Of a stretch of 64,000 nt of DNA, positions 1-64,000 are shown piece by piece. The DNA lies in the NCBI GenBank assembly GCA_033764955.1, contig JANRIL010000029.1:29878-93877 (forward strand), read 5' to 3'. Source of the DNA: Cyanobacteriota bacterium. GTDB lineage: Bacteria > Cyanobacteriota > Cyanobacteriia > Thermostichales > Thermostichaceae. The notes under the pieces are model-generated. The model worked only from the letters and a program-made list of their open reading frames with translations. It was not told the origin of the DNA and did not search any database. The translations under genes and the position numbers were made by a program. Position 1 is the stretch's first letter; every line of letters begins with the position of its first letter.

Positions 1-2
1 CA

Positions 3-209
3 GAAAAGATGATCACCCTTGCCAAAGAGGGATCCCTAGCGGCGCGGCGACAAGCGCTGGGTTATCTCTACGATAGCGAATTGGTGGGATCCCTGTTTGA
101 ACAAGCGCCCGAACGCTATAAAGATCGAGCCGGAGGATATACCCGTATCCTGCGGACGGTACGGCGGCGGGGAGACAATGCGGAAATGGCTGTGATTGAG
201 TTGGTATAG
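3..209 (+). CDS. rplQ: 50S ribosomal protein L17 (5'-truncated by window edge)
   Basis: [14 protein letters not shown]...RAGGYTRI...[14 protein letters not shown] is the L17 C-terminal part; followed by truA-rplM as in cyanobacteria. Confidence 0.96.
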
Positions 210-216
210 CCTAATC

Positions 217-1059
217 ATGACGGTTCTCCGGCGCATCGCCCTCAAGCTGCAATACTTGGGCACTCACTTTTGGGGTTGGCAACGCCAGCCTCGACATCGC
301 AGTGTGCAGGCGGTGTTGGAGGAAGCCATTGCCAGTCGTGCCCATCATCCGGTTGTCGTGCATGGGGCGGGTCGCACCGATACGGGGGTTCATGCGGGGG
401 GTCAGGTGGCTCATTTTGATACCTTCTCCCCGATTGCCGCGGATCACTGGCCGGAGGTGCTGAATAACTGTTTACCTGCCGATGTGGCCGTTTTGGCGGC
501 TAGCGAGGTTGCTCAGGATTGGCACGCCCGCTTTTCTGCCTGCTGGCGACGCTACCGCTACCTCCTCTTCAACCAAGAGCTTCCCGATGTCTTTTGGCGA
601 CCCTTCAGTTGGCATCATCGTCTGCCCCTGAATGTCTCCCTCATGACCGCAGCCCTACAGTCCCTGTTGGGGGATCACAACCTGGAGGCATTTCGGCGGG
701 CTGGATCCCGGCGTCCCCATTCCTGGGTGCGGGTGGATGAAGTTCTGTGTCGGCAACAGGAACCGTTGATCTGGATAGAGGTACAAGCCAGTGGATTCCT
801 TTATCGGATGATGCGCCTGCTGATGGGAGCCTTGACCGTAGTCGGACGGGGGGAACTGACTCCTGAGGAGTTTGTCCAACTGTGGCAACAGAACGACTGG
901 TCGGGGGCGCGTTGTCGCTACAGTGCTCCCCCGCAGGGATTGTGTCTGACGGGGGTGGGCTACCCTGACGATCCCTTCCCCAACGGGATCCCAACCAGTC
1001 GGGTGGGCATAGTGCCTGGGTCTATCTATGGTGCCACCACCGCCCTCTCGGTTTTTTAG
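217..1059 (+). CDS. truA: tRNA pseudouridine(38-40) synthase TruA
   Basis: GAGRTDTGVHA catalytic motif, HARFSA, GFLYRMMR, APPQGL; ATG at 217 chosen as first start after the rplQ stop. Confidence 0.95.
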   Translation: MTVLRRIALKLQYLGTHFWGWQRQPRHRSVQAVLEEAIASRAHHPVVVHGAGRTDTGVHAGGQVAHFDTFSPIAADHWPEVLNNCLPADVAVLAASEVAQDWHARFSACWRRYRYLLFNQELPDVFWRPFSWHHRLPLNVSLMTAALQSLLGDHNLEAFRRAGSRRPHSWVRVDEVLCRQQEPLIWIEVQASGFLYRMMRLLMGALTVVGRGELTPEEFVQLWQQNDWSGARCRYSAPPQGLCLTGVGYPDDPFPNGIPTSRVGIVPGSIYGATTALSVF

Positions 1060-1161
1060 GGGGATGGTCGCGCTTCGGGAGGGATCCCCTAGATTCCCCG
1101 CAGCAGCATCGGCTTCCTCCCTTGTCCTTTCTTCCATCACCCCACTTTCTGGATCATTGCC

Positions 1162-1617
1162 ATGATGAACACAACACCCATTCCTGCCGCCACCCGCGTT
1201 GCCCGTTGGTATGTCCTTGATGCCAATGGTCAACGACTGGGACGCCTGGCGGCTGTAGCAGCCAACCTGCTGCGCGGCAAGCACCGCCCCGACTTTACCC
1301 CCCATCTTGATACCGGCGACTATGTCATTGTGATCAACGCAGAAAAGATCGCGGTCACGGGCAAAAAGCGCACCCAGAAGCTGTATCGCCGCCATTCCGG
1401 TCGTCCGGGCGGCATGAAGGTAGAAACTTTTCATCAATTGCAAGCTCGCTTGCCGGAACGGGTGGTGGAAAAGGCGATCAAGGGGATGTTGCCCCACACC
1501 CGCCTAGGGCGGCAGCAATTTACCAAGCTAAAAGTCTTTGTGGGGCCTGATCATCCCCATCAAGCCCAGCAACCAGAGCTTTATCCCCTCAATACCATCC
1601 CAGGAGCTAAGTCATGA
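1162..1617 (+). CDS. rplM: 50S ribosomal protein L13
   Basis: WYVLDA...LGRLA...[23 protein letters not shown]; overlaps rpsI start by 4 bp (ATGA). Confidence 0.98.
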
Positions 1618-2027
1618 CCCAAACCTCGACCCAAGGAAAAGCTGTCTATTGGGGCACTGGCCGTCGGAAAACCGCGATTGCCCGTGTGCGCTTGATCCCC
1701 GGCACCGGCAACATCACGATTAACGATAAACCGGGCGATCTCTATCTCCAGTTTCAGGAGGCGCTGATTGCCAATGTGAAAGGGCCTCTGGAAACCCTGG
1801 GATTGGAAACCGCCTATGATGTTTTGGTGCGTGCCCACGGCGGTGGTGTACGCGGCCAAGCCGAAGCGATTAAATTAGGAGTAGCCCGCGCCCTTTGTGA
1901 AATGGATCCCAACAATCGTTCTCCCCTGAAAGTGGAAGGCTTTTTGACCAGGGATCCGCGGGCGGTGGAGCGGAAAAAATACGGCCTGCGTAAGGCTCGT
2001 AAAGCGCCTCAATACTCCAAGCGCTAG
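1614..2027 (+). CDS. rpsI: 30S ribosomal protein S9
   Basis: [12 protein letters not shown]...GGG..GQA...[19 protein letters not shown]. Confidence 0.98.
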
Positions 2028-2128
2028 TTCTATGAAAAGGCTGCTCAGGGTTCCCTGGTTGTCTTGGTTCCTTGACTGATAGTTCTCTTCAAGTTCTCTC
2101 GTCTCTCCAGACTTTGTGAGGTTTTGTC

Positions 2129-2350
2129 ATGGCAAAAGCAGGTTTACACCCCAAGTGGTATCCCGAGGCCAAGGTGATCTGTAATGGTGAAGTGGTAATG
2201 ACCGTCGGATCGACCCAGCCTGAGTTGAAAATCGATGTTTGGTCGGGCAATCATCCCTTTTTCACGGGTAGCCAAAAGATTATTGATACAGAAGGACGGG
2301 TGGAAAAATTCCTCCGCAAGTATGGCATGGGTGGCTCCAAGAAAAAGTAG
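2129..2350 (+). CDS. rpmE: 50S ribosomal protein L31
   Basis: HPKWYPEAKV.CNG...DVWSGNHPFFTG.QKIIDTEGRVEKF. Confidence 0.97.
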   Translation: MAKAGLHPKWYPEAKVICNGEVVMTVGSTQPELKIDVWSGNHPFFTGSQKIIDTEGRVEKFLRKYGMGGSKKK

Positions 2351-2499
2351 CGCTACTCATCTCGCTTGTTCTGAATTGCGAATACTTGGCCTCTCTCGAC
2401 GGCTGTTTTCCCAGCGCTTTGGGTAAACCTCTCTTCTCCCTGTTTTGTTCAGGGCTAGCCGTTCTTAAACACGATTCGGAATCGAGGTGAAAAATTGCG

Positions 2500-3603
2500 A
2501 TGACGGCGGCACATCTTCTCAGCCAGCTCAAAAATGTTGAGTCCACCTTTCAGGAGTTGACCTTTCGCTTGGCCGATCCTGAGGTGGCTACCGATCCCGG
2601 TGAATTGCAACGGATTGCCAAAGCCCGCTCCAGCCTAGAAGCGACTGTGTTGGCCTATCACGAGTGGCAAGCCGTTGTCCGTGATCTCAAAGAAACCGAG
2701 GAGGTATTGCGGGAATCCGCTTCCGACCCGGCAATGATGGCGATGGCGAGTTCGGAACTGGCCGAGCTTCGCCATAAGCAGGATGATCTGGAGGAGCGCC
2801 TGACGATTCTGCTTCTGCCCAGGGATCCCAACGATGACAAAAACATCATGTTAGAGATCCGCGCTGGCACCGGCGGGGATGAAGCGGCTATCTGGGCGGG
2901 GGATTTGGTAAGAATGTATACCCGCTATGCCGAGTCGGTGGGCTGGTCGGTCAAGTTGGCTAGTGCCTCCGAGGCAGAGTTGGGGGGCTTTAAGGAAGCC
3001 ATCCTCGAGATCAAAGGGGATCAGGTTTACAGTAATCTCAAGTTTGAAGCCGGGGTGCATCGGGTGCAACGGGTTCCCACCACTGAGACCCAAGGACGGG
3101 TACATACCTCTACGGCAACGGTGGCGGTCATGCCGGAGGTGGACGAGGTGGATGTGGTGATTGATCCTAAAGATATTGAGCTAAAAACCGCTCGTTCTGG
3201 TGGTGCTGGTGGCCAAAACGTTAACAAGGTGGAAACGGCTGTCGATTTAATCCACAAACCGACGGGCATTCGCGTTTTTTGTACGGAGGAGCGCTCCCAG
3301 TTGCAAAACCGGATTCGCGCCATGCAGATCCTGCGAGCCAAACTGTATGAGATTAAATTGCAGGAACAACTGGACAGTATCAGCTCCAATCGGCGGATGC
3401 AGGTGGGCACGGGATCCCGTTCCGAAAAAATTCGCACCTATAACTACAAGGACAACCGCGTTACCGATCATCGCCTCAATCAAAACTTCAGCCTAGAACC
3501 CATTTTGCAAGGGGATCTAGCAGAATTGATTCAGTCCTGCATTAGCCTCTATCAAAAAGAACTGCTCTCCGAGCTGGCTAGTTCTAACTCTGGTCATACT
3601 TAA
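2500..3603 (+). CDS. prfA: peptide chain release factor 1
   Basis: [11 protein letters not shown], PxT specificity loop (VPTTE), GGQ motif ([11 protein letters not shown]), RTYNY. Confidence 0.97.
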
Positions 3604-3850
3604 ACTGGTCATGATTAGCCTGGTCATCACGAGAATGAAAGCAATTTGAGGAGAACTGGGCACAAATTCAGCCGAATTCCCATCTGATCAAGTCTATTGC
3701 TATCATCGGCTCATGAATGCTTTACCCCTGTTGGGGTAGTCGTCAGTGAGGGCTTGACCTGCCATGAGTGGGATCCGAGAAGTCCCTCGTTGGTGACTCC
3801 TAGGTTTTAAGTGTGCTGTTGGTTGACTGAATTTTGACGGAAATGCCCCC

Positions 3851-4729
3851 ATGGAACCCAAACCTCCTCTTCGCCCCCTCAAACCTGCCGTTGCCCCCTC
3901 CACTGAGTCGGTCACCTCCAAGGGATCGTCGGCAATGGTGGGGTTAGCCCAGCCCCTAGCTGAATTGAGCGAAGCGGTGGTGGAGTCTAGCGAAACCCGC
4001 TTGCAGCCCATCCCCCCCCCCAGTGAATCCATGCAGTATCGGGCGATTGGCTTGGTGGAAGGGCAATATTTACCCTCTCCAGAACAGTTTACCCGTGGGG
4101 TTTTGCAGACCCAGGATGGCAGCGAGTTGGATGCGGTGCTGTTGGGGCGGGTCATGAATATCGTCCGCAAGCATCTGGAAGCCGATAAATCCTACCTTTG
4201 GGTGGTTTATCCCCGCACCCGCGAGAAGGAGCAGTCCCTCCACGTCCAAATTATGGGGGTTTGGGCACCGCAGGAGATGGGGCAGTCTATGCCTGAGGGG
4301 ATTACCGCCACCCCTACCCCTGATTACTTTTCCATTCGCGGGGAGATTGTTTTTCAGTCCCACGATCAGGGATTTGTTATTGTCAAAATTCGCCAAACCA
4401 GCAAAAAATCTCCCCCCCAGCGGGATAAACCCCAATCCTTCAAACTGCGCTTGGAGGGATCCCTTCCCAACAAAGGGGTAGGGGATTTTTGGGAGTTTGA
4501 GGTCTGTCGCAAGGGATCCCAGTTGGAGATCCTGTCGGGAAAGGCGATTGATCGGGTACCCAAACCTGTGCCCCGTCCTCGCAAGCCCCAGCGCAAACCA
4601 CCACGGCCTCAACTGGCGGGATCGGAGGGTTACCAACCGAATAAATGGGGTGGTCGTTATCCTCTGCCTTCCCCCACCCCCACTGAGCGCCCTAGCAAAC
4701 CCATCAAGAAAAAACCACCCCAAAGCTAA
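3851..4729 (+). CDS. conserved cyanobacterial hypothetical protein with Pro/Lys-rich termini
   Basis: 292-aa ORF; PIPPPSESMQYRAIGLV and LWVVYPRT segments resemble a cyanobacterial unknown-function family. Confidence 0.75.
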   Translation: MEPKPPLRPLKPAVAPSTESVTSKGSSAMVGLAQPLAELSEAVVESSETRLQPIPPPSESMQYRAIGLVEGQYLPSPEQFTRGVLQTQDGSELDAVLLGRVMNIVRKHLEADKSYLWVVYPRTREKEQSLHVQIMGVWAPQEMGQSMPEGITATPTPDYFSIRGEIVFQSHDQGFVIVKIRQTSKKSPPQRDKPQSFKLRLEGSLPNKGVGDFWEFEVCRKGSQLEILSGKAIDRVPKPVPRPRKPQRKPPRPQLAGSEGYQPNKWGGRYPLPSPTPTERPSKPIKKKPPQS

Positions 4730-4889
4730 GTAAGTGGGAGGGTCTCCCACCGTTGCCACGCTCTCCCCAGAGAAATTAAAGAGTAAGGGATATTGGCGGC
4801 AGATTGACTGTGGGAGTCAACCCTCACAAAACTCATTTAGCAGGTAGACTAACCAAAGATTCATGCTGTGAGGCCGCGAGTGAGGAATC

Positions 4890-5963
4890 ATGCACAAATT
4901 CTGGCGTAATGGGTGGCAACGGTGGTGGGGATTACTTCTGGTGATCTCCCTTAGTTTGACGGCCTGCTCCGGCTCCGATTCGGATAGTCCCACCAGCGTA
5001 GCTCCGACTCCCACCCCGACCCCTACCATCAGTAATGATCCGGGCACCGTGGTGGTAGGGATCCCGATCCGCTCCATTGGTAGCCTTAAGCTGATCGGGT
5101 TGCCTATGCTCGTGGGGGGTGGTTCTACAGAATTGTTGCTCGATACCGGATCGGCGGGGGTGCGGGTGTTAAGTGCGGATGCTGGTAATGCCACCCGCAC
5201 CAGCACACCTTCGATTGTGACCTTCGGAGATGGCACCCAGTTTCGCGGCGTATTGGGGAATGCGGTGGTGACCTTGGGATCCCTTGCTACGGAGGATGCC
5301 ATCACCGTGCAGTTAGTGGATGAGGTGGTCTGTGTGGATGGCACCTCTAACTGTTCCAAGGAGATTTTTGATGGAACCGGATTCTTTTCGGGCATCGTGG
5401 GCACCTCGCTTGGCAACCGTACCTCCAACGCCAGTTTGTTTAGCCCGATTGCCCATCTCCCGACTCCCTTTGACTCTGGCTATGTCATCCGCACGGGAGG
5501 CTTTGGCTCTGGCGAGGGAACGATGGATCTGGGGCTAACCGACAACAATACGGCAGGTTTTGCGGTGCGTTCCATTCCCCAGGTGGGGATATTCCCAGAT
5601 GGCACCCCTAGCTATGACGACGAGGCGTTGCAAGTGGCGCATACCATCAGCAACACCTCCATTCAAAATAGCCTGGGTAATACTATTTTTGACACTGGAT
5701 CGTCGGATATCTTCTTGAGTCCGCAGGCTCTGGGCAGTGCGCCGTTCTCCACCACCTTTTTGCCCGCGGGCAGCAGTTGGCGGGGAGTGTTGGACGGTGG
5801 CTTTGTTTATGAAATTCAGGTGACTACACCGATTACTCCCGGCATTGACCGAATTTTTGTGGATGGCACTAACGATTTTCAGGTGCTGGGGATGCCCTTG
5901 TTTTTCCAGTTTGATACCTTCTTTGACATTGATCGGGGGCGAATTGGCTTTCGGGCGCGCTAG
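4890..5963 (+). CDS. lipoprotein with two aspartic-protease (DTG) motifs, DUF3443/pepsin-like fold
   Basis: lipobox LTAC, PT-rich linker, LLLDTGSAGVRV, TIFDTGSS, C-terminal VLGMPLF...RIGF. Confidence 0.75.
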   Translation: MHKFWRNGWQRWWGLLLVISLSLTACSGSDSDSPTSVAPTPTPTPTISNDPGTVVVGIPIRSIGSLKLIGLPMLVGGGSTELLLDTGSAGVRVLSADAGNATRTSTPSIVTFGDGTQFRGVLGNAVVTLGSLATEDAITVQLVDEVVCVDGTSNCSKEIFDGTGFFSGIVGTSLGNRTSNASLFSPIAHLPTPFDSGYVIRTGGFGSGEGTMDLGLTDNNTAGFAVRSIPQVGIFPDGTPSYDDEALQVAHTISNTSIQNSLGNTIFDTGSSDIFLSPQALGSAPFSTTFLPAGSSWRGVLDGGFVYEIQVTTPITPGIDRIFVDGTNDFQVLGMPLFFQFDTFFDIDRGRIGFRAR

Positions 5964-6073
5964 CCAGTCTCTGGATTCTTTGAAGGGAGTGGGATCCCAA
6001 CCAATTGGTACCAGCTCCCTAACCGACTCAATAACCATGCACTCAATAACCGCATCAATAGAGGAGACCCATC

Positions 6074-6574
6074 ATGCCAGCCCATTCATCTCGCCATCAA
6101 CCCTTCTCCTGGTTAGCCTTGGGGCTACGCTGTTTGTGGCTGGTGGCGATGGTCGTTAGTTTGTTAGGAGGGGTAGGAATGGGGGCTGAGGCGATTGGAC
6201 TGGGGGATGACTTATCTGGCACTACCCCCTCCCAGTGGTGGCGGCAGGGGGACAAATCCTATCCCGTTGTGGAACTGAGCACTGACCGTGAGGCGGTGAC
6301 AGCCGTCGCCAACAGTGAGCAAAAAGTCTTTCAAATTCAGGTGCAAAGTACGGCGGACTTGCCACCGGATCCAGCTAACTATTTGGGATCCTATGCTGGA
6401 TTGGCTGCCGAGGTGGTGGGAATCGTGCCTTTACGGGGAAAAACCTTGCGCTACAGCGAGGGATCCCGTACCGCCGTCTGGACGGTCTATGGCATGAGTG
6501 GAAATTTTGTAGCTCAGGCTACCAGTTTGGATCTGGCTCCGCCTGAGCTGGTGACTTCTCCTGATCAGCCGTAG
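6074..6574 (+). CDS. hypothetical exported/membrane-anchored protein
   Basis: GAGGAG SD upstream; hydrophobic N-terminal segment. Confidence 0.6.
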   Translation: MPAHSSRHQPFSWLALGLRCLWLVAMVVSLLGGVGMGAEAIGLGDDLSGTTPSQWWRQGDKSYPVVELSTDREAVTAVANSEQKVFQIQVQSTADLPPDPANYLGSYAGLAAEVVGIVPLRGKTLRYSEGSRTAVWTVYGMSGNFVAQATSLDLAPPELVTSPDQP

Positions 6575-6584
6575 GCTGCGCCCG

Positions 6585-6746
6585 TTAAGACTCTGGCGTG
6601 GGGGTGACAATGACTGGTGCGCCCACATTATCCCCGCCGGAAGCACAGGCCGTTAGGGGTAGTAATAAGGCCAAAAGCAAGCCCACCATCGCCAATCCTC
6701 GGCTAAACGGATGGGCAGAATGGGTGGATGCATGGATGCATGACAT
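6585..6746 (-). CDS. small lipoprotein, 53 aa (not in ORF track)
   Basis: hand translation MSCIHASTHSAHPFSRGLAMVGLLLALLLPLTACASGGDNVGAPVIVTPTPES*; GAGGAG SD upstream; hydrophobic core plus lipobox LTAC. Confidence 0.65.
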   Translation of the reverse strand: MSCIHASTHSAHPFSRGLAMVGLLLALLLPLTACASGGDNVGAPVIVTPTPES

Positions 6747-6921
6747 GATGGTCTACTCCTCACCAATAACAATGGATAATTTGCAAAGCACCTGAACCAG
6801 AATAGCTGGCCTGGAAGCTTACCCTATCCTAAAGGGATGCCCACAACGTTTGAGAATTGTTAACAACTTTCCCCTGGGGGATCCCATAGGGCTAGGGGGG
6901 GCTGGATGGGATGGTTGCAGG

Positions 6922-8079
6922 TTAGCTGGTTGGAGCTTGCTTGCCTGTTGCTTCTTCCCAAACGGAATAGTCCACTACCTTGGCGTCGGGATCCGCCTGC
7001 AAAATCCCCAAGGACTTGAGGGTCTCCACATTGGCCGTGAACACCTGCGGATCTAACAATCCGGCGTTGCCCTCTAGAGTTGGGCCAGCTTGATAGAGTT
7101 TGGCAATTTCGCTCATCTGCCAGGTTTGGTGTTTCACTGGGTCAGCCTCCGAACCGGATCCCTTACAGGTCTCGCCACAGAAACTAAGTACCGTTTGCAC
7201 GGTTTCCGCTGGGTTGTTGACGGCATAGTCCCAGCCGGCGAGAGAGGCTTTCAGCAGTTTGGCGGCAACGGTTTTGCCCGATAGACCGGATCCCTTAAAG
7301 TTGCTTTCTGCCAAGACTTTTTCGGTGGTGAAGATCAAATCTTCCAGCAGATTGATGTCATAGTCTGGTAGTGCCATGACCGTGAGTTGATCCAGGGGAT
7401 AACCCAATCCAACAATTTGATTGAGTTCGTTGTAAACCATCGCCGAGGCCACATCCACCTTGTCAGGGAAAACCTGAGCCGGATCGAAGCCATAGGTGAC
7501 CAGTTCTACATCGGGGTTGCTGACGCTGGTGTCCAGGGAGGTGGTGAGATTCACCTTTTTGAGCAACGCCAAGGCTGGATATTCATTGCCGGAGGGCCAA
7601 ATGCCGATTTTCTTGCCCTTAAAGTCTTCGGGCTTGCTGATATTGGTGGATTTGAGAGCAACCATGGCATAGCCCGATTTCTGGAACATCTGAGCTATAT
7701 GTACCACTGGTAAACCTTGGGCACGCGCCGTCAATAGATCCGTAATCCAGGTGGTGCCAAAATCCGCTCCTCCCACCGCCACCGTTTGAATGGGCGACTG
7801 ATCGCCAATCGGCAGGAGAGTGACCTTTAAGCCCTCCTGCTCATAAAACCCTTTCTCTTGCGCCACCAGGTATCCGGCAAATTGGGACTGAGGAAACCAC
7901 TTCAGTTGCAGCTTTACCTCGATGGGTTTGCTTTGGGCATGGCTGATCGGTGGGGTGGGATCCCCGCCGATCGCGGTTAACATCACGCTGATCCCCAACA
8001 GCAGGGAGAGAAACGGGAAAAAACGTCGCCGCGAGAGGCGGGAGCGCAGGCGCAGAAACAGGGTATTCATACTGGACAA
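6922..8079 (-). CDS. ABC transporter substrate-binding protein, NMT1/THI5-like
   Basis: LQLKWFPQSQFAGYLVA.EKGFY...GL.V motif; SRRRFF then a hydrophobic stretch at the N-terminus. Confidence 0.85.
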   Translation of the reverse strand: MSSMNTLFLRLRSRLSRRRFFPFLSLLLGISVMLTAIGGDPTPPISHAQSKPIEVKLQLKWFPQSQFAGYLVAQEKGFYEQEGLKVTLLPIGDQSPIQTVAVGGADFGTTWITDLLTARAQGLPVVHIAQMFQKSGYAMVALKSTNISKPEDFKGKKIGIWPSGNEYPALALLKKVNLTTSLDTSVSNPDVELVTYGFDPAQVFPDKVDVASAMVYNELNQIVGLGYPLDQLTVMALPDYDINLLEDLIFTTEKVLAESNFKGSGLSGKTVAAKLLKASLAGWDYAVNNPAETVQTVLSFCGETCKGSGSEADPVKHQTWQMSEIAKLYQAGPTLEGNAGLLDPQVFTANVETLKSLGILQADPDAKVVDYSVWEEATGKQAPTS

Positions 8080-8132
8080 CTCTCCGGTGATTTAAGATGC
8101 CATGACTGTGCAAGATTGATTCGGTTCCAAGT

Positions 8133-8146
8133 GTAATGGATACTAC
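8133..8146 (-). promoter_or_regulatory. candidate NtcA binding site (GTA-N8-TAC)
   Basis: GTAatggatacTAC exact consensus; on the minus strand a CACAGT (-10-like) lies 22 nt downstream, before the NMT1-like gene. Confidence 0.55.
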
Positions 8147-8196
8147 GGTTTTGGTTGGGGATGAAGGTTACGGATCCCTAATCTGCCGCTGGAGGA

Positions 8197-9180
8197 TTAG
8201 GCTTGGTGCTGTTGTTGACTGAGGCTAGCTATGGGTTGCAGGGCAAAGAAGGTTTCAAACATTTTCTCTCCCAGATTGTTCATCTGTCCTTGCAAATCAT
8301 CCAGAAACTCGTGCAGCCCCCGTTTGATAATTTCCTCAATGGTGAGATAGTCCAATTCGGAGCGCAGACGACCCAGGGCACGTTCTACCGGGTTCCGCCA
8401 ACTGCCCGTGGGTGTGCCCGTAATTTGCCGGAGGGAACGATCCGCCTGAATTAAACAAAACTGGATGGAACGGGGAAACTCCCGATCCAAAAGCAGAAAC
8501 TCCGTTACCTCCGTGGGGTTGATGCGGTGTTGCCGGCTGCGCTTGCGATACATCTCGTAAGCACTGGCTGACTTGAGCAGTGCGATCCATTGCAGTTCGT
8601 CTAGGGCAGTTCCGACATATTGGACGGAAGGCAGCAAAATATAGTATTTCACATCCAAGATACGGGCTGTTTTGTCGGCTCGTTCCAGCAGTCGCCCCAG
8701 TTGGCCAAAATGCCAGCCTTCTCCGTGGGTCATGGTGGCATCCATCACTCCAGCAAACAGGTGACTAGCCAGTTTTACCTCCGTAAAAAAATGGTGTAAT
8801 TCGGGTAACGTTTTTGCCTGAGATGCTTCCTTGACCATCAGATAGAAGTTGTTGACCCGCTCCCACATCTCCGAAGAAATAATTTCTCGTACAGAACGGG
8901 CGTTCTCCCGTGCCATCTGTAAGCAGGAGAGGATGGAATTGCCATAGTCGGCATCAAAAGCCAAAAAGGAGACCACTGTCTCTAGGGTGGCTTCCCCATA
9001 GCGCTCTTGAAAGATGGCCTGATCCCCGGTGGTGGCAATAATCGGATCCCATTGCTGAGCAAACCCTGCCGGAGTGTCCAAAATCAAGTTGAGATTGACA
9101 TCCACAAACCGAGCAATATTTTCGGCGCGTTCGACATAGCGGTTTAACCAATAAATAGAATCGGCGACGCGGCTCAGCAT
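8197..9180 (-). CDS. alpha-E domain protein (DUF403)
   Basis: MLSRVADSIYWLNRYVERAEN, ARENAR.VREIIS, LERADKTARILDVK, FPRSI; start placed at family-typical MLSR. Confidence 0.9.
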   Translation of the reverse strand: MLSRVADSIYWLNRYVERAENIARFVDVNLNLILDTPAGFAQQWDPIIATTGDQAIFQERYGEATLETVVSFLAFDADYGNSILSCLQMARENARSVREIISSEMWERVNNFYLMVKEASQAKTLPELHHFFTEVKLASHLFAGVMDATMTHGEGWHFGQLGRLLERADKTARILDVKYYILLPSVQYVGTALDELQWIALLKSASAYEMYRKRSRQHRINPTEVTEFLLLDREFPRSIQFCLIQADRSLRQITGTPTGSWRNPVERALGRLRSELDYLTIEEIIKRGLHEFLDDLQGQMNNLGEKMFETFFALQPIASLSQQQHQA

Positions 9181-9428
9181 GATGATTGCCCATAAAATCT
9201 TTTTCTCTATCGATTTTGCCCTGGATCCTGGCGGCTTCATGATGGCAGATTGGATTACTCCCAATCCTTCCGCATCCTTCTGGAGCTTGACCAAATCCTC
9301 CCTAAGAATCCCAACAAGGTGCTGTCCTGATCCAGGGATCCCCTGTTAAACTGTAGTATCAATCACACCCCAGATAGGGATCCCCTGCTTGGGTTCCTTC
9401 TCTCTACCTTTTCATTGCTGAGGTTCCT

Positions 9429-11222
9429 GTGGCAACTGGTGGATTTGCATTAGTGGACAGCCTACATCGGCATGGTGTCCAACATATTTTTGGCTATCCA
9501 GGTGGAGCCATCCTACCTATCTACGATGAACTGTACAAGGCCGAGGCCAACGGGATCCTCCAACATTTTTTGGTGCGCCATGAACAGGGAGCTGCCCACG
9601 CCGCCGATGGATATGCCCGCGCCACGGGCAAAGTGGGGGTGTGTTTTGGGACTTCTGGGCCAGGAGCCACCAACCTCGTGACCGGCATCGCCAACGCCAT
9701 GATGGATTCAGTGCCGATGGTGGTGATCACCGGGCAAGTGCCCCGCAAAGCCATTGGCACCGATGCCTTTCAAGAAACTGATATTTTTGGCATTACCCTA
9801 CCGATTGTCAAACATTCTTATGTGGTGAGGGATCCCCGCGATATGGCGCGGATTGTGGCGGAAGCCTTTCATATTGCCAGTACGGGGCGACCAGGACCTG
9901 TGTTGATTGATATTCCCAAAGATGTTGGCTTTGAGGAGTTTGATTATCAGCCCTCCCTAGAGGTGAACCTGCCGGGATATAAACCCACCGTCAAAGGCAA
10001 TCCTCGACAGATCCATGCGGCGGCCAAGTTGATCGTCCAGGCGGAGCGGCCTCTCCTCTACGTGGGGGGAGGAGCGATTATTTCTGGTGCTCATGTCGAG
10101 GTGTTGCAACTGGCGGAGAAATGGCGGATCCCGGTCACCACGACCCTGATGGGCAAGGGGGTGTTTGACGAAAACCATGCCCTCTCAGTGGGGATGTTAG
10201 GGATGCACGGTACGGCCTATGCCAACTTTGCTGTGACGGAGTGTGATCTGCTGATCGCGGTGGGAGCCAGATTTGATGATCGGGTGACGGGCAAGCTAGA
10301 TGAATTTGCCAAACATGCCAAAGTGATCCATATCGATATTGATCCGGCGGAAGTGGGCAAGAACCGCGCGCCAGAGGTGCCAATTGTCGGGGATGTGCGA
10401 ACGGTTTTGCTGGAGTTGTTGGCGCAACTGGAGAAACTGCCGGTCAATCCTCAGTTAACTCTGGCTTGGTTAGAGCGGATTGATCGCTGGCGGCATGACT
10501 ATCCTCTGCAAGTGCCCACCTATGAGGGCAAACTTTCTCCCCAGCAGGTGATTGATGCCTTCCGTCGCCATGCGCCCCATGCTTACTACACCACCGATGT
10601 TGGTCAGCACCAGATGTGGTCAGCCCAGTTTCTGCGGAATGGGCCGCGCCGTTGGATTTCCAGCTCTGGGCTGGGAACGATGGGTTTTGGCTTTCCGGCG
10701 GCGATGGGGGTGAAGGTAGCTCTCCCTCAGGAAGAGGTGATTTGCATCAGCGGGGATGCCAGCTTTCAGATGAACTTTCAGGAGTTGGGCACGGTGTCTC
10801 AATACGGCATTGCCGCTAAAGTCGCCATCATTAACAACGGCTGGCAGGGCATGGTGCGGCAGTGGCAGCAAGCTTTTCACGGAGAGCGTTATTCCCACTC
10901 CAATATGGTGGGGGGAATGCCAGATTTTGTCAGGCTGGCGGAGGCTTTTGGGGTGAAAGGGATCCGTGCGGAACACCCCGACCAACTGGAGGATGCTGTG
11001 CAAGCCATCCTGCAAACGGATGGGCCGGTGGTGGCGGATTTTGTCGTGAAACGGGACGAAAACTGTTATCCGATGGTGCCCAGTGGCAAATCCAACGCCC
11101 AGATGATCGGGCTGCCGGATCGACACCTGGAAAAAGCCGCCGAGCTGATCTATTGCCCCAGTTGCGGAGCCAAAAGTCCCTCCACCCATAAGTTTTGTGC
11201 GGAGTGTGGAACTAAGCTCTAG
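9429..11222 (+). CDS. ilvB: biosynthetic acetolactate synthase large subunit with C-terminal zinc ribbon
   Basis: [40 protein letters not shown]..., C-terminal CPSC...CAEC. Confidence 0.96.
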
Positions 11223-11243
11223 TTTTTGAGGGTTTTTGAAGAT

Positions 11244-12176
11244 CTAAAGCAGCATGAAGTCCCGCAGGAGGCGATCTTGAGCCTGCCTCAGGATGGTCAG
11301 ATCCTCCGCCCGCTCACCCTGATTGAGCAAAACAAAGATCAGTCCGTTGGGCAATTGACCCACGAGAGCCAGGTTGGTGCGGCCATCGGATCCGGCTTTG
11401 GCCACTGTTCCCAGAGGTAAAAATCGCTGGCTGAGGGGACTTGTGCCTACCCCGGCTTCGGGAAAAATGGTAGATAGGGATCCACTTTCTCGGATCAGGT
11501 TTTGCAGGAGTGAGGCCAACGTCATTGCCGGAATGTGGGCGGTGGTGTCGGCGGCGAGATAACCCGCTCCATTTGCCAGTGCGACCGGACGGTGGGTGAG
11601 GTTGTGCTCAAAGAGAATATCTTGCAGCGGCATCACCAGGGATCCCGGCTGGTCGCTGCTGCGTAGGGCTCCCCATCCGCTGGCATCCAGTTCTAGATAA
11701 TCGTGTAGCTCGTGGTGACGTAGCCAGTCCACCTGGTGGATCAAGCTGGCCATCAGGGGGGCGGGTGAGGCTTGTTTGGCTTGATAATTAGCCAGAATGT
11801 TGCCATTGGGGGTGATCGCCAGCACTGCCTGGTGGTGCAGTGGGATCCCGGCTTGGGTGAGGGTCTGTAAAAAAGTCGTGACGGCGGTTTGATGCAGGGA
11901 TTGGGCGAGATTCTCCGGTGTAGGGGAGGCAGAGGGCTTGACGGTAGGAGTGGGTAGGGGGGGCGGGGGGGTGGGAAATCCGTACTGCTGGGGTTGCGGA
12001 GAGGCAGAAGGTTTAACGGTGGGGGTGGGGAGTGGGGGTGGGGGAGTGGGGAACTGAGTCTGTGGGGCAGTGCCAGGATCCGATGGCTGGCTACAGAGCC
12101 ACAACTGGCTGGTGACCGTCAAACCCAAGGCAGCGCAGAGGATCCAGACCCAGGTGGGGAGTTGCTTGGTAGACAT
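11244..12176 (-). CDS. membrane-anchored Pro-rich protein with degenerate D-Ala-D-Ala carboxypeptidase (DacB/S13)-like C-terminal region
   Basis: N-terminal TM; duplicated FPTPPPPLPTPTVKPSASP; C-terminus FPEAG...TVAKAGS...FVLLN...LRQAQDRLL resembles cyanobacterial DacB; no SxxK seen. Confidence 0.55.
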   Translation of the reverse strand: MSTKQLPTWVWILCAALGLTVTSQLWLCSQPSDPGTAPQTQFPTPPPPLPTPTVKPSASPQPQQYGFPTPPPPLPTPTVKPSASPTPENLAQSLHQTAVTTFLQTLTQAGIPLHHQAVLAITPNGNILANYQAKQASPAPLMASLIHQVDWLRHHELHDYLELDASGWGALRSSDQPGSLVMPLQDILFEHNLTHRPVALANGAGYLAADTTAHIPAMTLASLLQNLIRESGSLSTIFPEAGVGTSPLSQRFLPLGTVAKAGSDGRTNLALVGQLPNGLIFVLLNQGERAEDLTILRQAQDRLLRDFMLL

Positions 12177-12382
12177 TCGGATGGCTCCGTCAGAGGTGGC
12201 TCAAGCATAACAAGTTCTGCTAATGCCTTGCCAAATAGGCATAGTGGGCGGGAAGTAGGGAGATCCGCTTTCCCTGCCCGGATAGCCAGGGGATCCCTAT
12301 CCAGATGGTTAGGTGTCGGGGGGAATTGGCCTCAGCTAGCTTACGGACATTACCCTTCATCGAACAGGCGGATGGATCCCTT

Positions 12383-13390
12383 ATGCCAGAAACCCTTAAT
12401 ACTCCCCTTCCTGCTGTCCCCCAGCCTGACTGGATGACCCTGATGGATGCCTATTCTCAAGCGATTAGCGCGATTGCCGAACAGGTGGGTCCAGCCGTGG
12501 TCACGATTCAACAACAACGCTCGACGGCTCAACGACGCTGGCGGGAGGATCCTGAGGATCGGGTGGTGGGAGCCGGCTCCGGCATCCTGATTACCCCCGA
12601 TGGTTATGTGTTGACCAACCATCATGTCGTAGCTAATGATCGGCCAATCACGGTGATCCTGGCTGATGGCAGCCGTTATCCTGCTGAGCGGGTGGGGGAG
12701 GATGCCGATACCGACCTGGCGCTGTTGCGCCTGCCGGAGTCAGGACTACCTGTGGCGACTTTAGGCAATTCGGATCCCTTAAAGGTGGGGCAGGGCGTGA
12801 TCGCCATCGGCAATCCGCTGGGATTGCAGGCAACCGTCACCGCTGGCGTGGTGAGTGCGTTGGGACGTACCCTGCGGAGTGTTTCGGGTCGTCTGATTGA
12901 AGAGGTAATCCAAACTGATGCGGCGCTAAATCCCGGCAACAGTGGAGGGGCATTGGTCAACTCGCGGGCGGAGGTGGTGGGAGTGAATACAGCAATTATT
13001 GCGGGTGCTCAGGGCATCTGTTTTGCGATTCCCGCCAATACAGCCACCTGGGTGATTCCACAATTACTCCAGGAGGGACGAGTGGTGCGGGGTTATCTGG
13101 GCATTGCCGGACAAACGGTACAGCTACCACCCCATCTGGTGCGGGGCTATGGGTTGGCGGGCAACAGGGCGGCGGTGATCGTCCATGTCGCGGCGGATAG
13201 TCCGGCGGCACGGGCGGGATTACGGGAGGGGGATATCCTACTGGAACTGGCGGGGGAACGGATCCCGTCGGTGGATGCTATCCACAAGATCTTGGGACGA
13301 GACACAATTGGTCAGTCGCTGCCGATGGTTTTTCTCCGCAACTCGGAATGCCGTCAAACCGATGTGGTGCCTGCGGATCGAGGTAGTTAG
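12383..13390 (+). CDS. HtrA/DegP-family serine protease with one PDZ domain
   Basis: GSG.LI...TNHHV (His), DLALL (Asp), QTDAALNPGNSGG (Ser), C-terminal GYLGI...SPAA.AGL..GD PDZ; start uncertain (12305/12383/12434). Confidence 0.92.
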   Translation: MPETLNTPLPAVPQPDWMTLMDAYSQAISAIAEQVGPAVVTIQQQRSTAQRRWREDPEDRVVGAGSGILITPDGYVLTNHHVVANDRPITVILADGSRYPAERVGEDADTDLALLRLPESGLPVATLGNSDPLKVGQGVIAIGNPLGLQATVTAGVVSALGRTLRSVSGRLIEEVIQTDAALNPGNSGGALVNSRAEVVGVNTAIIAGAQGICFAIPANTATWVIPQLLQEGRVVRGYLGIAGQTVQLPPHLVRGYGLAGNRAAVIVHVAADSPAARAGLREGDILLELAGERIPSVDAIHKILGRDTIGQSLPMVFLRNSECRQTDVVPADRGS

Positions 13391-13494
13391 GGCTACCAGC
13401 AACATGGGGGATCCCCGCCCCGGCACCAAGATAACTTGCTGAGTTCCCTTACCACTCTCCATGATAGAAGCAAGCATGAGCAGGAGCGCCAAGC

Positions 13495-15837
13495 ATGGGC
13501 TGGACGTTATTTAAGCTGCAAAAGATCAGCATCTATGTCTTGGTGGGGATCGCCTTTTTAGCTAACTGGCTGGGGGGAACTTTTATTCTGCCGATTGCCC
13601 TGGTTTTGCTGGCGGCGGGTTGCTTTAGTTGGTTTTGGGAGCCACCCCGCATTGATTTCAACCAGTGGGCGGGTATCTGGATGCCCCTCACCGTCAGTAT
13701 GTTGGTGGTCTTGGCCGGACTCGCCATCACCAGTATTTTGGGGCCGTTTGATGCGGGCATCGGCTTGGTGCTCTATCTAACTACGGCCAAACTGTTTCAA
13801 CGGGAACGAGCGGCTGACTACATTCAAACCACGGTGTTGTCGTTTTTGTTGATGTCGATTGCCACCATCTTCAACGAGGACATCAGCTTTGGCCTGTTGT
13901 TTATGGGCTATGTGATCGTAGGGCTGATTTGTCTGACCCTTTATCATCTGCGGATTCAAACTGAGCTTTATCCGCAGGCGGCCCGGCAAAATCGCCGGAT
14001 TCAGCCGAAACTGCTGGGGCTATTGGTGAGTTTGGCGGTGATTGCTCTGGTGGCTTCCATTGCTTTCTTCTTTTTGTTCCCACGGGTGGGCTTTGGTTTT
14101 TTGGCTCAGCAGACTCAACCGGCTGTCAATACCACCGGATTTAGCGAAGAAGTTAACCTGGGCAGCTTTGGCACCCTCAAATCGGATCCCACGGTGGTGA
14201 TGCGGGTGGAATTTCCCAACGGGATCCCGATTGGCACGCAAAACCTCTATTGGCGGGGAATTAGTTTTGACCGCTACGATGGATCCCGCTGGAGTCGCAC
14301 CCTTTACGGCAATGACATTTTATTTTTGGATAGCCAAGGGCGGGTGGATCTGCCTCCTCCCCAGACGCGGGATCCGCAGGCGGCATCGATTCGCCAAAGC
14401 ATTTATCTAGAACCTCTTAGCTCAAATGTCTTATTTGCGCTGCATCCTGTGCTCAACCTGCAACTGGAGGATCGCCGCAACCCCAACGCCCTCAACCCCC
14501 AGCAACGGCAACGCTGGCAACTAACCCGCCGGATTGGGGTGAGTGAGACAGGGGATATTACCCATCAATCGGCCCGCAATGTTGCCTATCAATATCAAGC
14601 CACCAGCGAACAACCGCAGTGGTCAGCTCAAGCCCTCCGCCAAATCAGCCATCAAGCGGTGTTGGATAGCCTGGAGCCTCAGCAGCGACAAGCCTATTTG
14701 CAATTGCCCGACAACCTCAGCCCCGCCATTGCTGATCTAGCTGCCGAGATTACCCAAGGGATCCCCGATGACTATGATCGCGTCCTAGCGATTCAAAACT
14801 ACCTGTTGCAGAACTATACCTACACTACCGACCTGCCGGATCCGGGTGATAATCCTCCCCTGGATAGCTTTTTGTTTGTCAACAGGCGGGGGCACTGCGA
14901 ATACTTCTCGACCGCTCTGGCCATTTTGACTCGTTCAGTAGGGATCCCGACCCGTTCGGTGAATGGTTTTTTGGGGGGACGTTGGAACGAGCGGGAAAGT
15001 TATCTTTCTGTCAGAAATGCCGATGCTCATTCTTGGACCGAGATTCCTTTTGGCTCCTATGGCTGGGTGACGTTTGATGCCACGCCTGCGGTTGCTAATG
15101 TCAGCGCTCAAGAAAACTGGCTGGATCCCTTGCGAAGCTTTTATGATGCCCTCCGCTTTCGTTGGATCAAATATGTTATTCAATACGATTTGCAAACCCA
15201 ACTGGCACTCCTGGAGCAGTTACAAACGAACCTACCGGGCAGCCCTGCTTCCTCCTCTACAGAAAAGACCTCCTGGACAGATTGGCTGAAAAGTGGGCTG
15301 TTGCCACTGCGGGATCTCCTCCGACAAAACTGGCTACCCACGTTGGGCATTCTGGTCAGCAGCGTGATCGCGGGTTGGCGTGGACAAGGCCGTCGCTTGC
15401 AACGGGTGCGGATTGCGGATATGGGGGTGATCCTAGCGCTGTCAGCTATGAACGGAGCCTTGTTGCTGGGGCTGTGGCAACCCCGTCCGACAGGCTTGGC
15501 TTTAGGGATCCCCATACTGCTACCCAGCTTGCTCTTTGCCCTAATGCGCTGGCAGGGCTGGCAAAGGTCTAGCCATCGTCAGATGCAGGAGATTTCGCGC
15601 TTGTATGTGCAGGTGCGGAGGCACGCCATCGCAGTCGGGATCCCGGTGCAACCTCGCCAAGGTCCAGAAGCTCTGATCACGCTGTTGCAAAGCTCCCATC
15701 TATCTGAAACCGAGCCAGGGATCCGCCTGATTCGCCGCTATTTGGAGGTGCGCTTTGGTCAACAACCCCTGGCTACGGGAGAACTCCGTCAACTGTGGCA
15801 GGAGTGGCAGCAGGTTCGGCAGGCTTGGAGCCGTTAA
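13495..15837 (+). CDS. TgpA-like membrane transglutaminase-domain protein (DUF3488 + transglutaminase core)
   Basis: multiple N-terminal TMs, FPR...TGFSEEV.LG, YWRG..FD.YDG..W, GHCEYFS (Cys), AHSWTE (His), GWVTFDATP (Asp). Confidence 0.9.
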   Translation: MGWTLFKLQKISIYVLVGIAFLANWLGGTFILPIALVLLAAGCFSWFWEPPRIDFNQWAGIWMPLTVSMLVVLAGLAITSILGPFDAGIGLVLYLTTAKLFQRERAADYIQTTVLSFLLMSIATIFNEDISFGLLFMGYVIVGLICLTLYHLRIQTELYPQAARQNRRIQPKLLGLLVSLAVIALVASIAFFFLFPRVGFGFLAQQTQPAVNTTGFSEEVNLGSFGTLKSDPTVVMRVEFPNGIPIGTQNLYWRGISFDRYDGSRWSRTLYGNDILFLDSQGRVDLPPPQTRDPQAASIRQSIYLEPLSSNVLFALHPVLNLQLEDRRNPNALNPQQRQRWQLTRRIGVSETGDITHQSARNVAYQYQATSEQPQWSAQALRQISHQAVLDSLEPQQRQAYLQLPDNLSPAIADLAAEITQGIPDDYDRVLAIQNYLLQNYTYTTDLPDPGDNPPLDSFLFVNRRGHCEYFSTALAILTRSVGIPTRSVNGFLGGRWNERESYLSVRNADAHSWTEIPFGSYGWVTFDATPAVANVSAQENWLDPLRSFYDALRFRWIKYVIQYDLQTQLALLEQLQTNLPGSPASSSTEKTSWTDWLKSGLLPLRDLLRQNWLPTLGILVSSVIAGWRGQGRRLQRVRIADMGVILALSAMNGALLLGLWQPRPTGLALGIPILLPSLLFALMRWQGWQRSSHRQMQEISRLYVQVRRHAIAVGIPVQPRQGPEALITLLQSSHLSETEPGIRLIRRYLEVRFGQQPLATGELRQLWQEWQQVRQAWSR

Positions 15838-15888
15838 TCCGTCAGGTCAAGGTTGCCAACAATTTGCCAAGGGTGAATGGCAAAAGGA

Positions 15889-17736
15889 CTAGCCCGCTAC
15901 AGCCCAAACATTGCGCCATTTGACAGTTCCTGAAGCAGCCAATAACCAACGCCGACAAATGACCTCCTCATAAATTGGGGATTGACCCTCACGCAAAATC
16001 ACATATTTGTAAGCAATAAATTTCCCAGCACTTTCATGAAAAGGAATTTCGTTGAACCAGGTATTAGCATTAATATATTCAAGACGAAAGGCATGATTAA
16101 CATTCCAATTTCCCAACTCAGGGCAATCTCCAATGACTGCCACCACCTCTCCAGGATGGGTGACGTAACCATTGAGCTGGGCACGCACAATCATCTGCCC
16201 TTCTACACGATCTCCAATGTAGTTCAAGATGATCATTTCCTGCGAATTTAAGGAAAAGTTATATAATTTATGACCATGAACCATAAAGGATCGCCCCGTT
16301 AAAATACAGATATATTCCCCATCTTCAAGTTCACAATCAACTTGAGAAAGAGTAATAGGCTGACCCTTATTAAGCGCTACAAAACAACGCGAATCTCGGT
16401 AGGAACGAACATAACAATAAATGTCGGGAGTAATATATTTTTGATGATGAGCGCCCAACGATACGGCTGGATTGAGGCGGCGTAGCTTAGATAGTAAACG
16501 TAAATCTTGACAAATTTGGGTGTCGGGATCCCAATGCTCCATCATCGGTCGATTGTAGGGATCCATCCCTCCATTGGTATCATTATGCAGATATTGCTCG
16601 GTTCCATAATAAATACAAGGGATCCCGCGTGTTGTCATCAATAGTCCCACCGCCAACCGTAATCGCTGGGGATCGGGGTTGAGACTTTGAAAACGAGGCA
16701 TGTCGTGATTATCAATAAAGGTAACTAACTCGGTAGAGCTGTTGTAAAGATAATCAAGATCTAGGATGTTTTGAATGCGATAAAATCCAGCAGGATGGTT
16801 CTCTGCCAGAGCCGAACGGATCCCTTCACACAAACCAAAATCTAAAATGGACATGCCCGATTTGTTGGCAAAATTAACCGAGTGTGGATCTTGAGGCTTA
16901 CTGAACCCCCACTCACCAAAAGCAAAAACAGAGGGCTTATGGGTTTGAATATCCGTGTTAAACTCCTGCCAAAACCACAGATGCATGTGTTTAACTGTGT
17001 CAATTCGTAGGGCATCTACCCCTCGATCTAGCCAAGATTTGATGGCCGTTTTAATATAGTGACGAAATTCGGGATTGTTTTCATCAAAATCAGCAAGTCC
17101 CGCCATCTCACAGTTCACCAATTGCCATTGATCTTGCCAATCCGTAATTTCACCATTGTGATGATACCAATGATTCACATCGTTATAAAAATCCGCAATC
17201 AGTTCCCCATCATCATAGAGACGCCCTTTTTGCCCATTCACATCGGGGCTACTGTGATTACAAACAATATCTAAAATTAGCTTAAGACCCCGATCATGCA
17301 TTGACTGCACCAAAACATCAAATAGATTACAGCGTAGAACACAGTTATCCTGATGAAGAGGAACAAATCGAGGATTAATTCGCTTGAAATCTTTAGTCCA
17401 ATACCCATGCATAGCCGCATGGCCGAACTGTAGTTCTTCCACCTGTTCAAAGACAGGTGAAATCCAAATAGCCGTTACTCCAATTCGCTTGAGATAATCC
17501 AATTGATCAATTAAGCCCTGAATATCTCCACCCCAGTACTTCCCCCAATCCTGTCGATGAGGATCGTAAAGCTCAGGATTGGGTCCAGGATTATTGGAGG
17601 GATCCCCATCATGAAAACGATCAAGGATGACAAAATAGATTGTTTCTTGGCGAAATTCAATATCACGGGTGAATAAGAACTCCAGGGCTTGCGTTTCAGA
17701 TAAAGAAGTTTGAAAAAGCATATCTTGTGAATTCAT
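15889..17736 (-). CDS. GH13 alpha-amylase/CGTase-like enzyme with C-terminal CBM20
   Basis: DRFHDGDPSNN, GGDIQG, HGYW..DF, D.V.NHSSP, RIDTVKH (nucleophile Asp), FGEW, FIDNHDMPRF; CBM20-like GE.V.V.G.CPELGNW...YKYV. Confidence 0.92.
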   Translation of the reverse strand: MNSQDMLFQTSLSETQALEFLFTRDIEFRQETIYFVILDRFHDGDPSNNPGPNPELYDPHRQDWGKYWGGDIQGLIDQLDYLKRIGVTAIWISPVFEQVEELQFGHAAMHGYWTKDFKRINPRFVPLHQDNCVLRCNLFDVLVQSMHDRGLKLILDIVCNHSSPDVNGQKGRLYDDGELIADFYNDVNHWYHHNGEITDWQDQWQLVNCEMAGLADFDENNPEFRHYIKTAIKSWLDRGVDALRIDTVKHMHLWFWQEFNTDIQTHKPSVFAFGEWGFSKPQDPHSVNFANKSGMSILDFGLCEGIRSALAENHPAGFYRIQNILDLDYLYNSSTELVTFIDNHDMPRFQSLNPDPQRLRLAVGLLMTTRGIPCIYYGTEQYLHNDTNGGMDPYNRPMMEHWDPDTQICQDLRLLSKLRRLNPAVSLGAHHQKYITPDIYCYVRSYRDSRCFVALNKGQPITLSQVDCELEDGEYICILTGRSFMVHGHKLYNFSLNSQEMIILNYIGDRVEGQMIVRAQLNGYVTHPGEVVAVIGDCPELGNWNVNHAFRLEYINANTWFNEIPFHESAGKFIAYKYVILREGQSPIYEEVICRRWLLAASGTVKWRNVWAVAG

Positions 17737-17802
17737 GATATTTCCTATGATGATCTTGAGAAACTTGCTACTAATTATATGGATCCCGCTTCAGAAGACA
17801 AA

Positions 17803-19461
17803 CTATTGAGGATTTGGCAAATAATGTACAGCCAGCATGGTAATATCATCAAATTGTTCTGCTTCACCAATATGCTGTCTCACAGATGTATCAATCATAT
17901 CAAGTAATTGACTGGCAGAACCTATAGGTTGACTGACTAAACTGACTAATTGATGGCGAGTAAACAACTCATGATCAAGGTTATGGGCATCTGTTACCCC
18001 ATCCGTATAGGCTAATAAAATATCGCCCGGTTCCAACTGGATTTGCTCGATTTCAAAAGTTACTCCTGGTAATACCCCAAGAGCCGGTCCCGTTGCGTTC
18101 AGCCGCTCCTTAATTTCTCCAGAAGCGCTAATGTGAAACAAAGGTTCATGCCCCCCATTAATATAAAAAATTATGCCCGTGGCCGGATCTAAAATGCCAA
18201 AAAAGATAGTCGCAAACATATTTGATCGGCTATGAGTATTGGCAATATAATCATTCGTTAATGTCATGGCATTGACGAGGGCTTGGGTGCCAGCGGAGGG
18301 AAGTAGTCGCTTTCGCCTGCCTGCCGTTGAGGATCCACCAGGATGATCATCACTCAAGACATCCAGCAAGCTCAGAGAATAATTCTGTTGCGATAAACTG
18401 CGAATCAAGCTGCGAAATAGAGCCATAAATAGGGCGGCTCCCACTCCTTTGTCGCAGACATCAGCAATCACTAAACCGATTCGCCCTCGGGATAACTCAA
18501 AGACATCATAAAAGTCCCCAGCCACATTCCGAGCAGGGCTAAATCGAGCCGCCACTTCCCATCCTTCGGGATGGGGCAAACTTTCGGGTAAAAAATCTGA
18601 TTGAATCTGTCTAGCTATTTGGATATCTCGCTCATAGCGTAATAAGTCTTTTTCCATTAGGAGAGAGCGTTCTCGTTCTTCGTCTGCTTGCCGACGCTGG
18701 GTAATATCTTCTGTGATGGCAAATCCATGCAAGATCTCCCCCTCTGGATTCCTCCCTACAAAACCAATCACTTCTACCCAAATTGGACGACCATCTTTAT
18801 GAAGATACTGTTTCTCTAGAAAGAAGGAATCTCGCTTGCCAGACAATAGTTCACGATAATATAACTCGGTTTGTTGCCGATAATCAGGATGAGTAATCTC
18901 TTGAAAAGATTTTTGAATGAGTTCTGCTTCCGTGTATCCTACTAATCTTTCATAGGCAGGATTACAGCGCAAGATTTGAGCGTTTGAGCCTGTAATTGCA
19001 ATGCCAATGGGAGATTGCTGAAAAAGCAAGCGAAACCGCTGCTTCTCTTGCTGTAAATCCGCCTGAGCTTTGGCACGAATTTGACCCTCTATCAAAAGCT
19101 GATGATGAAGTTGATCTAAAGTTTTTTTGATATCTTCTTGAGAGCGCTTTAGATCGGTGATGTTAGCTGCATAAGCATCAATATTTAATGTGTCTGCGGA
19201 AGTGCTAAATGTAAAAAGATAGACGTTATCTTGGGTGAAGACCTCGAGATTAGGGAGGGCAGATCCAGTTTCAAGAGGTTGAAGAATTGACCTCAAAAAA
19301 TCTACGGGGCACCTTTCTCCAATAGTCGCTCCCCATGTTTGCAAAAGATGGTGTGCAGGCTGATTAGCATACAAAATAATCCCTTCCTTAGATATCTGTA
19401 ATGCTGGATCTGGATATCGAGCAAGACTAATCAACTCTGGGGAAATCAAAGATTCTGACAT
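17803..19461 (-). CDS. PAS-domain PP2C/SpoIIE (RsbU-like) Ser/Thr phosphatase
   Basis: PAS S-box (RLLFQQSPIGIA...NPA...GYT..EL...ITHPD) plus AGDFYD, DVCDKG, INGGH, YTDGVTD, DDITML. Confidence 0.92.
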   Translation of the reverse strand: MSESLISPELISLARYPDPALQISKEGIILYANQPAHHLLQTWGATIGERCPVDFLRSILQPLETGSALPNLEVFTQDNVYLFTFSTSADTLNIDAYAANITDLKRSQEDIKKTLDQLHHQLLIEGQIRAKAQADLQQEKQRFRLLFQQSPIGIAITGSNAQILRCNPAYERLVGYTEAELIQKSFQEITHPDYRQQTELYYRELLSGKRDSFFLEKQYLHKDGRPIWVEVIGFVGRNPEGEILHGFAITEDITQRRQADEERERSLLMEKDLLRYERDIQIARQIQSDFLPESLPHPEGWEVAARFSPARNVAGDFYDVFELSRGRIGLVIADVCDKGVGAALFMALFRSLIRSLSQQNYSLSLLDVLSDDHPGGSSTAGRRKRLLPSAGTQALVNAMTLTNDYIANTHSRSNMFATIFFGILDPATGIIFYINGGHEPLFHISASGEIKERLNATGPALGVLPGVTFEIEQIQLEPGDILLAYTDGVTDAHNLDHELFTRHQLVSLVSQPIGSASQLLDMIDTSVRQHIGEAEQFDDITMLAVHYLPNPQ

Positions 19462-19567
19462 GTGGGTTCTCGTTGCACGACACACTTTACTATTGGAATT
19501 GAGATGAGACGTCAATCTCAAACAAATTTACGGCTACGAACGAAAATATGCGGATTCAGTTCAGTGC

Positions 19568-20020
19568 TCAAGACGAAGTGGATAAAGACCTACGCTGCAT
19601 TCGAAAAATATTGCGATTGCGTTGATTAATGCGTTCATAGGCAAACTCATCTACACCTTCTATTGCTAAGTAAATTCCCAATCCGCCAATCGGTCGCTGA
19701 GCCAAAGGAATGTCAATAGTTTGTATTTCTTGTGGAACCGCCTGTCGGGGATCATAGGCAGCCCCTGTATCTTCAATCACGATGGTCAGATATCCTTCTG
19801 TCACGCTTGCTTCCAAATAAAGGGATCCCTGTGTATCTGTCTCTTCATAGGCGTGGGTAATGATGTTGGTGGCAATTTCGTCCACAGCCAGACGCAAATT
19901 ATAGATTGCCTTTTTATCAAGACCCGCGATGCTCCCAACCTGCTTAACAAAATCAGCAACATATTGAAGTGCCTCCAGGTTACCAGGAAGAGTTAATGAG
20001 TGTACGTTCTGCATGGGCAT
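19568..20020 (-). CDS. RsbW/SpoIIAB-like anti-sigma factor Ser kinase
   Basis: LAVDEIATNII.HAY N-box, IEDTG G1, GGLGIYL G2. Confidence 0.92.
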   Translation of the reverse strand: MPMQNVHSLTLPGNLEALQYVADFVKQVGSIAGLDKKAIYNLRLAVDEIATNIITHAYEETDTQGSLYLEASVTEGYLTIVIEDTGAAYDPRQAVPQEIQTIDIPLAQRPIGGLGIYLAIEGVDEFAYERINQRNRNIFRMQRRSLSTSS

Positions 20021-20208
20021 CGCTCCCGAAGTATAAGGATAATCTGATGAAACTAAATTGTGTAAAATTTATTTACTACTAAGCAATCATGTATGTTTGA
20101 TCTATAGGTTACTGGTAAATAGAATGTGCTGATATTAATCATTGCTAAAAATATAGAAGTTAACTAAACTTGTCAGGGTTGGATAGGCTTCTGAATCAAT
20201 TGTTTTCT

Positions 20209-22194
20209 CTAAAACCTCTCGAAAATCGAGTTATTTTGCTTAATGGCTAACATAGTAATGTCATCATATTGAGCAGTTTCCCCAATATAGGTTTTCAATT
20301 CTGCTAGGATCTTATCTAAAAGCTGACGAGCTGTTAGAGTTTCTGTTTGAACTAGAGCTTCTAGCCGTTTTCGTCCATATAGTTGCTTGGTTTGGTTACG
20401 GGCATCTGTGACACCATCGGTATAGCCCAACAGCAGATCTCCTGACATCATTTGTAGCTCCTTGATTTCAAATTTTGCTTCCTCACTGGAAAACATTCCT
20501 ACTGCTGGTCCAGTTGAATCTAGCTGAGTTTTTATTTGACCGTTCTTACCCAAAACAAATAAGGACTCATGACCACCATTAATGTAAACAATTTTGCCAG
20601 TTCCAACATCTAGGACGCCAAAGAAAAGAGTAGCAAACATTCCTGACTGACCATGATTATTAATGATATAGTCATTAGTTAGCTTTACTGTATTCAACAC
20701 AATGTTATGAATGGGACTCACTGAGGTATGACGAGTAGTGTCCTGACCTCCAGTTTTGCCCCCTCCATCCATCAATCGATCTAAAATTTGTAGAGGGTAA
20801 GTTCCTTTAGAAAAGGTGCGAATCAGTGTACAAAACAAAGCCATAAACATCGCCGCCGGAACTCCCTTGTCGGTTACATCTCCAATGACAATCGCATACA
20901 GATCATTGCGAATATGAAAGGTATCGTAGAAGTCTCCCGCTACTTCTCGCGCTGGTTGAAATGACGCCTCAAACTCCCAGCCCGTGAGGGTTGGTAATGT
21001 CTTGGGTAAAAACTGATTTTGAATGTCTCGTCCTTGCTGAAGTTCCGTTTGAGTCGAAGCTAATTTAACTTGTACTTTCAATAGTGTTTGCAACTGTTCT
21101 GCCATCTGATTAAATGAGTCCGCCAATAAACCAAGCTCATCTTTTCGAGTAACAGTTACACGGTAGCTCAAATTGCCGCGGGCAATATTTTGGGATCCCT
21201 CCACCAAACTAAGAATGGGCTTGACCAAATGACTTGCTAAGAGCGATGTGAGAAGGGTTAAAGCGAGCACGGCTATTATAGCGAGACTAACAGTAAACAA
21301 AGCTAACCAACGCATTCCGACTATAATTTCTTGAGCCTGTTGAAGAATAACCACTCCCCATCCCTGGGGAAGTGAAGTTGTAAAAGCCAGCCATGTCACA
21401 TGGGCATCATCCCGAAACTCGAATAGCCCTGTCTCCCCTTCCAGTAATCTTTTGACCGGTGGATAATCAGCTAGATTCTGATTCTTGCCAATGTCAGTGG
21501 GGCGTGGATCTAACAGGGTTATTCCCTGATTGTCAACTAATAAAATATGTCCACTGTTATCCCAATTAATTTCTCTCTGAAAGTTAGCGATTTCTTCTAG
21601 ACCGTTACAAACAATTAACCATTCAACCTCTTCTTGTGTTGGGATTAATGCTGCCGTGCTAGGGGGTGATATGGATTGTGGGTTTAGTAAAGTAGCTGAA
21701 CAAATATCTAGATTTGCAGTAGCGGCAATTAGAATGGGCTGAATGGTTGTATAGTTCCTGGCCGCTTTAGCAGACTGAATTAGGGTTTGAACCTGCTCGG
21801 TGGTTAGCGGAGAGTTAGGTTGGTTCGCAGCCTGCCCCTCAAGCATCACTGTGCCTGTGGAATCAACCTGCATGACTCTCACAATTGTTGGATAAACAGA
21901 TAGAAAATTTTGAATCGTTTGCTGGCGCTGCTCTCGATTCTCACCCCTTGACATAAACTGACGACTCAAGAGTGCGAGTTGTAAACGGTTTTGCTGATGC
22001 CAGTTTTCCAAATCTAGAACAAAGTCTTTGGCTTTCTCTTGGAAACGCTCCTGAGCTTCTTGCAAAAGTAGTCGTTCTGCCTGCCAAGTTAAAATTCCAA
22101 CCGGCACTAAAATTGCCGGGATCCCCAGCGCCAAGATCAACACTGTCAGACGATAGCGCAAAGAATAGAATCGCCCAGGTTGATGAGTTATCAT
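20209..22194 (-). CDS. membrane Cache-like/HAMP PP2C/SpoIIE phosphatase (IcfG-like architecture)
   Basis: two TM helices flanking a ~250-aa extracytoplasmic region, HAMP (KPI..L...IARGNL...DELG.LA.SFNQM), AGDFYD, DVTDKG, YTDGVTD, DDITML. Confidence 0.9.
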   Translation of the reverse strand: MITHQPGRFYSLRYRLTVLILALGIPAILVPVGILTWQAERLLLQEAQERFQEKAKDFVLDLENWHQQNRLQLALLSRQFMSRGENREQRQQTIQNFLSVYPTIVRVMQVDSTGTVMLEGQAANQPNSPLTTEQVQTLIQSAKAARNYTTIQPILIAATANLDICSATLLNPQSISPPSTAALIPTQEEVEWLIVCNGLEEIANFQREINWDNSGHILLVDNQGITLLDPRPTDIGKNQNLADYPPVKRLLEGETGLFEFRDDAHVTWLAFTTSLPQGWGVVILQQAQEIIVGMRWLALFTVSLAIIAVLALTLLTSLLASHLVKPILSLVEGSQNIARGNLSYRVTVTRKDELGLLADSFNQMAEQLQTLLKVQVKLASTQTELQQGRDIQNQFLPKTLPTLTGWEFEASFQPAREVAGDFYDTFHIRNDLYAIVIGDVTDKGVPAAMFMALFCTLIRTFSKGTYPLQILDRLMDGGGKTGGQDTTRHTSVSPIHNIVLNTVKLTNDYIINNHGQSGMFATLFFGVLDVGTGKIVYINGGHESLFVLGKNGQIKTQLDSTGPAVGMFSSEEAKFEIKELQMMSGDLLLGYTDGVTDARNQTKQLYGRKRLEALVQTETLTARQLLDKILAELKTYIGETAQYDDITMLAIKQNNSIFERF

Positions 22195-22225
22195 AAAAGT
22201 ATTAGGAAAAAGTATTAAAGAAAGA

Positions 22226-24208
22226 TTATCGTTTGCTATCGGAAGCTTGGGCTAACCAGCGCACGGCCAACATTGTAATGTCATCAAATTGATTAGCCGT
22301 ATCAATATAAGCCAGAACCTGCGATTCAATTCGTCCCAAAAGGCTGGCAGCAGAGTCTACGGGTTCATTTAATAAATCTAGTAAACGAGACTCTCGAAAG
22401 AAAGCTTTATTAGGGCTGCGTGCTTCTGTTACCCCATCGGTATAGGCTAAAAAAATATCCCCAGGCTGCAACTGAATATTGAGAATTTCGTACTTTTCGC
22501 GGGGCAGAAATCCTACGGCGGCTCCCGATGGGGCAAGGCGAGCTTTGATCTTTTGCTGATGATCTAAAATAATAGGCGGTTCATGTCCCCCATTGATGTA
22601 GGTGAGTAAGCCAGTTTCGGGATCCAAAACCCCAAAAAACAGCGTGGCAAACATATTAGCATTGCTGTGGTTATGCACAATATAATCATTGGCTAGCGAG
22701 ACTGCTTTGAGAGGAGCAGTATAACTAAGCTCTGCCAACTGGGCTTGGAAGCCGGAGTCACTCATTTGTGGCAAATTATCAGAACTGGCAATCGTTCGGA
22801 GGGCTAATAAATAGGATTGCTCAGCAAACACCCGGATCAAACTGCGAAATAAAGCCATAAATAAAGAGGATCCTACCCCTTTATCAGAAACATCCCCCAC
22901 CACTAAGCCAATACAATCCCCTGGCAAAGGGAAGATATCGTAAAAATCTCCGGCCACATCACGAGCGGGACGAAAGCAGGTGGCAAATTCCCAATTTTTC
23001 CGCTCTGGCAAATCCTGTGGTAAAAACTCTTTCTGAATTTGTGTGCCAATTTCCAGTTCCTTTCGTAGGGCACGCAAATAACTTTCTGCTGTATTCTTGG
23101 CCTGTAACAACTCAATCTCGGCTTGCTGACGGCGAGTAATGTCATGCAGTACAACCAGATAGCCAGCCAGTCGATTATAGTCATCCCGCAGCGCGGCCAA
23201 ATGCATCTCATAGTGATGGGGATGCTCATCCCGATCAAAAGTCCAGATGGGTAATGTTTTATAAGTATCTGCTTTGGTTAATAAAGAGGTATTGGTAATT
23301 AAACGGTATTGCTCTAATAAATCAGGTTGATTAATAAATAGAGCTGAAATAGCTTCTCCAACTATCTCTGATTTTTGCCGATTGAGAATACGCACCCCAG
23401 ATGGATTGACATCCATAATCCGGTGCTGCCTATCTAAAACGATGATCCCATCACCAAGACTTTTGACCACGGAGTCATAAACAATTGGGATAATATCAAC
23501 TGATGGATCAACTAAAAAAGTTAGGGTAACAGCCGGCCCAATCTGGAAAATATCTCCGTTTTGCAGAGATTTTTGCTTGATTCTCTGCCCTTGATATAAA
23601 AGCCCATTCGCACTGTCAAGATCAATAATTTCGTAACCCTCTTCCGTCCTCTGAATTTGGGCATGACGAGCTGAAACTATTGGTAAATCAATGCTGATAT
23701 CACAGGCGGGATCCCGACCCACTGTGATCACGATTCCCTTTAGCGGGAAATTGTGAACATCTTGGGGAGTTGTTACTCGTAATGCGGATAAAGGTTCATC
23801 ATTAAGCTGAATAGTCTGATATCCAATGTTATTGGCAACATTGGTTGCTCCAGGATCCAAAATCATCTCGGTGGATTCTAGATCCTCTGTCAGCAAATCA
23901 TTGTGAAAACATAGGTTAAAGGAACCAATAGAAATAATGTCTTGATCTGTTAGGGAAAGAGCCTGACCGGGAGCAATCCGAACTTTATTGACCTGAGTTC
24001 CGGTTTTGCTGTGCAGATCGGTAATTAAATATTGGTTTTGTTCCCATACCAAGCGGGCATGATAGCGAGACACCTCCGGGGCGTCCAAAACCAGTTGGTT
24101 GTTGAGGGCACGACCAATCGTAACTTCGCAGGTTGCTTGATCAAGTAGCAAGCTCTGTTGCTCTTTGCCATCCGAATAGAGGATCAAACAGGCTACGGAT
24201 TTGGGCAT
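22226..24208 (-). CDS. FHA-FHA-PAS-PP2C/SpoIIE phosphatase
   Basis: two FHA motifs (IGR...VSRYHA; VGR...VSARHA...SANG), PAS (DGIIVLD....I.DVNP), AGDFYD, DVSDKG, YTDGVTE, DDITML. Confidence 0.9.
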   Translation of the reverse strand: MPKSVACLILYSDGKEQQSLLLDQATCEVTIGRALNNQLVLDAPEVSRYHARLVWEQNQYLITDLHSKTGTQVNKVRIAPGQALSLTDQDIISIGSFNLCFHNDLLTEDLESTEMILDPGATNVANNIGYQTIQLNDEPLSALRVTTPQDVHNFPLKGIVITVGRDPACDISIDLPIVSARHAQIQRTEEGYEIIDLDSANGLLYQGQRIKQKSLQNGDIFQIGPAVTLTFLVDPSVDIIPIVYDSVVKSLGDGIIVLDRQHRIMDVNPSGVRILNRQKSEIVGEAISALFINQPDLLEQYRLITNTSLLTKADTYKTLPIWTFDRDEHPHHYEMHLAALRDDYNRLAGYLVVLHDITRRQQAEIELLQAKNTAESYLRALRKELEIGTQIQKEFLPQDLPERKNWEFATCFRPARDVAGDFYDIFPLPGDCIGLVVGDVSDKGVGSSLFMALFRSLIRVFAEQSYLLALRTIASSDNLPQMSDSGFQAQLAELSYTAPLKAVSLANDYIVHNHSNANMFATLFFGVLDPETGLLTYINGGHEPPIILDHQQKIKARLAPSGAAVGFLPREKYEILNIQLQPGDIFLAYTDGVTEARSPNKAFFRESRLLDLLNEPVDSAASLLGRIESQVLAYIDTANQFDDITMLAVRWLAQASDSKR

Positions 24209-24287
24209 GGGTGTTAGGAGGTGAGTGAGCAGGGATCCCTAAACAGGTGGGGAGGAGGATCGGAGCCGATGTTGCCCCTCCGCTATG

Positions 24288-24719
24288 CTAAGCGGGATCC
24301 CGATAGACAACAAAAATATTCCGGTTGCGATTGCCCTCCCGTTCATAAATAAACCGATTTACCCCTTGGATGGCTAAATATACCCCCAAGCCGCCAATGG
24401 GTCGATCCGCCAGCGGTTTGAGGATCGTCTCTTCCTCAGTCGCAATCGCTCGACTCGGGTCGTAGGTAATTCCAGTGTCCTCAAGATGAATGGTCAGACT
24501 TTTGGCATCCAGAATTGCGGCGATCTCAATATTGCCTTCGCAGCCTGCCTCAGCATAGCCGTGGGTGATGATGTTGGTGGCAATTTCATCCACCGCCAGC
24601 CGCAAACGGTAAGTAGCTCGTGAATCCAACCCAGCCTCCTGAGCGGCCATCTTAATATAGTCAGCAATGGGATCCAGAGCGTCTAGCGTACCGGGCAAAA
24701 CCAAGGCTTCCATAGCCAT
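24288..24719 (-). CDS. RsbW/SpoIIAB-like anti-sigma factor Ser kinase (paralog of 19568-20020)
   Basis: LAVDEIATNIITHGY, LEDTG, RPIGGLGVYL; start 24719 or 24713. Confidence 0.92.
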   Translation of the reverse strand: MAMEALVLPGTLDALDPIADYIKMAAQEAGLDSRATYRLRLAVDEIATNIITHGYAEAGCEGNIEIAAILDAKSLTIHLEDTGITYDPSRAIATEEETILKPLADRPIGGLGVYLAIQGVNRFIYEREGNRNRNIFVVYRDPA

Positions 24720-24848
24720 AGCCTCAAAATCCAAGGAAAGAAGGCAAGGGTTCGGTCATTCCATCCACAGGGGGGATTGGTCTGGGGTTGAGAAAAACCG
24801 CCATTGCTTGAAACGCAACCTCAGCCCCCCAGACTGCTCCGCTCGATT

Positions 24849-25163
24849 TCAATAGCTATCAGCGAGGATGACGCTGCGATCAAATCCCGTTTTGGAAAGA
24901 GTTTCTAACACCCCTTCTTGGGCACCCACCACATAAATATCAACGTCACTGCCCATTTTTTGTTTGGCAAAGATCAAGACTCGCAATCCGGCACTCGCCA
25001 TATATTCTAAGTTGGCCATCAACAACACTAATCGCTTGGGTTGGTGGGTAGCAGCTTGCTCCACTGAGTCTTTGAAGGTGTTGGCCGAAGCGGCATCCAA
25101 CTCACCTGTGAGGGTAATGAGAGCGGCATCGTCTTTAACTTCTAAGCTGCTGGTAAAAGCCAT
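24849..25163 (-). CDS. STAS anti-sigma factor antagonist (RsbV/SpoIIAA-like)
   Basis: GELDAASA...LEYMASAGLRVL with phosphoacceptor Ser; AGGAG SD. Confidence 0.93.
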   Translation of the reverse strand: MAFTSSLEVKDDAALITLTGELDAASANTFKDSVEQAATHQPKRLVLLMANLEYMASAGLRVLIFAKQKMGSDVDIYVVGAQEGVLETLSKTGFDRSVILADSY

Positions 25164-25236
25164 GATCACGATCTCCTAAAAGAAAAGATTGCTTGAATGT
25201 GTCCGATTTCCCTCGAGATTACCTAGGAAAATCGTG

Positions 25237-27354
25237 CTAGCGCCCCACTAAGATGGCCACGGCACGACCTCCCAACAGGAGGGTATTTTGATCGGAGAGA
25301 GGCGGTTCCTCCCCCACCCCCCAAATGTCATCGGGATAGTTGACGCTGGTATTGGCAACGATATGCCATTGCACCCCCTCAGGCAGACGGGGCAACTGAA
25401 AGGGTAGAGCATCCCAATAGACGTTAAGCGCTACATAGATAAAGTCATCGTTGGCGGATCCCTCCTTGGCGTGTTTGCCAGAGAGCATAAAAGCGATGAC
25501 CCGACTGCCTTCTGACCAATCGGCGTTCCATGCCTGTGTGCCATGCCAAGTGATATCGGCATAGCCTGTGTTCATGTAGTCCACATTACGGAAGTGTTCT
25601 CGATTTCTGAGGATGGGGTGAGCTTTGCGAAAAGCAATACAACGACTAAAGAATCGGAACAGCTCAGGATTTTCGGCCAGCAAATGCCAATTTAACCAGT
25701 TCAATTCGTTATCGTGGCAGTAGGTGTTATTGTTGCCTTGCTGGGTTCTTCCCACTTCATCTCCCATCAAAATCATGGGAACTCCCTGGCTGACCATTAG
25801 CATGGCTACGGCGTTTTTGATCTGGCGTCTTCGCAAAGTTTGAATACCCTGATCTTCGGTTGGTCCCTCCCAGCCACAGTTCCAACTGTGATTATCATTG
25901 CCCCCGTCGTTGTTATTTTCTCCGTTGGCTTCGTTGTGCTTGCTGTTGTAGGAAACCAAGTCCATCAAGGTGAAGCCATCATGACAAGTAATAAAGTTGA
26001 CGGAAGCTGTGGTTCCCCGTCCCCGATAGAGATCAGGGGATCCCTGAAGCCGTTGCCCCACATCCCCGATCCGTCCAGTATCCCCTTTCAAAAAGCGGCG
26101 TATCCCGTCTCGATATTTGCCGTTCCACTCCGCCCAGCGCCCGTAGGCGGGAAAGGATCCCACTTGATAAAGACCCCCCGCATCCCAGGCTTCGGCAATC
26201 AATTTGCACTTGGACAAAACCGGATCAAAAGCCAAGGCTTCCAGCAGGGGTGGATTGGCCAGCGGATACCCCAACGGATCCCGACCCAAAATCGAGGCCA
26301 AATCAAAACGGAACCCATCAATGTGATATTCGGAAGCCCAATAGCGCAAACATTCGATCACCATGCTGCGGACAATCGGATTGTTGCAGTTGAGGGTGTT
26401 GCCACAGCCACTGAAATTAAAGTAGTACCCCTCGGGAGTAAGCATGTAATAGGTTTGGTTGTCAATACCCCGATAGGAAATAGTCGGGCCATATTCATTG
26501 CCTTCGGCGGTATGGTTAAAAACCACATCCAAAATGACCTCAATACCATTTTGATGCAGATCTTTGATCAAATTTTTCAGCTCATCCACCTGCATCCCCA
26601 GCTTTCCGGTGGCGGCATATCCGGCTTTGGGGGCAAAGAAACCAACGGTACTGTAGCCCCAATAGTTAAGCAATTGTTCTCCCGTTGTGGGATGCAAACG
26701 ACTATTCTCAAATTCATCAAATTCGTAGATGGGCATTAACTCAATGCAGTTCACTCCCAGTTCTTTAAGATAGGGAATTTTTTCACGGATCCCTGCATAA
26801 GTTCCCGGATGTTTTACCCCGGCAGAGGGGTGACGGGTAAAGCTACGGACATGCATCTCATAGATAATCAGATCCTCCATCGGTAACTCTAATGGACGAT
26901 CTTCTTCCCAGTCAAAATCCTCCAAAACTAGGCGGGCGCGATGCTGGTAGCTATCCTGCCAATTGGGGGTAACACCCCAGATATCCCGTCCGCCGATTAC
27001 CCTAGCGTAGGGATCCATCAAAATTTTACTGGCATCAAACCGTAGTCCTCGCCCTGGGTCAAAGGGGCCATCCATGCGGTAGCCATACTCCAGCGTCTCG
27101 ACATCTAGATCGAAGACGACCATGGTAAAAACGCTGCCGATGCGGAACTGATCGAGGAAGGGAATTTCGACAAATGGCTCCGATTCGTGCTTATTGAATA
27201 ACACCAACTTGCAGGATTGAGCCGCGCAGGAAAAGATCGAGAAATTGACCCCTCCTGGTACTAATGTGGCTCCAAAGGGAAATGGTTTGCCCGAACGCAA
27301 CCGATAGCCTTTGTAGGTGTGGGTGGGATAAAAATCAATCCGTTGCGCTTCCAT
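25237..27354 (-). CDS. glgX: glycogen debranching enzyme / isoamylase GlgX
   Basis: PFGAT...GVNFS, IIYEMHVRSFT, NYWGYST.GFFAP, DVVFNHTAEG, DGFRFDLAS, AEAWD, NFITCHDGFTL.DLVSY. Confidence 0.96.
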   Translation of the reverse strand: MEAQRIDFYPTHTYKGYRLRSGKPFPFGATLVPGGVNFSIFSCAAQSCKLVLFNKHESEPFVEIPFLDQFRIGSVFTMVVFDLDVETLEYGYRMDGPFDPGRGLRFDASKILMDPYARVIGGRDIWGVTPNWQDSYQHRARLVLEDFDWEEDRPLELPMEDLIIYEMHVRSFTRHPSAGVKHPGTYAGIREKIPYLKELGVNCIELMPIYEFDEFENSRLHPTTGEQLLNYWGYSTVGFFAPKAGYAATGKLGMQVDELKNLIKDLHQNGIEVILDVVFNHTAEGNEYGPTISYRGIDNQTYYMLTPEGYYFNFSGCGNTLNCNNPIVRSMVIECLRYWASEYHIDGFRFDLASILGRDPLGYPLANPPLLEALAFDPVLSKCKLIAEAWDAGGLYQVGSFPAYGRWAEWNGKYRDGIRRFLKGDTGRIGDVGQRLQGSPDLYRGRGTTASVNFITCHDGFTLMDLVSYNSKHNEANGENNNDGGNDNHSWNCGWEGPTEDQGIQTLRRRQIKNAVAMLMVSQGVPMILMGDEVGRTQQGNNNTYCHDNELNWLNWHLLAENPELFRFFSRCIAFRKAHPILRNREHFRNVDYMNTGYADITWHGTQAWNADWSEGSRVIAFMLSGKHAKEGSANDDFIYVALNVYWDALPFQLPRLPEGVQWHIVANTSVNYPDDIWGVGEEPPLSDQNTLLLGGRAVAILVGR

Positions 27355-27516
27355 GCTTAGCCCTCATCGCCGATGACCAATCCTCAATCAACTTGTAGAG
27401 CCAGAATAGGGGGTGACCTATTCCAGGCGGGATCCCTTGCGAAGGGCTGGCGTTACCTTAAACGAGAGTAAGGTAGGCGGCTCGCACCCATCTGGGGGGG
27501 ATCCCCACAGGCTAGC

Positions 27517-27852
27517 CTAACTCTGGAGAGCCGCTAGCCCTGAGTCTACGGTGTCGCTGATGGTAAAAAACTTTAGGAATCCCGTTACCGACATGGTGTC
27601 TTTGATATCTTCCGACAGCCCAACCAGGGCAATCTGACCGTTATTACTGGTCATTTGTCGGTAGAGCAGCAGCAGCACCCGCAAGCCAGCACTGGACATA
27701 TAGGTGACGTGGGTCATGTCCAACAGCATCTTGCCCCCTGCTTGGGTGAGGGGAACAATCTTTTCCTGTGCCATGGGAGCCGTTTTGCCGTCAATTTCTC
27801 CCTCTAGCTCGACTAAGGTGACTTGATCGACTGTTTTGACTCTGACATCCAT
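27517..27852 (-). CDS. STAS anti-sigma factor antagonist (RsbV/SpoIIAA-like)
   Basis: GEIDGKTAP...VTYMSSAGLRVLL...TGF; AGGAG SD. Confidence 0.93.
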   Translation of the reverse strand: MDVRVKTVDQVTLVELEGEIDGKTAPMAQEKIVPLTQAGGKMLLDMTHVTYMSSAGLRVLLLLYRQMTSNNGQIALVGLSEDIKDTMSVTGFLKFFTISDTVDSGLAALQS

Positions 27853-27921
27853 GACACTTCTCCTGCTGTTTCTGATCGGCTCACGGGTGAGGTTGGGGAT
27901 CCCTAAAGCTGGGCTTGCCGC

Positions 27922-29739
27922 CTAGTCTACTGGCTCAATCCGTACCTTTACTTTAATGGAGTCTTTGGCATCTGGCAGTTGTACCGTCAGCCCTGCCGCA
28001 TCAAAGTTGTGGTAGGGATCCCCATCGATAGTGACGGATTCTAGACGGATGCTGCCGGGGGGCAAGATATCCGGCTGCACCCGCAACACCCGATCCTTGA
28101 AGCCATTGGGATGGGGCTTAAAGTGGAAGTCCATCGGCTGCTTGGTAATCAAGAGGTTGGTATAGACAGAGGCCAAATAGCACAACTCGGTGGAGTGATA
28201 GCCGCTCATGGAGTGACTGCCCTTCAGCCGTTCGGTGCCCAAGAGGTAGGGGATCCCGTTGGCCAAGACGTTAAAGTAAACCGCTCCATCTTGATGATCG
28301 AGGAAGAAGGCATTGTAGAAGGCCGCCGCTTCCCGACCGTGACGGCGGTATTCATCCTTTTTCAGGCAGCCTGCCAAGATCAAGTAGGCAAGGATAGCTT
28401 GTTCCTGCTGCCACCAGGCTTTGCGATCGTGCCAGGCATGGCGATAGCATTTCTGCCCTGGGGCGAGTTCCCGCTCCATCACGTCATACCAGCCCCCCCG
28501 CTGTTGATCACTCCCTACAGCAGGCATGATCTCGGCAATTTTTTCCGCCAAGTTGACGTAGAGATCTTTGGGCTTGAGGCTCTGCATCCGCATTAAATTC
28601 CAGGCAATTTTCAGGTTGTGCCCCACGACCGCCCGGTTTTGCTGCCAGCCCCACGTTTGATCTTTTGACCAGTCATCAAAGAATTTTTCCTGGACAAATG
28701 GGCTGTGATCGTAGTCAGGAAAATGGGTGGCAATCGTGTCGAACGTATATTCCAAAAAGTCGGCGTATTTGGGATCCCCTGTGGCTAGCCACAGGTTAAT
28801 CAGATAGGCAGGGGCGTGATCTCCCACGGAGTTCCAATTTTTGCGGGCTTTGTTGCGTCCCAAGGATTCCGCATGGGGATCCAGGGTGATCGGGTCAATG
28901 TGGGAATAGTAGCCACCCTTTTCTTTGTCTAGGAAAAAGTTATCAAACAGCTTGACCGTTAATTCGGCATCCCGCAGGATACGCGGATCCCCGGTCACTC
29001 GATAAGTTTGGATGGGGCCTGCCAAAGCATAAATTTGTTCATAGGCTGGAATGGCATCATAGTCATCTCCAAACTCGGAGGCAAATACTTTAGTTTCGCG
29101 CCGACCACTCACATCAATGCCGTGATACCAGTAGACAATTTCTTCGTCAGGATCATAGAAACGCATGTGATCCCGCAAATATTCTGTGCCTTTTTCTGCT
29201 GCATCCAAAAAGCGATCATCACCTGTCATCAAATAAGAGCTAGCAAAGCCATAGACTAGCCGTGAAATTGTGTCAGTTTCTTGACGGTGATCCCCCTTTT
29301 TCTCGCCGGTTAGAGCCAGAATGGTTCGATAATTCGTGTAGTCAACGGGTTGATCTTGAAACTGGGCGTGTAGATAAAAATCGGCGATTTGAGCCACTTG
29401 ATCGACCCACCAGTTGGGCTTCTCAAAGCGATAGTCTGTATCAGTGCGACCTAAAAAGACAAGGTGTTTAATATCAAATTGATATCCCGCCGGCTCTGGA
29501 TAAAAAACTCCATAGGCAAAAAGATAACGACCTGGTGTCAGCATTTGCCGCATCTGGCCAGTACAGTCCTGATAAGGTTCCCCTAGGTTATGTGCCAATT
29601 CCGCATAAGCATTGGCCGAGAAGTGCAGTTTGAAGTCCCGTCCATCGCTGGTTTTGACGGTGACCGCATCCTGTTCAGGATCAAACTGGGTCACATAACC
29701 CGCAACCAAATCGGAAAATGAAAATTGAATGTCATTCAT
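27922..29739 (-). CDS. AGE (N-acylglucosamine 2-epimerase) family epimerase/isomerase
   Basis: SRLVYGF, D...GGY, GHNLKIAW, WWQQEQ, GYHSTE resemble (alpha/alpha)6 AGE motifs; extra N- and C-terminal domains. Confidence 0.85.
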   Translation of the reverse strand: MNDIQFSFSDLVAGYVTQFDPEQDAVTVKTSDGRDFKLHFSANAYAELAHNLGEPYQDCTGQMRQMLTPGRYLFAYGVFYPEPAGYQFDIKHLVFLGRTDTDYRFEKPNWWVDQVAQIADFYLHAQFQDQPVDYTNYRTILALTGEKKGDHRQETDTISRLVYGFASSYLMTGDDRFLDAAEKGTEYLRDHMRFYDPDEEIVYWYHGIDVSGRRETKVFASEFGDDYDAIPAYEQIYALAGPIQTYRVTGDPRILRDAELTVKLFDNFFLDKEKGGYYSHIDPITLDPHAESLGRNKARKNWNSVGDHAPAYLINLWLATGDPKYADFLEYTFDTIATHFPDYDHSPFVQEKFFDDWSKDQTWGWQQNRAVVGHNLKIAWNLMRMQSLKPKDLYVNLAEKIAEIMPAVGSDQQRGGWYDVMERELAPGQKCYRHAWHDRKAWWQQEQAILAYLILAGCLKKDEYRRHGREAAAFYNAFFLDHQDGAVYFNVLANGIPYLLGTERLKGSHSMSGYHSTELCYLASVYTNLLITKQPMDFHFKPHPNGFKDRVLRVQPDILPPGSIRLESVTIDGDPYHNFDAAGLTVQLPDAKDSIKVKVRIEPVD

Positions 29740-29924
29740 GAGTCATTTCTCTCGGAGTAATGAACGGCAAGCTACGGTCTAGATGGGGACAAAAAAGTAG
29801 GATAGTTACAGGTTAAGTACAATCGGCCAAGGGCAAATCAACGGCTGATGATCTCTGATGATTAAATTAGGATCCTTCACATCAGTCAGGGAACAATAAC
29901 CACGCAAAGCTCAAGATAATTGCT

Positions 29925-30497
29925 CTACTTTTTCTTCTCCAGGATATCAATAATCTGACGAGCAAAAAGATGACAGTGATTCCCCGTACGACCCGTTACC
30001 AAATCACCATCCACCACCACATCTTTATCTGTATAAATAGCTCCCATATTGATCACATCTCCATGGAGATTATTGTGACAAGTGACGGGGCGACCTTTGA
30101 CCAATTCGGGAGCGGGAGAAACCAGCCACATTCCATGACAAATAATCCCCTTCAAAATGCTTTTTTCTGCGAAAGCACGCTTCAGAAATTCGGTGGCAGG
30201 AGAAAGTTTACTGACATCCTCGGTATAGCGGAGTCGATCCGATACCATCGCGGAAGGAACGATAATAGCCGCAAAACTCTTGAGGGTTTCATCATCCATA
30301 TTCTCAAAACTTTCATGACACTCAAACGGCGCATGATATTCATGTCCCTTAAAGGTTAAATAGGATTGCCCCCACAAACGAGTTAGAAAATGCAGATCAG
30401 CCCCTTCTTCAGGAAATCGGTAGTGATAATACCAAATTTCATGCTCGTAGAAATCACTTTCCAGCAGAATGCCTATTTTTTTACCTTTTAGCTTCAT
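29925..30497 (-). CDS. DJ-1/PfpI family protein
   Basis: KKIGILLE.DF.EHE (Glu), ICHG nucleophile elbow, D.DVVVDGDLVTGR. Confidence 0.92.
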   Translation of the reverse strand: MKLKGKKIGILLESDFYEHEIWYYHYRFPEEGADLHFLTRLWGQSYLTFKGHEYHAPFECHESFENMDDETLKSFAAIIVPSAMVSDRLRYTEDVSKLSPATEFLKRAFAEKSILKGIICHGMWLVSPAPELVKGRPVTCHNNLHGDVINMGAIYTDKDVVVDGDLVTGRTGNHCHLFARQIIDILEKKK

Positions 30498-30650
30498 GTG
30501 TCAAGGGATCCCAAATATTTTGTGGATAATGCTGCAAAGTTGAAGATGATGCCAACAACCGACTTGAGGAAGTGACCGGGGAGTTAGCTGCTAACCCCCC
30601 TAAATAACCTGCTTTTTGCACGCCAGTCTATGATTCTTGACTACCAACAA

Positions 30651-31175
30651 CTACTTAGGCTGACTCGCCGCATGAAGAGTAATCTTCTCCAGATAACTAA
30701 GATCCCAGCCCCGCGCCTTAAACTCAGAAGTTGCATTTTCCAGTAGTCCAAACGCATCCACAAATCCGACCTGTTTTCCAGATTCGTCAAGCTGAATCAA
30801 TGGACCCATCACATGAAACAGAGTAATCATGGTTTCATCACCTAAGATTTCTAGGGTGTGACTATCCCCAGCCGGCTCATAGACAAAAGCCCCTGGCTCA
30901 GCTACCCAATCATACTCTTTGTATTTCCACCGTCCTTGCAGGCAATACCCGACAACTGGAGCTGTGTGATGGTGGAGTGCTAACCCTGCTCCAGGTTCAC
31001 ACTTTAATAGTGTGGCAAAGGAGTTATTGACCAGATTAAACATCAAGAATTTGTTGGAAGTTCCATTCTCGTAAGGAAGCCAAAACCCATCCTCTGCTAA
31101 AATGGCATACCCATCAAAATAGTTGTTCTTCTTAAAGAAGAATTCAGCAGCGTGTGTGCTATAAGTGCCGCTCAT
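30651..31175 (-). CDS. cupin, 2,4'-dihydroxyacetophenone dioxygenase/ChrR-like
   Basis: HHHTAPV.GY.LQGRWKY.E.DW.A..G.FVYEP.G..HTL; GAGAGG SD before ATG at 31175. Confidence 0.8.
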   Translation of the reverse strand: MSGTYSTHAAEFFFKKNNYFDGYAILAEDGFWLPYENGTSNKFLMFNLVNNSFATLLKCEPGAGLALHHHTAPVVGYCLQGRWKYKEYDWVAEPGAFVYEPAGDSHTLEILGDETMITLFHVMGPLIQLDESGKQVGFVDAFGLLENATSEFKARGWDLSYLEKITLHAASQPK

Positions 31176-31343
31176 GGTTCTCAACCTCTCTTGTCGTGAG
31201 TTGTCGTAAAGTACCTTGCAAATCCTGTAATGATGCCCAGATTTTAATGAGGTCTGGGCTGCTCTCAATCTTTTTCAACAGGGTGATTTAAGAGTACTGT
31301 GCGTAGCTACGCTCCGTATCGAGCATAGTTATCCTGATAAAAG

Positions 31344-32438
31344 TTAGCTGGATAATCCTAGTTTTTGTCTAAGCAAATCAGCAATTTCATCATAGCCAAA
31401 TTTGATCGCCATATCGAGGGGAGTATTGCCATCATGACCAATCAAATCCAGTTTAGGGATCCCAGATTCGATCAATATCTTGGCTGCTTTGAGACTGCCT
31501 TGCCAAAGACTATCATGCAATGCTGTATATCCATTGTATGGACCTTGGGCATCTACAACTTCAGCAAAATCCTTGTGCTGAGCTAACACCTCTACCACAT
31601 CGGCATGTTGCATATAGCAAGATTTATGGATAGGAGTAGCTAACATAAAAGCATCCACAGCATGTAGGTCAGCTCCCGCTTCTAGAAGCATTTTGACAAC
31701 CTCCGTTTGCCCCATCGTCGCGGCAAATAGAAGGGGAGTTTGCCCATCAAAAGCAGTACTCTCAATCGGTGAGGGAACATTTACATCCTCTCCGGCTGCG
31801 ATCAACTGGCGGACTGTTTCAATCTGTTCTTCGGCAGTCAACTTGCCATCAAAATTGCCAATGGCCGCATAGATTTTTTGAGCCGATTTTTTGGCGGCGA
31901 GTCGCTGATCATAAGCATCAAACAAGGCGGTCATCTGCTTAATTTGCTCAGCTCGCAACGGATTAGTGGTCGCAATGGTAGTGGTATCTACACCAAAGGT
32001 AATCAACTCACGGGGGCTAAAACGAATGTCGGCGTTGATATAAGGACTAATACTCTCCTGCTCTAGCAAAAAAGCCACCATATCCACTTGGCGATACCAG
32101 ACTGCACTCCAGAGAGCAGTCATCCCATTGGTATGGCATTGTAAGTTGATGGGGGCTCCTGCTTTTAACAAAGTGGCGGCCACGCCCACATTGCCTCCCT
32201 GGGCGGCTAAATGCAGTGCAGAGATACCGATTACATTGTCCAAAATATTGACATCGGCTCCCCGTTCTAAGAGTAAATTAACGATATCCAATAGTCCCAA
32301 GCCAGAAGCCGCCATGAGAGGGGTTCGTCCCCCACTGTTCTTCTGATCGGGATCCGTCCCCGCATCCAAAAGAGCTTGAACTTGAGCAACATCTTTAGAC
32401 CAGACAGCCTCATGTAAAGGAGGTTGGGTTAGATTCAT
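31344..32438 (-). CDS. ankyrin repeat protein
   Basis: repeated G.TPL..A...G...IV.LLL..GAD.N units (about 7-8). Confidence 0.93.
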   Translation of the reverse strand: MNLTQPPLHEAVWSKDVAQVQALLDAGTDPDQKNSGGRTPLMAASGLGLLDIVNLLLERGADVNILDNVIGISALHLAAQGGNVGVAATLLKAGAPINLQCHTNGMTALWSAVWYRQVDMVAFLLEQESISPYINADIRFSPRELITFGVDTTTIATTNPLRAEQIKQMTALFDAYDQRLAAKKSAQKIYAAIGNFDGKLTAEEQIETVRQLIAAGEDVNVPSPIESTAFDGQTPLLFAATMGQTEVVKMLLEAGADLHAVDAFMLATPIHKSCYMQHADVVEVLAQHKDFAEVVDAQGPYNGYTALHDSLWQGSLKAAKILIESGIPKLDLIGHDGNTPLDMAIKFGYDEIADLLRQKLGLSS

Positions 32439-33053
32439 AAAACTTCACCCACAAAGATAAACAAAGAATAAGCCTGAGCTAACACCCACAAACAAGCATT
32501 CTATGGCTAACCAAAAAACCAGTTTGAGAACTCCTACTCCTGCAAAGCTAAAAAAGTCTATCGATTATTCTGTCTTACTGATCACCCTCAAGGATAGACG
32601 CCACCCCAAAAGTTTACGCAGAAGATCCAACCAGAGGGGAAAAACCCGAACAAAAATGGGGAAATTTTGGGGTTGCCACCAGTTTGTAAGTTGGGTTTTC
32701 CAATTCAAGCTGACTAATCAAATAAACTAAGCCAAGCTTAGGTTTTGCTCACAAATTTAGGTTTATCGGAAACAGGGCATCGAATGCATTACCTCATACG
32801 ATACCAAGCTTTTTTGATAAACGATCTTAAAAATAATCTGTATAAACCCAGCAGGTATTGGTGTCCCAGGTCACAATCTTGTGCGTTTGGGAGATCCGTG
32901 AACCCAGATTTGGGGGATTGGGTTAAAAAAAACTAAAGAATTTGCCTTGATTTTGTCAATAACAAAAGCCTATCGGGACGACTACCTTGAGGTTGTTGCC
33001 AACCTTAACCGTGCTACTCCCCAGGCGGCAAGAGTAGGGATCCCGGTTCGCTT

Positions 33054-33650
33054 CTACCCTTCATCCTCTTCATCGGCGTGAAAAGGGGAGCGATAGGTCG
33101 AATAGGTACTACGGCTAGTTTTTTTGATATTGTCTTTGATCGTTTCCAGATCGATATAGCGATCTGCTAGGTTAATTAATTGGTCGCTGGTCATCGAGCG
33201 CAGACTAACCACTTCGACCCGTACCCCCTGATAACTGACAGCATTGACCGCATAAGCTAAATCCCCATCGCCACTCACCAAAATGGCCGTTTCATACCAG
33301 CGCACCAAAGCCAGCATATCGACAGCAATCTCCACATCCAGATTGGCTTTTTTCGATCCATCTGGCAGTTGCATTAAATCTTTGGTAATTACCCGATACC
33401 CATTACGCCGCATCCACAACAAAAATCCTTGCTGCTTTTCGTTGCTGCGATCTACCCCCGTATAGAAGAATGAACGCAGTAGACGGGATCCCCCTGTTAA
33501 GGCAACCAGCAATTTGGTGTAGTCAATCTCAATCCCCAGCTGCAAAGCCGCGTAGAACAGGTTAGAGCCATCGATAAAAATTGCCACACGACCACGATTC
33601 TCTAGCACCTGCTCCGGGAAATATCCAGGATCCGGTTCAGGACGTAACAT
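33054..33650 (-). CDS. NYN domain (LabA/DUF88) protein
   Basis: AIFIDGSNLFY, KANLDVEIAVDM, LVSGDGD...V; GGAG SD before ATG 33650. Confidence 0.92.
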   Translation of the reverse strand: MLRPEPDPGYFPEQVLENRGRVAIFIDGSNLFYAALQLGIEIDYTKLLVALTGGSRLLRSFFYTGVDRSNEKQQGFLLWMRRNGYRVITKDLMQLPDGSKKANLDVEIAVDMLALVRWYETAILVSGDGDLAYAVNAVSYQGVRVEVVSLRSMTSDQLINLADRYIDLETIKDNIKKTSRSTYSTYRSPFHADEEDEG

Positions 33651-33934
33651 TATGTGTTGATCTCCAGGATTATTACCAAAAATTTGCTTAAAGGATTCAC
33701 TCAAAACTGGCTGGGATGAAAAATAAAGAGGGTTTTGAAAAAGGTAGCTAACCGAAATCGCGGAAGTGCGACGAGCGCAAGTCCCTGCCCAGATAGCTGT
33801 TGGATTGTATGCTTCCTTTTGCCAAGGGATTGGGGCTTGCATGACCCCAAAGATTAGGATCAGCCTATCTTTCACCCTAACTCAGAACTAAGACTTGTTA
33901 GGTTAAAACACCTAAAGAAAATTGGAAAGAACCG

Positions 33935-35476
33935 TTACAGCAGTCGCAAAAAGACGGGTTCGGGGGGTTGGGGGATCTGCTGGGCAGGCAGTTGTCCCCA
34001 ACTGGTCAGATCCCAGTGCAAGTGACGGGGATCCTGATAGCCAAAGCCCAACTGCTGCAGGATCTTCAGGCTGATTTGTGGGATCAAGGGGGAGAGCATG
34101 ACCGCCGCCAGCCGAACCGATTCCAGTACGGCAACCAAAATTTCCTCGACTATGGCTTGCTCTCCTTGTTTGTGGCGAGTCCAAGGAGCTTGTACATCCA
34201 AGAATTTGTTGCTGGCCTGAACTAAGCTGAGGATTTGGTTGCAGGCTTGACTAAACTGCAACTGCTGATAGGACTCAGCCACCTGCGGCACAAGACTTTC
34301 GGCTAATGCCCTTAAAGGGTGTTCCACCGCGATGGAGGTGGCGGGAATGCTGTAGTCCCGGTATTTTTTCAGCATGTTTAGGGTGCGGTTGAGCAGGTTG
34401 CCCAGATCATTGGCGAGATCGGCGTTGATCACATCCTTAAAACGGGTTTCGCTAAAATCTCCGTCCCGCCCCAGCTCGATCTCTTTGAGAAAGTAGTAGC
34501 GTACTGCATCTGCCCCAAAACGGTTGACCAGATCCAGGGGATCCAAGGTATTGCCGAGGCTTTTGCCCATCTTTTGCCCATCTTTGGTGAGAAAGCCATG
34601 CCCAAAGATCTGCTGCGAAATCGGGATCCCGGCGGACATTTGCATGGCGGGCCAATAGATGGCGTGAAACCGCACAATATCCTTGCCAATCAAGTGCAGG
34701 TTAATCGGCCACCACTTTTTCAAGGCATTGTCGAGGGTAGGAGCTTCCCCGTCCGCCAGCAAGGCGGTGATATAGGCGAGTAACGCATCAAACCAGACAT
34801 AAATCGTCTGACTAGGATCCGTCGGCACGGGGATCCCCCAGGAAACTTGAGCGCGGGAAATAGAAAAATCTCGTAACCCCTGTTTCACAAAGTTGAGGAC
34901 TTCGTTGCGGCGGCTTTCCGGCTGGATAAACTGCGAGCGTTCGGCATAGAGGCGCTCTAGCTTCTCTTGATAGCGGGAGAGGCGAAAAAAATAGTTGGGT
35001 TCATCCCGCCATTCGGTCGGCTTGAGATGAATGGTGCAGGTGTGCTGGGGACCCAGCTCGTTCTCGTCGTAGAAGGTTTCGCAACCAACACAATACCAGC
35101 CCTTTTGCTGTCCCTGATAAATATCCCCGCGCTGCCAAACCCGCTGAAAAAACTCCTTGACAATAGCCTGGTGACGGGGATCCGTAGTGCGAATCAAACG
35201 GTCGGGATAAATATCCAACTGACCCCAGAGGGCTGCAAACTCCGCCGCAATCTGATCGCAATGCGCTTGAGGATCCAGTCCCCGTTCTTCCGCCGTCCGT
35301 TGGATTTTCTGACCATGCTCGTCTGTGCCCGTTACTAGCCAGACTTCTTCCCCCCGCAAGCGGTGATAGCGGGCAATCGCATCCGCCACCATCGTGGTAT
35401 AGGCACTGCCCATGTGGGGGGATGCGTTGACGTAGTAAATCGGGGTGGTCAGGGCAAATCGAGAGGGCATGGACAT
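33935..35476 (-). CDS. metG: methionine--tRNA ligase (short form)
   Basis: TTPIYYVN..PHMGSAY, GTDEHGQKI, YVWFDAL, GKDI.RFHA.YWP, KMGKSLGN. Confidence 0.97.
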   Translation of the reverse strand: MSMPSRFALTTPIYYVNASPHMGSAYTTMVADAIARYHRLRGEEVWLVTGTDEHGQKIQRTAEERGLDPQAHCDQIAAEFAALWGQLDIYPDRLIRTTDPRHQAIVKEFFQRVWQRGDIYQGQQKGWYCVGCETFYDENELGPQHTCTIHLKPTEWRDEPNYFFRLSRYQEKLERLYAERSQFIQPESRRNEVLNFVKQGLRDFSISRAQVSWGIPVPTDPSQTIYVWFDALLAYITALLADGEAPTLDNALKKWWPINLHLIGKDIVRFHAIYWPAMQMSAGIPISQQIFGHGFLTKDGQKMGKSLGNTLDPLDLVNRFGADAVRYYFLKEIELGRDGDFSETRFKDVINADLANDLGNLLNRTLNMLKKYRDYSIPATSIAVEHPLRALAESLVPQVAESYQQLQFSQACNQILSLVQASNKFLDVQAPWTRHKQGEQAIVEEILVAVLESVRLAAVMLSPLIPQISLKILQQLGFGYQDPRHLHWDLTSWGQLPAQQIPQPPEPVFLRLL

Positions 35477-35685
35477 CTCAAGTCAGCAACAGAAGTAATC
35501 TTTATGCTATCCCGGATGGCTCCCCAAACTTGCCAGTCAGGTTGAGAGTCTGGCTTTTCCCCACCTCCAACCAGTGCCGCTGGATTGTAGTCTTTGCCTC
35601 TGCGGCCTGACCATTTTTTGAGGATAGTTTGGCTTGGGAGGTGTCCTGCCTGATGGGGATCCCTTTACCCACCCCCTGATCAGGA

Positions 35686-36690
35686 GTGCCTCGAATGCTA
35701 GTTAGTCAGCAGCCCGTCTTCCAACGCTTTTGGTATCCGGTCATGCCCATGACGGATCTTCAGCTCCAGCCCCGTTCCTTTCGCCTTTTGGATCATCCGT
35801 TGGTGCTTTGGGTCGATGCACAGGGGCAACCGGCCTGTGTTCTGGATCGCTGCTGTCACCGTTCTGCCAAACTTTCTCTGGGCAAAGTGATGGAGGGATC
35901 CATTCAATGTCCCTATCATGGGTGGTCGTTCAATGGCAACGGAGTCTGTGTGGCAGTCCCCCAACTCACCCGCTCACAAATTCCCTCCACCTACCAAATT
36001 CCGGCTTTTGCTTGCCAAGAACGCTATGGCTATGCCTGGGTATGCTTGCAGGAGCCATTAATTGGCATTCCAGAGATCCCCGAAGCTAAGGATCCTCAGT
36101 TCCGTTGGATCCCCCAGTTTTACGAAGTGTGGAATTGTGCTGGACTACGGCTGATGGAAAACTCCTTTGACAACGCCCATCCGCAGTTTGTTCACGCCAA
36201 CACCTTTGGGCTGCAAGCGCAACCGATCCCACCCAAACTAGAGTCTTTTGCCGAGACCCAGTGGGGATTTTGCATGACCTATACCTTGCCCGTCTTTAAC
36301 AGTGATCTGCAAAAACACAATCTGCATACCGAGAGCCAACAAACTCTACGCATCAGCGAAGCCACCTGGTTTCTGCCGTTTGTTCGCAAGCTGAAGATTA
36401 CTTACCCCAGCGGGCTAATCCACATTATCGTCACCGCTGCCACCCCGATTGATGACCGTTCCTCACAGATTGTCCAGTTTTGTCTGCGCAATGACCAGGA
36501 GAGTGAGGTCAGCCGGGAAAGTATTCTAGCTTTTGACCGACTGGTCACCCTCGAAGATCGGCAGATTTTAGAAAGCACCGATTATGACGTGCCCCTTTCG
36601 ATTAGCCAAGAACAACACATGGTTTCCGATAAGCCGGGTATTGTCATGCGGCACAAATTGGCGGCGTTACTGCGAGACTATACCAGCTAA
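35686..36690 (+). CDS. Rieske non-heme iron oxygenase (VanA-like)
   Basis: DRCCHRSA.LS.G...CPYHGW Rieske ligands; ENSFD..H..FVH mononuclear Fe motif. Confidence 0.9.
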   Translation: MPRMLVSQQPVFQRFWYPVMPMTDLQLQPRSFRLLDHPLVLWVDAQGQPACVLDRCCHRSAKLSLGKVMEGSIQCPYHGWSFNGNGVCVAVPQLTRSQIPSTYQIPAFACQERYGYAWVCLQEPLIGIPEIPEAKDPQFRWIPQFYEVWNCAGLRLMENSFDNAHPQFVHANTFGLQAQPIPPKLESFAETQWGFCMTYTLPVFNSDLQKHNLHTESQQTLRISEATWFLPFVRKLKITYPSGLIHIIVTAATPIDDRSSQIVQFCLRNDQESEVSRESILAFDRLVTLEDRQILESTDYDVPLSISQEQHMVSDKPGIVMRHKLAALLRDYTS

Positions 36691-36693
36691 ATC

Positions 36694-37182
36694 CTAGGTC
36701 AGTTGTTGGCGCATTTGCCCCACAATCCGCAACACGATCTGTACCCCTGTGGCCGCCTGCCAGCCTAGGATACCTACCGTTACCACATTGAGCAGGATAT
36801 GCAGGTTCCGCGCCCAGGCTTTCTGCCCGTCTTTCATGATCGGAGCCAGAGCCGCCGACAGCGCCACCAATCCCGTTAACCCCAAACCTGCCAACAAATG
36901 GGGTCCCACAAACAGTTTACCGTTAGTAATGTAGGTTACCGCCATTCCCCCCAAGGCACCAAACACCATTAATACTAAGAAAAGGGATCCCACTATAAAA
37001 TGCTTCTGGGCAAACTTGCCTTTGATCAAGTCTTTGCGCTCTTCGGCAGAGGCGGATCGCAGGCGGCGAGACTGAATGCCCAAATAAAGCGCATAAAGGG
37101 ACAAGCCCAAAGCCCCAAACATGAGTAGGGGGTGAAAGAAAGGGAGAGCCAGTTGCAAGGGCTGGGGAAGTTGCAAATCCAT
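36694..37182 (-). CDS. DUF4079 membrane protein
   Basis: HPLLM, KH...GS, GKLFVGPHLLAGL, R.LH..LN; four TM segments. Confidence 0.8.
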   Translation of the reverse strand: MDLQLPQPLQLALPFFHPLLMFGALGLSLYALYLGIQSRRLRSASAEERKDLIKGKFAQKHFIVGSLFLVLMVFGALGGMAVTYITNGKLFVGPHLLAGLGLTGLVALSAALAPIMKDGQKAWARNLHILLNVVTVGILGWQAATGVQIVLRIVGQMRQQLT

Positions 37183-37489
37183 AGGGAGCCAACACCAATT
37201 GACGCTAGCAGCTTAACATAAACACATAATCGAACCCAGACTCCGCAGGCTTTTGCCCAGAATCAGGGATCCCTACCTCCCACCTCTCTGGTTCGAGCGG
37301 CAGAAAGACTCTTTGCCCATCGACATGAGTTGCCAAATTTAGCCCCATAATTAAAGGGAGCGTTTAGCCCTAGTGAATTTCTTGGAATTGCCAAGCCCAT
37401 CCTCACGCCGCGCACGATTAAGGTTATTCTGGATCTTAATAAAGTTTTGTGATCGCTGCTTTTCTTACCTTACGAGGAGATGTGTCCCT

Positions 37490-38227
37490 ATGGCCCCTGT
37501 CAAAGACCTGTCGATGCTGGATCCCACCCCTGCTACCGGAAGCTTCGCTCAGGCCACCCTCGACTATGGCAGTGCCACTTACCGTGACGCCTATTCTCGC
37601 ATTAACGCCATCGTGATTGAGGGTGAACTGGAAGCCAACCGCAACTATCTCCAGTTAGCTGAGATGCTGCCCGAAGCCGCCGACGAACTGCATAAGCTGG
37701 CCAAGATGGAAATGCGCCACATGAAGGGATTTCAGGCTTGTGCCAAAAACCTGAGTGTTGAGGCAGATATGGATTTTGCTAAGGCTTTTTTTGCTCAACT
37801 GCACGGCAATTTCCAGACGGCTGCCGCCGCCCAGGATTTAGTGAGCTGTTTTGTCATCCAGGCTCTCTTGATCGAATGCTTTGCCATTGCGGCTTACAAC
37901 GTCTACATTCCCGTCGCCGATGAATTTGCCCGCAAAATCACCGAAGGAGTTGTCAAAGACGAATATCTCCATCTCAACTTTGGCGAAAAATGGTTAGGGG
38001 AACATTTTACCGAGGCCAAAGCGGGCATTGAGCAAGCCAATGCGCAAAACTTGCCCCTCATCTGGAAAATGCTGCAACAAGTGGATCAGGATGTGGCCGA
38101 ATTGGGCATGGATCGGGAAGCTGTTGTGGAAGACTTTATGATTGCTTATGGGGAAGCTCTCAACACGATTGGCTTTACGACCCGCGAGGTCATGAAGCTG
38201 TCCGCACAAGGGCTAAAAGCCGCCTAA
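37490..38227 (+). CDS. ado: aldehyde-deformylating oxygenase
   Basis: [55 protein letters not shown] before 37490. Confidence 0.97.
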
Positions 38228-38351
38228 GCTGTTCCCTAGAACTTATCTAGGCCATCAGCCAATGACGGTAGCCAAATGGTTTATCCCTTTGACTCGCAAC
38301 CACCCATTTCCCTCACCTATCGCCAACCCATCTAGAAAGAGTTGAGACCTT

Positions 38352-39377
38352 ATGTTTGGCCTGATTGGGCATCTGACGAGTTTGGCCCATGCCCAGCGCG
38401 TCGCTAGCAGGCTTGGCTACTCCGAATATGCTGACAATGACCTAGAGTTTTGGTGCATGGCTCCCCCCCAGGTGGTCGATACCATTCGGGTGACCAGCAT
38501 CACCGGTCAGCAAATCGAAGGGCAATATGTGGAGTCTTGCTTTCTGCCAGAAATGTTGGCGATGGGTCGGGTCAAGGCGGCCTGCCGTAAGATTTTGAAT
38601 GCGATGGCGCTGGCTCAAAAACACGGCCTGACCATCACAGCTCTGGGGGGATTTAGTAGCATCATTTTTGAAAACTTTAAGTTGGAAAGCCTGAAGCGGG
38701 TTCGCAATATCGATCTGGAAATTGAGCACTTTACGACGGGCAATACGCACACCGCCTATGTCATCTGTCAGCAGGTGCAGTCGGCGGCTCTCCGCTATGC
38801 CATTGATCTGGCCTATGCCACGATTGCTGTGGTAGGAGCCACTGGAGATATCGGCAGTGCGATTTGTCGTTGGTTGACCCATCGCTGTGATTTGGGACGT
38901 CTGCTCTTGGTTGCTCGCGATCAAGCTCGTTTAGAGGATTTGCACGAGTCCCTCGGTCAAGGGGAAGTCTGTTCCCTAGAACAAGCCTTGCCTCAGTCGG
39001 ATCTAATTATTTGGGTAGCCAGCATGAGCCAAGGGATGACTATCGATCCCCAGCAGCTACGGGATCCCTGCGTGATTATCGACGGGGGTTATCCCAAAAA
39101 TATGGCCAACATGGTGCAGCGACCGGGCTTGCATGTGATTGACGGCGGCATGGTCGAGCATTCTCTGGATATTGAGTGGAGCATCATGCAGTTTTTGAAT
39201 GTCGCGGATCCGGCTCGTCAGTTGTTTGCTTGTTTTGCGGAGTCGATGTTGCTGGAATTTGAGGGGCTGCATACCAATTTCAGTTGGGGGCGCAATCTGA
39301 TCACTCTTGAGAAACTGGATTTGATCGGTCAGCTATCCCGCAAGCATGGATTTCGTCCCCTCATGCCGAGTGCCTAG
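38352..39377 (+). CDS. aar: long-chain acyl-ACP reductase
   Basis: [47 protein letters not shown]; adjacent to ado. Confidence 0.97.
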
Positions 39378-39380
39378 AAT

Positions 39381-40100
39381 ATGGCACTTCCTGGTACGGG
39401 CACGTTGGTCAATACCGCTGCGATTGCTCTGGGCACAATCATTGGCTGGACGTTAGGCAACCGCTTGCCCCGTCGGGTATCTGAGATTGTTTTGCAGGTC
39501 TTAGGTCCCGTCACCTTAGTGCTAGGGATCCAGATGGCTTTGACCGCACAGACGGCGGCGCAATCGGTGACAGTGCTGGTGGCTTTGGTGGTAGGGGCAG
39601 CAACGGGTGAGGCCATCAACATTGAGTTTTGGCTAGAGCAGTTGGGGAAGCGGTTAGAGACCTGGGTGAGTCGGCGTTTTGGCCCTAGCCCAATTACCCA
39701 AGCGTTTGTTACCACCAGTATTCTCTATGTAGTGGGGCCAATGACCATTCTGGGATCCATTCAAGATGGATTGGGGGATCCCTCTCTCCTCTTGATCAAG
39801 TCGGCTTTGGATGGAGTCGCCTCCATTGCCTTTACCACCAGTTTGGGCTGGGGAACGGCCTTTTCTATGATCAGTGTCTTGGTTTATCAAGGAATTTTGA
39901 CCTTGTTGGCGCGCCAGCTTACTGAGGTCTTTCAACCGGATGTGATTGCCGCCCTAACCGCTACAGGGGGCATTTTGGTGATGGGAGTGGGGATTAACTT
40001 GCTCGACATCAAGCAGTTGCGAGTGGGCAATTTCTTGCCTGCGCTGTTGCTGGTGGTGATCTTGGTATCCTGTTTCCCCCTTTGGGATCTCACTTTTTAG
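39381..40100 (+). CDS. DUF554 membrane protein
   Basis: GTLVN..AI, VGPMTILGSIQDGL, KSALDG, VGN.LPAL. Confidence 0.88.
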   Translation: MALPGTGTLVNTAAIALGTIIGWTLGNRLPRRVSEIVLQVLGPVTLVLGIQMALTAQTAAQSVTVLVALVVGAATGEAINIEFWLEQLGKRLETWVSRRFGPSPITQAFVTTSILYVVGPMTILGSIQDGLGDPSLLLIKSALDGVASIAFTTSLGWGTAFSMISVLVYQGILTLLARQLTEVFQPDVIAALTATGGILVMGVGINLLDIKQLRVGNFLPALLLVVILVSCFPLWDLTF

Positions 40101-40131
40101 CAGGAATCCAGTCTGTGGCTGGCTGGGATCA

Positions 40132-41550
40132 ATGGCTTTGGGATCCCTACGTTGCTTGCTTGTCTTTTCCACGTCGTTTGTGAAACCGCCCACCTCCATG
40201 ATCTCTGATTGGACAACCTCCTCATGGGCAACCCCCCCCTTGCCCTCTTCCACTCTCACCTGGAACTGGCCGGAATTTCTCGATTCCCTCGGTCGGTTTG
40301 GGGTGCAGCAGGGATTGGAGCGAATGACGCTATTGTTAGAGCGCTTGGGGCAACCCCAGCAGGGGATCCCGGTCATCCATGTTGCCGGCACCAATGGCAA
40401 GGGATCCGTGTGTGCCCTGCTCAGCCATGTGTTGTGGAGGGCAGGCTATCGGGTAGGGCGCTATATTTCTCCCCATTTAATCAACTGGCGGGAACGGATC
40501 TGGGTCAACGGCGCATGGATTGCTGAGCCGGATTGGAGCCAAATTCTCTATCACCTGCAACAAACCCTCAAGAGCTATGACGCTTCTGACCTTTGCCCCA
40601 CCCAGTTTGATATCACCACCGCCGCCGCTTGGCTCTATTTTCGCCAGCAAGAGGTGAATGTAGTGGTGCTGGAGGTGGGCTTAGGGGGTCGTCTTGATTC
40701 CACCAACGCCAACATCCAAACGGAGATCAGTGTGATCACCACGATTGGGCGGGATCACTGGCAACGGTTGGGCAATACCCTCACCCTGATTGCGGGAGAG
40801 AAAGCCGGCATCTGCAAACCGCAGGTTCCCACCGTCAGCGCACCACAGGTTCCAGAAGTGCAGGCAGTGTTAGAGACCGTAACGAAGGAATTATCAGCTC
40901 CCTTGATCACCGCCTCCCCTGCCATTTGGGGATCCGGATCCCAACAAATTGTTTGGCAAGGACGGTCTTACCCCATGCCCCTACGCGGAGACGTGCAGTT
41001 GATCAACGGGGGGGTGGCTCTCACGGTTCTGGAACAGTTGCAACAACAGGGCTGGTCGATTAGTGATCAGACTATCTCCAGTGGCTTTGCCCAAACCCAC
41101 TGGCCTGGTCGCCTCCAGTCCATCACGATTCAGGGGCAGTCGGTTTTAATCGATGGTGCTCACAACGTGATTGCTGCCCAAGCCCTCCGCCATTTTGTGG
41201 ACAGTCATCTGCCGGGATCCGCCCTCTGGCTGGTGGGGATGCTGGAAAGCAAAGACTATGAAGGGATCCTGCAATGCCTGCTGCGACCTGGGGATCACTT
41301 CTACGCCCTGCCTATCGCCGGCCATGCCGCCTTATCCACTAGCGAGTTGATCCCCTTAGCCTGTCAGATTCAGCCGCAACTCACCACCAGCCAAGCCCTA
41401 GCCGATTTAGCTGCCCTAGAAACCCTGCTTCAACAGCTTGCCCAGCAACCAGTGCCCGCTTCTGACAAGCCTACCCCCATCCTCTGCGGATCTTTATATT
41501 TGATTGGGCAAGTGTTAGAAACATGTTTAGGTATGGACTTGGCCAACTGA
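40132..41550 (+). CDS. folC: folylpolyglutamate/dihydrofolate synthase
   Basis: IHVAGTNGKGSV, SPHL...ERI, LEVGLGGRLDSTN, WPGRLQ, DGAHN, GSLYLIG; true start may be 40198. Confidence 0.95.
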   Translation: MALGSLRCLLVFSTSFVKPPTSMISDWTTSSWATPPLPSSTLTWNWPEFLDSLGRFGVQQGLERMTLLLERLGQPQQGIPVIHVAGTNGKGSVCALLSHVLWRAGYRVGRYISPHLINWRERIWVNGAWIAEPDWSQILYHLQQTLKSYDASDLCPTQFDITTAAAWLYFRQQEVNVVVLEVGLGGRLDSTNANIQTEISVITTIGRDHWQRLGNTLTLIAGEKAGICKPQVPTVSAPQVPEVQAVLETVTKELSAPLITASPAIWGSGSQQIVWQGRSYPMPLRGDVQLINGGVALTVLEQLQQQGWSISDQTISSGFAQTHWPGRLQSITIQGQSVLIDGAHNVIAAQALRHFVDSHLPGSALWLVGMLESKDYEGILQCLLRPGDHFYALPIAGHAALSTSELIPLACQIQPQLTTSQALADLAALETLLQQLAQQPVPASDKPTPILCGSLYLIGQVLETCLGMDLAN

Positions 41551-41589
41551 CTTTCCTCCCCTGCCCAGCGATCTTCACCCTTCTCCATC

Positions 41590-41913
41590 ATGATCAAAAT
41601 TCCCGGTCATTTCCTCTACCAAGCCTTTCGGCGGGGGTTGCGCCATCCCCAGATCCGCCCCTGGTTAATCCTGGGCATCTTCACCTATCTAATCAGTCCC
41701 ATCGACTTGATCCCTTCCCTATTACCCATTGTGGGAGAGGTGGATGATCTGGTGTTACTCAGTATTCTGGGGGGAGAGTTGTTGCAAATGTGGATAGGGG
41801 ATCCCTTCCCCCCAGCAGCTTCTGGGCAAACTCGTAACGAGTCAGCTAGCGCCCCCGACCATCCAGCTAGTCAGCAGGTGATTGATGTGGCTGCCAAGGT
41901 CGTCGATTCCTAA
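41590..41913 (+). CDS. YkvA/DUF1232 family protein
   Basis: YLISPIDLIP..LPIVGEVDD. Confidence 0.88.
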   Translation: MIKIPGHFLYQAFRRGLRHPQIRPWLILGIFTYLISPIDLIPSLLPIVGEVDDLVLLSILGGELLQMWIGDPFPPAASGQTRNESASAPDHPASQQVIDVAAKVVDS

Positions 41914-41943
41914 GCCAGGATTGAAAGGAATGGCCGCCGGACA

Positions 41944-41973
41944 TTGACAACCTACCAACGAACTTGTTAGGAT
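41944..41973 (+). promoter_or_regulatory. sigma70-type promoter of the str operon
   Basis: TTGACA (41944-49), 18-bp spacer, TGn-TAGGAT (41965-73), ~55 bp upstream of rpsL. Confidence 0.7.
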
Positions 41974-42028
41974 AATCCACCGTTGCCTAAGTAAATTTGT
42001 CACCTATTCATCGCTAACCACGGTTTCC

Positions 42029-42445
42029 ATGCCTACCATTCAGCAGCTTATTCGGGAAGAACGCGGTGTCGCGGACAAAAAGACCAAATCACCTGCCCTG
42101 AAGGCTTGTCCACAGCGTCGGGGGGTTTGCACTAGAGTCTACACCACAACCCCCAAAAAGCCCAATTCTGCTTTGCGAAAGGTGGCTAGGGTACGCTTAA
42201 CCTCCGGCTTTGAGGTAACCGCCTACATCCCTGGAATCGGTCATAACTTGCAGGAACACTCGGTGGTCATGATTCGAGGTGGACGGGTCAAGGATCTGCC
42301 GGGTGTGCGTTATCACATCATTCGGGGCACCCTAGACGCAGCGGGCGTTAAGGATCGTAAGCAGGGGCGTTCCAAATATGGAGCCAAGCGTCCCAAACCA
42401 GGGGCTGCCGCGACTCCTGCCGGTAAGGGTGGCAAGAAGAAATAA
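42029..42445 (+). CDS. rpsL: 30S ribosomal protein S12
   Basis: MPTIQQLIR...[17 protein letters not shown]...[11 protein letters not shown]. Confidence 0.99.
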
Positions 42446-42507
42446 CACCCCTCATCTCCCTAGACAACTCCTTTAGGAAATCGCTCAATTTCGGGATCCC
42501 TCTCTAT

Positions 42508-42978
42508 ATGTCTCGCCGCAACCGTGCTCCCCATCGTGATGTTCCTTCCGATGCCAAATACAATAGCCGCTTGGTGACCATGCTGATTCGCAAATTGATG
42601 TTGCGGGGCAAGGCTTCCTTGGCGGCTCGCATTACCTACGACGCTATGGCACTGATTGAAGAACGGACAGGGGGTGAGCCGCTTACCCTAGTGGAAAATG
42701 CCATCCGCAATGCTACGCCTATGGTAGAGGTGAAAGCTCGACGGGTGGGAGGGGCTACCTATCAAGTGCCCATGGAAGTGCGGGGAGATCGCGGTACCTC
42801 ACTGGCTCTGCGCTGGATTATTCAGTTTGCCCGTACCCGTCCTGGTCGCACCATGTCAGCAAAGCTTGCCAATGAGTTGATGGATGCCGCCAACGAAACG
42901 GGCAACGCTATCCGACGGCGAGAGGAAACCCATCGGATGGCTGATGCCAACAAGGCCTTTGCCCATTACCGCTACTAA
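42508..42978 (+). CDS. rpsG: 30S ribosomal protein S7
   Basis: MSRR...[13 protein letters not shown]...[15 protein letters not shown]. Confidence 0.99.
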
Positions 42979-43200
42979 CTTGTATAAAGGATTCTGCCAT
43001 TTCCCCCGATAGATTAGGATCCCCCCACCTACTGGCTAAGCGGTAGTCAAGGTCAGCCTCCTGACCTTCTGGAAAGTGGAGAAGCCCCTTACCAATTGCC
43101 CCCCAGAATATCTCTTGTCGGTTCCTAAAAAACGTTAGAATTGTTAAGCAACATTTAGCTTGATCCGCAGATAGACTGCGTCAGCATCAGGGAGGTCATC

Positions 43201-45324
43201 GTGGCACGCACAGTTCCTCTGGAACGAGTCAGAAATATCGGTATCGCTGCCCACATAGATGCGGGCAAAACCACCACGACTGAACGCATCCTGTTTTACT
43301 CCGGCATGATTCACAAGATCGGCGAGGTGCATGAAGGAACAGCGGTCACGGACTGGATGGCTCAAGAGCGGGAGCGGGGCATTACTATCACGGCTGCTGC
43401 CATCACCACCGCTTGGACCAGACGGGATCCGGCTAATCCTAACCAGCCCAAGGCAGGTGCGCTAGAACATAAAATCAATATCATCGATACGCCAGGGCAC
43501 GTTGACTTCACGATTGAGGTGGAGCGCTCCATGCGGGTGTTGGATGGCGTGATCACCGTACTTTGCTCCGTTGGTGGCGTTCAACCTCAGACCGAAACCG
43601 TCTGGCGACAGGCCAACCGCTACAACGTACCCCGCTTCATTTTTGTCAACAAAATGGATCGCACGGGAGCCAACTTCTACAAGGTTTTGGATCAAGTTCG
43701 GGATCGCCTAAAAGCTAATGCTGTGCCCATTCAACTACCGATTGGTGCGGAAGATTTGTTCCGTGGTGTTGTGGATTTGGTTACCATGCAAGCCTATATC
43801 TACACCAACGACCAAGGTACTGATATTCAGGTGGCTGAGATTCCAGCCGACATGCAGGAACAAGCTCAGGAGTATCGGGTCAAGTTGATCGAGAGCGTTT
43901 CCGAAACGGATGATGCGTTGCTGGAAAAATACTTCAGTGGCGAGGAGCTCTCCATTGATGAGATTCGTTCTGCCCTGCGTAAAGGCACCATTGCCGGCCA
44001 GATCGTCCCCATGATCTGCGGTTCTGCCTTCAAGAACAAAGGGGTGCAATTTCTCTTGGATGCCGTAATTGATTATCTGCCTGCTCCTGTTGATGTAGCC
44101 GCCATCAAAGGCCAGACTACCTCTGGTCAAGAAATTGAACGCCATGCCAATGATGACGAGCCGATGTCTGCCCTTGCTTTCAAGATTATGGCGGATCCCT
44201 ATGGCCGTCTCACCTTTGTGCGGGTTTATTCTGGTGTGTTGCAAAAAGGCAGTTATGCCCTCAATGCTACCAAGGGCAAAAAAGAACGCATCTCTCGCCT
44301 GATTGTGCTAAAGGCTGATGATCGCATCGAAGTGGATGAGTTGCGAGCCGGAGATCTAGGAGCGGTGCTGGGGCTGAAGGATACCTTCACCGGAGACACT
44401 CTTTGTGATGAACAAAAATCCGTAATTTTGGAATCCCTATTTATTCCAGAACCTGTCATCTCGGTGGCGGTGGAACCCAAGACCAAAGCAGATATTGATA
44501 AGCTTTCTAAGGCTTTGCAATCTCTTTCTGAAGAGGATCCCACCTTCCGTGTACGAGTGGATCCCGAAACAAATCAGACTGTCATCTCTGGCATGGGAGA
44601 GTTGCATCTTGAAATTCTTGTGGATCGAATGATGCGCGAGTTCAAGGTGGAAGCCAACGTTGGAGCCCCACAGGTGGCCTACCGTGAGACCATTCGCAAA
44701 CCCGTCACTCGTGTGGAGGGCAAATTCGTCCGCCAAAGTGGGGGACGTGGTCAATACGGCCATGTTGTGATTGACTTAGAACCTGCCGAACCGGGTACAG
44801 GCTTTGAATTTGTTTCCAAAATTGTTGGGGGGGTTGTTCCCAAGGAATATGTCAATCCAACCGAGCAGGGTATTAAAGAAGCCTGTGAGTCAGGAGTGTT
44901 GGCGGGTTATCCCTTGATTGATGTGCGAGCCACCTTGGTGGATGGCTCCTATCACGAAGTAGACTCCAACGAAATGGCCTTCAAAATTGCTGGATCCATG
45001 GCTCTTAAAGAGGCTGTCAGACGGGCTAATCCTGTCCTATTGGAACCCATGATGAAGGTTGAGGTCGAAGTACCCGAAAATTTCTTGGGGGATGTCATTG
45101 GTGACATCAACTCTCGTCGTGGGCAAATGGAGGGTATGGACTCGGTGGCGGGTATTTCTAAGGTGATGGCCAAGGTTCCGCTTTCGGAAATGTTTGGCTA
45201 TGCCACGGATATTCGCTCCAACACACAAGGGCGGGGCACCTTCACCATGGAGTTCAGCCAATACGATGAAGTGCCGCGCAGTATCGCGGAAACCATCATT
45301 GCTAAAAACAAAGGGAACGAGTAG
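43201..45324 (+). CDS. fusA: elongation factor G (GTG start)
   Basis: [36 protein letters not shown]. Confidence 0.99.
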
Positions 45325-45343
45325 ATAAAGGAAGACACGAATC

Positions 45344-46573
45344 ATGGCACGCGCTAAGTTTGAACGAACCAAGCCTCACGTCAACATTGGCACTATCGGT
45401 CACGTTGATCACGGCAAAACCACCTTAACGGCGGCGATCACCTCTACATTGGCAGCTTTGGGTCAGGCTACTGCCAAGAAATATGATGAGATTGATGCGG
45501 CTCCCGAAGAGAAGGCACGGGGTATTACCATTAACACCGCCCACGTTGAGTATCAAACTGAGTCTCGCCACTACGCCCATGTGGACTGTCCTGGTCACGC
45601 GGACTATGTAAAGAATATGATCACCGGGGCTGCCCAGATGGATGGAGGGATCCTAGTGGTGTCGGCAGCCGATGGCCCGATGCCCCAGACTCGTGAGCAT
45701 ATCCTTTTGGCCCGCCAGGTAGGCGTTCCTAACCTGGTAGTCTTCATGAACAAAGAAGATATGGTGGATGATGCTGAACTGCTGGAGTTGGTGGAGTTAG
45801 AGGTTCGCGATCTGCTAAGCAGTTACGACTTTCCTGGCGATGATATCCCGATTGTCAAGGGATCGGCCTTAAAAGCCCTGGAGAAAATGCAGGCCAACCC
45901 GAAAACAGCTCGTGGAGATGATCCATGGGTGGATAAGATCTACGAATTGATGGATGCGGTTGATTCCTACATTCCTACTCCAGAGCGGGATATAGATAAA
46001 CCCTTCTTGATGGCCGTGGAAGATGTTTTCTCGATCACGGGTCGGGGGACGGTAGCTACTGGTCGGATTGAGCGGGGCAAGGTTAAGGTAGGTGAAACCG
46101 TCGAACTGGTTGGTCTGGCGGATACTCGTTCCACTACAGTGACTGGCTTGGAAATGTTCCAGAAGACCTTAGATGAAGGGATGGCTGGTGACAACGTGGG
46201 TGTGCTGCTCCGCGGGATCCAGAAGGAACAGATCGAGCGAGGCATGGTGCTGGCTAAGCCCAAGTCCATCACTCCCCATACCAACTTTGAGTCTGAGGTC
46301 TACATCCTCAAGAAGGAAGAGGGTGGTCGTCATACCCCCTTCTTCTCCGGCTATCGCCCCCAGTTTTATGTTCGTACCACTGATGTGACGGGAACCATTT
46401 CTGCTTTTACGGCTGACGATGGCTCTTCTCCAGAGATGATTATGCCTGGGGATCGCATCAAGATGACGGTGGAATTGATCCAGCCCATTGCCATTGAGCA
46501 GGGTATGCGTTTTGCTATCCGCGAAGGTGGTCGTACCGTGGGAGCCGGTGTTGTCTCCAAAATCTTGAAATAA
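45344..46573 (+). CDS. tuf: elongation factor Tu
   Basis: [35 protein letters not shown]. Confidence 0.99.
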
Positions 46574-46590
46574 GCAGTGGTTCACAGGCG

Positions 46591-46653
46591 CAGGGGTTAA
46601 GGTTAGACAGGTGGCCGGATGGCTTTCCATGACCTTAATCCCTGTTCTTTTCT
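46591..46653 (+). terminator. stem-loop with pyrimidine tail between tuf and rpsJ
   Basis: CAGGGGTTAAGGTT (46591-604) pairs with GACCTTAATCCCTG (46631-644) including G-U pairs, then TTCTTTTCT. Confidence 0.45.
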
Positions 46654-46677
46654 CGTTTTGTATAGGGATCCCCAACT

Positions 46678-46995
46678 ATGGCTACCTTGACTCAGCAAAA
46701 AATTCGTATCCGTCTTAAGGGGTACGACCATCGGCTACTCGATACCTCCTGTGACAAAATTGTGGAAACGGCTCGCCGTACCGAAGCGGTGCCGGTGGGG
46801 CCAATTCCCCTACCGACGCGGCGGCGCATTTATTGTGTGTTGCGCTCTCCCCACGTGGACAAAGACTCACGCGAGCATTTTGAAACCCGCACCCATCGCC
46901 GTATTATTGACATTTATTCCCCATCCTCCAAAACCATTGATGCTCTGATGAAGCTGGACTTGCCAGCCGGAGTAGATATCGAAGTCAAACTCTAG
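46678..46995 (+). CDS. rpsJ: 30S ribosomal protein S10
   Basis: [10 protein letters not shown]...GPIPLPT...[14 protein letters not shown]. Confidence 0.99.
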
Positions 46996-47007
46996 GCTTG
47001 GGGAATC

Positions 47008-47826
47008 ATGGTAACTGGGCGGATCCCTGTCATCGTCAACGGTGCTCTCGGCAAAATGGGGCGGGAAGTAGTGCGAACCCTCCTGAGAGCGGAGGATATG
47101 CATCTGCTGGGCGTGGTGGATCGCACCCAAATTGGGGAGGATATTGGGCAGGTAATGGGGATGGGATCCCTAGATCTGCTGATTACTGATGATCTGCAAA
47201 GTCAGTTGCTCCTCCTCAGCCAGGAACGCCAACCGGGAGTGATGGTGGATTTTACCCATCCTGATGGTCTTTACGAAACGATTCGGGCGGCTATTGCCTT
47301 TGGGATTCGCCCGGTGGTAGGAACGACAGGGTTGACGGTTGAACAAATCCACGAACTCAGCGAGTTTGCCGACAAAGCCAGTATCGGTTGTTTAATTGCC
47401 CCCAACTTTTCTGTTGGTATGGTTCTCTTGCAGCAAATGGCTGTCCAGGCTTCGCAATACTTTGACCATGTTGAAATCATCGAGCTGCACCACAACGAAA
47501 AAGCGGATGCTCCCAGTGGCACTGCCCTCAAAACTGCCCAGCTTTTGAGCGAACTGGGCAAGTGGTTTAATCCTTCTCTTGTTAACGAAAAAGAACTGGT
47601 GGCAGGGGTTAGGGGGGGAATGACGGGCGAAAACATCCGCATCCACAGTCTGCGCTTGCCGGGACTCTTGGCGCATCAAGAGGTGATTTTCGGAGGATTG
47701 GGGCAGACCCTCACCCTTCGCCATGACACGACGGATCGCACCGCTTATATGCCAGGGGTATTACTAGGGATCCGTAAGGTGGTGGAGTTAAAAAGCCTCG
47801 TCTATGGGCTGGAAAAAATCCTGTAA
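47008..47826 (+). CDS. dapB: 4-hydroxy-tetrahydrodipicolinate reductase
   Basis: [37 protein letters not shown]. Confidence 0.97.
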
Positions 47827-47858
47827 AACCCAGTCCTTAGGGTTGTATTTGGTGATGC

Positions 47859-48446
47859 CTAGGTTGCGGGTGGGGAAGAGAGGGGATCCCGAACAATTAA
47901 TGCCAAATCCACCATGTTTTCAGCAGGCTGACTCAACTCTACTTCGACATCTCTGCCAAAAAAACCTTGCATCTTTTTGGCTTGGCTATCCTGCCATTGA
48001 GTAAAGGCAACCGCCGGAGAATGAAAGCGGAGCAGCAATGTGTAGCGGCCTTGCCGTAGAGCTTCCTGATAGCCCACTACCTTAGGGAGATCGGCTTCGG
48101 TAGGTCCTCGTAGACCCAAAAACTCCAGAGCATCCTCCAGATGGGCATTGGCTCCATAATTGTACTTGGTGATATCCGCTCGCACCTGCTGCTGAATCGT
48201 CGTGGCCTGCTGGCTGCGTTGCTGAGCCAGTTCGTTCAGCGCCGCCCCACTCGGTGGTTCGAGGGGAGGAACGGGCTTAAGCTCCACCACTTTCATGGTC
48301 ACCCCCCCTAACAGCAAGGGGATCCCGGCAAAAATCCCGCTCAAATTTAAGACAGGATCGTTGTAGTTAAGAAATCCCCAAGCGGTGAGCGCCATGCCCG
48401 CCACCAAAACGATCGAACTAATCGGAAAAGGCAAGCGTTCAAACAT
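47859..48446 (-). CDS. DUF2854 family membrane protein
   Basis: GIPLLLGG..MK..ELKPVP, QAT..Q.QVR.D.T.Y.YG..AHL, FFG; start at MFERL. Confidence 0.8.
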   Translation of the reverse strand: MFERLPFPISSIVLVAGMALTAWGFLNYNDPVLNLSGIFAGIPLLLGGVTMKVVELKPVPPLEPPSGAALNELAQQRSQQATTIQQQVRADITKYNYGANAHLEDALEFLGLRGPTEADLPKVVGYQEALRQGRYTLLLRFHSPAVAFTQWQDSQAKKMQGFFGRDVEVELSQPAENMVDLALIVRDPLSSPPAT

Positions 48447-48564
48447 AAGCAAGCGAAGCCAGAACAACAATAATTTGGGACAGGAAGCCAATTCCCCTCA
48501 AGGAGCAAGAGAGGATTGGTATAGACGCTAACTCGGATGGGAGCGATAATGACAAACCGTAGGT

Positions 48565-50121
48565 GTGTGTGAGGAAACCTTGTTAGCTCCTAAGACTTTA
48601 CGTAGCTTACGCTCCCTTGACCCCGAATCTCAAGCCCGTGCCCCCCTGTTTGAAGCGATTCGCCATTATTGCGGGCTGGATAAAGCTCCCTTCCATACCC
48701 CCGGACATAAACAGGGTCGAGGGATCCCGACGGAATTGCGGGATTTATTGGGGGAGATGGTGTTTCGGGCGGATCTGACGGAGCTACCGGAGGTGGATAA
48801 CCTGCATGACCCCGATGGAGCAATTCAGGAGGCGCAGGAATTGGCAGCGGCGGCCTACGGAGCGGAGCGCACCTGGTTTTTGGTGAATGGCTCGACCTGT
48901 GGTGTTGAGACTTTGGTCATGGCGGTCTGTGATCCCGCAGACAAGATTTTGCTGCCGCGCAACTGTCATAAGTCCGCTATTGCTGGCGTGATTTTGTCAG
49001 GAGCCATCCCGATTTTTGTTGAGCCAGATTTTGACCGCGATTTGGGAATAGCCCACGGCTTAACCCCCCAGGCTATCCAACAGACCCTCAGCCTCCATCC
49101 CGATGTCAAGGGGATCCTGATCGTCAGCCCCACCTACTATGGTGTAGGTAGCCACCTGTCCGCCATCGCTCAGTTAGCCCATGACCATGACCTGCCTCTG
49201 CTGGTGGATGAGGCTCACGGCCCGCATTTTGCCTTTCATGAGCATCTGCCCCTCTCAGCCCTAGAAGCCGGAGCCGATTTGGTGGTGCAGTCTACCCACA
49301 AGGTTTTAGCTGGCATGACGCAGGCGGCTTTATTGCATGTCCAGGGATCCCGCATTGACCGCAACCGTGTTCGCAATATTCTGCAACTGTTACAGTCCAC
49401 CAGCCCGAACTATGTGTTGATGATGTCGTTGGATGTGGCTCGTCGCCAAATGGCTTTACAGGGTCGAGAGTTGCTTGACAAAACGATTCTGCTCGCCGAA
49501 GAAGCTCGGCAACGGCTGAATCGGATCCCTGGCATCCAGTGTTTTGGGGCGGAACGGGTGGGATCCACCCCTGGTTTTTTTGATTTTGACCGGACGCGCT
49601 TAACCGTCACGGTGACCGGGCTAGGACTGTTTGGCTTTGCAGCCGATGATCTGATTAACCAGCGCTTTCATGTACAACCGGAGATGTCCACCCTGCATAA
49701 CGTTGTCTTCATTGTTAGCTTGGGTAACACCCAACGGGATGTGGATCGCCTAGTGGAAAGTTTTGCTGCCCTCTCCGCTGAGTATCAGATGCGGGATCCT
49801 TTGGCAGGAGCTGAGCAGGAGTTGATCGCTAAGATGCAACGATTAGCCGCCATCCAGTTGCCCCCTTTGCCCCCCCGCCGTCTTTCCCCTCGCGAAGCCT
49901 TTTTTGCCGACATTCACCGCATTCCCTTTGCCCAGGCTGTCGGCCAGATTTGTGCCGAAATTATCTCCCCCTATCCTCCTGGGATCCCGATTTTGGTGCC
50001 TGGAGAAGAGGTGACGCAGGCCGCTCTCGATTACCTGCTGCTGGTACACGAAGCAGGGGGGTTTATCAATGGTCCGGAAGATGTGCGCCTGCAAACTCTC
50101 AAAGTGGTGAAAACTTCCTGA
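48565..50121 (+). CDS. PLP-dependent Orn/Lys/Arg decarboxylase (class I)
   Basis: FHTPGHKQG, FLVNGST, RNCHKS, VDEAHG, QSTHK (PLP Lys), PYPPGIP. Confidence 0.93.
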   Translation: MCEETLLAPKTLRSLRSLDPESQARAPLFEAIRHYCGLDKAPFHTPGHKQGRGIPTELRDLLGEMVFRADLTELPEVDNLHDPDGAIQEAQELAAAAYGAERTWFLVNGSTCGVETLVMAVCDPADKILLPRNCHKSAIAGVILSGAIPIFVEPDFDRDLGIAHGLTPQAIQQTLSLHPDVKGILIVSPTYYGVGSHLSAIAQLAHDHDLPLLVDEAHGPHFAFHEHLPLSALEAGADLVVQSTHKVLAGMTQAALLHVQGSRIDRNRVRNILQLLQSTSPNYVLMMSLDVARRQMALQGRELLDKTILLAEEARQRLNRIPGIQCFGAERVGSTPGFFDFDRTRLTVTVTGLGLFGFAADDLINQRFHVQPEMSTLHNVVFIVSLGNTQRDVDRLVESFAALSAEYQMRDPLAGAEQELIAKMQRLAAIQLPPLPPRRLSPREAFFADIHRIPFAQAVGQICAEIISPYPPGIPILVPGEEVTQAALDYLLLVHEAGGFINGPEDVRLQTLKVVKTS

Positions 50122-50153
50122 ATGGATTGATCCACCGCTTACGAAGGCTTCCC

Positions 50154-50184
50154 AAAAAAATCCTCTGCCTTTGGGCAGAGGATT
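50154..50184 (-). terminator. intrinsic terminator between convergent genes
   Basis: AATCCTCTGCC-tttg-GGCAGAGGATT 11-bp stem; A7 run on its left is a U-tract on the minus strand. Confidence 0.75.
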
Positions 50185-50228
50185 AAGAACAAAAAAATCC
50201 ACAGAAACCGCTAACCGTTAGCCAGAGG

Positions 50229-51539
50229 TTAGGAGAGCAATTCCTCTACCGCTTCTTCCTTAGTGTTGGTGCGGCGGGCTAGAGTGCGCCGATCAAAAGT
50301 CATGTGAATTTCACGGTTTTGCTCGCCATCTACTGCCACCGCAAAGATGGGGAAATCAATGTTGCCATCCGGGAAGGCCATGTGGAAGCGGAAGGTGCCA
50401 TCGGGACTGAGTTGAATCTGCCGACCGCCAATCGTAACGGTGGCATCAGGCTCGGTAGCTCCATAGACAATCAATTCCGCATCCGCCACTAGCCAAAACT
50501 TGCGAGAACGCTGCGGCAACACCTCAGAAGCGCCGGAAAACAGACCCAAGCCAGAGCCGGAGGCCATCCAAGGAGCCGCCGGAGCCACCGCCGCCCCAGG
50601 GATCGCGGCTGCCCCCACCATCATGCCCACGCCAGAAGGGATGACGAAGGAGCTGAGGGTTTCGGCAGGGATCATTTGGCGGCTGCCCATCTGGTGACTG
50701 CCAAACAGGGATCCCGCGACCCAATGGGTTTCAAAGCTTTCTAAGCCGAGAATCTCGGTGGTCAAGTTGGGGGGAGTGGGTTGAGGAGGCTGAGTTTCAT
50801 GTCCGGCATAGGCCACCAATCCCAAACCTTGGGGAGCACGCTTGTAGGGTTCGTGCAGTTGGTAGAGGGTCTTGCCATGTAGCCCTAGACCAAAAGGCAC
50901 GGTCATGAAATGCTCTTCAAACCAGTCGGAGGGATAGGTAGGAGGCACCATCACCGCCGCCGAACGGGCTAACATCAACCAGCGTCCGTCTGCACAACGA
51001 TAGCCAATCTCCACCACAAACGAGCGATCACTGACCGGAATCGGCAAATACCACTCCCGCGCCAACTCATCACAGGGATATTCCTGCATACTGTGGGCAG
51101 CCTGACGGGTGAAATCAATGTCGGTCACATCATAAAGACGCAGCGCCAACTGCTGCCCCCCCTGAGCGCGTAACTGATCTTTGTGTTCGTTGGGGACATC
51201 CCAATAGGCGTAGGCCCACTGGGGATCCCGTGGCAGGAGCATAATCCGACTTTCTCCATATCCGCCTGGCAAATCGCCCAACTCTTGATCCACCGCCGCC
51301 AGATGACGGTTATCTTGCACTCCACCGGCATGAAACTTTGCACTAGCCACTTTATCTTTCTCCTGAGGGGCTGGGGTAGTAGGTTTAACGATCCCACTTT
51401 GTGCCGCCTGAGCTTCTCGGATGGCTAAGAGGAGCTGATCCTTGGTCATGCGGCTATAGCGAGAAATCTCAAATTCCATTGCTTTGGCACGCAACTGCCG
51501 CAGCGTTAGATCCTCAAGGGGAGAGCGGTCTGTAGTCAT
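50229..51539 (-). CDS. DUF4912 domain protein with N-terminal Rho-N-like motif
   Basis: LEDLTLRQLR..A....ISRYSRM.K..L; LPGGYGESRI.LLPRDPQWAYAYWD; FWLVADAELIVYGATEPDA. Confidence 0.88.
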   Translation of the reverse strand: MTTDRSPLEDLTLRQLRAKAMEFEISRYSRMTKDQLLLAIREAQAAQSGIVKPTTPAPQEKDKVASAKFHAGGVQDNRHLAAVDQELGDLPGGYGESRIMLLPRDPQWAYAYWDVPNEHKDQLRAQGGQQLALRLYDVTDIDFTRQAAHSMQEYPCDELAREWYLPIPVSDRSFVVEIGYRCADGRWLMLARSAAVMVPPTYPSDWFEEHFMTVPFGLGLHGKTLYQLHEPYKRAPQGLGLVAYAGHETQPPQPTPPNLTTEILGLESFETHWVAGSLFGSHQMGSRQMIPAETLSSFVIPSGVGMMVGAAAIPGAAVAPAAPWMASGSGLGLFSGASEVLPQRSRKFWLVADAELIVYGATEPDATVTIGGRQIQLSPDGTFRFHMAFPDGNIDFPIFAVAVDGEQNREIHMTFDRRTLARRTNTKEEAVEELLS

Positions 51540-51843
51540 AGATTTTGTCTCCTATCCTCAACTCAGTAAAAACACTCAACCTGCCAGCAAAATTAGCAGG
51601 GATCCAATGGGCGGGGATCAAGGGGGATCAAAGAAATTATTAACATCATGCGGCATTTTTACTTAGGGGTCAAGGGGCGGGGATCAAAGGGGATCAAGCC
51701 AGGATCCTAGGGGCAAGATAGGCTTGGGCTAAGGCTTTCCTCTCCATAAGGGTCAATTTTATCCCCCGCTCAAGGGGGTTCTTTGCCGGGTCTGATGGGG
51801 GGAACAGTTGCTAGGGTAGGGCAGTGATATAGGACGGATCGCT

Positions 51844-54800
51844 ATGGTGTTTTCTAGAGAGACGGTGTTGCGGGGAGAGAGAAATTTGCCTCCAATGGGA
51901 GACTCCCTTTGGTTTAAGGACGCCATCATTTATGAAGTAGCGGTGCGTGCCTTTGCTGATAGTGATGGGGATGGCATCGGCGACTTTCCGGGACTGACCG
52001 GCAAACTGGATTATTTTCAGGAGCTAGGGGTGAGTGCCCTCTGGCTGTTGCCCTTTTTTCCCTCTCCCCTGCGAGACGATGGCTATGACACTTCCGATTT
52101 CACTAATGTCAACCCTATCTATGGATCTCTGGAGGACTTTCAAGCGTTTTTGCAGGCGGCTCATCAACGGAACCTGAAGGTGATCATCGAGTTGATCCTC
52201 AACCACACCTCTGATCAGCATCCTTGGTTTCAACGGGCACGCCGCGCCGCCCCCGGCAGTCCTGAGCGACAGTTTTATGTTTGGAGTGACACCCCTCACC
52301 GTTATTCTGAAGCCCGCATCATTTTTCAGGACTTTGAGACCTCCAACTGGACTTGGGATCCCATTGCCCACGCTTATTACTGGCATCGCTTTTATAGTCA
52401 CCAACCGGATCTCAACTATGACCATCCTGCGGTGATCGAGGCGATGTTTCAGGTGATGGATTTTTGGCTGGATTTGGGGGTAGATGGCCTGCGCCTGGAT
52501 GCGGTGCCCTACCTATTTGAGCGAGAGGGCAGTGATTGTGAAAACCTGCCCGAAACCCACCACCTGCTCAAACAACTGCGGCAGCACATTGACCAGCGCT
52601 ATCAAGATCGCATGTTGTTGGCAGAAGCGAACCAATGGCCTGAAGATGCTGTGGCTTATTTTGGCAAGGGGGATGAGTGTCACATGGACTTTCATTTTCC
52701 TCTGATGCCACGACTGTTTATGGCCGTGCAGATGGAGGATCGCTTTCCCATCATCGACATTTTGAAACAAACCCCAGCGATTCCCGATAACTGCCAATGG
52801 GCAATTTTTTTGCGCAATCACGATGAACTGACCCTGGAAATGGTGACGGATGAAGACCGCGACTACATGTGGCGTATGTATGCTGGGGATCCACAGGCTC
52901 GGATCAACCTGGGCATCCGCCGCCGCCTCGCTCCCCTGCTCGGCAATGATCGCCGCCGCATTGAGCTGATGAATGCCCTGCTTTTTTCACTGCCGGGTAC
53001 CCCCGTTATTTATTACGGGGATGAATTGGGGATGGGGGACAACATTTATTTGGGGGATCGCAACGGGGTACGCACCCCCATGCAGTGGAGCCCCGACCGC
53101 AATGCCGGATTTTCTAGAGCCAACCCCCAGCGATTATTTTTGCCGATTGTGATCGAGGCAGAATATCACTACGAATCGGTGAATGTGGAAGCCCAACATA
53201 GCAATCCCAATTCCCTTTGGTGGGCGATGAAGCGGCTGATGGCCGTGCGGAAGAAGTTTTTGGCCTTTGGACGCGGATCGTTTGAGGTGCTGCACCCTGC
53301 TAACCGCCAGGTATTAGCCTTTATGCGGGTTTATCACTCTGCATCCAGGGCGGAAACGATTTTGGTAGTGGCTAATCTTTCCCATCATGTGCAATGGGTA
53401 GAGCTGGATTTGTCCGCCTACGAAGGGTGGATCCCGGTGGAAATTTTTGGGCGGAAGGAGTTTCCCCCCATCGGTTCTTTACCCTATCTGCTCAGTCTGG
53501 CTCCCCATGCCTTTTATTGGTTTGAGTTGCGATCCCAATCTCTAGGGGTGGGTTGTCCAGCCAACCTGCATCGCTCCCTGCCATCCTTGCAGGTGAACCA
53601 TACCTGGAGTGAGATCACCCGTGGAGCCGCTCGCCAAACTCTGGAGGCGATTTTACCGGATTATCTGTGCGGATGTGCTTGGTTCGCGGGTAAAAACCGC
53701 CGCATAGAAACGGTAGCGGTACAGGATGGGATCCCTTTGGGACGAGCTGACCAACAGATCCAGATCACCCTGATCTGCGTGGAATTTGCGGTAGGACCAG
53801 CCCAAACCTATGTGCTGCCCCTGGCCTGGGCCACCGGAGATCATGCCCAAATCCTGCAACGGGATCATGCTGAGGCGGTGATCGCCCATCTCAGCTTTAT
53901 CCTGACGGATACTCCCCACGGCATTCTCTACGATGCCCTAGCGGATCCCGCCTGTTTGTCCTTACTATTGGCCTCCCTCGACCAGCCTCTTCCCAACCAG
54001 GGATCCCATGGTCGCTGGGTGGCCACTCCTACCACATCGCTCCCCGTTTGGCTGGCGGAGCATGGGGAGGTACAGTCCGCCCCCCGCAAACCTAAGCCAA
54101 GCCACACCACAATTGTCTATAGCCCGCTCCCTAACTCACCTAACGAGGGAGGATCCCCTGACCCCATCATTCTCAAGTTATTTCGACAGGTGGAAGGGGG
54201 GATTAATCCCGAACTGGAAGCCGCTCGTCATCTGGCGATGGCACCGGAGGGGTTCCCACATGTGCCTGCTCTGCTGGGCTATTTTGAATACAAACCCTTC
54301 CGCCCCAAGCCTGGATCCAATCCAGAGGAGATGCCTTTTACCTTGGGTCTGCTGCAAACTTTTATTCCCAACGAAGGAGAGGCGTGGAGCTACACCCTTG
54401 ATCATCTGCAAAACTTTTTTGAAAATATCTTGGTTTATCACCCCCATCACGATCCGATCTTGATGCAGCAGGGATCCCTGCTGGGGGGGAGTCATCCGCC
54501 CGCCCATTTCCTTGGACAAGAAAGCACGGCTGCCTATTTAGAATCCACCCGTCTGTTGGGGTTGCGTACGGCTCAACTGCACGAGGCTTTGGCTGGCGGG
54601 GGGGATGCTGGGTTTGCTCCAGAGGCATTTTCTAGCCACTATCAACGCTCCCTTTATCAGTCGATGCGGAACCTCTGGGGACAGGTTCATCCGCAACTGC
54701 AATCCCAGCAGTCCCAAATGTCTTCCTGCCAGCAGGCACTTGCCCGCCAGGTTTTGCAACAAGATGAGTTGATCTATCAACGGTTCCGCCGACTTTTTGA

Positions 54801-55302
54801 TCACAAAATCCAGGCGATGCGGATTCGTTGTCACGGGGACTTTCACCTCAAACAAGTGCTGTTCACGGGCAAAGACTTTGTGATCATCAATTTTGCAGGG
54901 GATCCCACCCGCCCATTGAGTGAGCGCAAGCTAAAACGGGTGCCGCTGCGGGATGTGGGGGGAATGCTTTACTCCTACCACTGCGCCGTTCAAAAAGCCC
55001 TCAACCTGCAACAGGAGCGGGGTTTGATCGACGCCACCAATCGGGAGCTGATGCAGGAGTGGGGCAGGGTTTGGCAAGAGTGGGTGGGAGCCACATTTTT
55101 GCAGAGTTATTTGGCCTACCCTGGGTTAGCTCCGCTGTTGCCCCCAGACCACTTATCCCTTCAGATCCTTTTGGATGCCTATCGCCTCGAAAAAGCCATC
55201 GCGGATTTGGGTTATCGGTTGGAGCATGAATGGGGAGAGGAGGATATAGGGATCCCGCTTCAGGGGATTATTGATGTTCTGTCCCAGGGACAGAGCATTT
55301 AG
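51844..55302 (+). CDS. treS: trehalose synthase TreS fused to a maltokinase-like domain
   Basis: WFKDAIIYE, DGLRLDAVPYL, AEANQWPED, FLRNHDELTLEMVT; C-terminal LKLFR....G.NPE.E, RCHGDFHL.QVL; start may be 51895. Confidence 0.95.
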   Translation: MVFSRETVLRGERNLPPMGDSLWFKDAIIYEVAVRAFADSDGDGIGDFPGLTGKLDYFQELGVSALWLLPFFPSPLRDDGYDTSDFTNVNPIYGSLEDFQAFLQAAHQRNLKVIIELILNHTSDQHPWFQRARRAAPGSPERQFYVWSDTPHRYSEARIIFQDFETSNWTWDPIAHAYYWHRFYSHQPDLNYDHPAVIEAMFQVMDFWLDLGVDGLRLDAVPYLFEREGSDCENLPETHHLLKQLRQHIDQRYQDRMLLAEANQWPEDAVAYFGKGDECHMDFHFPLMPRLFMAVQMEDRFPIIDILKQTPAIPDNCQWAIFLRNHDELTLEMVTDEDRDYMWRMYAGDPQARINLGIRRRLAPLLGNDRRRIELMNALLFSLPGTPVIYYGDELGMGDNIYLGDRNGVRTPMQWSPDRNAGFSRANPQRLFLPIVIEAEYHYESVNVEAQHSNPNSLWWAMKRLMAVRKKFLAFGRGSFEVLHPANRQVLAFMRVYHSASRAETILVVANLSHHVQWVELDLSAYEGWIPVEIFGRKEFPPIGSLPYLLSLAPHAFYWFELRSQSLGVGCPANLHRSLPSLQVNHTWSEITRGAARQTLEAILPDYLCGCAWFAGKNRRIETVAVQDGIPLGRADQQIQITLICVEFAVGPAQTYVLPLAWATGDHAQILQRDHAEAVIAHLSFILTDTPHGILYDALADPACLSLLLASLDQPLPNQGSHGRWVATPTTSLPVWLAEHGEVQSAPRKPKPSHTTIVYSPLPNSPNEGGSPDPIILKLFRQVEGGINPELEAARHLAMAPEGFPHVPALLGYFEYKPFRPKPGSNPEEMPFTLGLLQTFIPNEGEAWSYTLDHLQNFFENILVYHPHHDPILMQQGSLLGGSHPPAHFLGQESTAAYLESTRLLGLRTAQLHEALAGGGDAGFAPEAFSSHYQRSLYQSMRNLWGQVHPQLQSQQSQMSSCQQALARQVLQQDELIYQRFRRLFDHKIQAMRIRCHGDFHLKQVLFTGKDFVIINFAGDPTRPLSERKLKRVPLRDVGGMLYSYHCAVQKALNLQQERGLIDATNRELMQEWGRVWQEWVGATFLQSYLAYPGLAPLLPPDHLSLQILLDAYRLEKAIADLGYRLEHEWGEEDIGIPLQGIIDVLSQGQSI

Positions 55303-55386
55303 AGCGATAATTACGATGCAGCCTTACCTAGCGGAAACATCTAGCAGAAAGGCTAACACCTACCCTATCTACGCTTTGCATTCATC

Positions 55387-56502
55387 ATGAGTGACGCGGC
55401 TTTCTCCAATTCCCCCCTATCGACGGGTTCATCGCCTACGGATAGCCCTGAACTGGCCGAGATCCTGGGCAAACTGCGACGCAAGGAGGGATCCTGGGTA
55501 GAGTGGGGCAAAGGCTGCCAACACCTACAAAAGGCGGGATATACCCCCCAAGCCATCTTTGAAGCCACCGGATTTGAACCCATCCAACAAAATCAGATTG
55601 TAGTGGCAATGCAGGTATATGAAGGGATCCGCAGCATCGGCGCACCGCCCGAAGTGCTGGAGCATTTTGGGCGTAAAGGCAGCGATATTCTCTATGAGTT
55701 TCGGGTGTTGACTCAAGGTGAGCGCCCTCTGGCCGCTGAATGGGTATTACTCAAACAACTGGATGTGGATGATGCCCGTGAGATGGCGCGGGCGGCCAAA
55801 TATTTTGCCCAACTACGCAGCCTACCGGAGGGGTTTACGGAGCATCCCGGCGATGCGGTGGCCTTTCAAGCTTGGCGACTGGCTCAACAAACCGCCGATC
55901 TACAAGAACGCTCCCGCTTGATTGCCCGTGCCCTCAAGTTTGCCCACAGCAGCACCGCCCGCCAAAAGGTAGAACTGTTGCTCACGGATTTTAGCCTGGT
56001 ACCGCGTCGCCCCGCCCCCCGCCTCTCGGTCTATCGCCTAGAATCCGCCGATGAATTGCCACGAGTCTTGCCTGTGGTGGGTCAACTTCCCCTCAGCAAG
56101 GCTGATCTTCAGTCCGTGCCTGTGATCACACCGACTACCCCGTTTCGCCTGGTGCAGTTTTCCGGATCCGGGATGTGGGTGGGGATCCCTGGCTGGCAGA
56201 CGATTCTGGCTGCCGAGGATCCGGTGGTGATTTTGTATAGTGCCCAACAACTAACTGCCATTCGGGATATTTCGGTTGTCCTGCTAGACGAACAGGAGAT
56301 GGTGTTGCTGGTTTTGGATCGAGCCGACCGCCAATGGCAGACCGACAGCTATTTTGTGTTGGAAGGTCGCAACGGAGTGGAGGTGGACTGGTTTGAAGAA
56401 GCACCTGAGCTTCCTCTCCTAGGGCGGGTGTTGATGATCGTGCGTGCCCCCCATATTTTGGATGAACACCTAACTAAGGATCCCTGGCAAATTGATGAAT
56501 AG
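55387..56502 (+). CDS. raf1: Rubisco accumulation factor 1
   Basis: LRRKEG.WVEWG..C..LQK.G..PQ.IFEATGFEPIQQNQ, GDAVA, C-terminal WQIDE. Confidence 0.93.
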   Translation: MSDAAFSNSPLSTGSSPTDSPELAEILGKLRRKEGSWVEWGKGCQHLQKAGYTPQAIFEATGFEPIQQNQIVVAMQVYEGIRSIGAPPEVLEHFGRKGSDILYEFRVLTQGERPLAAEWVLLKQLDVDDAREMARAAKYFAQLRSLPEGFTEHPGDAVAFQAWRLAQQTADLQERSRLIARALKFAHSSTARQKVELLLTDFSLVPRRPAPRLSVYRLESADELPRVLPVVGQLPLSKADLQSVPVITPTTPFRLVQFSGSGMWVGIPGWQTILAAEDPVVILYSAQQLTAIRDISVVLLDEQEMVLLVLDRADRQWQTDSYFVLEGRNGVEVDWFEEAPELPLLGRVLMIVRAPHILDEHLTKDPWQIDE

Positions 56503-56898
56503 GTAGCACTTGACCAGGTAAAGATGTCATGGATCAGAGTTTTTCCAATTAGATGAAATGGTCTTGATCTGTTGTTTTGATTGTTAATCTTGACCGGCTG
56601 TTAAGTTTGGAAATATTGCCTTTGAAAAACAAAGATACCGTTGCCATTCCTGTCATGGGACAAGTTACTGCTGATGCGAACGTCAGTTTGTCATCGAACC
56701 ACGGATCCCTTCATCACCATAGTGAGTCATGACTTGTCTAGGGCTACCTGAGTGGCTTCAGAGATTTATTGAAACTCGCGCCACTTCTTGAGTATTCTAC
56801 AACGCATATCCATTTTCATTTGATTTTTACCACCTACGCTGAAAAGGGTAGCTCACGATAGGCTCTTAACAGGCATCGTTTTGGCAACGAGGTAGGAT

Positions 56899-58305
56899 AT
56901 GGCAAAGTCTCCACCCCCCATTGTTTATATTTTCTTGGTGTTGCTCCTGGGAGGTGGGGGTTGGTATTTCTATCGTTCGGGATCCCTATCCCTGCCCACA
57001 ATTTCTCTGCCTTGGGGAGGAGGAGTCAATACCCTGAGCGATGGGGAGAAGGTGTTGTTGCCGGATCCCCAAAATCCTAGTAAGGTGGCGGCGGCTGAAC
57101 TGATCAAACAAGGGAATTTGGCAGCGGCAATCCCCGTTTTACAAGCAGCAGTACAAGCGAATCGCAACGATCCCGAAGCCCTCATCTATCTCAATAACGC
57201 GCTGGCTGAGCAGCAGGGGGATCCCTTGGTATTGGGGGTTGCCGTACCCATCTCGACGAATCCCGACCGCGCCCGTGAAACCCTGCGGGGAGTCGCCCAA
57301 GCCCAACAGCAGTTTGCCCAAAAAGGAGGAGTCCAAAACCGCCTGTTGCAGGTGGTAGTCGCGGATGATGGAGATAATCCCAATCAAGCCAAGGCGGTTG
57401 CCAGTGCTTTTATCCGGCGGAAGGATGTTTTAGGGGTGCTGGGTCATAGCTCTAGTCAGACTGCTTTGGCGGCGGGGCCACTCTATCAGGAGTCGCCGTT
57501 AGCCATGATTTCGTCAACTAACACGAGCACCGAGATTAGTGCTTTGGGAGACGCTATTTTTCGCGTTGTCCCCTCCGATCAAATTGCCGGAACCCAATTG
57601 GCGCGCTATGCCCTTAACCAACTTCGAGCCAAATCGGTGGCCATTTTCTACAACGCCCAAGATGCCTATAGCAATAGTCTGCGGAATGCTTTTTCGACGA
57701 CCATCCTGACGGAAGGGGGGCAAATTGCTGGGGAGTATGACTTGGCTCAGTCGGGTTTTGCAGCGACAACAGCTCTCCAGGCGGCGGTAGCGGCGGGATC
57801 CCAGGCTGTGTTTTTGGCTCCCAATGGAGCAACGGCTCCCCAATCTCTGGAGGTGGCACGCGCCAATGCCGCCTTATCAAAGCGATTGCCACTGCTGGGG
57901 GGAGATGTCCTGTTTAGCTTCACCACCCTCAAAGAAGGGGGATCCGCCGTGCAGGGGTTGGTGGTGGCGATCCCCTGGCATCCTTTACTACCCGGCAACC
58001 GAGCTTTTGCTCAACGGGCTGAACAACAGTGGGGTGGACAGGTGAGTTGGCGGACGGCGCTGGCCTACGATGCTACCCAAGTTTTCTTAGCGGCCATCAC
58101 TCGTTCCGGTAGTGCTATCAGCCGCGAGGCTATTTTGCAGGCGTTGAATGCCCCTAACTTCAGTGTCACAGAAACCGCCTCTGGACCGATCCGCTTTTTG
58201 CCGTCGGGGGATCGGGAAGGTTCCAATATTTTGGTGCAGGTGAAGCCAGGGCAGCGATCAGGGACAGGATTTGACTTCATCCCTTTGTCGACGGTTCCCC
58301 AGTAG
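56899..58305 (+). CDS. branched-chain amino acid (LivJ/ANF-type) binding protein with N-terminal anchor and TPR-like helix
   Basis: NDPEALIYLNNA, LRGVAQAQ, VLGH.SS, FRVVPSD, VSWRTALAYDA. Confidence 0.85.
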   Translation: MAKSPPPIVYIFLVLLLGGGGWYFYRSGSLSLPTISLPWGGGVNTLSDGEKVLLPDPQNPSKVAAAELIKQGNLAAAIPVLQAAVQANRNDPEALIYLNNALAEQQGDPLVLGVAVPISTNPDRARETLRGVAQAQQQFAQKGGVQNRLLQVVVADDGDNPNQAKAVASAFIRRKDVLGVLGHSSSQTALAAGPLYQESPLAMISSTNTSTEISALGDAIFRVVPSDQIAGTQLARYALNQLRAKSVAIFYNAQDAYSNSLRNAFSTTILTEGGQIAGEYDLAQSGFAATTALQAAVAAGSQAVFLAPNGATAPQSLEVARANAALSKRLPLLGGDVLFSFTTLKEGGSAVQGLVVAIPWHPLLPGNRAFAQRAEQQWGGQVSWRTALAYDATQVFLAAITRSGSAISREAILQALNAPNFSVTETASGPIRFLPSGDREGSNILVQVKPGQRSGTGFDFIPLSTVPQ

Positions 58306-58390
58306 CCTTGTGGATCCCTGTTTGGCATTTCAACGGCTAAGCTGGCTACAATTTGCTTGGATTCACTACCTCTTCTTCTAGCGTTTTGCT

Positions 58391-59425
58391 ATGGCTTCCC
58401 CCTCTGGCCCCCCTCCCATCGTCTATATCCTGACTTTGTTTCTGCTGGCCGGAGGTGGCTGGTATGCCTACCAACGAGGGTTAATTCCTGGACAAAACCA
58501 AGAGCAGGGGACGGCTCCAGCCACTTCTAGCCCGCCCTCTAGCCCGCCAACCAACACGAGCGTTTCCACAAGTAACAGCACCTCCACCAGCACCTCCGCC
58601 AGCGGGGGACCCGTGGCTATTGCTCCCTCCGCCCTCAATACCAGCTTGCCGGATCCCAGTGTGATTCAGATGGATGGCAGTGTGACGATGGTCAAACTGA
58701 TCCAAGGGCTGCGGGCGGCCTATGGACAAAAATATCCCAATCTACCCACCACCTACGGGATCCCGGATGGTAAGCCCAACGGATCCAACAAAGGGTTAGA
58801 GGGGCTGTTAAACAATACGGTGCAAATTGCCGCCACCTCTCGTCCCCTCAGGGCTAACGAAGCCCAAGCCGGGATCCAGGCGATTCCGATTGCTAAGGAT
58901 GCCCTGGCTGTGGTGGTAGGGGTGAATAATCCCTTTCAGGGAGGGCTAACCATGACCCAACTGGCGGATATCTACAAGGGCAAAATCACTAACTGGTCAG
59001 AGGTGGGCGGAAGCAATACCCCGATTAAAGTGCTCAACCGTTCTCCCAACAGTGGCACGCAGGATCTTTTCAAAAGTGTTGTCTTATTGGGGGATAACTT
59101 TGCCCCAGATGGCCCCAATTTCACCACTTTTCAGGAGGATGTCACCACGCCGATTTTGCGGGCGCTAGAAAGTAACGGAATTGGTTATACAACTGTCGCG
59201 CAAGCCGTCAACCAAAAAACCGTGCGGATTGTCCCGATTGATAACCAAATGCCCACCGATACCACCGCCATTCAATCGGGATCCTACCCAATCAGTCGCC
59301 ATGTCTTTTTGGCGGTTCCGTCTCAAACCAGTCCCGCTGCCCGTAATTTTATCGAGTTGGCGCTCTCCCCCCAGGGACAGCAAATTGCTACTCGTTCGGA
59401 GTTTATCCCCTTGTTAGACCTCTAA
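58391..59425 (+). CDS. PstS-like (PBP2) substrate-binding protein
   Basis: DGS.TM, GSNKG, AATSRPL, IAKDAL.VVV...NP, IY.GKITNWSEVGG, NRS..SGT, YPISR. Confidence 0.85.
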   Translation: MASPSGPPPIVYILTLFLLAGGGWYAYQRGLIPGQNQEQGTAPATSSPPSSPPTNTSVSTSNSTSTSTSASGGPVAIAPSALNTSLPDPSVIQMDGSVTMVKLIQGLRAAYGQKYPNLPTTYGIPDGKPNGSNKGLEGLLNNTVQIAATSRPLRANEAQAGIQAIPIAKDALAVVVGVNNPFQGGLTMTQLADIYKGKITNWSEVGGSNTPIKVLNRSPNSGTQDLFKSVVLLGDNFAPDGPNFTTFQEDVTTPILRALESNGIGYTTVAQAVNQKTVRIVPIDNQMPTDTTAIQSGSYPISRHVFLAVPSQTSPAARNFIELALSPQGQQIATRSEFIPLLDL

Positions 59426-59559
59426 GTTACTTGTGGGAGCATACTAAGAGGCGGATGTCTGGGATGCACTACTGAGCCAATCTGGATAATATGTAGAATA
59501 GAGGCATGACATCTTCCAGAAGCTGGGCTGAAAACCGTAGAAAAGTGTATGCAAATTTC

Positions 59560-60091
59560 GGTAGTGCCCCTCGAGTAATGATATAGTCACTCCAAATAAG
59601 AATGCGACCGCCTAAATCTTGATATCCAAGCTTTGAGAGATTTTGGGATTCTCAAACTAAGTTGGAATGACTATACAGCAACCCTAAGTAAGATGTGAGA
59701 AGATTTTCCCCCTCTCCTTGCGGGAGAGGGGCTAGGGGTGAGGGCGGTTCACGGATCAAATAGGGTTGCTGTAGTACGAAAAGATTATGGAACAGACTGC
59801 TAAAAGTCTGGAAAAATAATAGTAATTTCTATACTGACTGATTTCTGGGAAACTTATCAAAAAGTTATTCCTGAAAATCAGCATGAAGCTGTTGATAAAG
59901 AAACAGGGAAAACATCTCTGATTGTTCGCATAGCTTGGCGTAGCCATAACGATTAAACAATACTCTTAGACAGCGGATTGGAAGGCTAGTTAGAAAAACT
60001 TTCTCCTTTTCCAAAAAGCTGGAGAACCCTACTGGCATGATCTTCAACTTCTTGCACCACTACAATCCATCATTACTTGCATAGGACTACC
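59560..60091 (+). mobile_element. degenerate IS1-family element with transposase (InsB-like) pseudogene
   Basis: imperfect 21-bp TIRs GGTAGTGCCCCTCGAGTAATG (59560-80) and rc GGTAGTCCTATGCAAGTAATG (60071-91); broken frames encode FYT.DFWETY..VIP..QH.AVDKETGKT and RLNNTLRQRIGRLVRKTFSFSKK. Confidence 0.85.
59674..59773. mobile_element. MITE-like 100-bp element nested in the IS1 remnant
   Basis: TA-CAGCAACCCTA...GTGA and TCAC...TAGGGTTGCTG-TA terminal inverted repeats; internal CCCCTCTCC-ttgcg-GGAGAGGGG hairpin. Confidence 0.65.
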
Positions 60092-60395
60092 AATGACCCG
60101 ACCCTGGCTTCCAGAAAAGATGATAAAGCCTGAAGCCCCTTTCCCGTGGATGTTTTTAACTTATAAGGATTGACCCCACTCTACTGCTCTCGCTGTTCCA
60201 TCTTTCTTTTCTTGCCTTGATCCTCACCACTAGATTTAAGATCCTTAACACGTTGATGAGCAAAATTCATCGCCGTTGTGTAGCAACAGGCAGGCTAAAA
60301 TCACAACGATCCAGTCAGGATCCAACCGTGGGTTAGGCGAGGGATCCCTTCTCTCCCCCATCTCTCTAACCGCAATTACAAGGAGTCCAGACATC

Positions 60396-61670
60396 GTGGC
60401 AGGCAAAAGTAGTGGGATGGTCAGTCCGGGCATCATTGTCAGTGCCCTGCTTAGCTTGGTTGGGCTACTGGTTAGCGGTGGGAGCTGGCTGTGGCAACCG
60501 GATGGTCGAGAATTGGCCGGAACCGGATTTTGGGTGAGTGGGGGATGGTTGTTCACCACCTTGGCTTTGTGGATACAAACCCGTCCACGGGATCAACTGT
60601 GGCTGGAGCCTTTGCCCTGGAGTCTCAAGATGGATCAATCCGATCAATGGATCTTGACGGCTCCGTTTGTTGCCAAAAATCTCAACCCTGCCCTAGAAGT
60701 GACCTTAGCGGAAGTGCATCCTCAAGTGCGTCTATTGAGCGAGGGATCCCTCTCCGGCATTCACACCCACATACACCTACGCTCCCGCCACGCCGACGCG
60801 GAGAACCGTGCCGATGATTATTGGCAGGCTTACATTCTCTCTCCCCAATCGGAAACCTACTTAGAAGTAGAGGTGACCATCACCGGATCTAACCTGACGG
60901 AGCTGCAATCCCTACGCCTCGATCTCCACTATGTCCAATATGGCCGACAACAGCGCACCCCCAAGACCACTTATCTGATTGTCCCCTTACAAAAAGTGCC
61001 TCTCCCCAGTCAACCTCTGTGGCGTTCAGTGGCAGATGAATTGAAGGTGTTGGCAATTCGCACCCATTTGTTGACCCCTGCCGATGACTTGGGAGAGGTG
61101 ATCGAGCAATATGTCAAGCCCTGGGCGCAAGCGGGAGACATCGTGGCGATTTCTGAAAGTGCTGTGGCTGTGGTGCAGGGACAGTTTCGCCATCCCAGCC
61201 AGATGCGTCTGGGGTGGGTTGCCCAACGCCTATGTTATGCGTTTCCCTCCAAAACCAGCCTTTCCAGCGCTTATGGGCTGCAAACTCTGATTGATAGCTC
61301 CTCGGCCTGGCGGGTGGTGGCAGCCTTTCTGCTGGGATCTCTAGGCAAAGTCATCGGGATCCCTGGGGTGTTTTATGCCCTAGCTGGAGAACAGGCGGAT
61401 CTGATCGATGATGTGACCGGATCGCTGCCTCCCTACGACCAGTTCATTGTTTTGGGGCCGAAGGATGCCGCTGCTCTCGTCAAGAGCTTGGGATCCCGCA
61501 CTGGGCAAGCGATTACGATTGTTGATGCCAACGATTTAGGGGGGGTCAAACTGCTGGCGGCTACCCCGGAGGTAAATCCTGAGCAGGTGAAGCAGGCTCT
61601 GCGTAAAAATCCGGCGGGCAATTCGGCAGAACAAACCCCGATTGTTTTGATCCGTCCTCAGGCTGCTTAA
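60396..61670 (+). CDS. F420-0:gamma-glutamyl ligase (CofE)-like protein with N-terminal membrane segment
   Basis: IRTHLL, GDIVAISES, IDDVTGSLPPYDQFIVLGP, IVDANDLG, NPAGN..EQTPIVL; AGGAG SD before GTG 60396. Confidence 0.82.
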   Translation: MAGKSSGMVSPGIIVSALLSLVGLLVSGGSWLWQPDGRELAGTGFWVSGGWLFTTLALWIQTRPRDQLWLEPLPWSLKMDQSDQWILTAPFVAKNLNPALEVTLAEVHPQVRLLSEGSLSGIHTHIHLRSRHADAENRADDYWQAYILSPQSETYLEVEVTITGSNLTELQSLRLDLHYVQYGRQQRTPKTTYLIVPLQKVPLPSQPLWRSVADELKVLAIRTHLLTPADDLGEVIEQYVKPWAQAGDIVAISESAVAVVQGQFRHPSQMRLGWVAQRLCYAFPSKTSLSSAYGLQTLIDSSSAWRVVAAFLLGSLGKVIGIPGVFYALAGEQADLIDDVTGSLPPYDQFIVLGPKDAAALVKSLGSRTGQAITIVDANDLGGVKLLAATPEVNPEQVKQALRKNPAGNSAEQTPIVLIRPQAA

Positions 61671-61695
61671 GGGATGGGGGTGGGTTATGCTTTGA

Positions 61696-62934
61696 GTGTC
61701 TGGCCTGCATGATCCCATCCCTATGAACTCCGAGACTCCTTTGATTGAAGAAGCGCCTGAACTGCATTTGCGCCCTGTCCAACTCAAGGATTTGGAGGCC
61801 GTGGAAGCTATTTTCGTGGAAGCTTTTACGGATGAATACGGACATCGCTCGGTGGATATTGGCAGCCAGATTCGTCGCCTGCGCCAATGGTATGGACCGA
61901 TCAAAATTCTGAGCGTTTTCCCTAACCGCTTTCAACATGTTTTCACCGTGCATGTGGCGGAACAGGGGGGCGAGATTAAAGGCGTGATCCAGGTTTCTCC
62001 TTTTAACCACTCCCGCAGCACGTGGCGAGTTGATCATCTGGCTGTAGCCAAATCCGCTCAGCGGCAAGGGATCGGCTCGCGTCTCCTGCGACACTGTATG
62101 GAGCATTTTCGGGAAGCCCGCACCTGGATCTTAGAAGTGAATATCCACAACAAAGGCGCGATGGCACTCTATCGAACCAATGGGTTTCAGCCCCTCGCCC
62201 AGATTACCTATTGGTCATTGCCCCCAGAGGTACTGACCGCCCTCAGCCAGCACGAGCCACACATCGCTCACTTGATGCCCGTCAGCAACCGCGATGCCTA
62301 TCTCATTTATCAGTTGGATACGGCCTCCATGCCACCGATTGTCCGGCAAGTTTATGACCGCCACGTCAGCGATTTCAAAGCCAGCCCCCTTGATTGGCTA
62401 ATCGAAACCGGCAAGCAATCCATCAGTAACAGCGAACGGCTGGAGTGGTATGTTTATGAGCCAGAACGCAAAGCAGCCATTGGCTACTTTAATCTGCGTC
62501 TCTCCCGCACCGGGCAGCAGCCTCATGTAGCTCGTTTGTCAGTGCACCCTGCCTACACCTGGCTCTATCCCGAATTGATGGCTCAGATGGCTCGCCTCAC
62601 CCAAGATTGCCCGCCCCAATCGCTGGCGTTAGCCTCCACCGACTATCAACCGGAACGGGAAGAATTTTTGATCAAGTTGGGGGCACACGATAGCGAGCGC
62701 ACCTTGTTGATGTCTCGCTCCGTCTGGCACAAATTGCGGGAAACTCGCCTCAGCTTTGATCAACTGCAACTCAACGCTGTCTTGCGTAGCCTGCAAGTTA
62801 ATCAGCCCTTACCGGAACGGATTGAAGCCGCTGGGACTGATTTTTGGCGAGATAGTTTTCCGGATGGGCAAGATCTCGGCAAGGGATCCGCCAACAACGA
62901 GGGATCCCGCCCTGGCGACCAACCCTCCCACTGA
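61696..62934 (+). CDS. GNAT family N-acetyltransferase (tandem GNAT-like)
   Basis: V...AQRQGIGSRLL acetyl-CoA motif A, N..A.ALY..NGF; start may be 61723. Confidence 0.88.
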   Translation: MSGLHDPIPMNSETPLIEEAPELHLRPVQLKDLEAVEAIFVEAFTDEYGHRSVDIGSQIRRLRQWYGPIKILSVFPNRFQHVFTVHVAEQGGEIKGVIQVSPFNHSRSTWRVDHLAVAKSAQRQGIGSRLLRHCMEHFREARTWILEVNIHNKGAMALYRTNGFQPLAQITYWSLPPEVLTALSQHEPHIAHLMPVSNRDAYLIYQLDTASMPPIVRQVYDRHVSDFKASPLDWLIETGKQSISNSERLEWYVYEPERKAAIGYFNLRLSRTGQQPHVARLSVHPAYTWLYPELMAQMARLTQDCPPQSLALASTDYQPEREEFLIKLGAHDSERTLLMSRSVWHKLRETRLSFDQLQLNAVLRSLQVNQPLPERIEAAGTDFWRDSFPDGQDLGKGSANNEGSRPGDQPSH

Positions 62935-63005
62935 CTCCTGCCGGCAACTTCCACTTAATCTTTCCATTCTCTTATGCTGGCAAGCCTTAGTTCCAACCCC
63001 GGTCA

Positions 63006-63656
63006 TTGATGAAACGCCTCAAGTCAGCCCTTCTGTTGCTCACACTGGTTGCTGTGCTGGCTACTGTTGTGGCGGCGCGAGTCCTCAGCAGATTGGATCC
63101 TGAGCAAATTCAAGCCTGGTTAGCCTCTGTCGGCTGGCTGGCTCCCGTGGGTTATATCGTGATTTATTTGGTGGCGACCGTTTTGGTCTTGCCCTCAACA
63201 GCTCTCAATTTGTTGGGGGGAGCTTTGTTTGGATTGTGGTGGGGCACCCTCTGGACGAGTCTGGCGGCGATAGTGGCGGCGATGGTCACTTTTGCGTTTA
63301 CTCGAACAATTGGCCGAGACTGGGTAGCGCAACGGTTGGCTGGCTGGCTAGGCAAACTGGACGGCGAGATGCAAGAGGCGGGATTGCTGTATATCATTGC
63401 TATCCGCTTAATGCCGATCTTTCCCTACGGGCTGGTCAATGCGGTAGCAGGGTTGACCGGGATCCCTTTTCGAGACTACTGGCTGGGTACGTTACTGGGT
63501 ACGGTTCCGGGAGTATTACCGTTTGTCTGGTTAGGGAGTTCAGGGTATCACGCTCTTCAAACCGGAAACGTCTGGCCTGTCTTGGCGGCTTTGGGTGTGA
63601 TTGGCCTACTGGTAGGGGGGGGTACCTACTATCGTCGTTCTCGCAAGCATGGATAG
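63006..63656 (+). CDS. TVP38/TMEM64 (DedA/SNARE-associated) membrane protein
   Basis: LPS..L.LLGGALFG...G, IRLMPIFPYGLVN..AGLT.I.FRDY..GT.LG. Confidence 0.9.
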   Translation: MMKRLKSALLLLTLVAVLATVVAARVLSRLDPEQIQAWLASVGWLAPVGYIVIYLVATVLVLPSTALNLLGGALFGLWWGTLWTSLAAIVAAMVTFAFTRTIGRDWVAQRLAGWLGKLDGEMQEAGLLYIIAIRLMPIFPYGLVNAVAGLTGIPFRDYWLGTLLGTVPGVLPFVWLGSSGYHALQTGNVWPVLAALGVIGLLVGGGTYYRRSRKHG

Positions 63657-63670
63657 CCCTAATCCAGATT

Positions 63671-64000
63671 TTATTGATGGTCTAGCCAGTCTGTCAGATC
63701 TCTGAGCGACCTAAAATCCAACAGAGCTTCACTAAGGTTTTCCAACTGTTCAATTGAGAGGGAGCGGATCCGGTTTTCCAGTTCAGCAGATAAAGATCCC
63801 TTCCCGTCAGCATCGGCTTGCCGAAATTTACGATGGAGCAAGCGCAGGGTGAGAGCTTGCCCTTCTTGTTGGATCCCTTGTTGGATCCCTTGTTGGATCC
63901 CTTGTTGGATCCCTTGTTGGATCCCTTGTTGGATCCCTTGTTGGATCCCTTGTTGGATCCCTTGTTGGATCCCTTGTTGGATCCCTTGTTGGATCCCTTG
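63671..64000 (-). CDS. C-terminus of DUF4351/Rpn-like protein (5' part outside window; not in ORF track)
   Basis: hand translation (QQGI)n-QQEGQALTLRLLHRKF...RIRSLSIEQLENLSEALLDFRSLRDLTDWLDHQ*. Confidence 0.85.
   Translation of the reverse strand, partial: QGIQQGIQQGIQQGIQQGIQQGIQQGIQQGIQQGIQQGIQQGIQQEGQALTLRLLHRKFRQADADGKGSLSAELENRIRSLSIEQLENLSEALLDFRSLRDLTDWLDHQ
63865..64000. repeat. perfect 12-bp tandem repeat (CTTGTTGGATCC) x11+, running off the window
   Basis: identical units read directly; encodes QQGI on the minus strand. Confidence 0.97.

Follow-up and report, generated by a model that had tools for sequence, protein, structure and literature searches.

The 13 genes at positions 15889–32438 of the window (the whole stretch of 64,000 nucleotides analysed here) are an enlarged icfG cluster, carrying three sensor phosphatases and two kinases versus one of each, and comparison with related loci suggests, with a probability of about one half, that one of the two STAS proteins (STAS2) serves the AGE-like enzyme next to it as a regulatory subunit within an icfG-type switch. 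The icfG cluster is already known, having been linked to carbon metabolism since the 1990s; the three-phosphatase/two-kinase form turned up in no other locus searched.

The cassette consists of 13 uninterrupted open reading frames, all on the minus strand and separated by gaps of 31–188 nt (Table 1), in the order given by the original prediction, and Pfam backs every gene label: ankyrin; ChrR-type cupin; DJ-1/PfpI; GlcNAc 2-epimerase (a weak match, 59.6 bits); STAS; CBM48+GH13; STAS; HATPase_c_2; FHA-FHA-PAS-SpoIIE; HAMP-SpoIIE; HATPase_c_2; PAS-SpoIIE; and GH13+CBM20. The Cache domain itself falls below the Pfam cut-off (25.6 vs 45 bits), and two hydrophobic segments (at ~residues 16 and 297) enclose this Cache-like domain. 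Ribosome-binding sites and comparison with relatives indicate likely start shifts for the cupin (31175), STAS2 (25163), RsbW1 (24713) and PAS-PP2C (19461) genes. Counts of promoter and terminator patterns within the cassette equal chance.

Table 1. Genes of the cassette, with window coordinates, strand and basis of assignment.
Feature	Coordinates	Strand	Basis
Ankyrin-repeat protein, 364 aa, accessory	31344..32438	-	Pfam Ank
ChrR-type cupin, ~174 aa, accessory; longest ORF from 31268	30651..31175	-	Pfam Cupin_7
DJ-1/PfpI (glyoxalase III/deglycase family), Glu and Cys-His motifs; near-core	29925..30497	-	Pfam, motif check
AGE-superfamily enzyme, 605 aa, Slr1855-like; likely STAS2 target	27922..29739	-	Fold, histidines, STAS2 fusions
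STAS1, Slr1856-like, phosphoacceptor Ser54	27517..27852	-	Pfam, motif
GlgX isoamylase-type, Slr1857/GlgX2-like clade, catalytic motifs intact	25237..27354	-	TIGR02100, tree, motifs
STAS2, Slr1859-like, phosphoacceptor Ser59, FAKQKMG motif; numbered from GTG start 25169	24849..25163	-	Pfam, motifs
RsbW-like kinase 1, Slr1861 type; sister to L083 kinase	24288..24713	-	Pfam, tree, motifs
FHA-FHA-PAS-PP2C phosphatase	22226..24208	-	Pfam, tree
TM-Cache-like-TM-HAMP-PP2C phosphatase, IcfG-type architecture	20209..22194	-	Pfam, hydrophobic segments, motifs
RsbW-like kinase 2, 55% identity to kinase 1; sister to L042 kinase	19568..20020	-	Tree, motifs
PAS-PP2C phosphatase; longest ORF from 19521	17803..19461	-	Pfam, tree
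GH13+CBM20 enzyme (accessory) of cyclodextrin glucanotransferase/alpha-amylase type, with intact catalytic motifs	15889..17736	-	Pfam; 6wni E 1e-117

The signalling proteins carry the full set of partner-switch motifs, as had been predicted: the PP2C metal motifs AGDFYD, DVxDKG, YTDGV and DDIT are present in all three phosphatases, the GHKL motifs DEIATN, EDTG and GGLG in both kinases, and the phospho-serines within YMSSAGL (Ser54, STAS1) and YMASAGL (Ser59, STAS2). In the STAS consensus the phospho-serine is preceded by Asp, as in Bacillus-type proteins, whereas in the cassette it is preceded by Ser or Ala. The second FHA domain has GR, SxxH and NG; the first has SKTG at the position of the usual FHA motif, S-x-N-G. 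The phosphatase domains are 43–51% identical to each other and 23–32% identical to the other SpoIIE proteins of the genome, and the kinases are 41–63% identical to cluster kinases elsewhere; alignments of the kinases with solved structures begin after the sigma-binding helix.

The predicted likeness to the icfG cluster of Synechocystis sp. PCC 6803 (slr1852–slr1862, including AGE-like Slr1855, Slr1856, the GlgX2 Slr1857, Slr1859, IcfG/Slr1860 and Slr1861) is borne out by the shared core genes (DJ-1, AGE-like enzyme, STAS1, GlgX, STAS2, RsbW and PP2C) and their order, by the same two STAS subfamilies, and by a Slr1861-type kinase and an IcfG-subfamily PP2C in one locus. Of 61 loci whose downstream sequence reaches 6 kb or more, 57 keep the order AGE-STAS1-GlgX-STAS2, and 53 of these 57 have both kinase and phosphatase; this conservation is one argument for STAS2 as an enzyme subunit. 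Judged by sequence titles, the ordered loci span about 11 phyla, which are not known to have SigC. Because it departs from the single kinase and single phosphatase of that type, having two of the former and three of the latter, the cassette is best described as a variant of the icfG-type cluster. The membrane Cache/HAMP phosphatase is not one of its additions, its architecture being IcfG-type and that of the 634-aa phosphatase of locus L104, where the kinase fits the residue numbering published for Slr1861. The cassette differs from the Synechocystis cluster in its FHA-FHA-PAS and PAS inputs and its GH13/CBM20 tail, in having ankyrin and cupin genes upstream where Synechocystis has CMD/EthD-type genes, and in its GlgX, which is the only GlgX and the sole isoamylase found in the assembly. 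The accessory genes do recur beside the cluster: full-length ankyrin relatives in L073 (37%) and L092, a single cupin relative (174 aa, 40% identity) in L052, and GH13+CBM20 orthologues in five loci (L043, L045, L079, L105 and L117). DJ-1 occurs in 68 of 80 loci, and DJ-1::AGE fusions form one Atlas cluster of 51 members.

The AGE-like enzyme is predicted to comprise a beta domain, an (alpha/alpha)6 barrel and a second beta domain; its barrel aligns with 5x32 (Z 32.7, rmsd 2.8, 375 aligned) and 5zig (Z 30.4, rmsd 3.0, 378 aligned). The barrel fold and both catalytic histidines (His374 and His515; roles from PMC5726027) are common to it and to mannose isomerase, cellobiose 2-epimerase and YihS, placing it in the AGE superfamily; however, it is only 13–19% identical to these enzymes, has N- and C-terminal beta domains in addition, and scores 22–27 bits against equivalog cut-offs of 600–800 for AGE and cellobiose 2-epimerase proper. 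An invariant Lys377 stands where cellobiose epimerase has Glu, and the position of the third histidine is offset (Asp307/His308). The literature search found no characterised member of this subfamily in print. The assignment of GlgX is indicated by a TIGR02100 score of 712.5 bits (cut-off 640.9) together with the GH13 catalytic motifs; its Synechocystis orthologue, Slr1857, is inactive alone in vitro.

The main evidence for STAS2 as an enzyme subunit comes from natural AGE::STAS fusions, of which 83 protein clusters were found at 90% identity; one Atlas cluster of such fusions is rich in Actinomycetota. The fused domain is STAS2-type (59–119 bits to STAS2 vs 33–46 to STAS1) and is joined by a linker of nearly fixed length (of 68 linkers measured, 57 have 18 residues and all have 17–20), both features that favour a subunit. 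So does the loss of the switch around the fusions: none of 12 fusion loci has STAS1, RsbW or PP2C (two lie on short contigs), and all five fusion genomes tested, each at least 99% complete, lack an orthologue of STAS1 or of the cluster kinase (best matches 23–30% identity). The phospho-serine, invariant in free STAS2 (96 of 96 sequences), is kept in only 4 of 12 fused domains from these loci and 44 of 83 fused proteins, while the STAS2-specific basic motif is retained (Lys71, 0.98; Tyr79, 0.95; Lys69, 0.87), which also favours a subunit. For the natural fusion P0008 (78-row alignment) the predicted pTM is 0.80, compared with 0.90 for AGE alone and ~0.75 for a free-floating domain by a simple-scaling estimate. 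GlgX::STAS2 (P0002), sigma-54-fragment::STAS2 (P0003) and CBM48+STAS1 (P0011) are single sequences and were discounted, the first two resembling frameshift or read-through products.

Several findings weigh against this reading. The GlgX proteins of the fusion loci group in a single clade (support 1.0), which marks these loci as related, so the fusions may represent one or two events. STAS2 is also found fused to the kinase (P0154, P0160 and P0172), and some AGE loci have no STAS at all (L079, L094 and L098). Gene losses cut both ways. In support of the pairing, one genome (G223, locus L099) keeps AGE and STAS2 and lacks STAS1 and cluster-type GlgX, and another (G362, locus L137) keeps STAS1 and GlgX and lacks AGE and STAS2. 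Against it, L080 has cluster-type GlgX without STAS1, G145 and G211 have STAS1 without cluster-type GlgX, and five genomes retain switch genes, their motifs intact, without an AGE match: G145 and G211 (STAS1, kinase and PP2C), G255 and G396 (STAS2, kinase and PP2C) and G362, all drafts of 80–350 contigs, with a possible sixth, G149, matched in the kinase search only; one search behind these counts had no positive control, and another search of the same genomes gave 35 positives. Judged by gene content, the switch can evidently persist without the AGE enzyme.

Published work adds support. In Synechocystis, according to a secondary citation, deletion of slr1859 (the STAS2 orthologue) impairs growth and deletion of slr1856 does not; together with the inactivity of Slr1857 alone, this is consistent with STAS2 as an enzyme subunit. 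There is also precedent in the STAS-like SiaC of Pseudomonas aeruginosa, which is reported to activate the enzyme SiaD. In SiaABCD, as proposed for the cassette, a kinase and a phosphatase together determine whether a STAS-like enzyme activator is phosphorylated, and no sigma factor is freed; SiaA is the top NCBIfam match of the Cache/HAMP phosphatase (53.6 bits vs a cut-off of 700). By analogy the cassette would work like SiaABCD without being a member: no Sia family cut-off is reached, none of the 13 genes encodes GGDEF, and in SiaABCD the target is a diguanylate cyclase and the single SiaC is phosphorylated on Thr68.

A mechanism can be sketched from the gene neighbours. Phosphorylation of the two STAS proteins would be governed by the two kinases and the three sensor phosphatases, and STAS2, docking on the AGE-like enzyme via its FxKQK face, would gate, at the protein level, a pathway from glucan to sugar carbonyls. 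In this pathway GlgX and the GH13/CBM20 enzyme would release malto-oligosaccharides, the AGE-like enzyme would isomerise or epimerise their reducing ends, and DJ-1 would handle the carbonyl product. STAS1 would be the reversible arm, its dephosphorylated form holding the kinase and so lessening STAS2 phosphorylation, and the phosphatases might act as an OR gate for three inputs: a ligand outside the cell, a PAS signal in the cytoplasm and phospho-threonine. A bolder version, which we consider rather unlikely, has the icfG cluster encoding a so far undescribed complex of glucan-degrading enzymes controlled by the partner switch, in which neither the AGE-like enzyme nor GlgX2 is active before its STAS subunit binds; the AGE-like enzyme would then isomerise or eliminate at the reducing end of released alpha-glucan chains to give a reactive dicarbonyl for DJ-1 and the variable accessory enzymes, AGE::STAS2 lineages would be constitutive, and the present genome, with three sensors, would be the opposite extreme. 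If true, it would explain why GlgX2 is inactive when alone. If Slr1859 binds and switches Slr1855, and GlgX2 needs a partner, direct control of a metabolic enzyme by a partner switch would extend over presumably ~11 phyla, a mode with few precedents (SiaC-SiaD).

The alternative with the most claim to attention, though a doubtful one, is that the switch acts on a distant sigma factor, the kinases being anti-sigma factors for SigC (directly or via Ssr1600), both STAS proteins ordinary antagonists, and the sugar enzymes co-transcribed cargo. The three protein families are those of the Bacillus RsbU/V/W-SigB and SpoIIE/AA/AB-SigF switches; however, the cassette has no linked sigma gene and its kinases fall well short of the equivalog cut-offs for RsbW and SpoIIAB. 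The predicted absence of a sigma factor holds for the entire contig, the 13 sigma-70 region 2 matches of the genome all lying elsewhere, but it is not diagnostic of a non-sigma output, given those 13 genes and the fact that only 1 of 80 cluster loci has a sigma gene, on the opposite strand (11 of 13 positive controls were matched in this search). In line with a sigma target, the host has several group-2 sigma genes and a PmgA-like kinase; it also encodes an Ssr1600-like STAS (C44:158722) whose residues fit the numbering of PMC12329169. The statement that no output had been established is now out of date: according to Kurkela et al. (2025; PMC12329169), Slr1861 binds Ssr1600 in pull-downs and phosphorylates it in vitro, which counts against the enzyme-subunit reading, and lowered Ssr1600 is accompanied by lowered RNAP-SigC; Slr1861 is proposed there as an anti-SigC factor, but its binding to SigC is an AlphaFold model. 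The persistence of switch genes without AGE in five genomes also suits a sigma target. However, the STAS of that cascade is encoded outside the cluster, and 182 of 183 cyanobacterial genomes (30 listed families) have an Ssr1600-like protein, compared with about 27 for the cluster kinase and 31 for AGE; most cyanobacteria with Ssr1600 thus lack the cluster kinase, which favours the enzyme-subunit reading and indicates that control of SigC is probably not the general job of the cluster. The cluster order is moreover kept in phyla beyond the cyanobacteria, and a sigma target leaves unexplained why STAS2 is still fused to AGE after loss of kinase, phosphatase and STAS1. As a second output, the kinases probably also signal to Ssr1600/SigC.

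The original prediction also proposed two kinase/STAS pairs, and RsbW1 might indeed serve one STAS and RsbW2 the other in insulated channels, each acting on the flanked enzyme (STAS1-GlgX, STAS2-AGE). STAS1 and STAS2 are distinct conserved subfamilies, two kinases are present, and the losses in G223 and G362 are reciprocal. Such insulation is nevertheless improbable: nearly all other loci have just one kinase for their two STAS genes, the cassette kinases share a clade with relatives from the same family (support 0.92), and no recurring STAS1::GlgX fusion was found. In Synechocystis, the cluster kinase is reported to phosphorylate both STAS proteins and IcfG to dephosphorylate only the STAS1 orthologue. 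Direct action on flanking enzymes, part of the same proposal, is favoured for STAS2 and the AGE-like enzyme by the fusions that lost the switch; the fusions do not point to GlgX.

The three-phosphatase/two-kinase form does not recur among 80 genome loci, 35 phylum-sample loci, 30 genomes from the order or 50 metagenome loci (mostly short), and is seen in 1 of 30 genomes with the cluster kinase. Its sensor modules form a mosaic, each occurring one at a time in relatives: RsbW1 with the FHA phosphatase is sister to L083 and RsbW2 with the PAS phosphatase to L042 (supports 0.90, 1.0, 0.81 and 0.98), the FHA-FHA-PAS-PP2C architecture also lying directly behind RsbW in L083 (genome G006, same family) and the PAS-PP2C catalytic domain being 68% identical to its L042 counterpart, with unrelated N-termini. 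Recent in-place duplication of the three phosphatases is ruled out by the tree, where they are not each other's closest relatives. A recent stacking, by transfer or duplication, of an IcfG-type phosphatase and two RsbW-PP2C modules, the extra copies having no integrated function, seems fairly unlikely. In its favour, besides the rarity of the form and the sister relationships, GC3 of the five downstream genes is 0.36–0.40 (lowest 3–7% of 1253 long ORFs), compared with 0.51–0.62 from AGE to RsbW1; however, low GC3 can also mean low expression, scans for transposases, tRNAs and flanking repeats around the cassette gave none beyond paralogy, and all five signalling genes keep their full length and their motifs, yet are only 43–55% identical among themselves. 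The expansion shows that sensor modules are interchangeable and stackable, and matters less than the question of STAS2 and its enzyme. Of the loci that looked like exceptions, L035 and L063 have two phosphatase genes, as do L005 and L007, where one is in pieces, and L046 has a second kinase and extra STAS, which have weak scores (30–43 bits) and come from another subfamily.

The 13 minus-strand genes carry the order and domain labels assigned to them in the original prediction, the motifs of the kinase, phosphatase, STAS and enzyme genes are intact as it had claimed, and its statement that the contig lacks a sigma gene likewise holds (13 sigma matches lie elsewhere in the source genome G000, a cyanobacterial assembly of 3.8 Mb and 89% completeness). 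The likeness to the icfG cluster proposed there amounts to identity according to the accessible portions of PMC8670252 and PMC12329169; the cluster is a real, intact and enlarged icfG cluster. It is flanked by a transglutaminase-like gene on one side and an NYN gene on the other, with a GC content of 41–52% vs 51–58% across most of the remaining window. Outside the cluster, G000 has 2 more short RsbW-like kinases, 5 more STAS matches and 10 more SpoIIE matches; its 23 Hanks kinases are a potential source of phospho-threonine for the FHA domains.

Scanning with the AGE-like protein gave at least 597 confirmed relatives, of which the best 80 are 64–72% identical and, judged from record titles, presumably span about 11 phyla. 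Synteny was counted on these best 80 loci, 61 of which have at least 6 kb downstream; the order AGE-STAS1-GlgX-STAS2 is present in 57 of the 61, both kinase and phosphatase accompany it in 53 of those 57, and a sigma-like ORF occurs in 1 of the 80, on the opposite strand. The icfG core is old and widespread. The phosphatase N-terminus is freely exchanged (GAF, PAS, receiver, cNMP, Cache-HAMP, FHA or fused kinase; 49 of 65 scanned), and the variable genes upstream of the core encode mostly small redox and carbonyl enzymes, with CMD, ABM, glyoxalase, GMC oxidoreductase, ThiJ-like, EthD, SnoaL and thiamine enzymes among them. Kinase and phosphatase form a single protein in loci L035 (cNMP domain between), L052 (receiver and GAF between), L046, L063 and L075.

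The synteny check that had been proposed gave a divided answer: the GH13/CBM20, ankyrin and cupin additions do recur, singly (in 5 cyanobacterial loci, 2 and 1, respectively), whereas the three-phosphatase, two-kinase form is specific to G000 within the search. Within the order, 4 of the 30 genomes surveyed carry any cluster-type kinase, and among 30 genomes with such a kinase only G000 has two; the expansion amounts to a curiosity of a single genome. The three phosphatases are all members of the IcfG subfamily, and the phosphatase tree rejects their being recent copies of each other. In FastTree trees (84 domains, 15 near-duplicate loci omitted) RsbW1 and the FHA-FHA-PAS phosphatase each group as sister to their counterpart in the single kinase-phosphatase pair of locus L083, RsbW2 and the PAS phosphatase likewise to theirs in that of locus L042, and the Cache/HAMP phosphatase clusters with 629–657-aa membrane phosphatases, e.g. 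that of L104, with a support of 0.96 to which long branches possibly contribute. GC3 is 0.36–0.40 in the five downstream genes vs 0.51–0.62 for AGE to RsbW1.

In the AlphaFold model of the AGE-like protein (pLDDT 86, pTM 0.90), a barrel (~98–535) is flanked by one beta domain at the N-terminus and another at the C-terminus. The solved folds nearest to it, in a search covering chiefly the barrel and barely the terminal domains, belong to mannose isomerase, cellobiose and glucose 2-epimerases and YihS (13–19% identity), with whose catalytic histidines His374 and His515 align; Lys377 stands in place of a glutamate, and further site residues differ. The protein is a putative reducing-end sugar isomerase or epimerase. 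The last gene's product (GH13/CBM20) is closest to the three-domain cyclodextrin glucanotransferase 6wni. GlgX2, the Synechocystis counterpart of the cluster GlgX, is inactive alone and its deletion is without phenotype, according to the accessible part of 10.1101/2022.11.21.517384; no isoamylase was found in genome G001 at E 1e-40.

The most valuable outcome is a testable proposal, drawn from sequence comparison, that STAS2 may regulate the AGE-like enzyme (probability about 0.5). A second architecture, GlgX followed by an AGE::STAS fusion, was seen in 12 fetched loci, 8 of them among the 35 phylum-sample loci, the fused domain being STAS2-type. STAS1, kinase and phosphatase occur in 0 of the 12, and no orthologues of STAS1 or the cluster kinase were found genome-wide in the 5 fusion genomes searched. 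A wider search gave 83 AGE::STAS fusion clusters, every one bearing an organism name being cyanobacterial; in the Atlas, STAS is on 21% of one cluster, whose commonest phylum is Actinomycetota. Fused STAS2 retains the FxKQK motif and Tyr79, and the phospho-serine, which all 96 free STAS2 sequences have (with duplicate loci among them), is retained in 4 of the 12 loci and 44 of the 83 clusters. Asp or Glu replaces it in 4 of the 12, which could be a phosphate mimic, helix-cap preference accounting for it equally well. Since STAS2 is kept beside AGE without the switch genes and its phospho-serine is relaxed, its role there appears therefore to be independent of the kinase. The GlgX of fusion loci form one clade apart from switch-locus GlgX, a kinship that qualifies the fusion evidence; after the nucleophile they read GFRFDE[AG]S vs GFRFDLAS (L033, L034, L085, L089-L093, L095-L097). 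An Atlas cluster of DJ-1::AGE fusions (797 aa), together with the DJ-1::ThiJ-like fusion of L098, would tie DJ-1 to the AGE reaction. A literature search, with most subscription journals outside it, found no paper by title on slr1855 function, only unrelated papers for a STAS-epimerase fusion and, with supplements also outside, none on the enzyme-plus-switch combination; interaction tables in supplements could be relevant to the STAS2-AGE claim.

Against control of the AGE-like enzyme by STAS2 stand 6 genomes with a kinase match and no AGE match, with intact switch genes remaining in all five followed further (see table); what is left there may be a remnant of the cluster or reflect gaps in the assembly, or the switch may act through Ssr1600, a sigma factor or another output independent of the enzyme. 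Fusions of STAS2 to its kinase occur as well, and 3 AGE loci lack any STAS. Sigma cross-talk, a less probable reading than control by STAS2, is its chief rival or may be an additional output. In the accessible part of Kurkela et al. (PMC12329169) the kinase Slr1861 binds and phosphorylates Ssr1600, a STAS protein encoded away from the icfG cluster, and SigC is inferred as target; the complex of Slr1861 with SigC is modelled, and what Slr1856 (STAS1) and Slr1859 (STAS2) act on is called unknown there. In a survey of 183 genomes from 30 listed families, an Ssr1600-like protein occurs in 182 vs 27 for the cluster kinase (at least 2 more by profile, G030 and G344) and 31 for AGE; with Ssr1600 near-universal and the cluster kinase rare, most cyanobacteria must therefore exert any SigC control through Ssr1600 independently of this kinase. 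Published phenotypes fit a special role of STAS2: growth is impaired by slr1859 deletion only, and Slr1859 is not dephosphorylated by IcfG (accessible part of 10.1101/2024.02.22.581593, citing primary work). In vivo phosphorylation is reported for both STAS proteins, at higher levels in the dark and in the early phase of resuscitation.

Positions of individual features and gene content of AGE-negative genomes
Location	Feature	Remark
window 3851-6571 and 60276-61667	4 ORFs, 166-464 aa	no Pfam match at E 1e-5
window 25237-27354	cluster GlgX	sole isoamylase detected in G000
window 51844-55299 (+)	trehalose synthase-maltokinase type fusion (GH13 + Mak_N_cap, 1152 aa)	further alpha-glucan gene, at a distance of 19 kb from the cluster
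G000:C34 (L132:328-2687)	two adjacent group-2-like sigma genes	convergent
G000:C4:34422-36353 (L131)	second PP2C and RsbW-like kinase pair	unrelated, in divergent arrangement
G185:C1:3910717	fusion-type GlgX	only isoamylase found in this complete genome
L098:9951-11627	DJ-1::ThiJ-like fusion	adjoins divergent AGE gene
L007:14438-15139; P0001	tandem STAS2-STAS2 protein	~230 aa
G315 (L121:5284-9392)	AGE gene interrupted by two ORFs resembling resolvase and transposase by sequence	remaining cluster genes at another site, GlgX broken
G145, G211	STAS1-kinase-PP2C	AGE match absent
G255	STAS2-kinase-PP2C	AGE match absent
G396	STAS2-kinase-PP2C, STAS2 29 kb off	AGE match absent
G362	kinase, Cache-PP2C, STAS1, GlgX	AGE match absent
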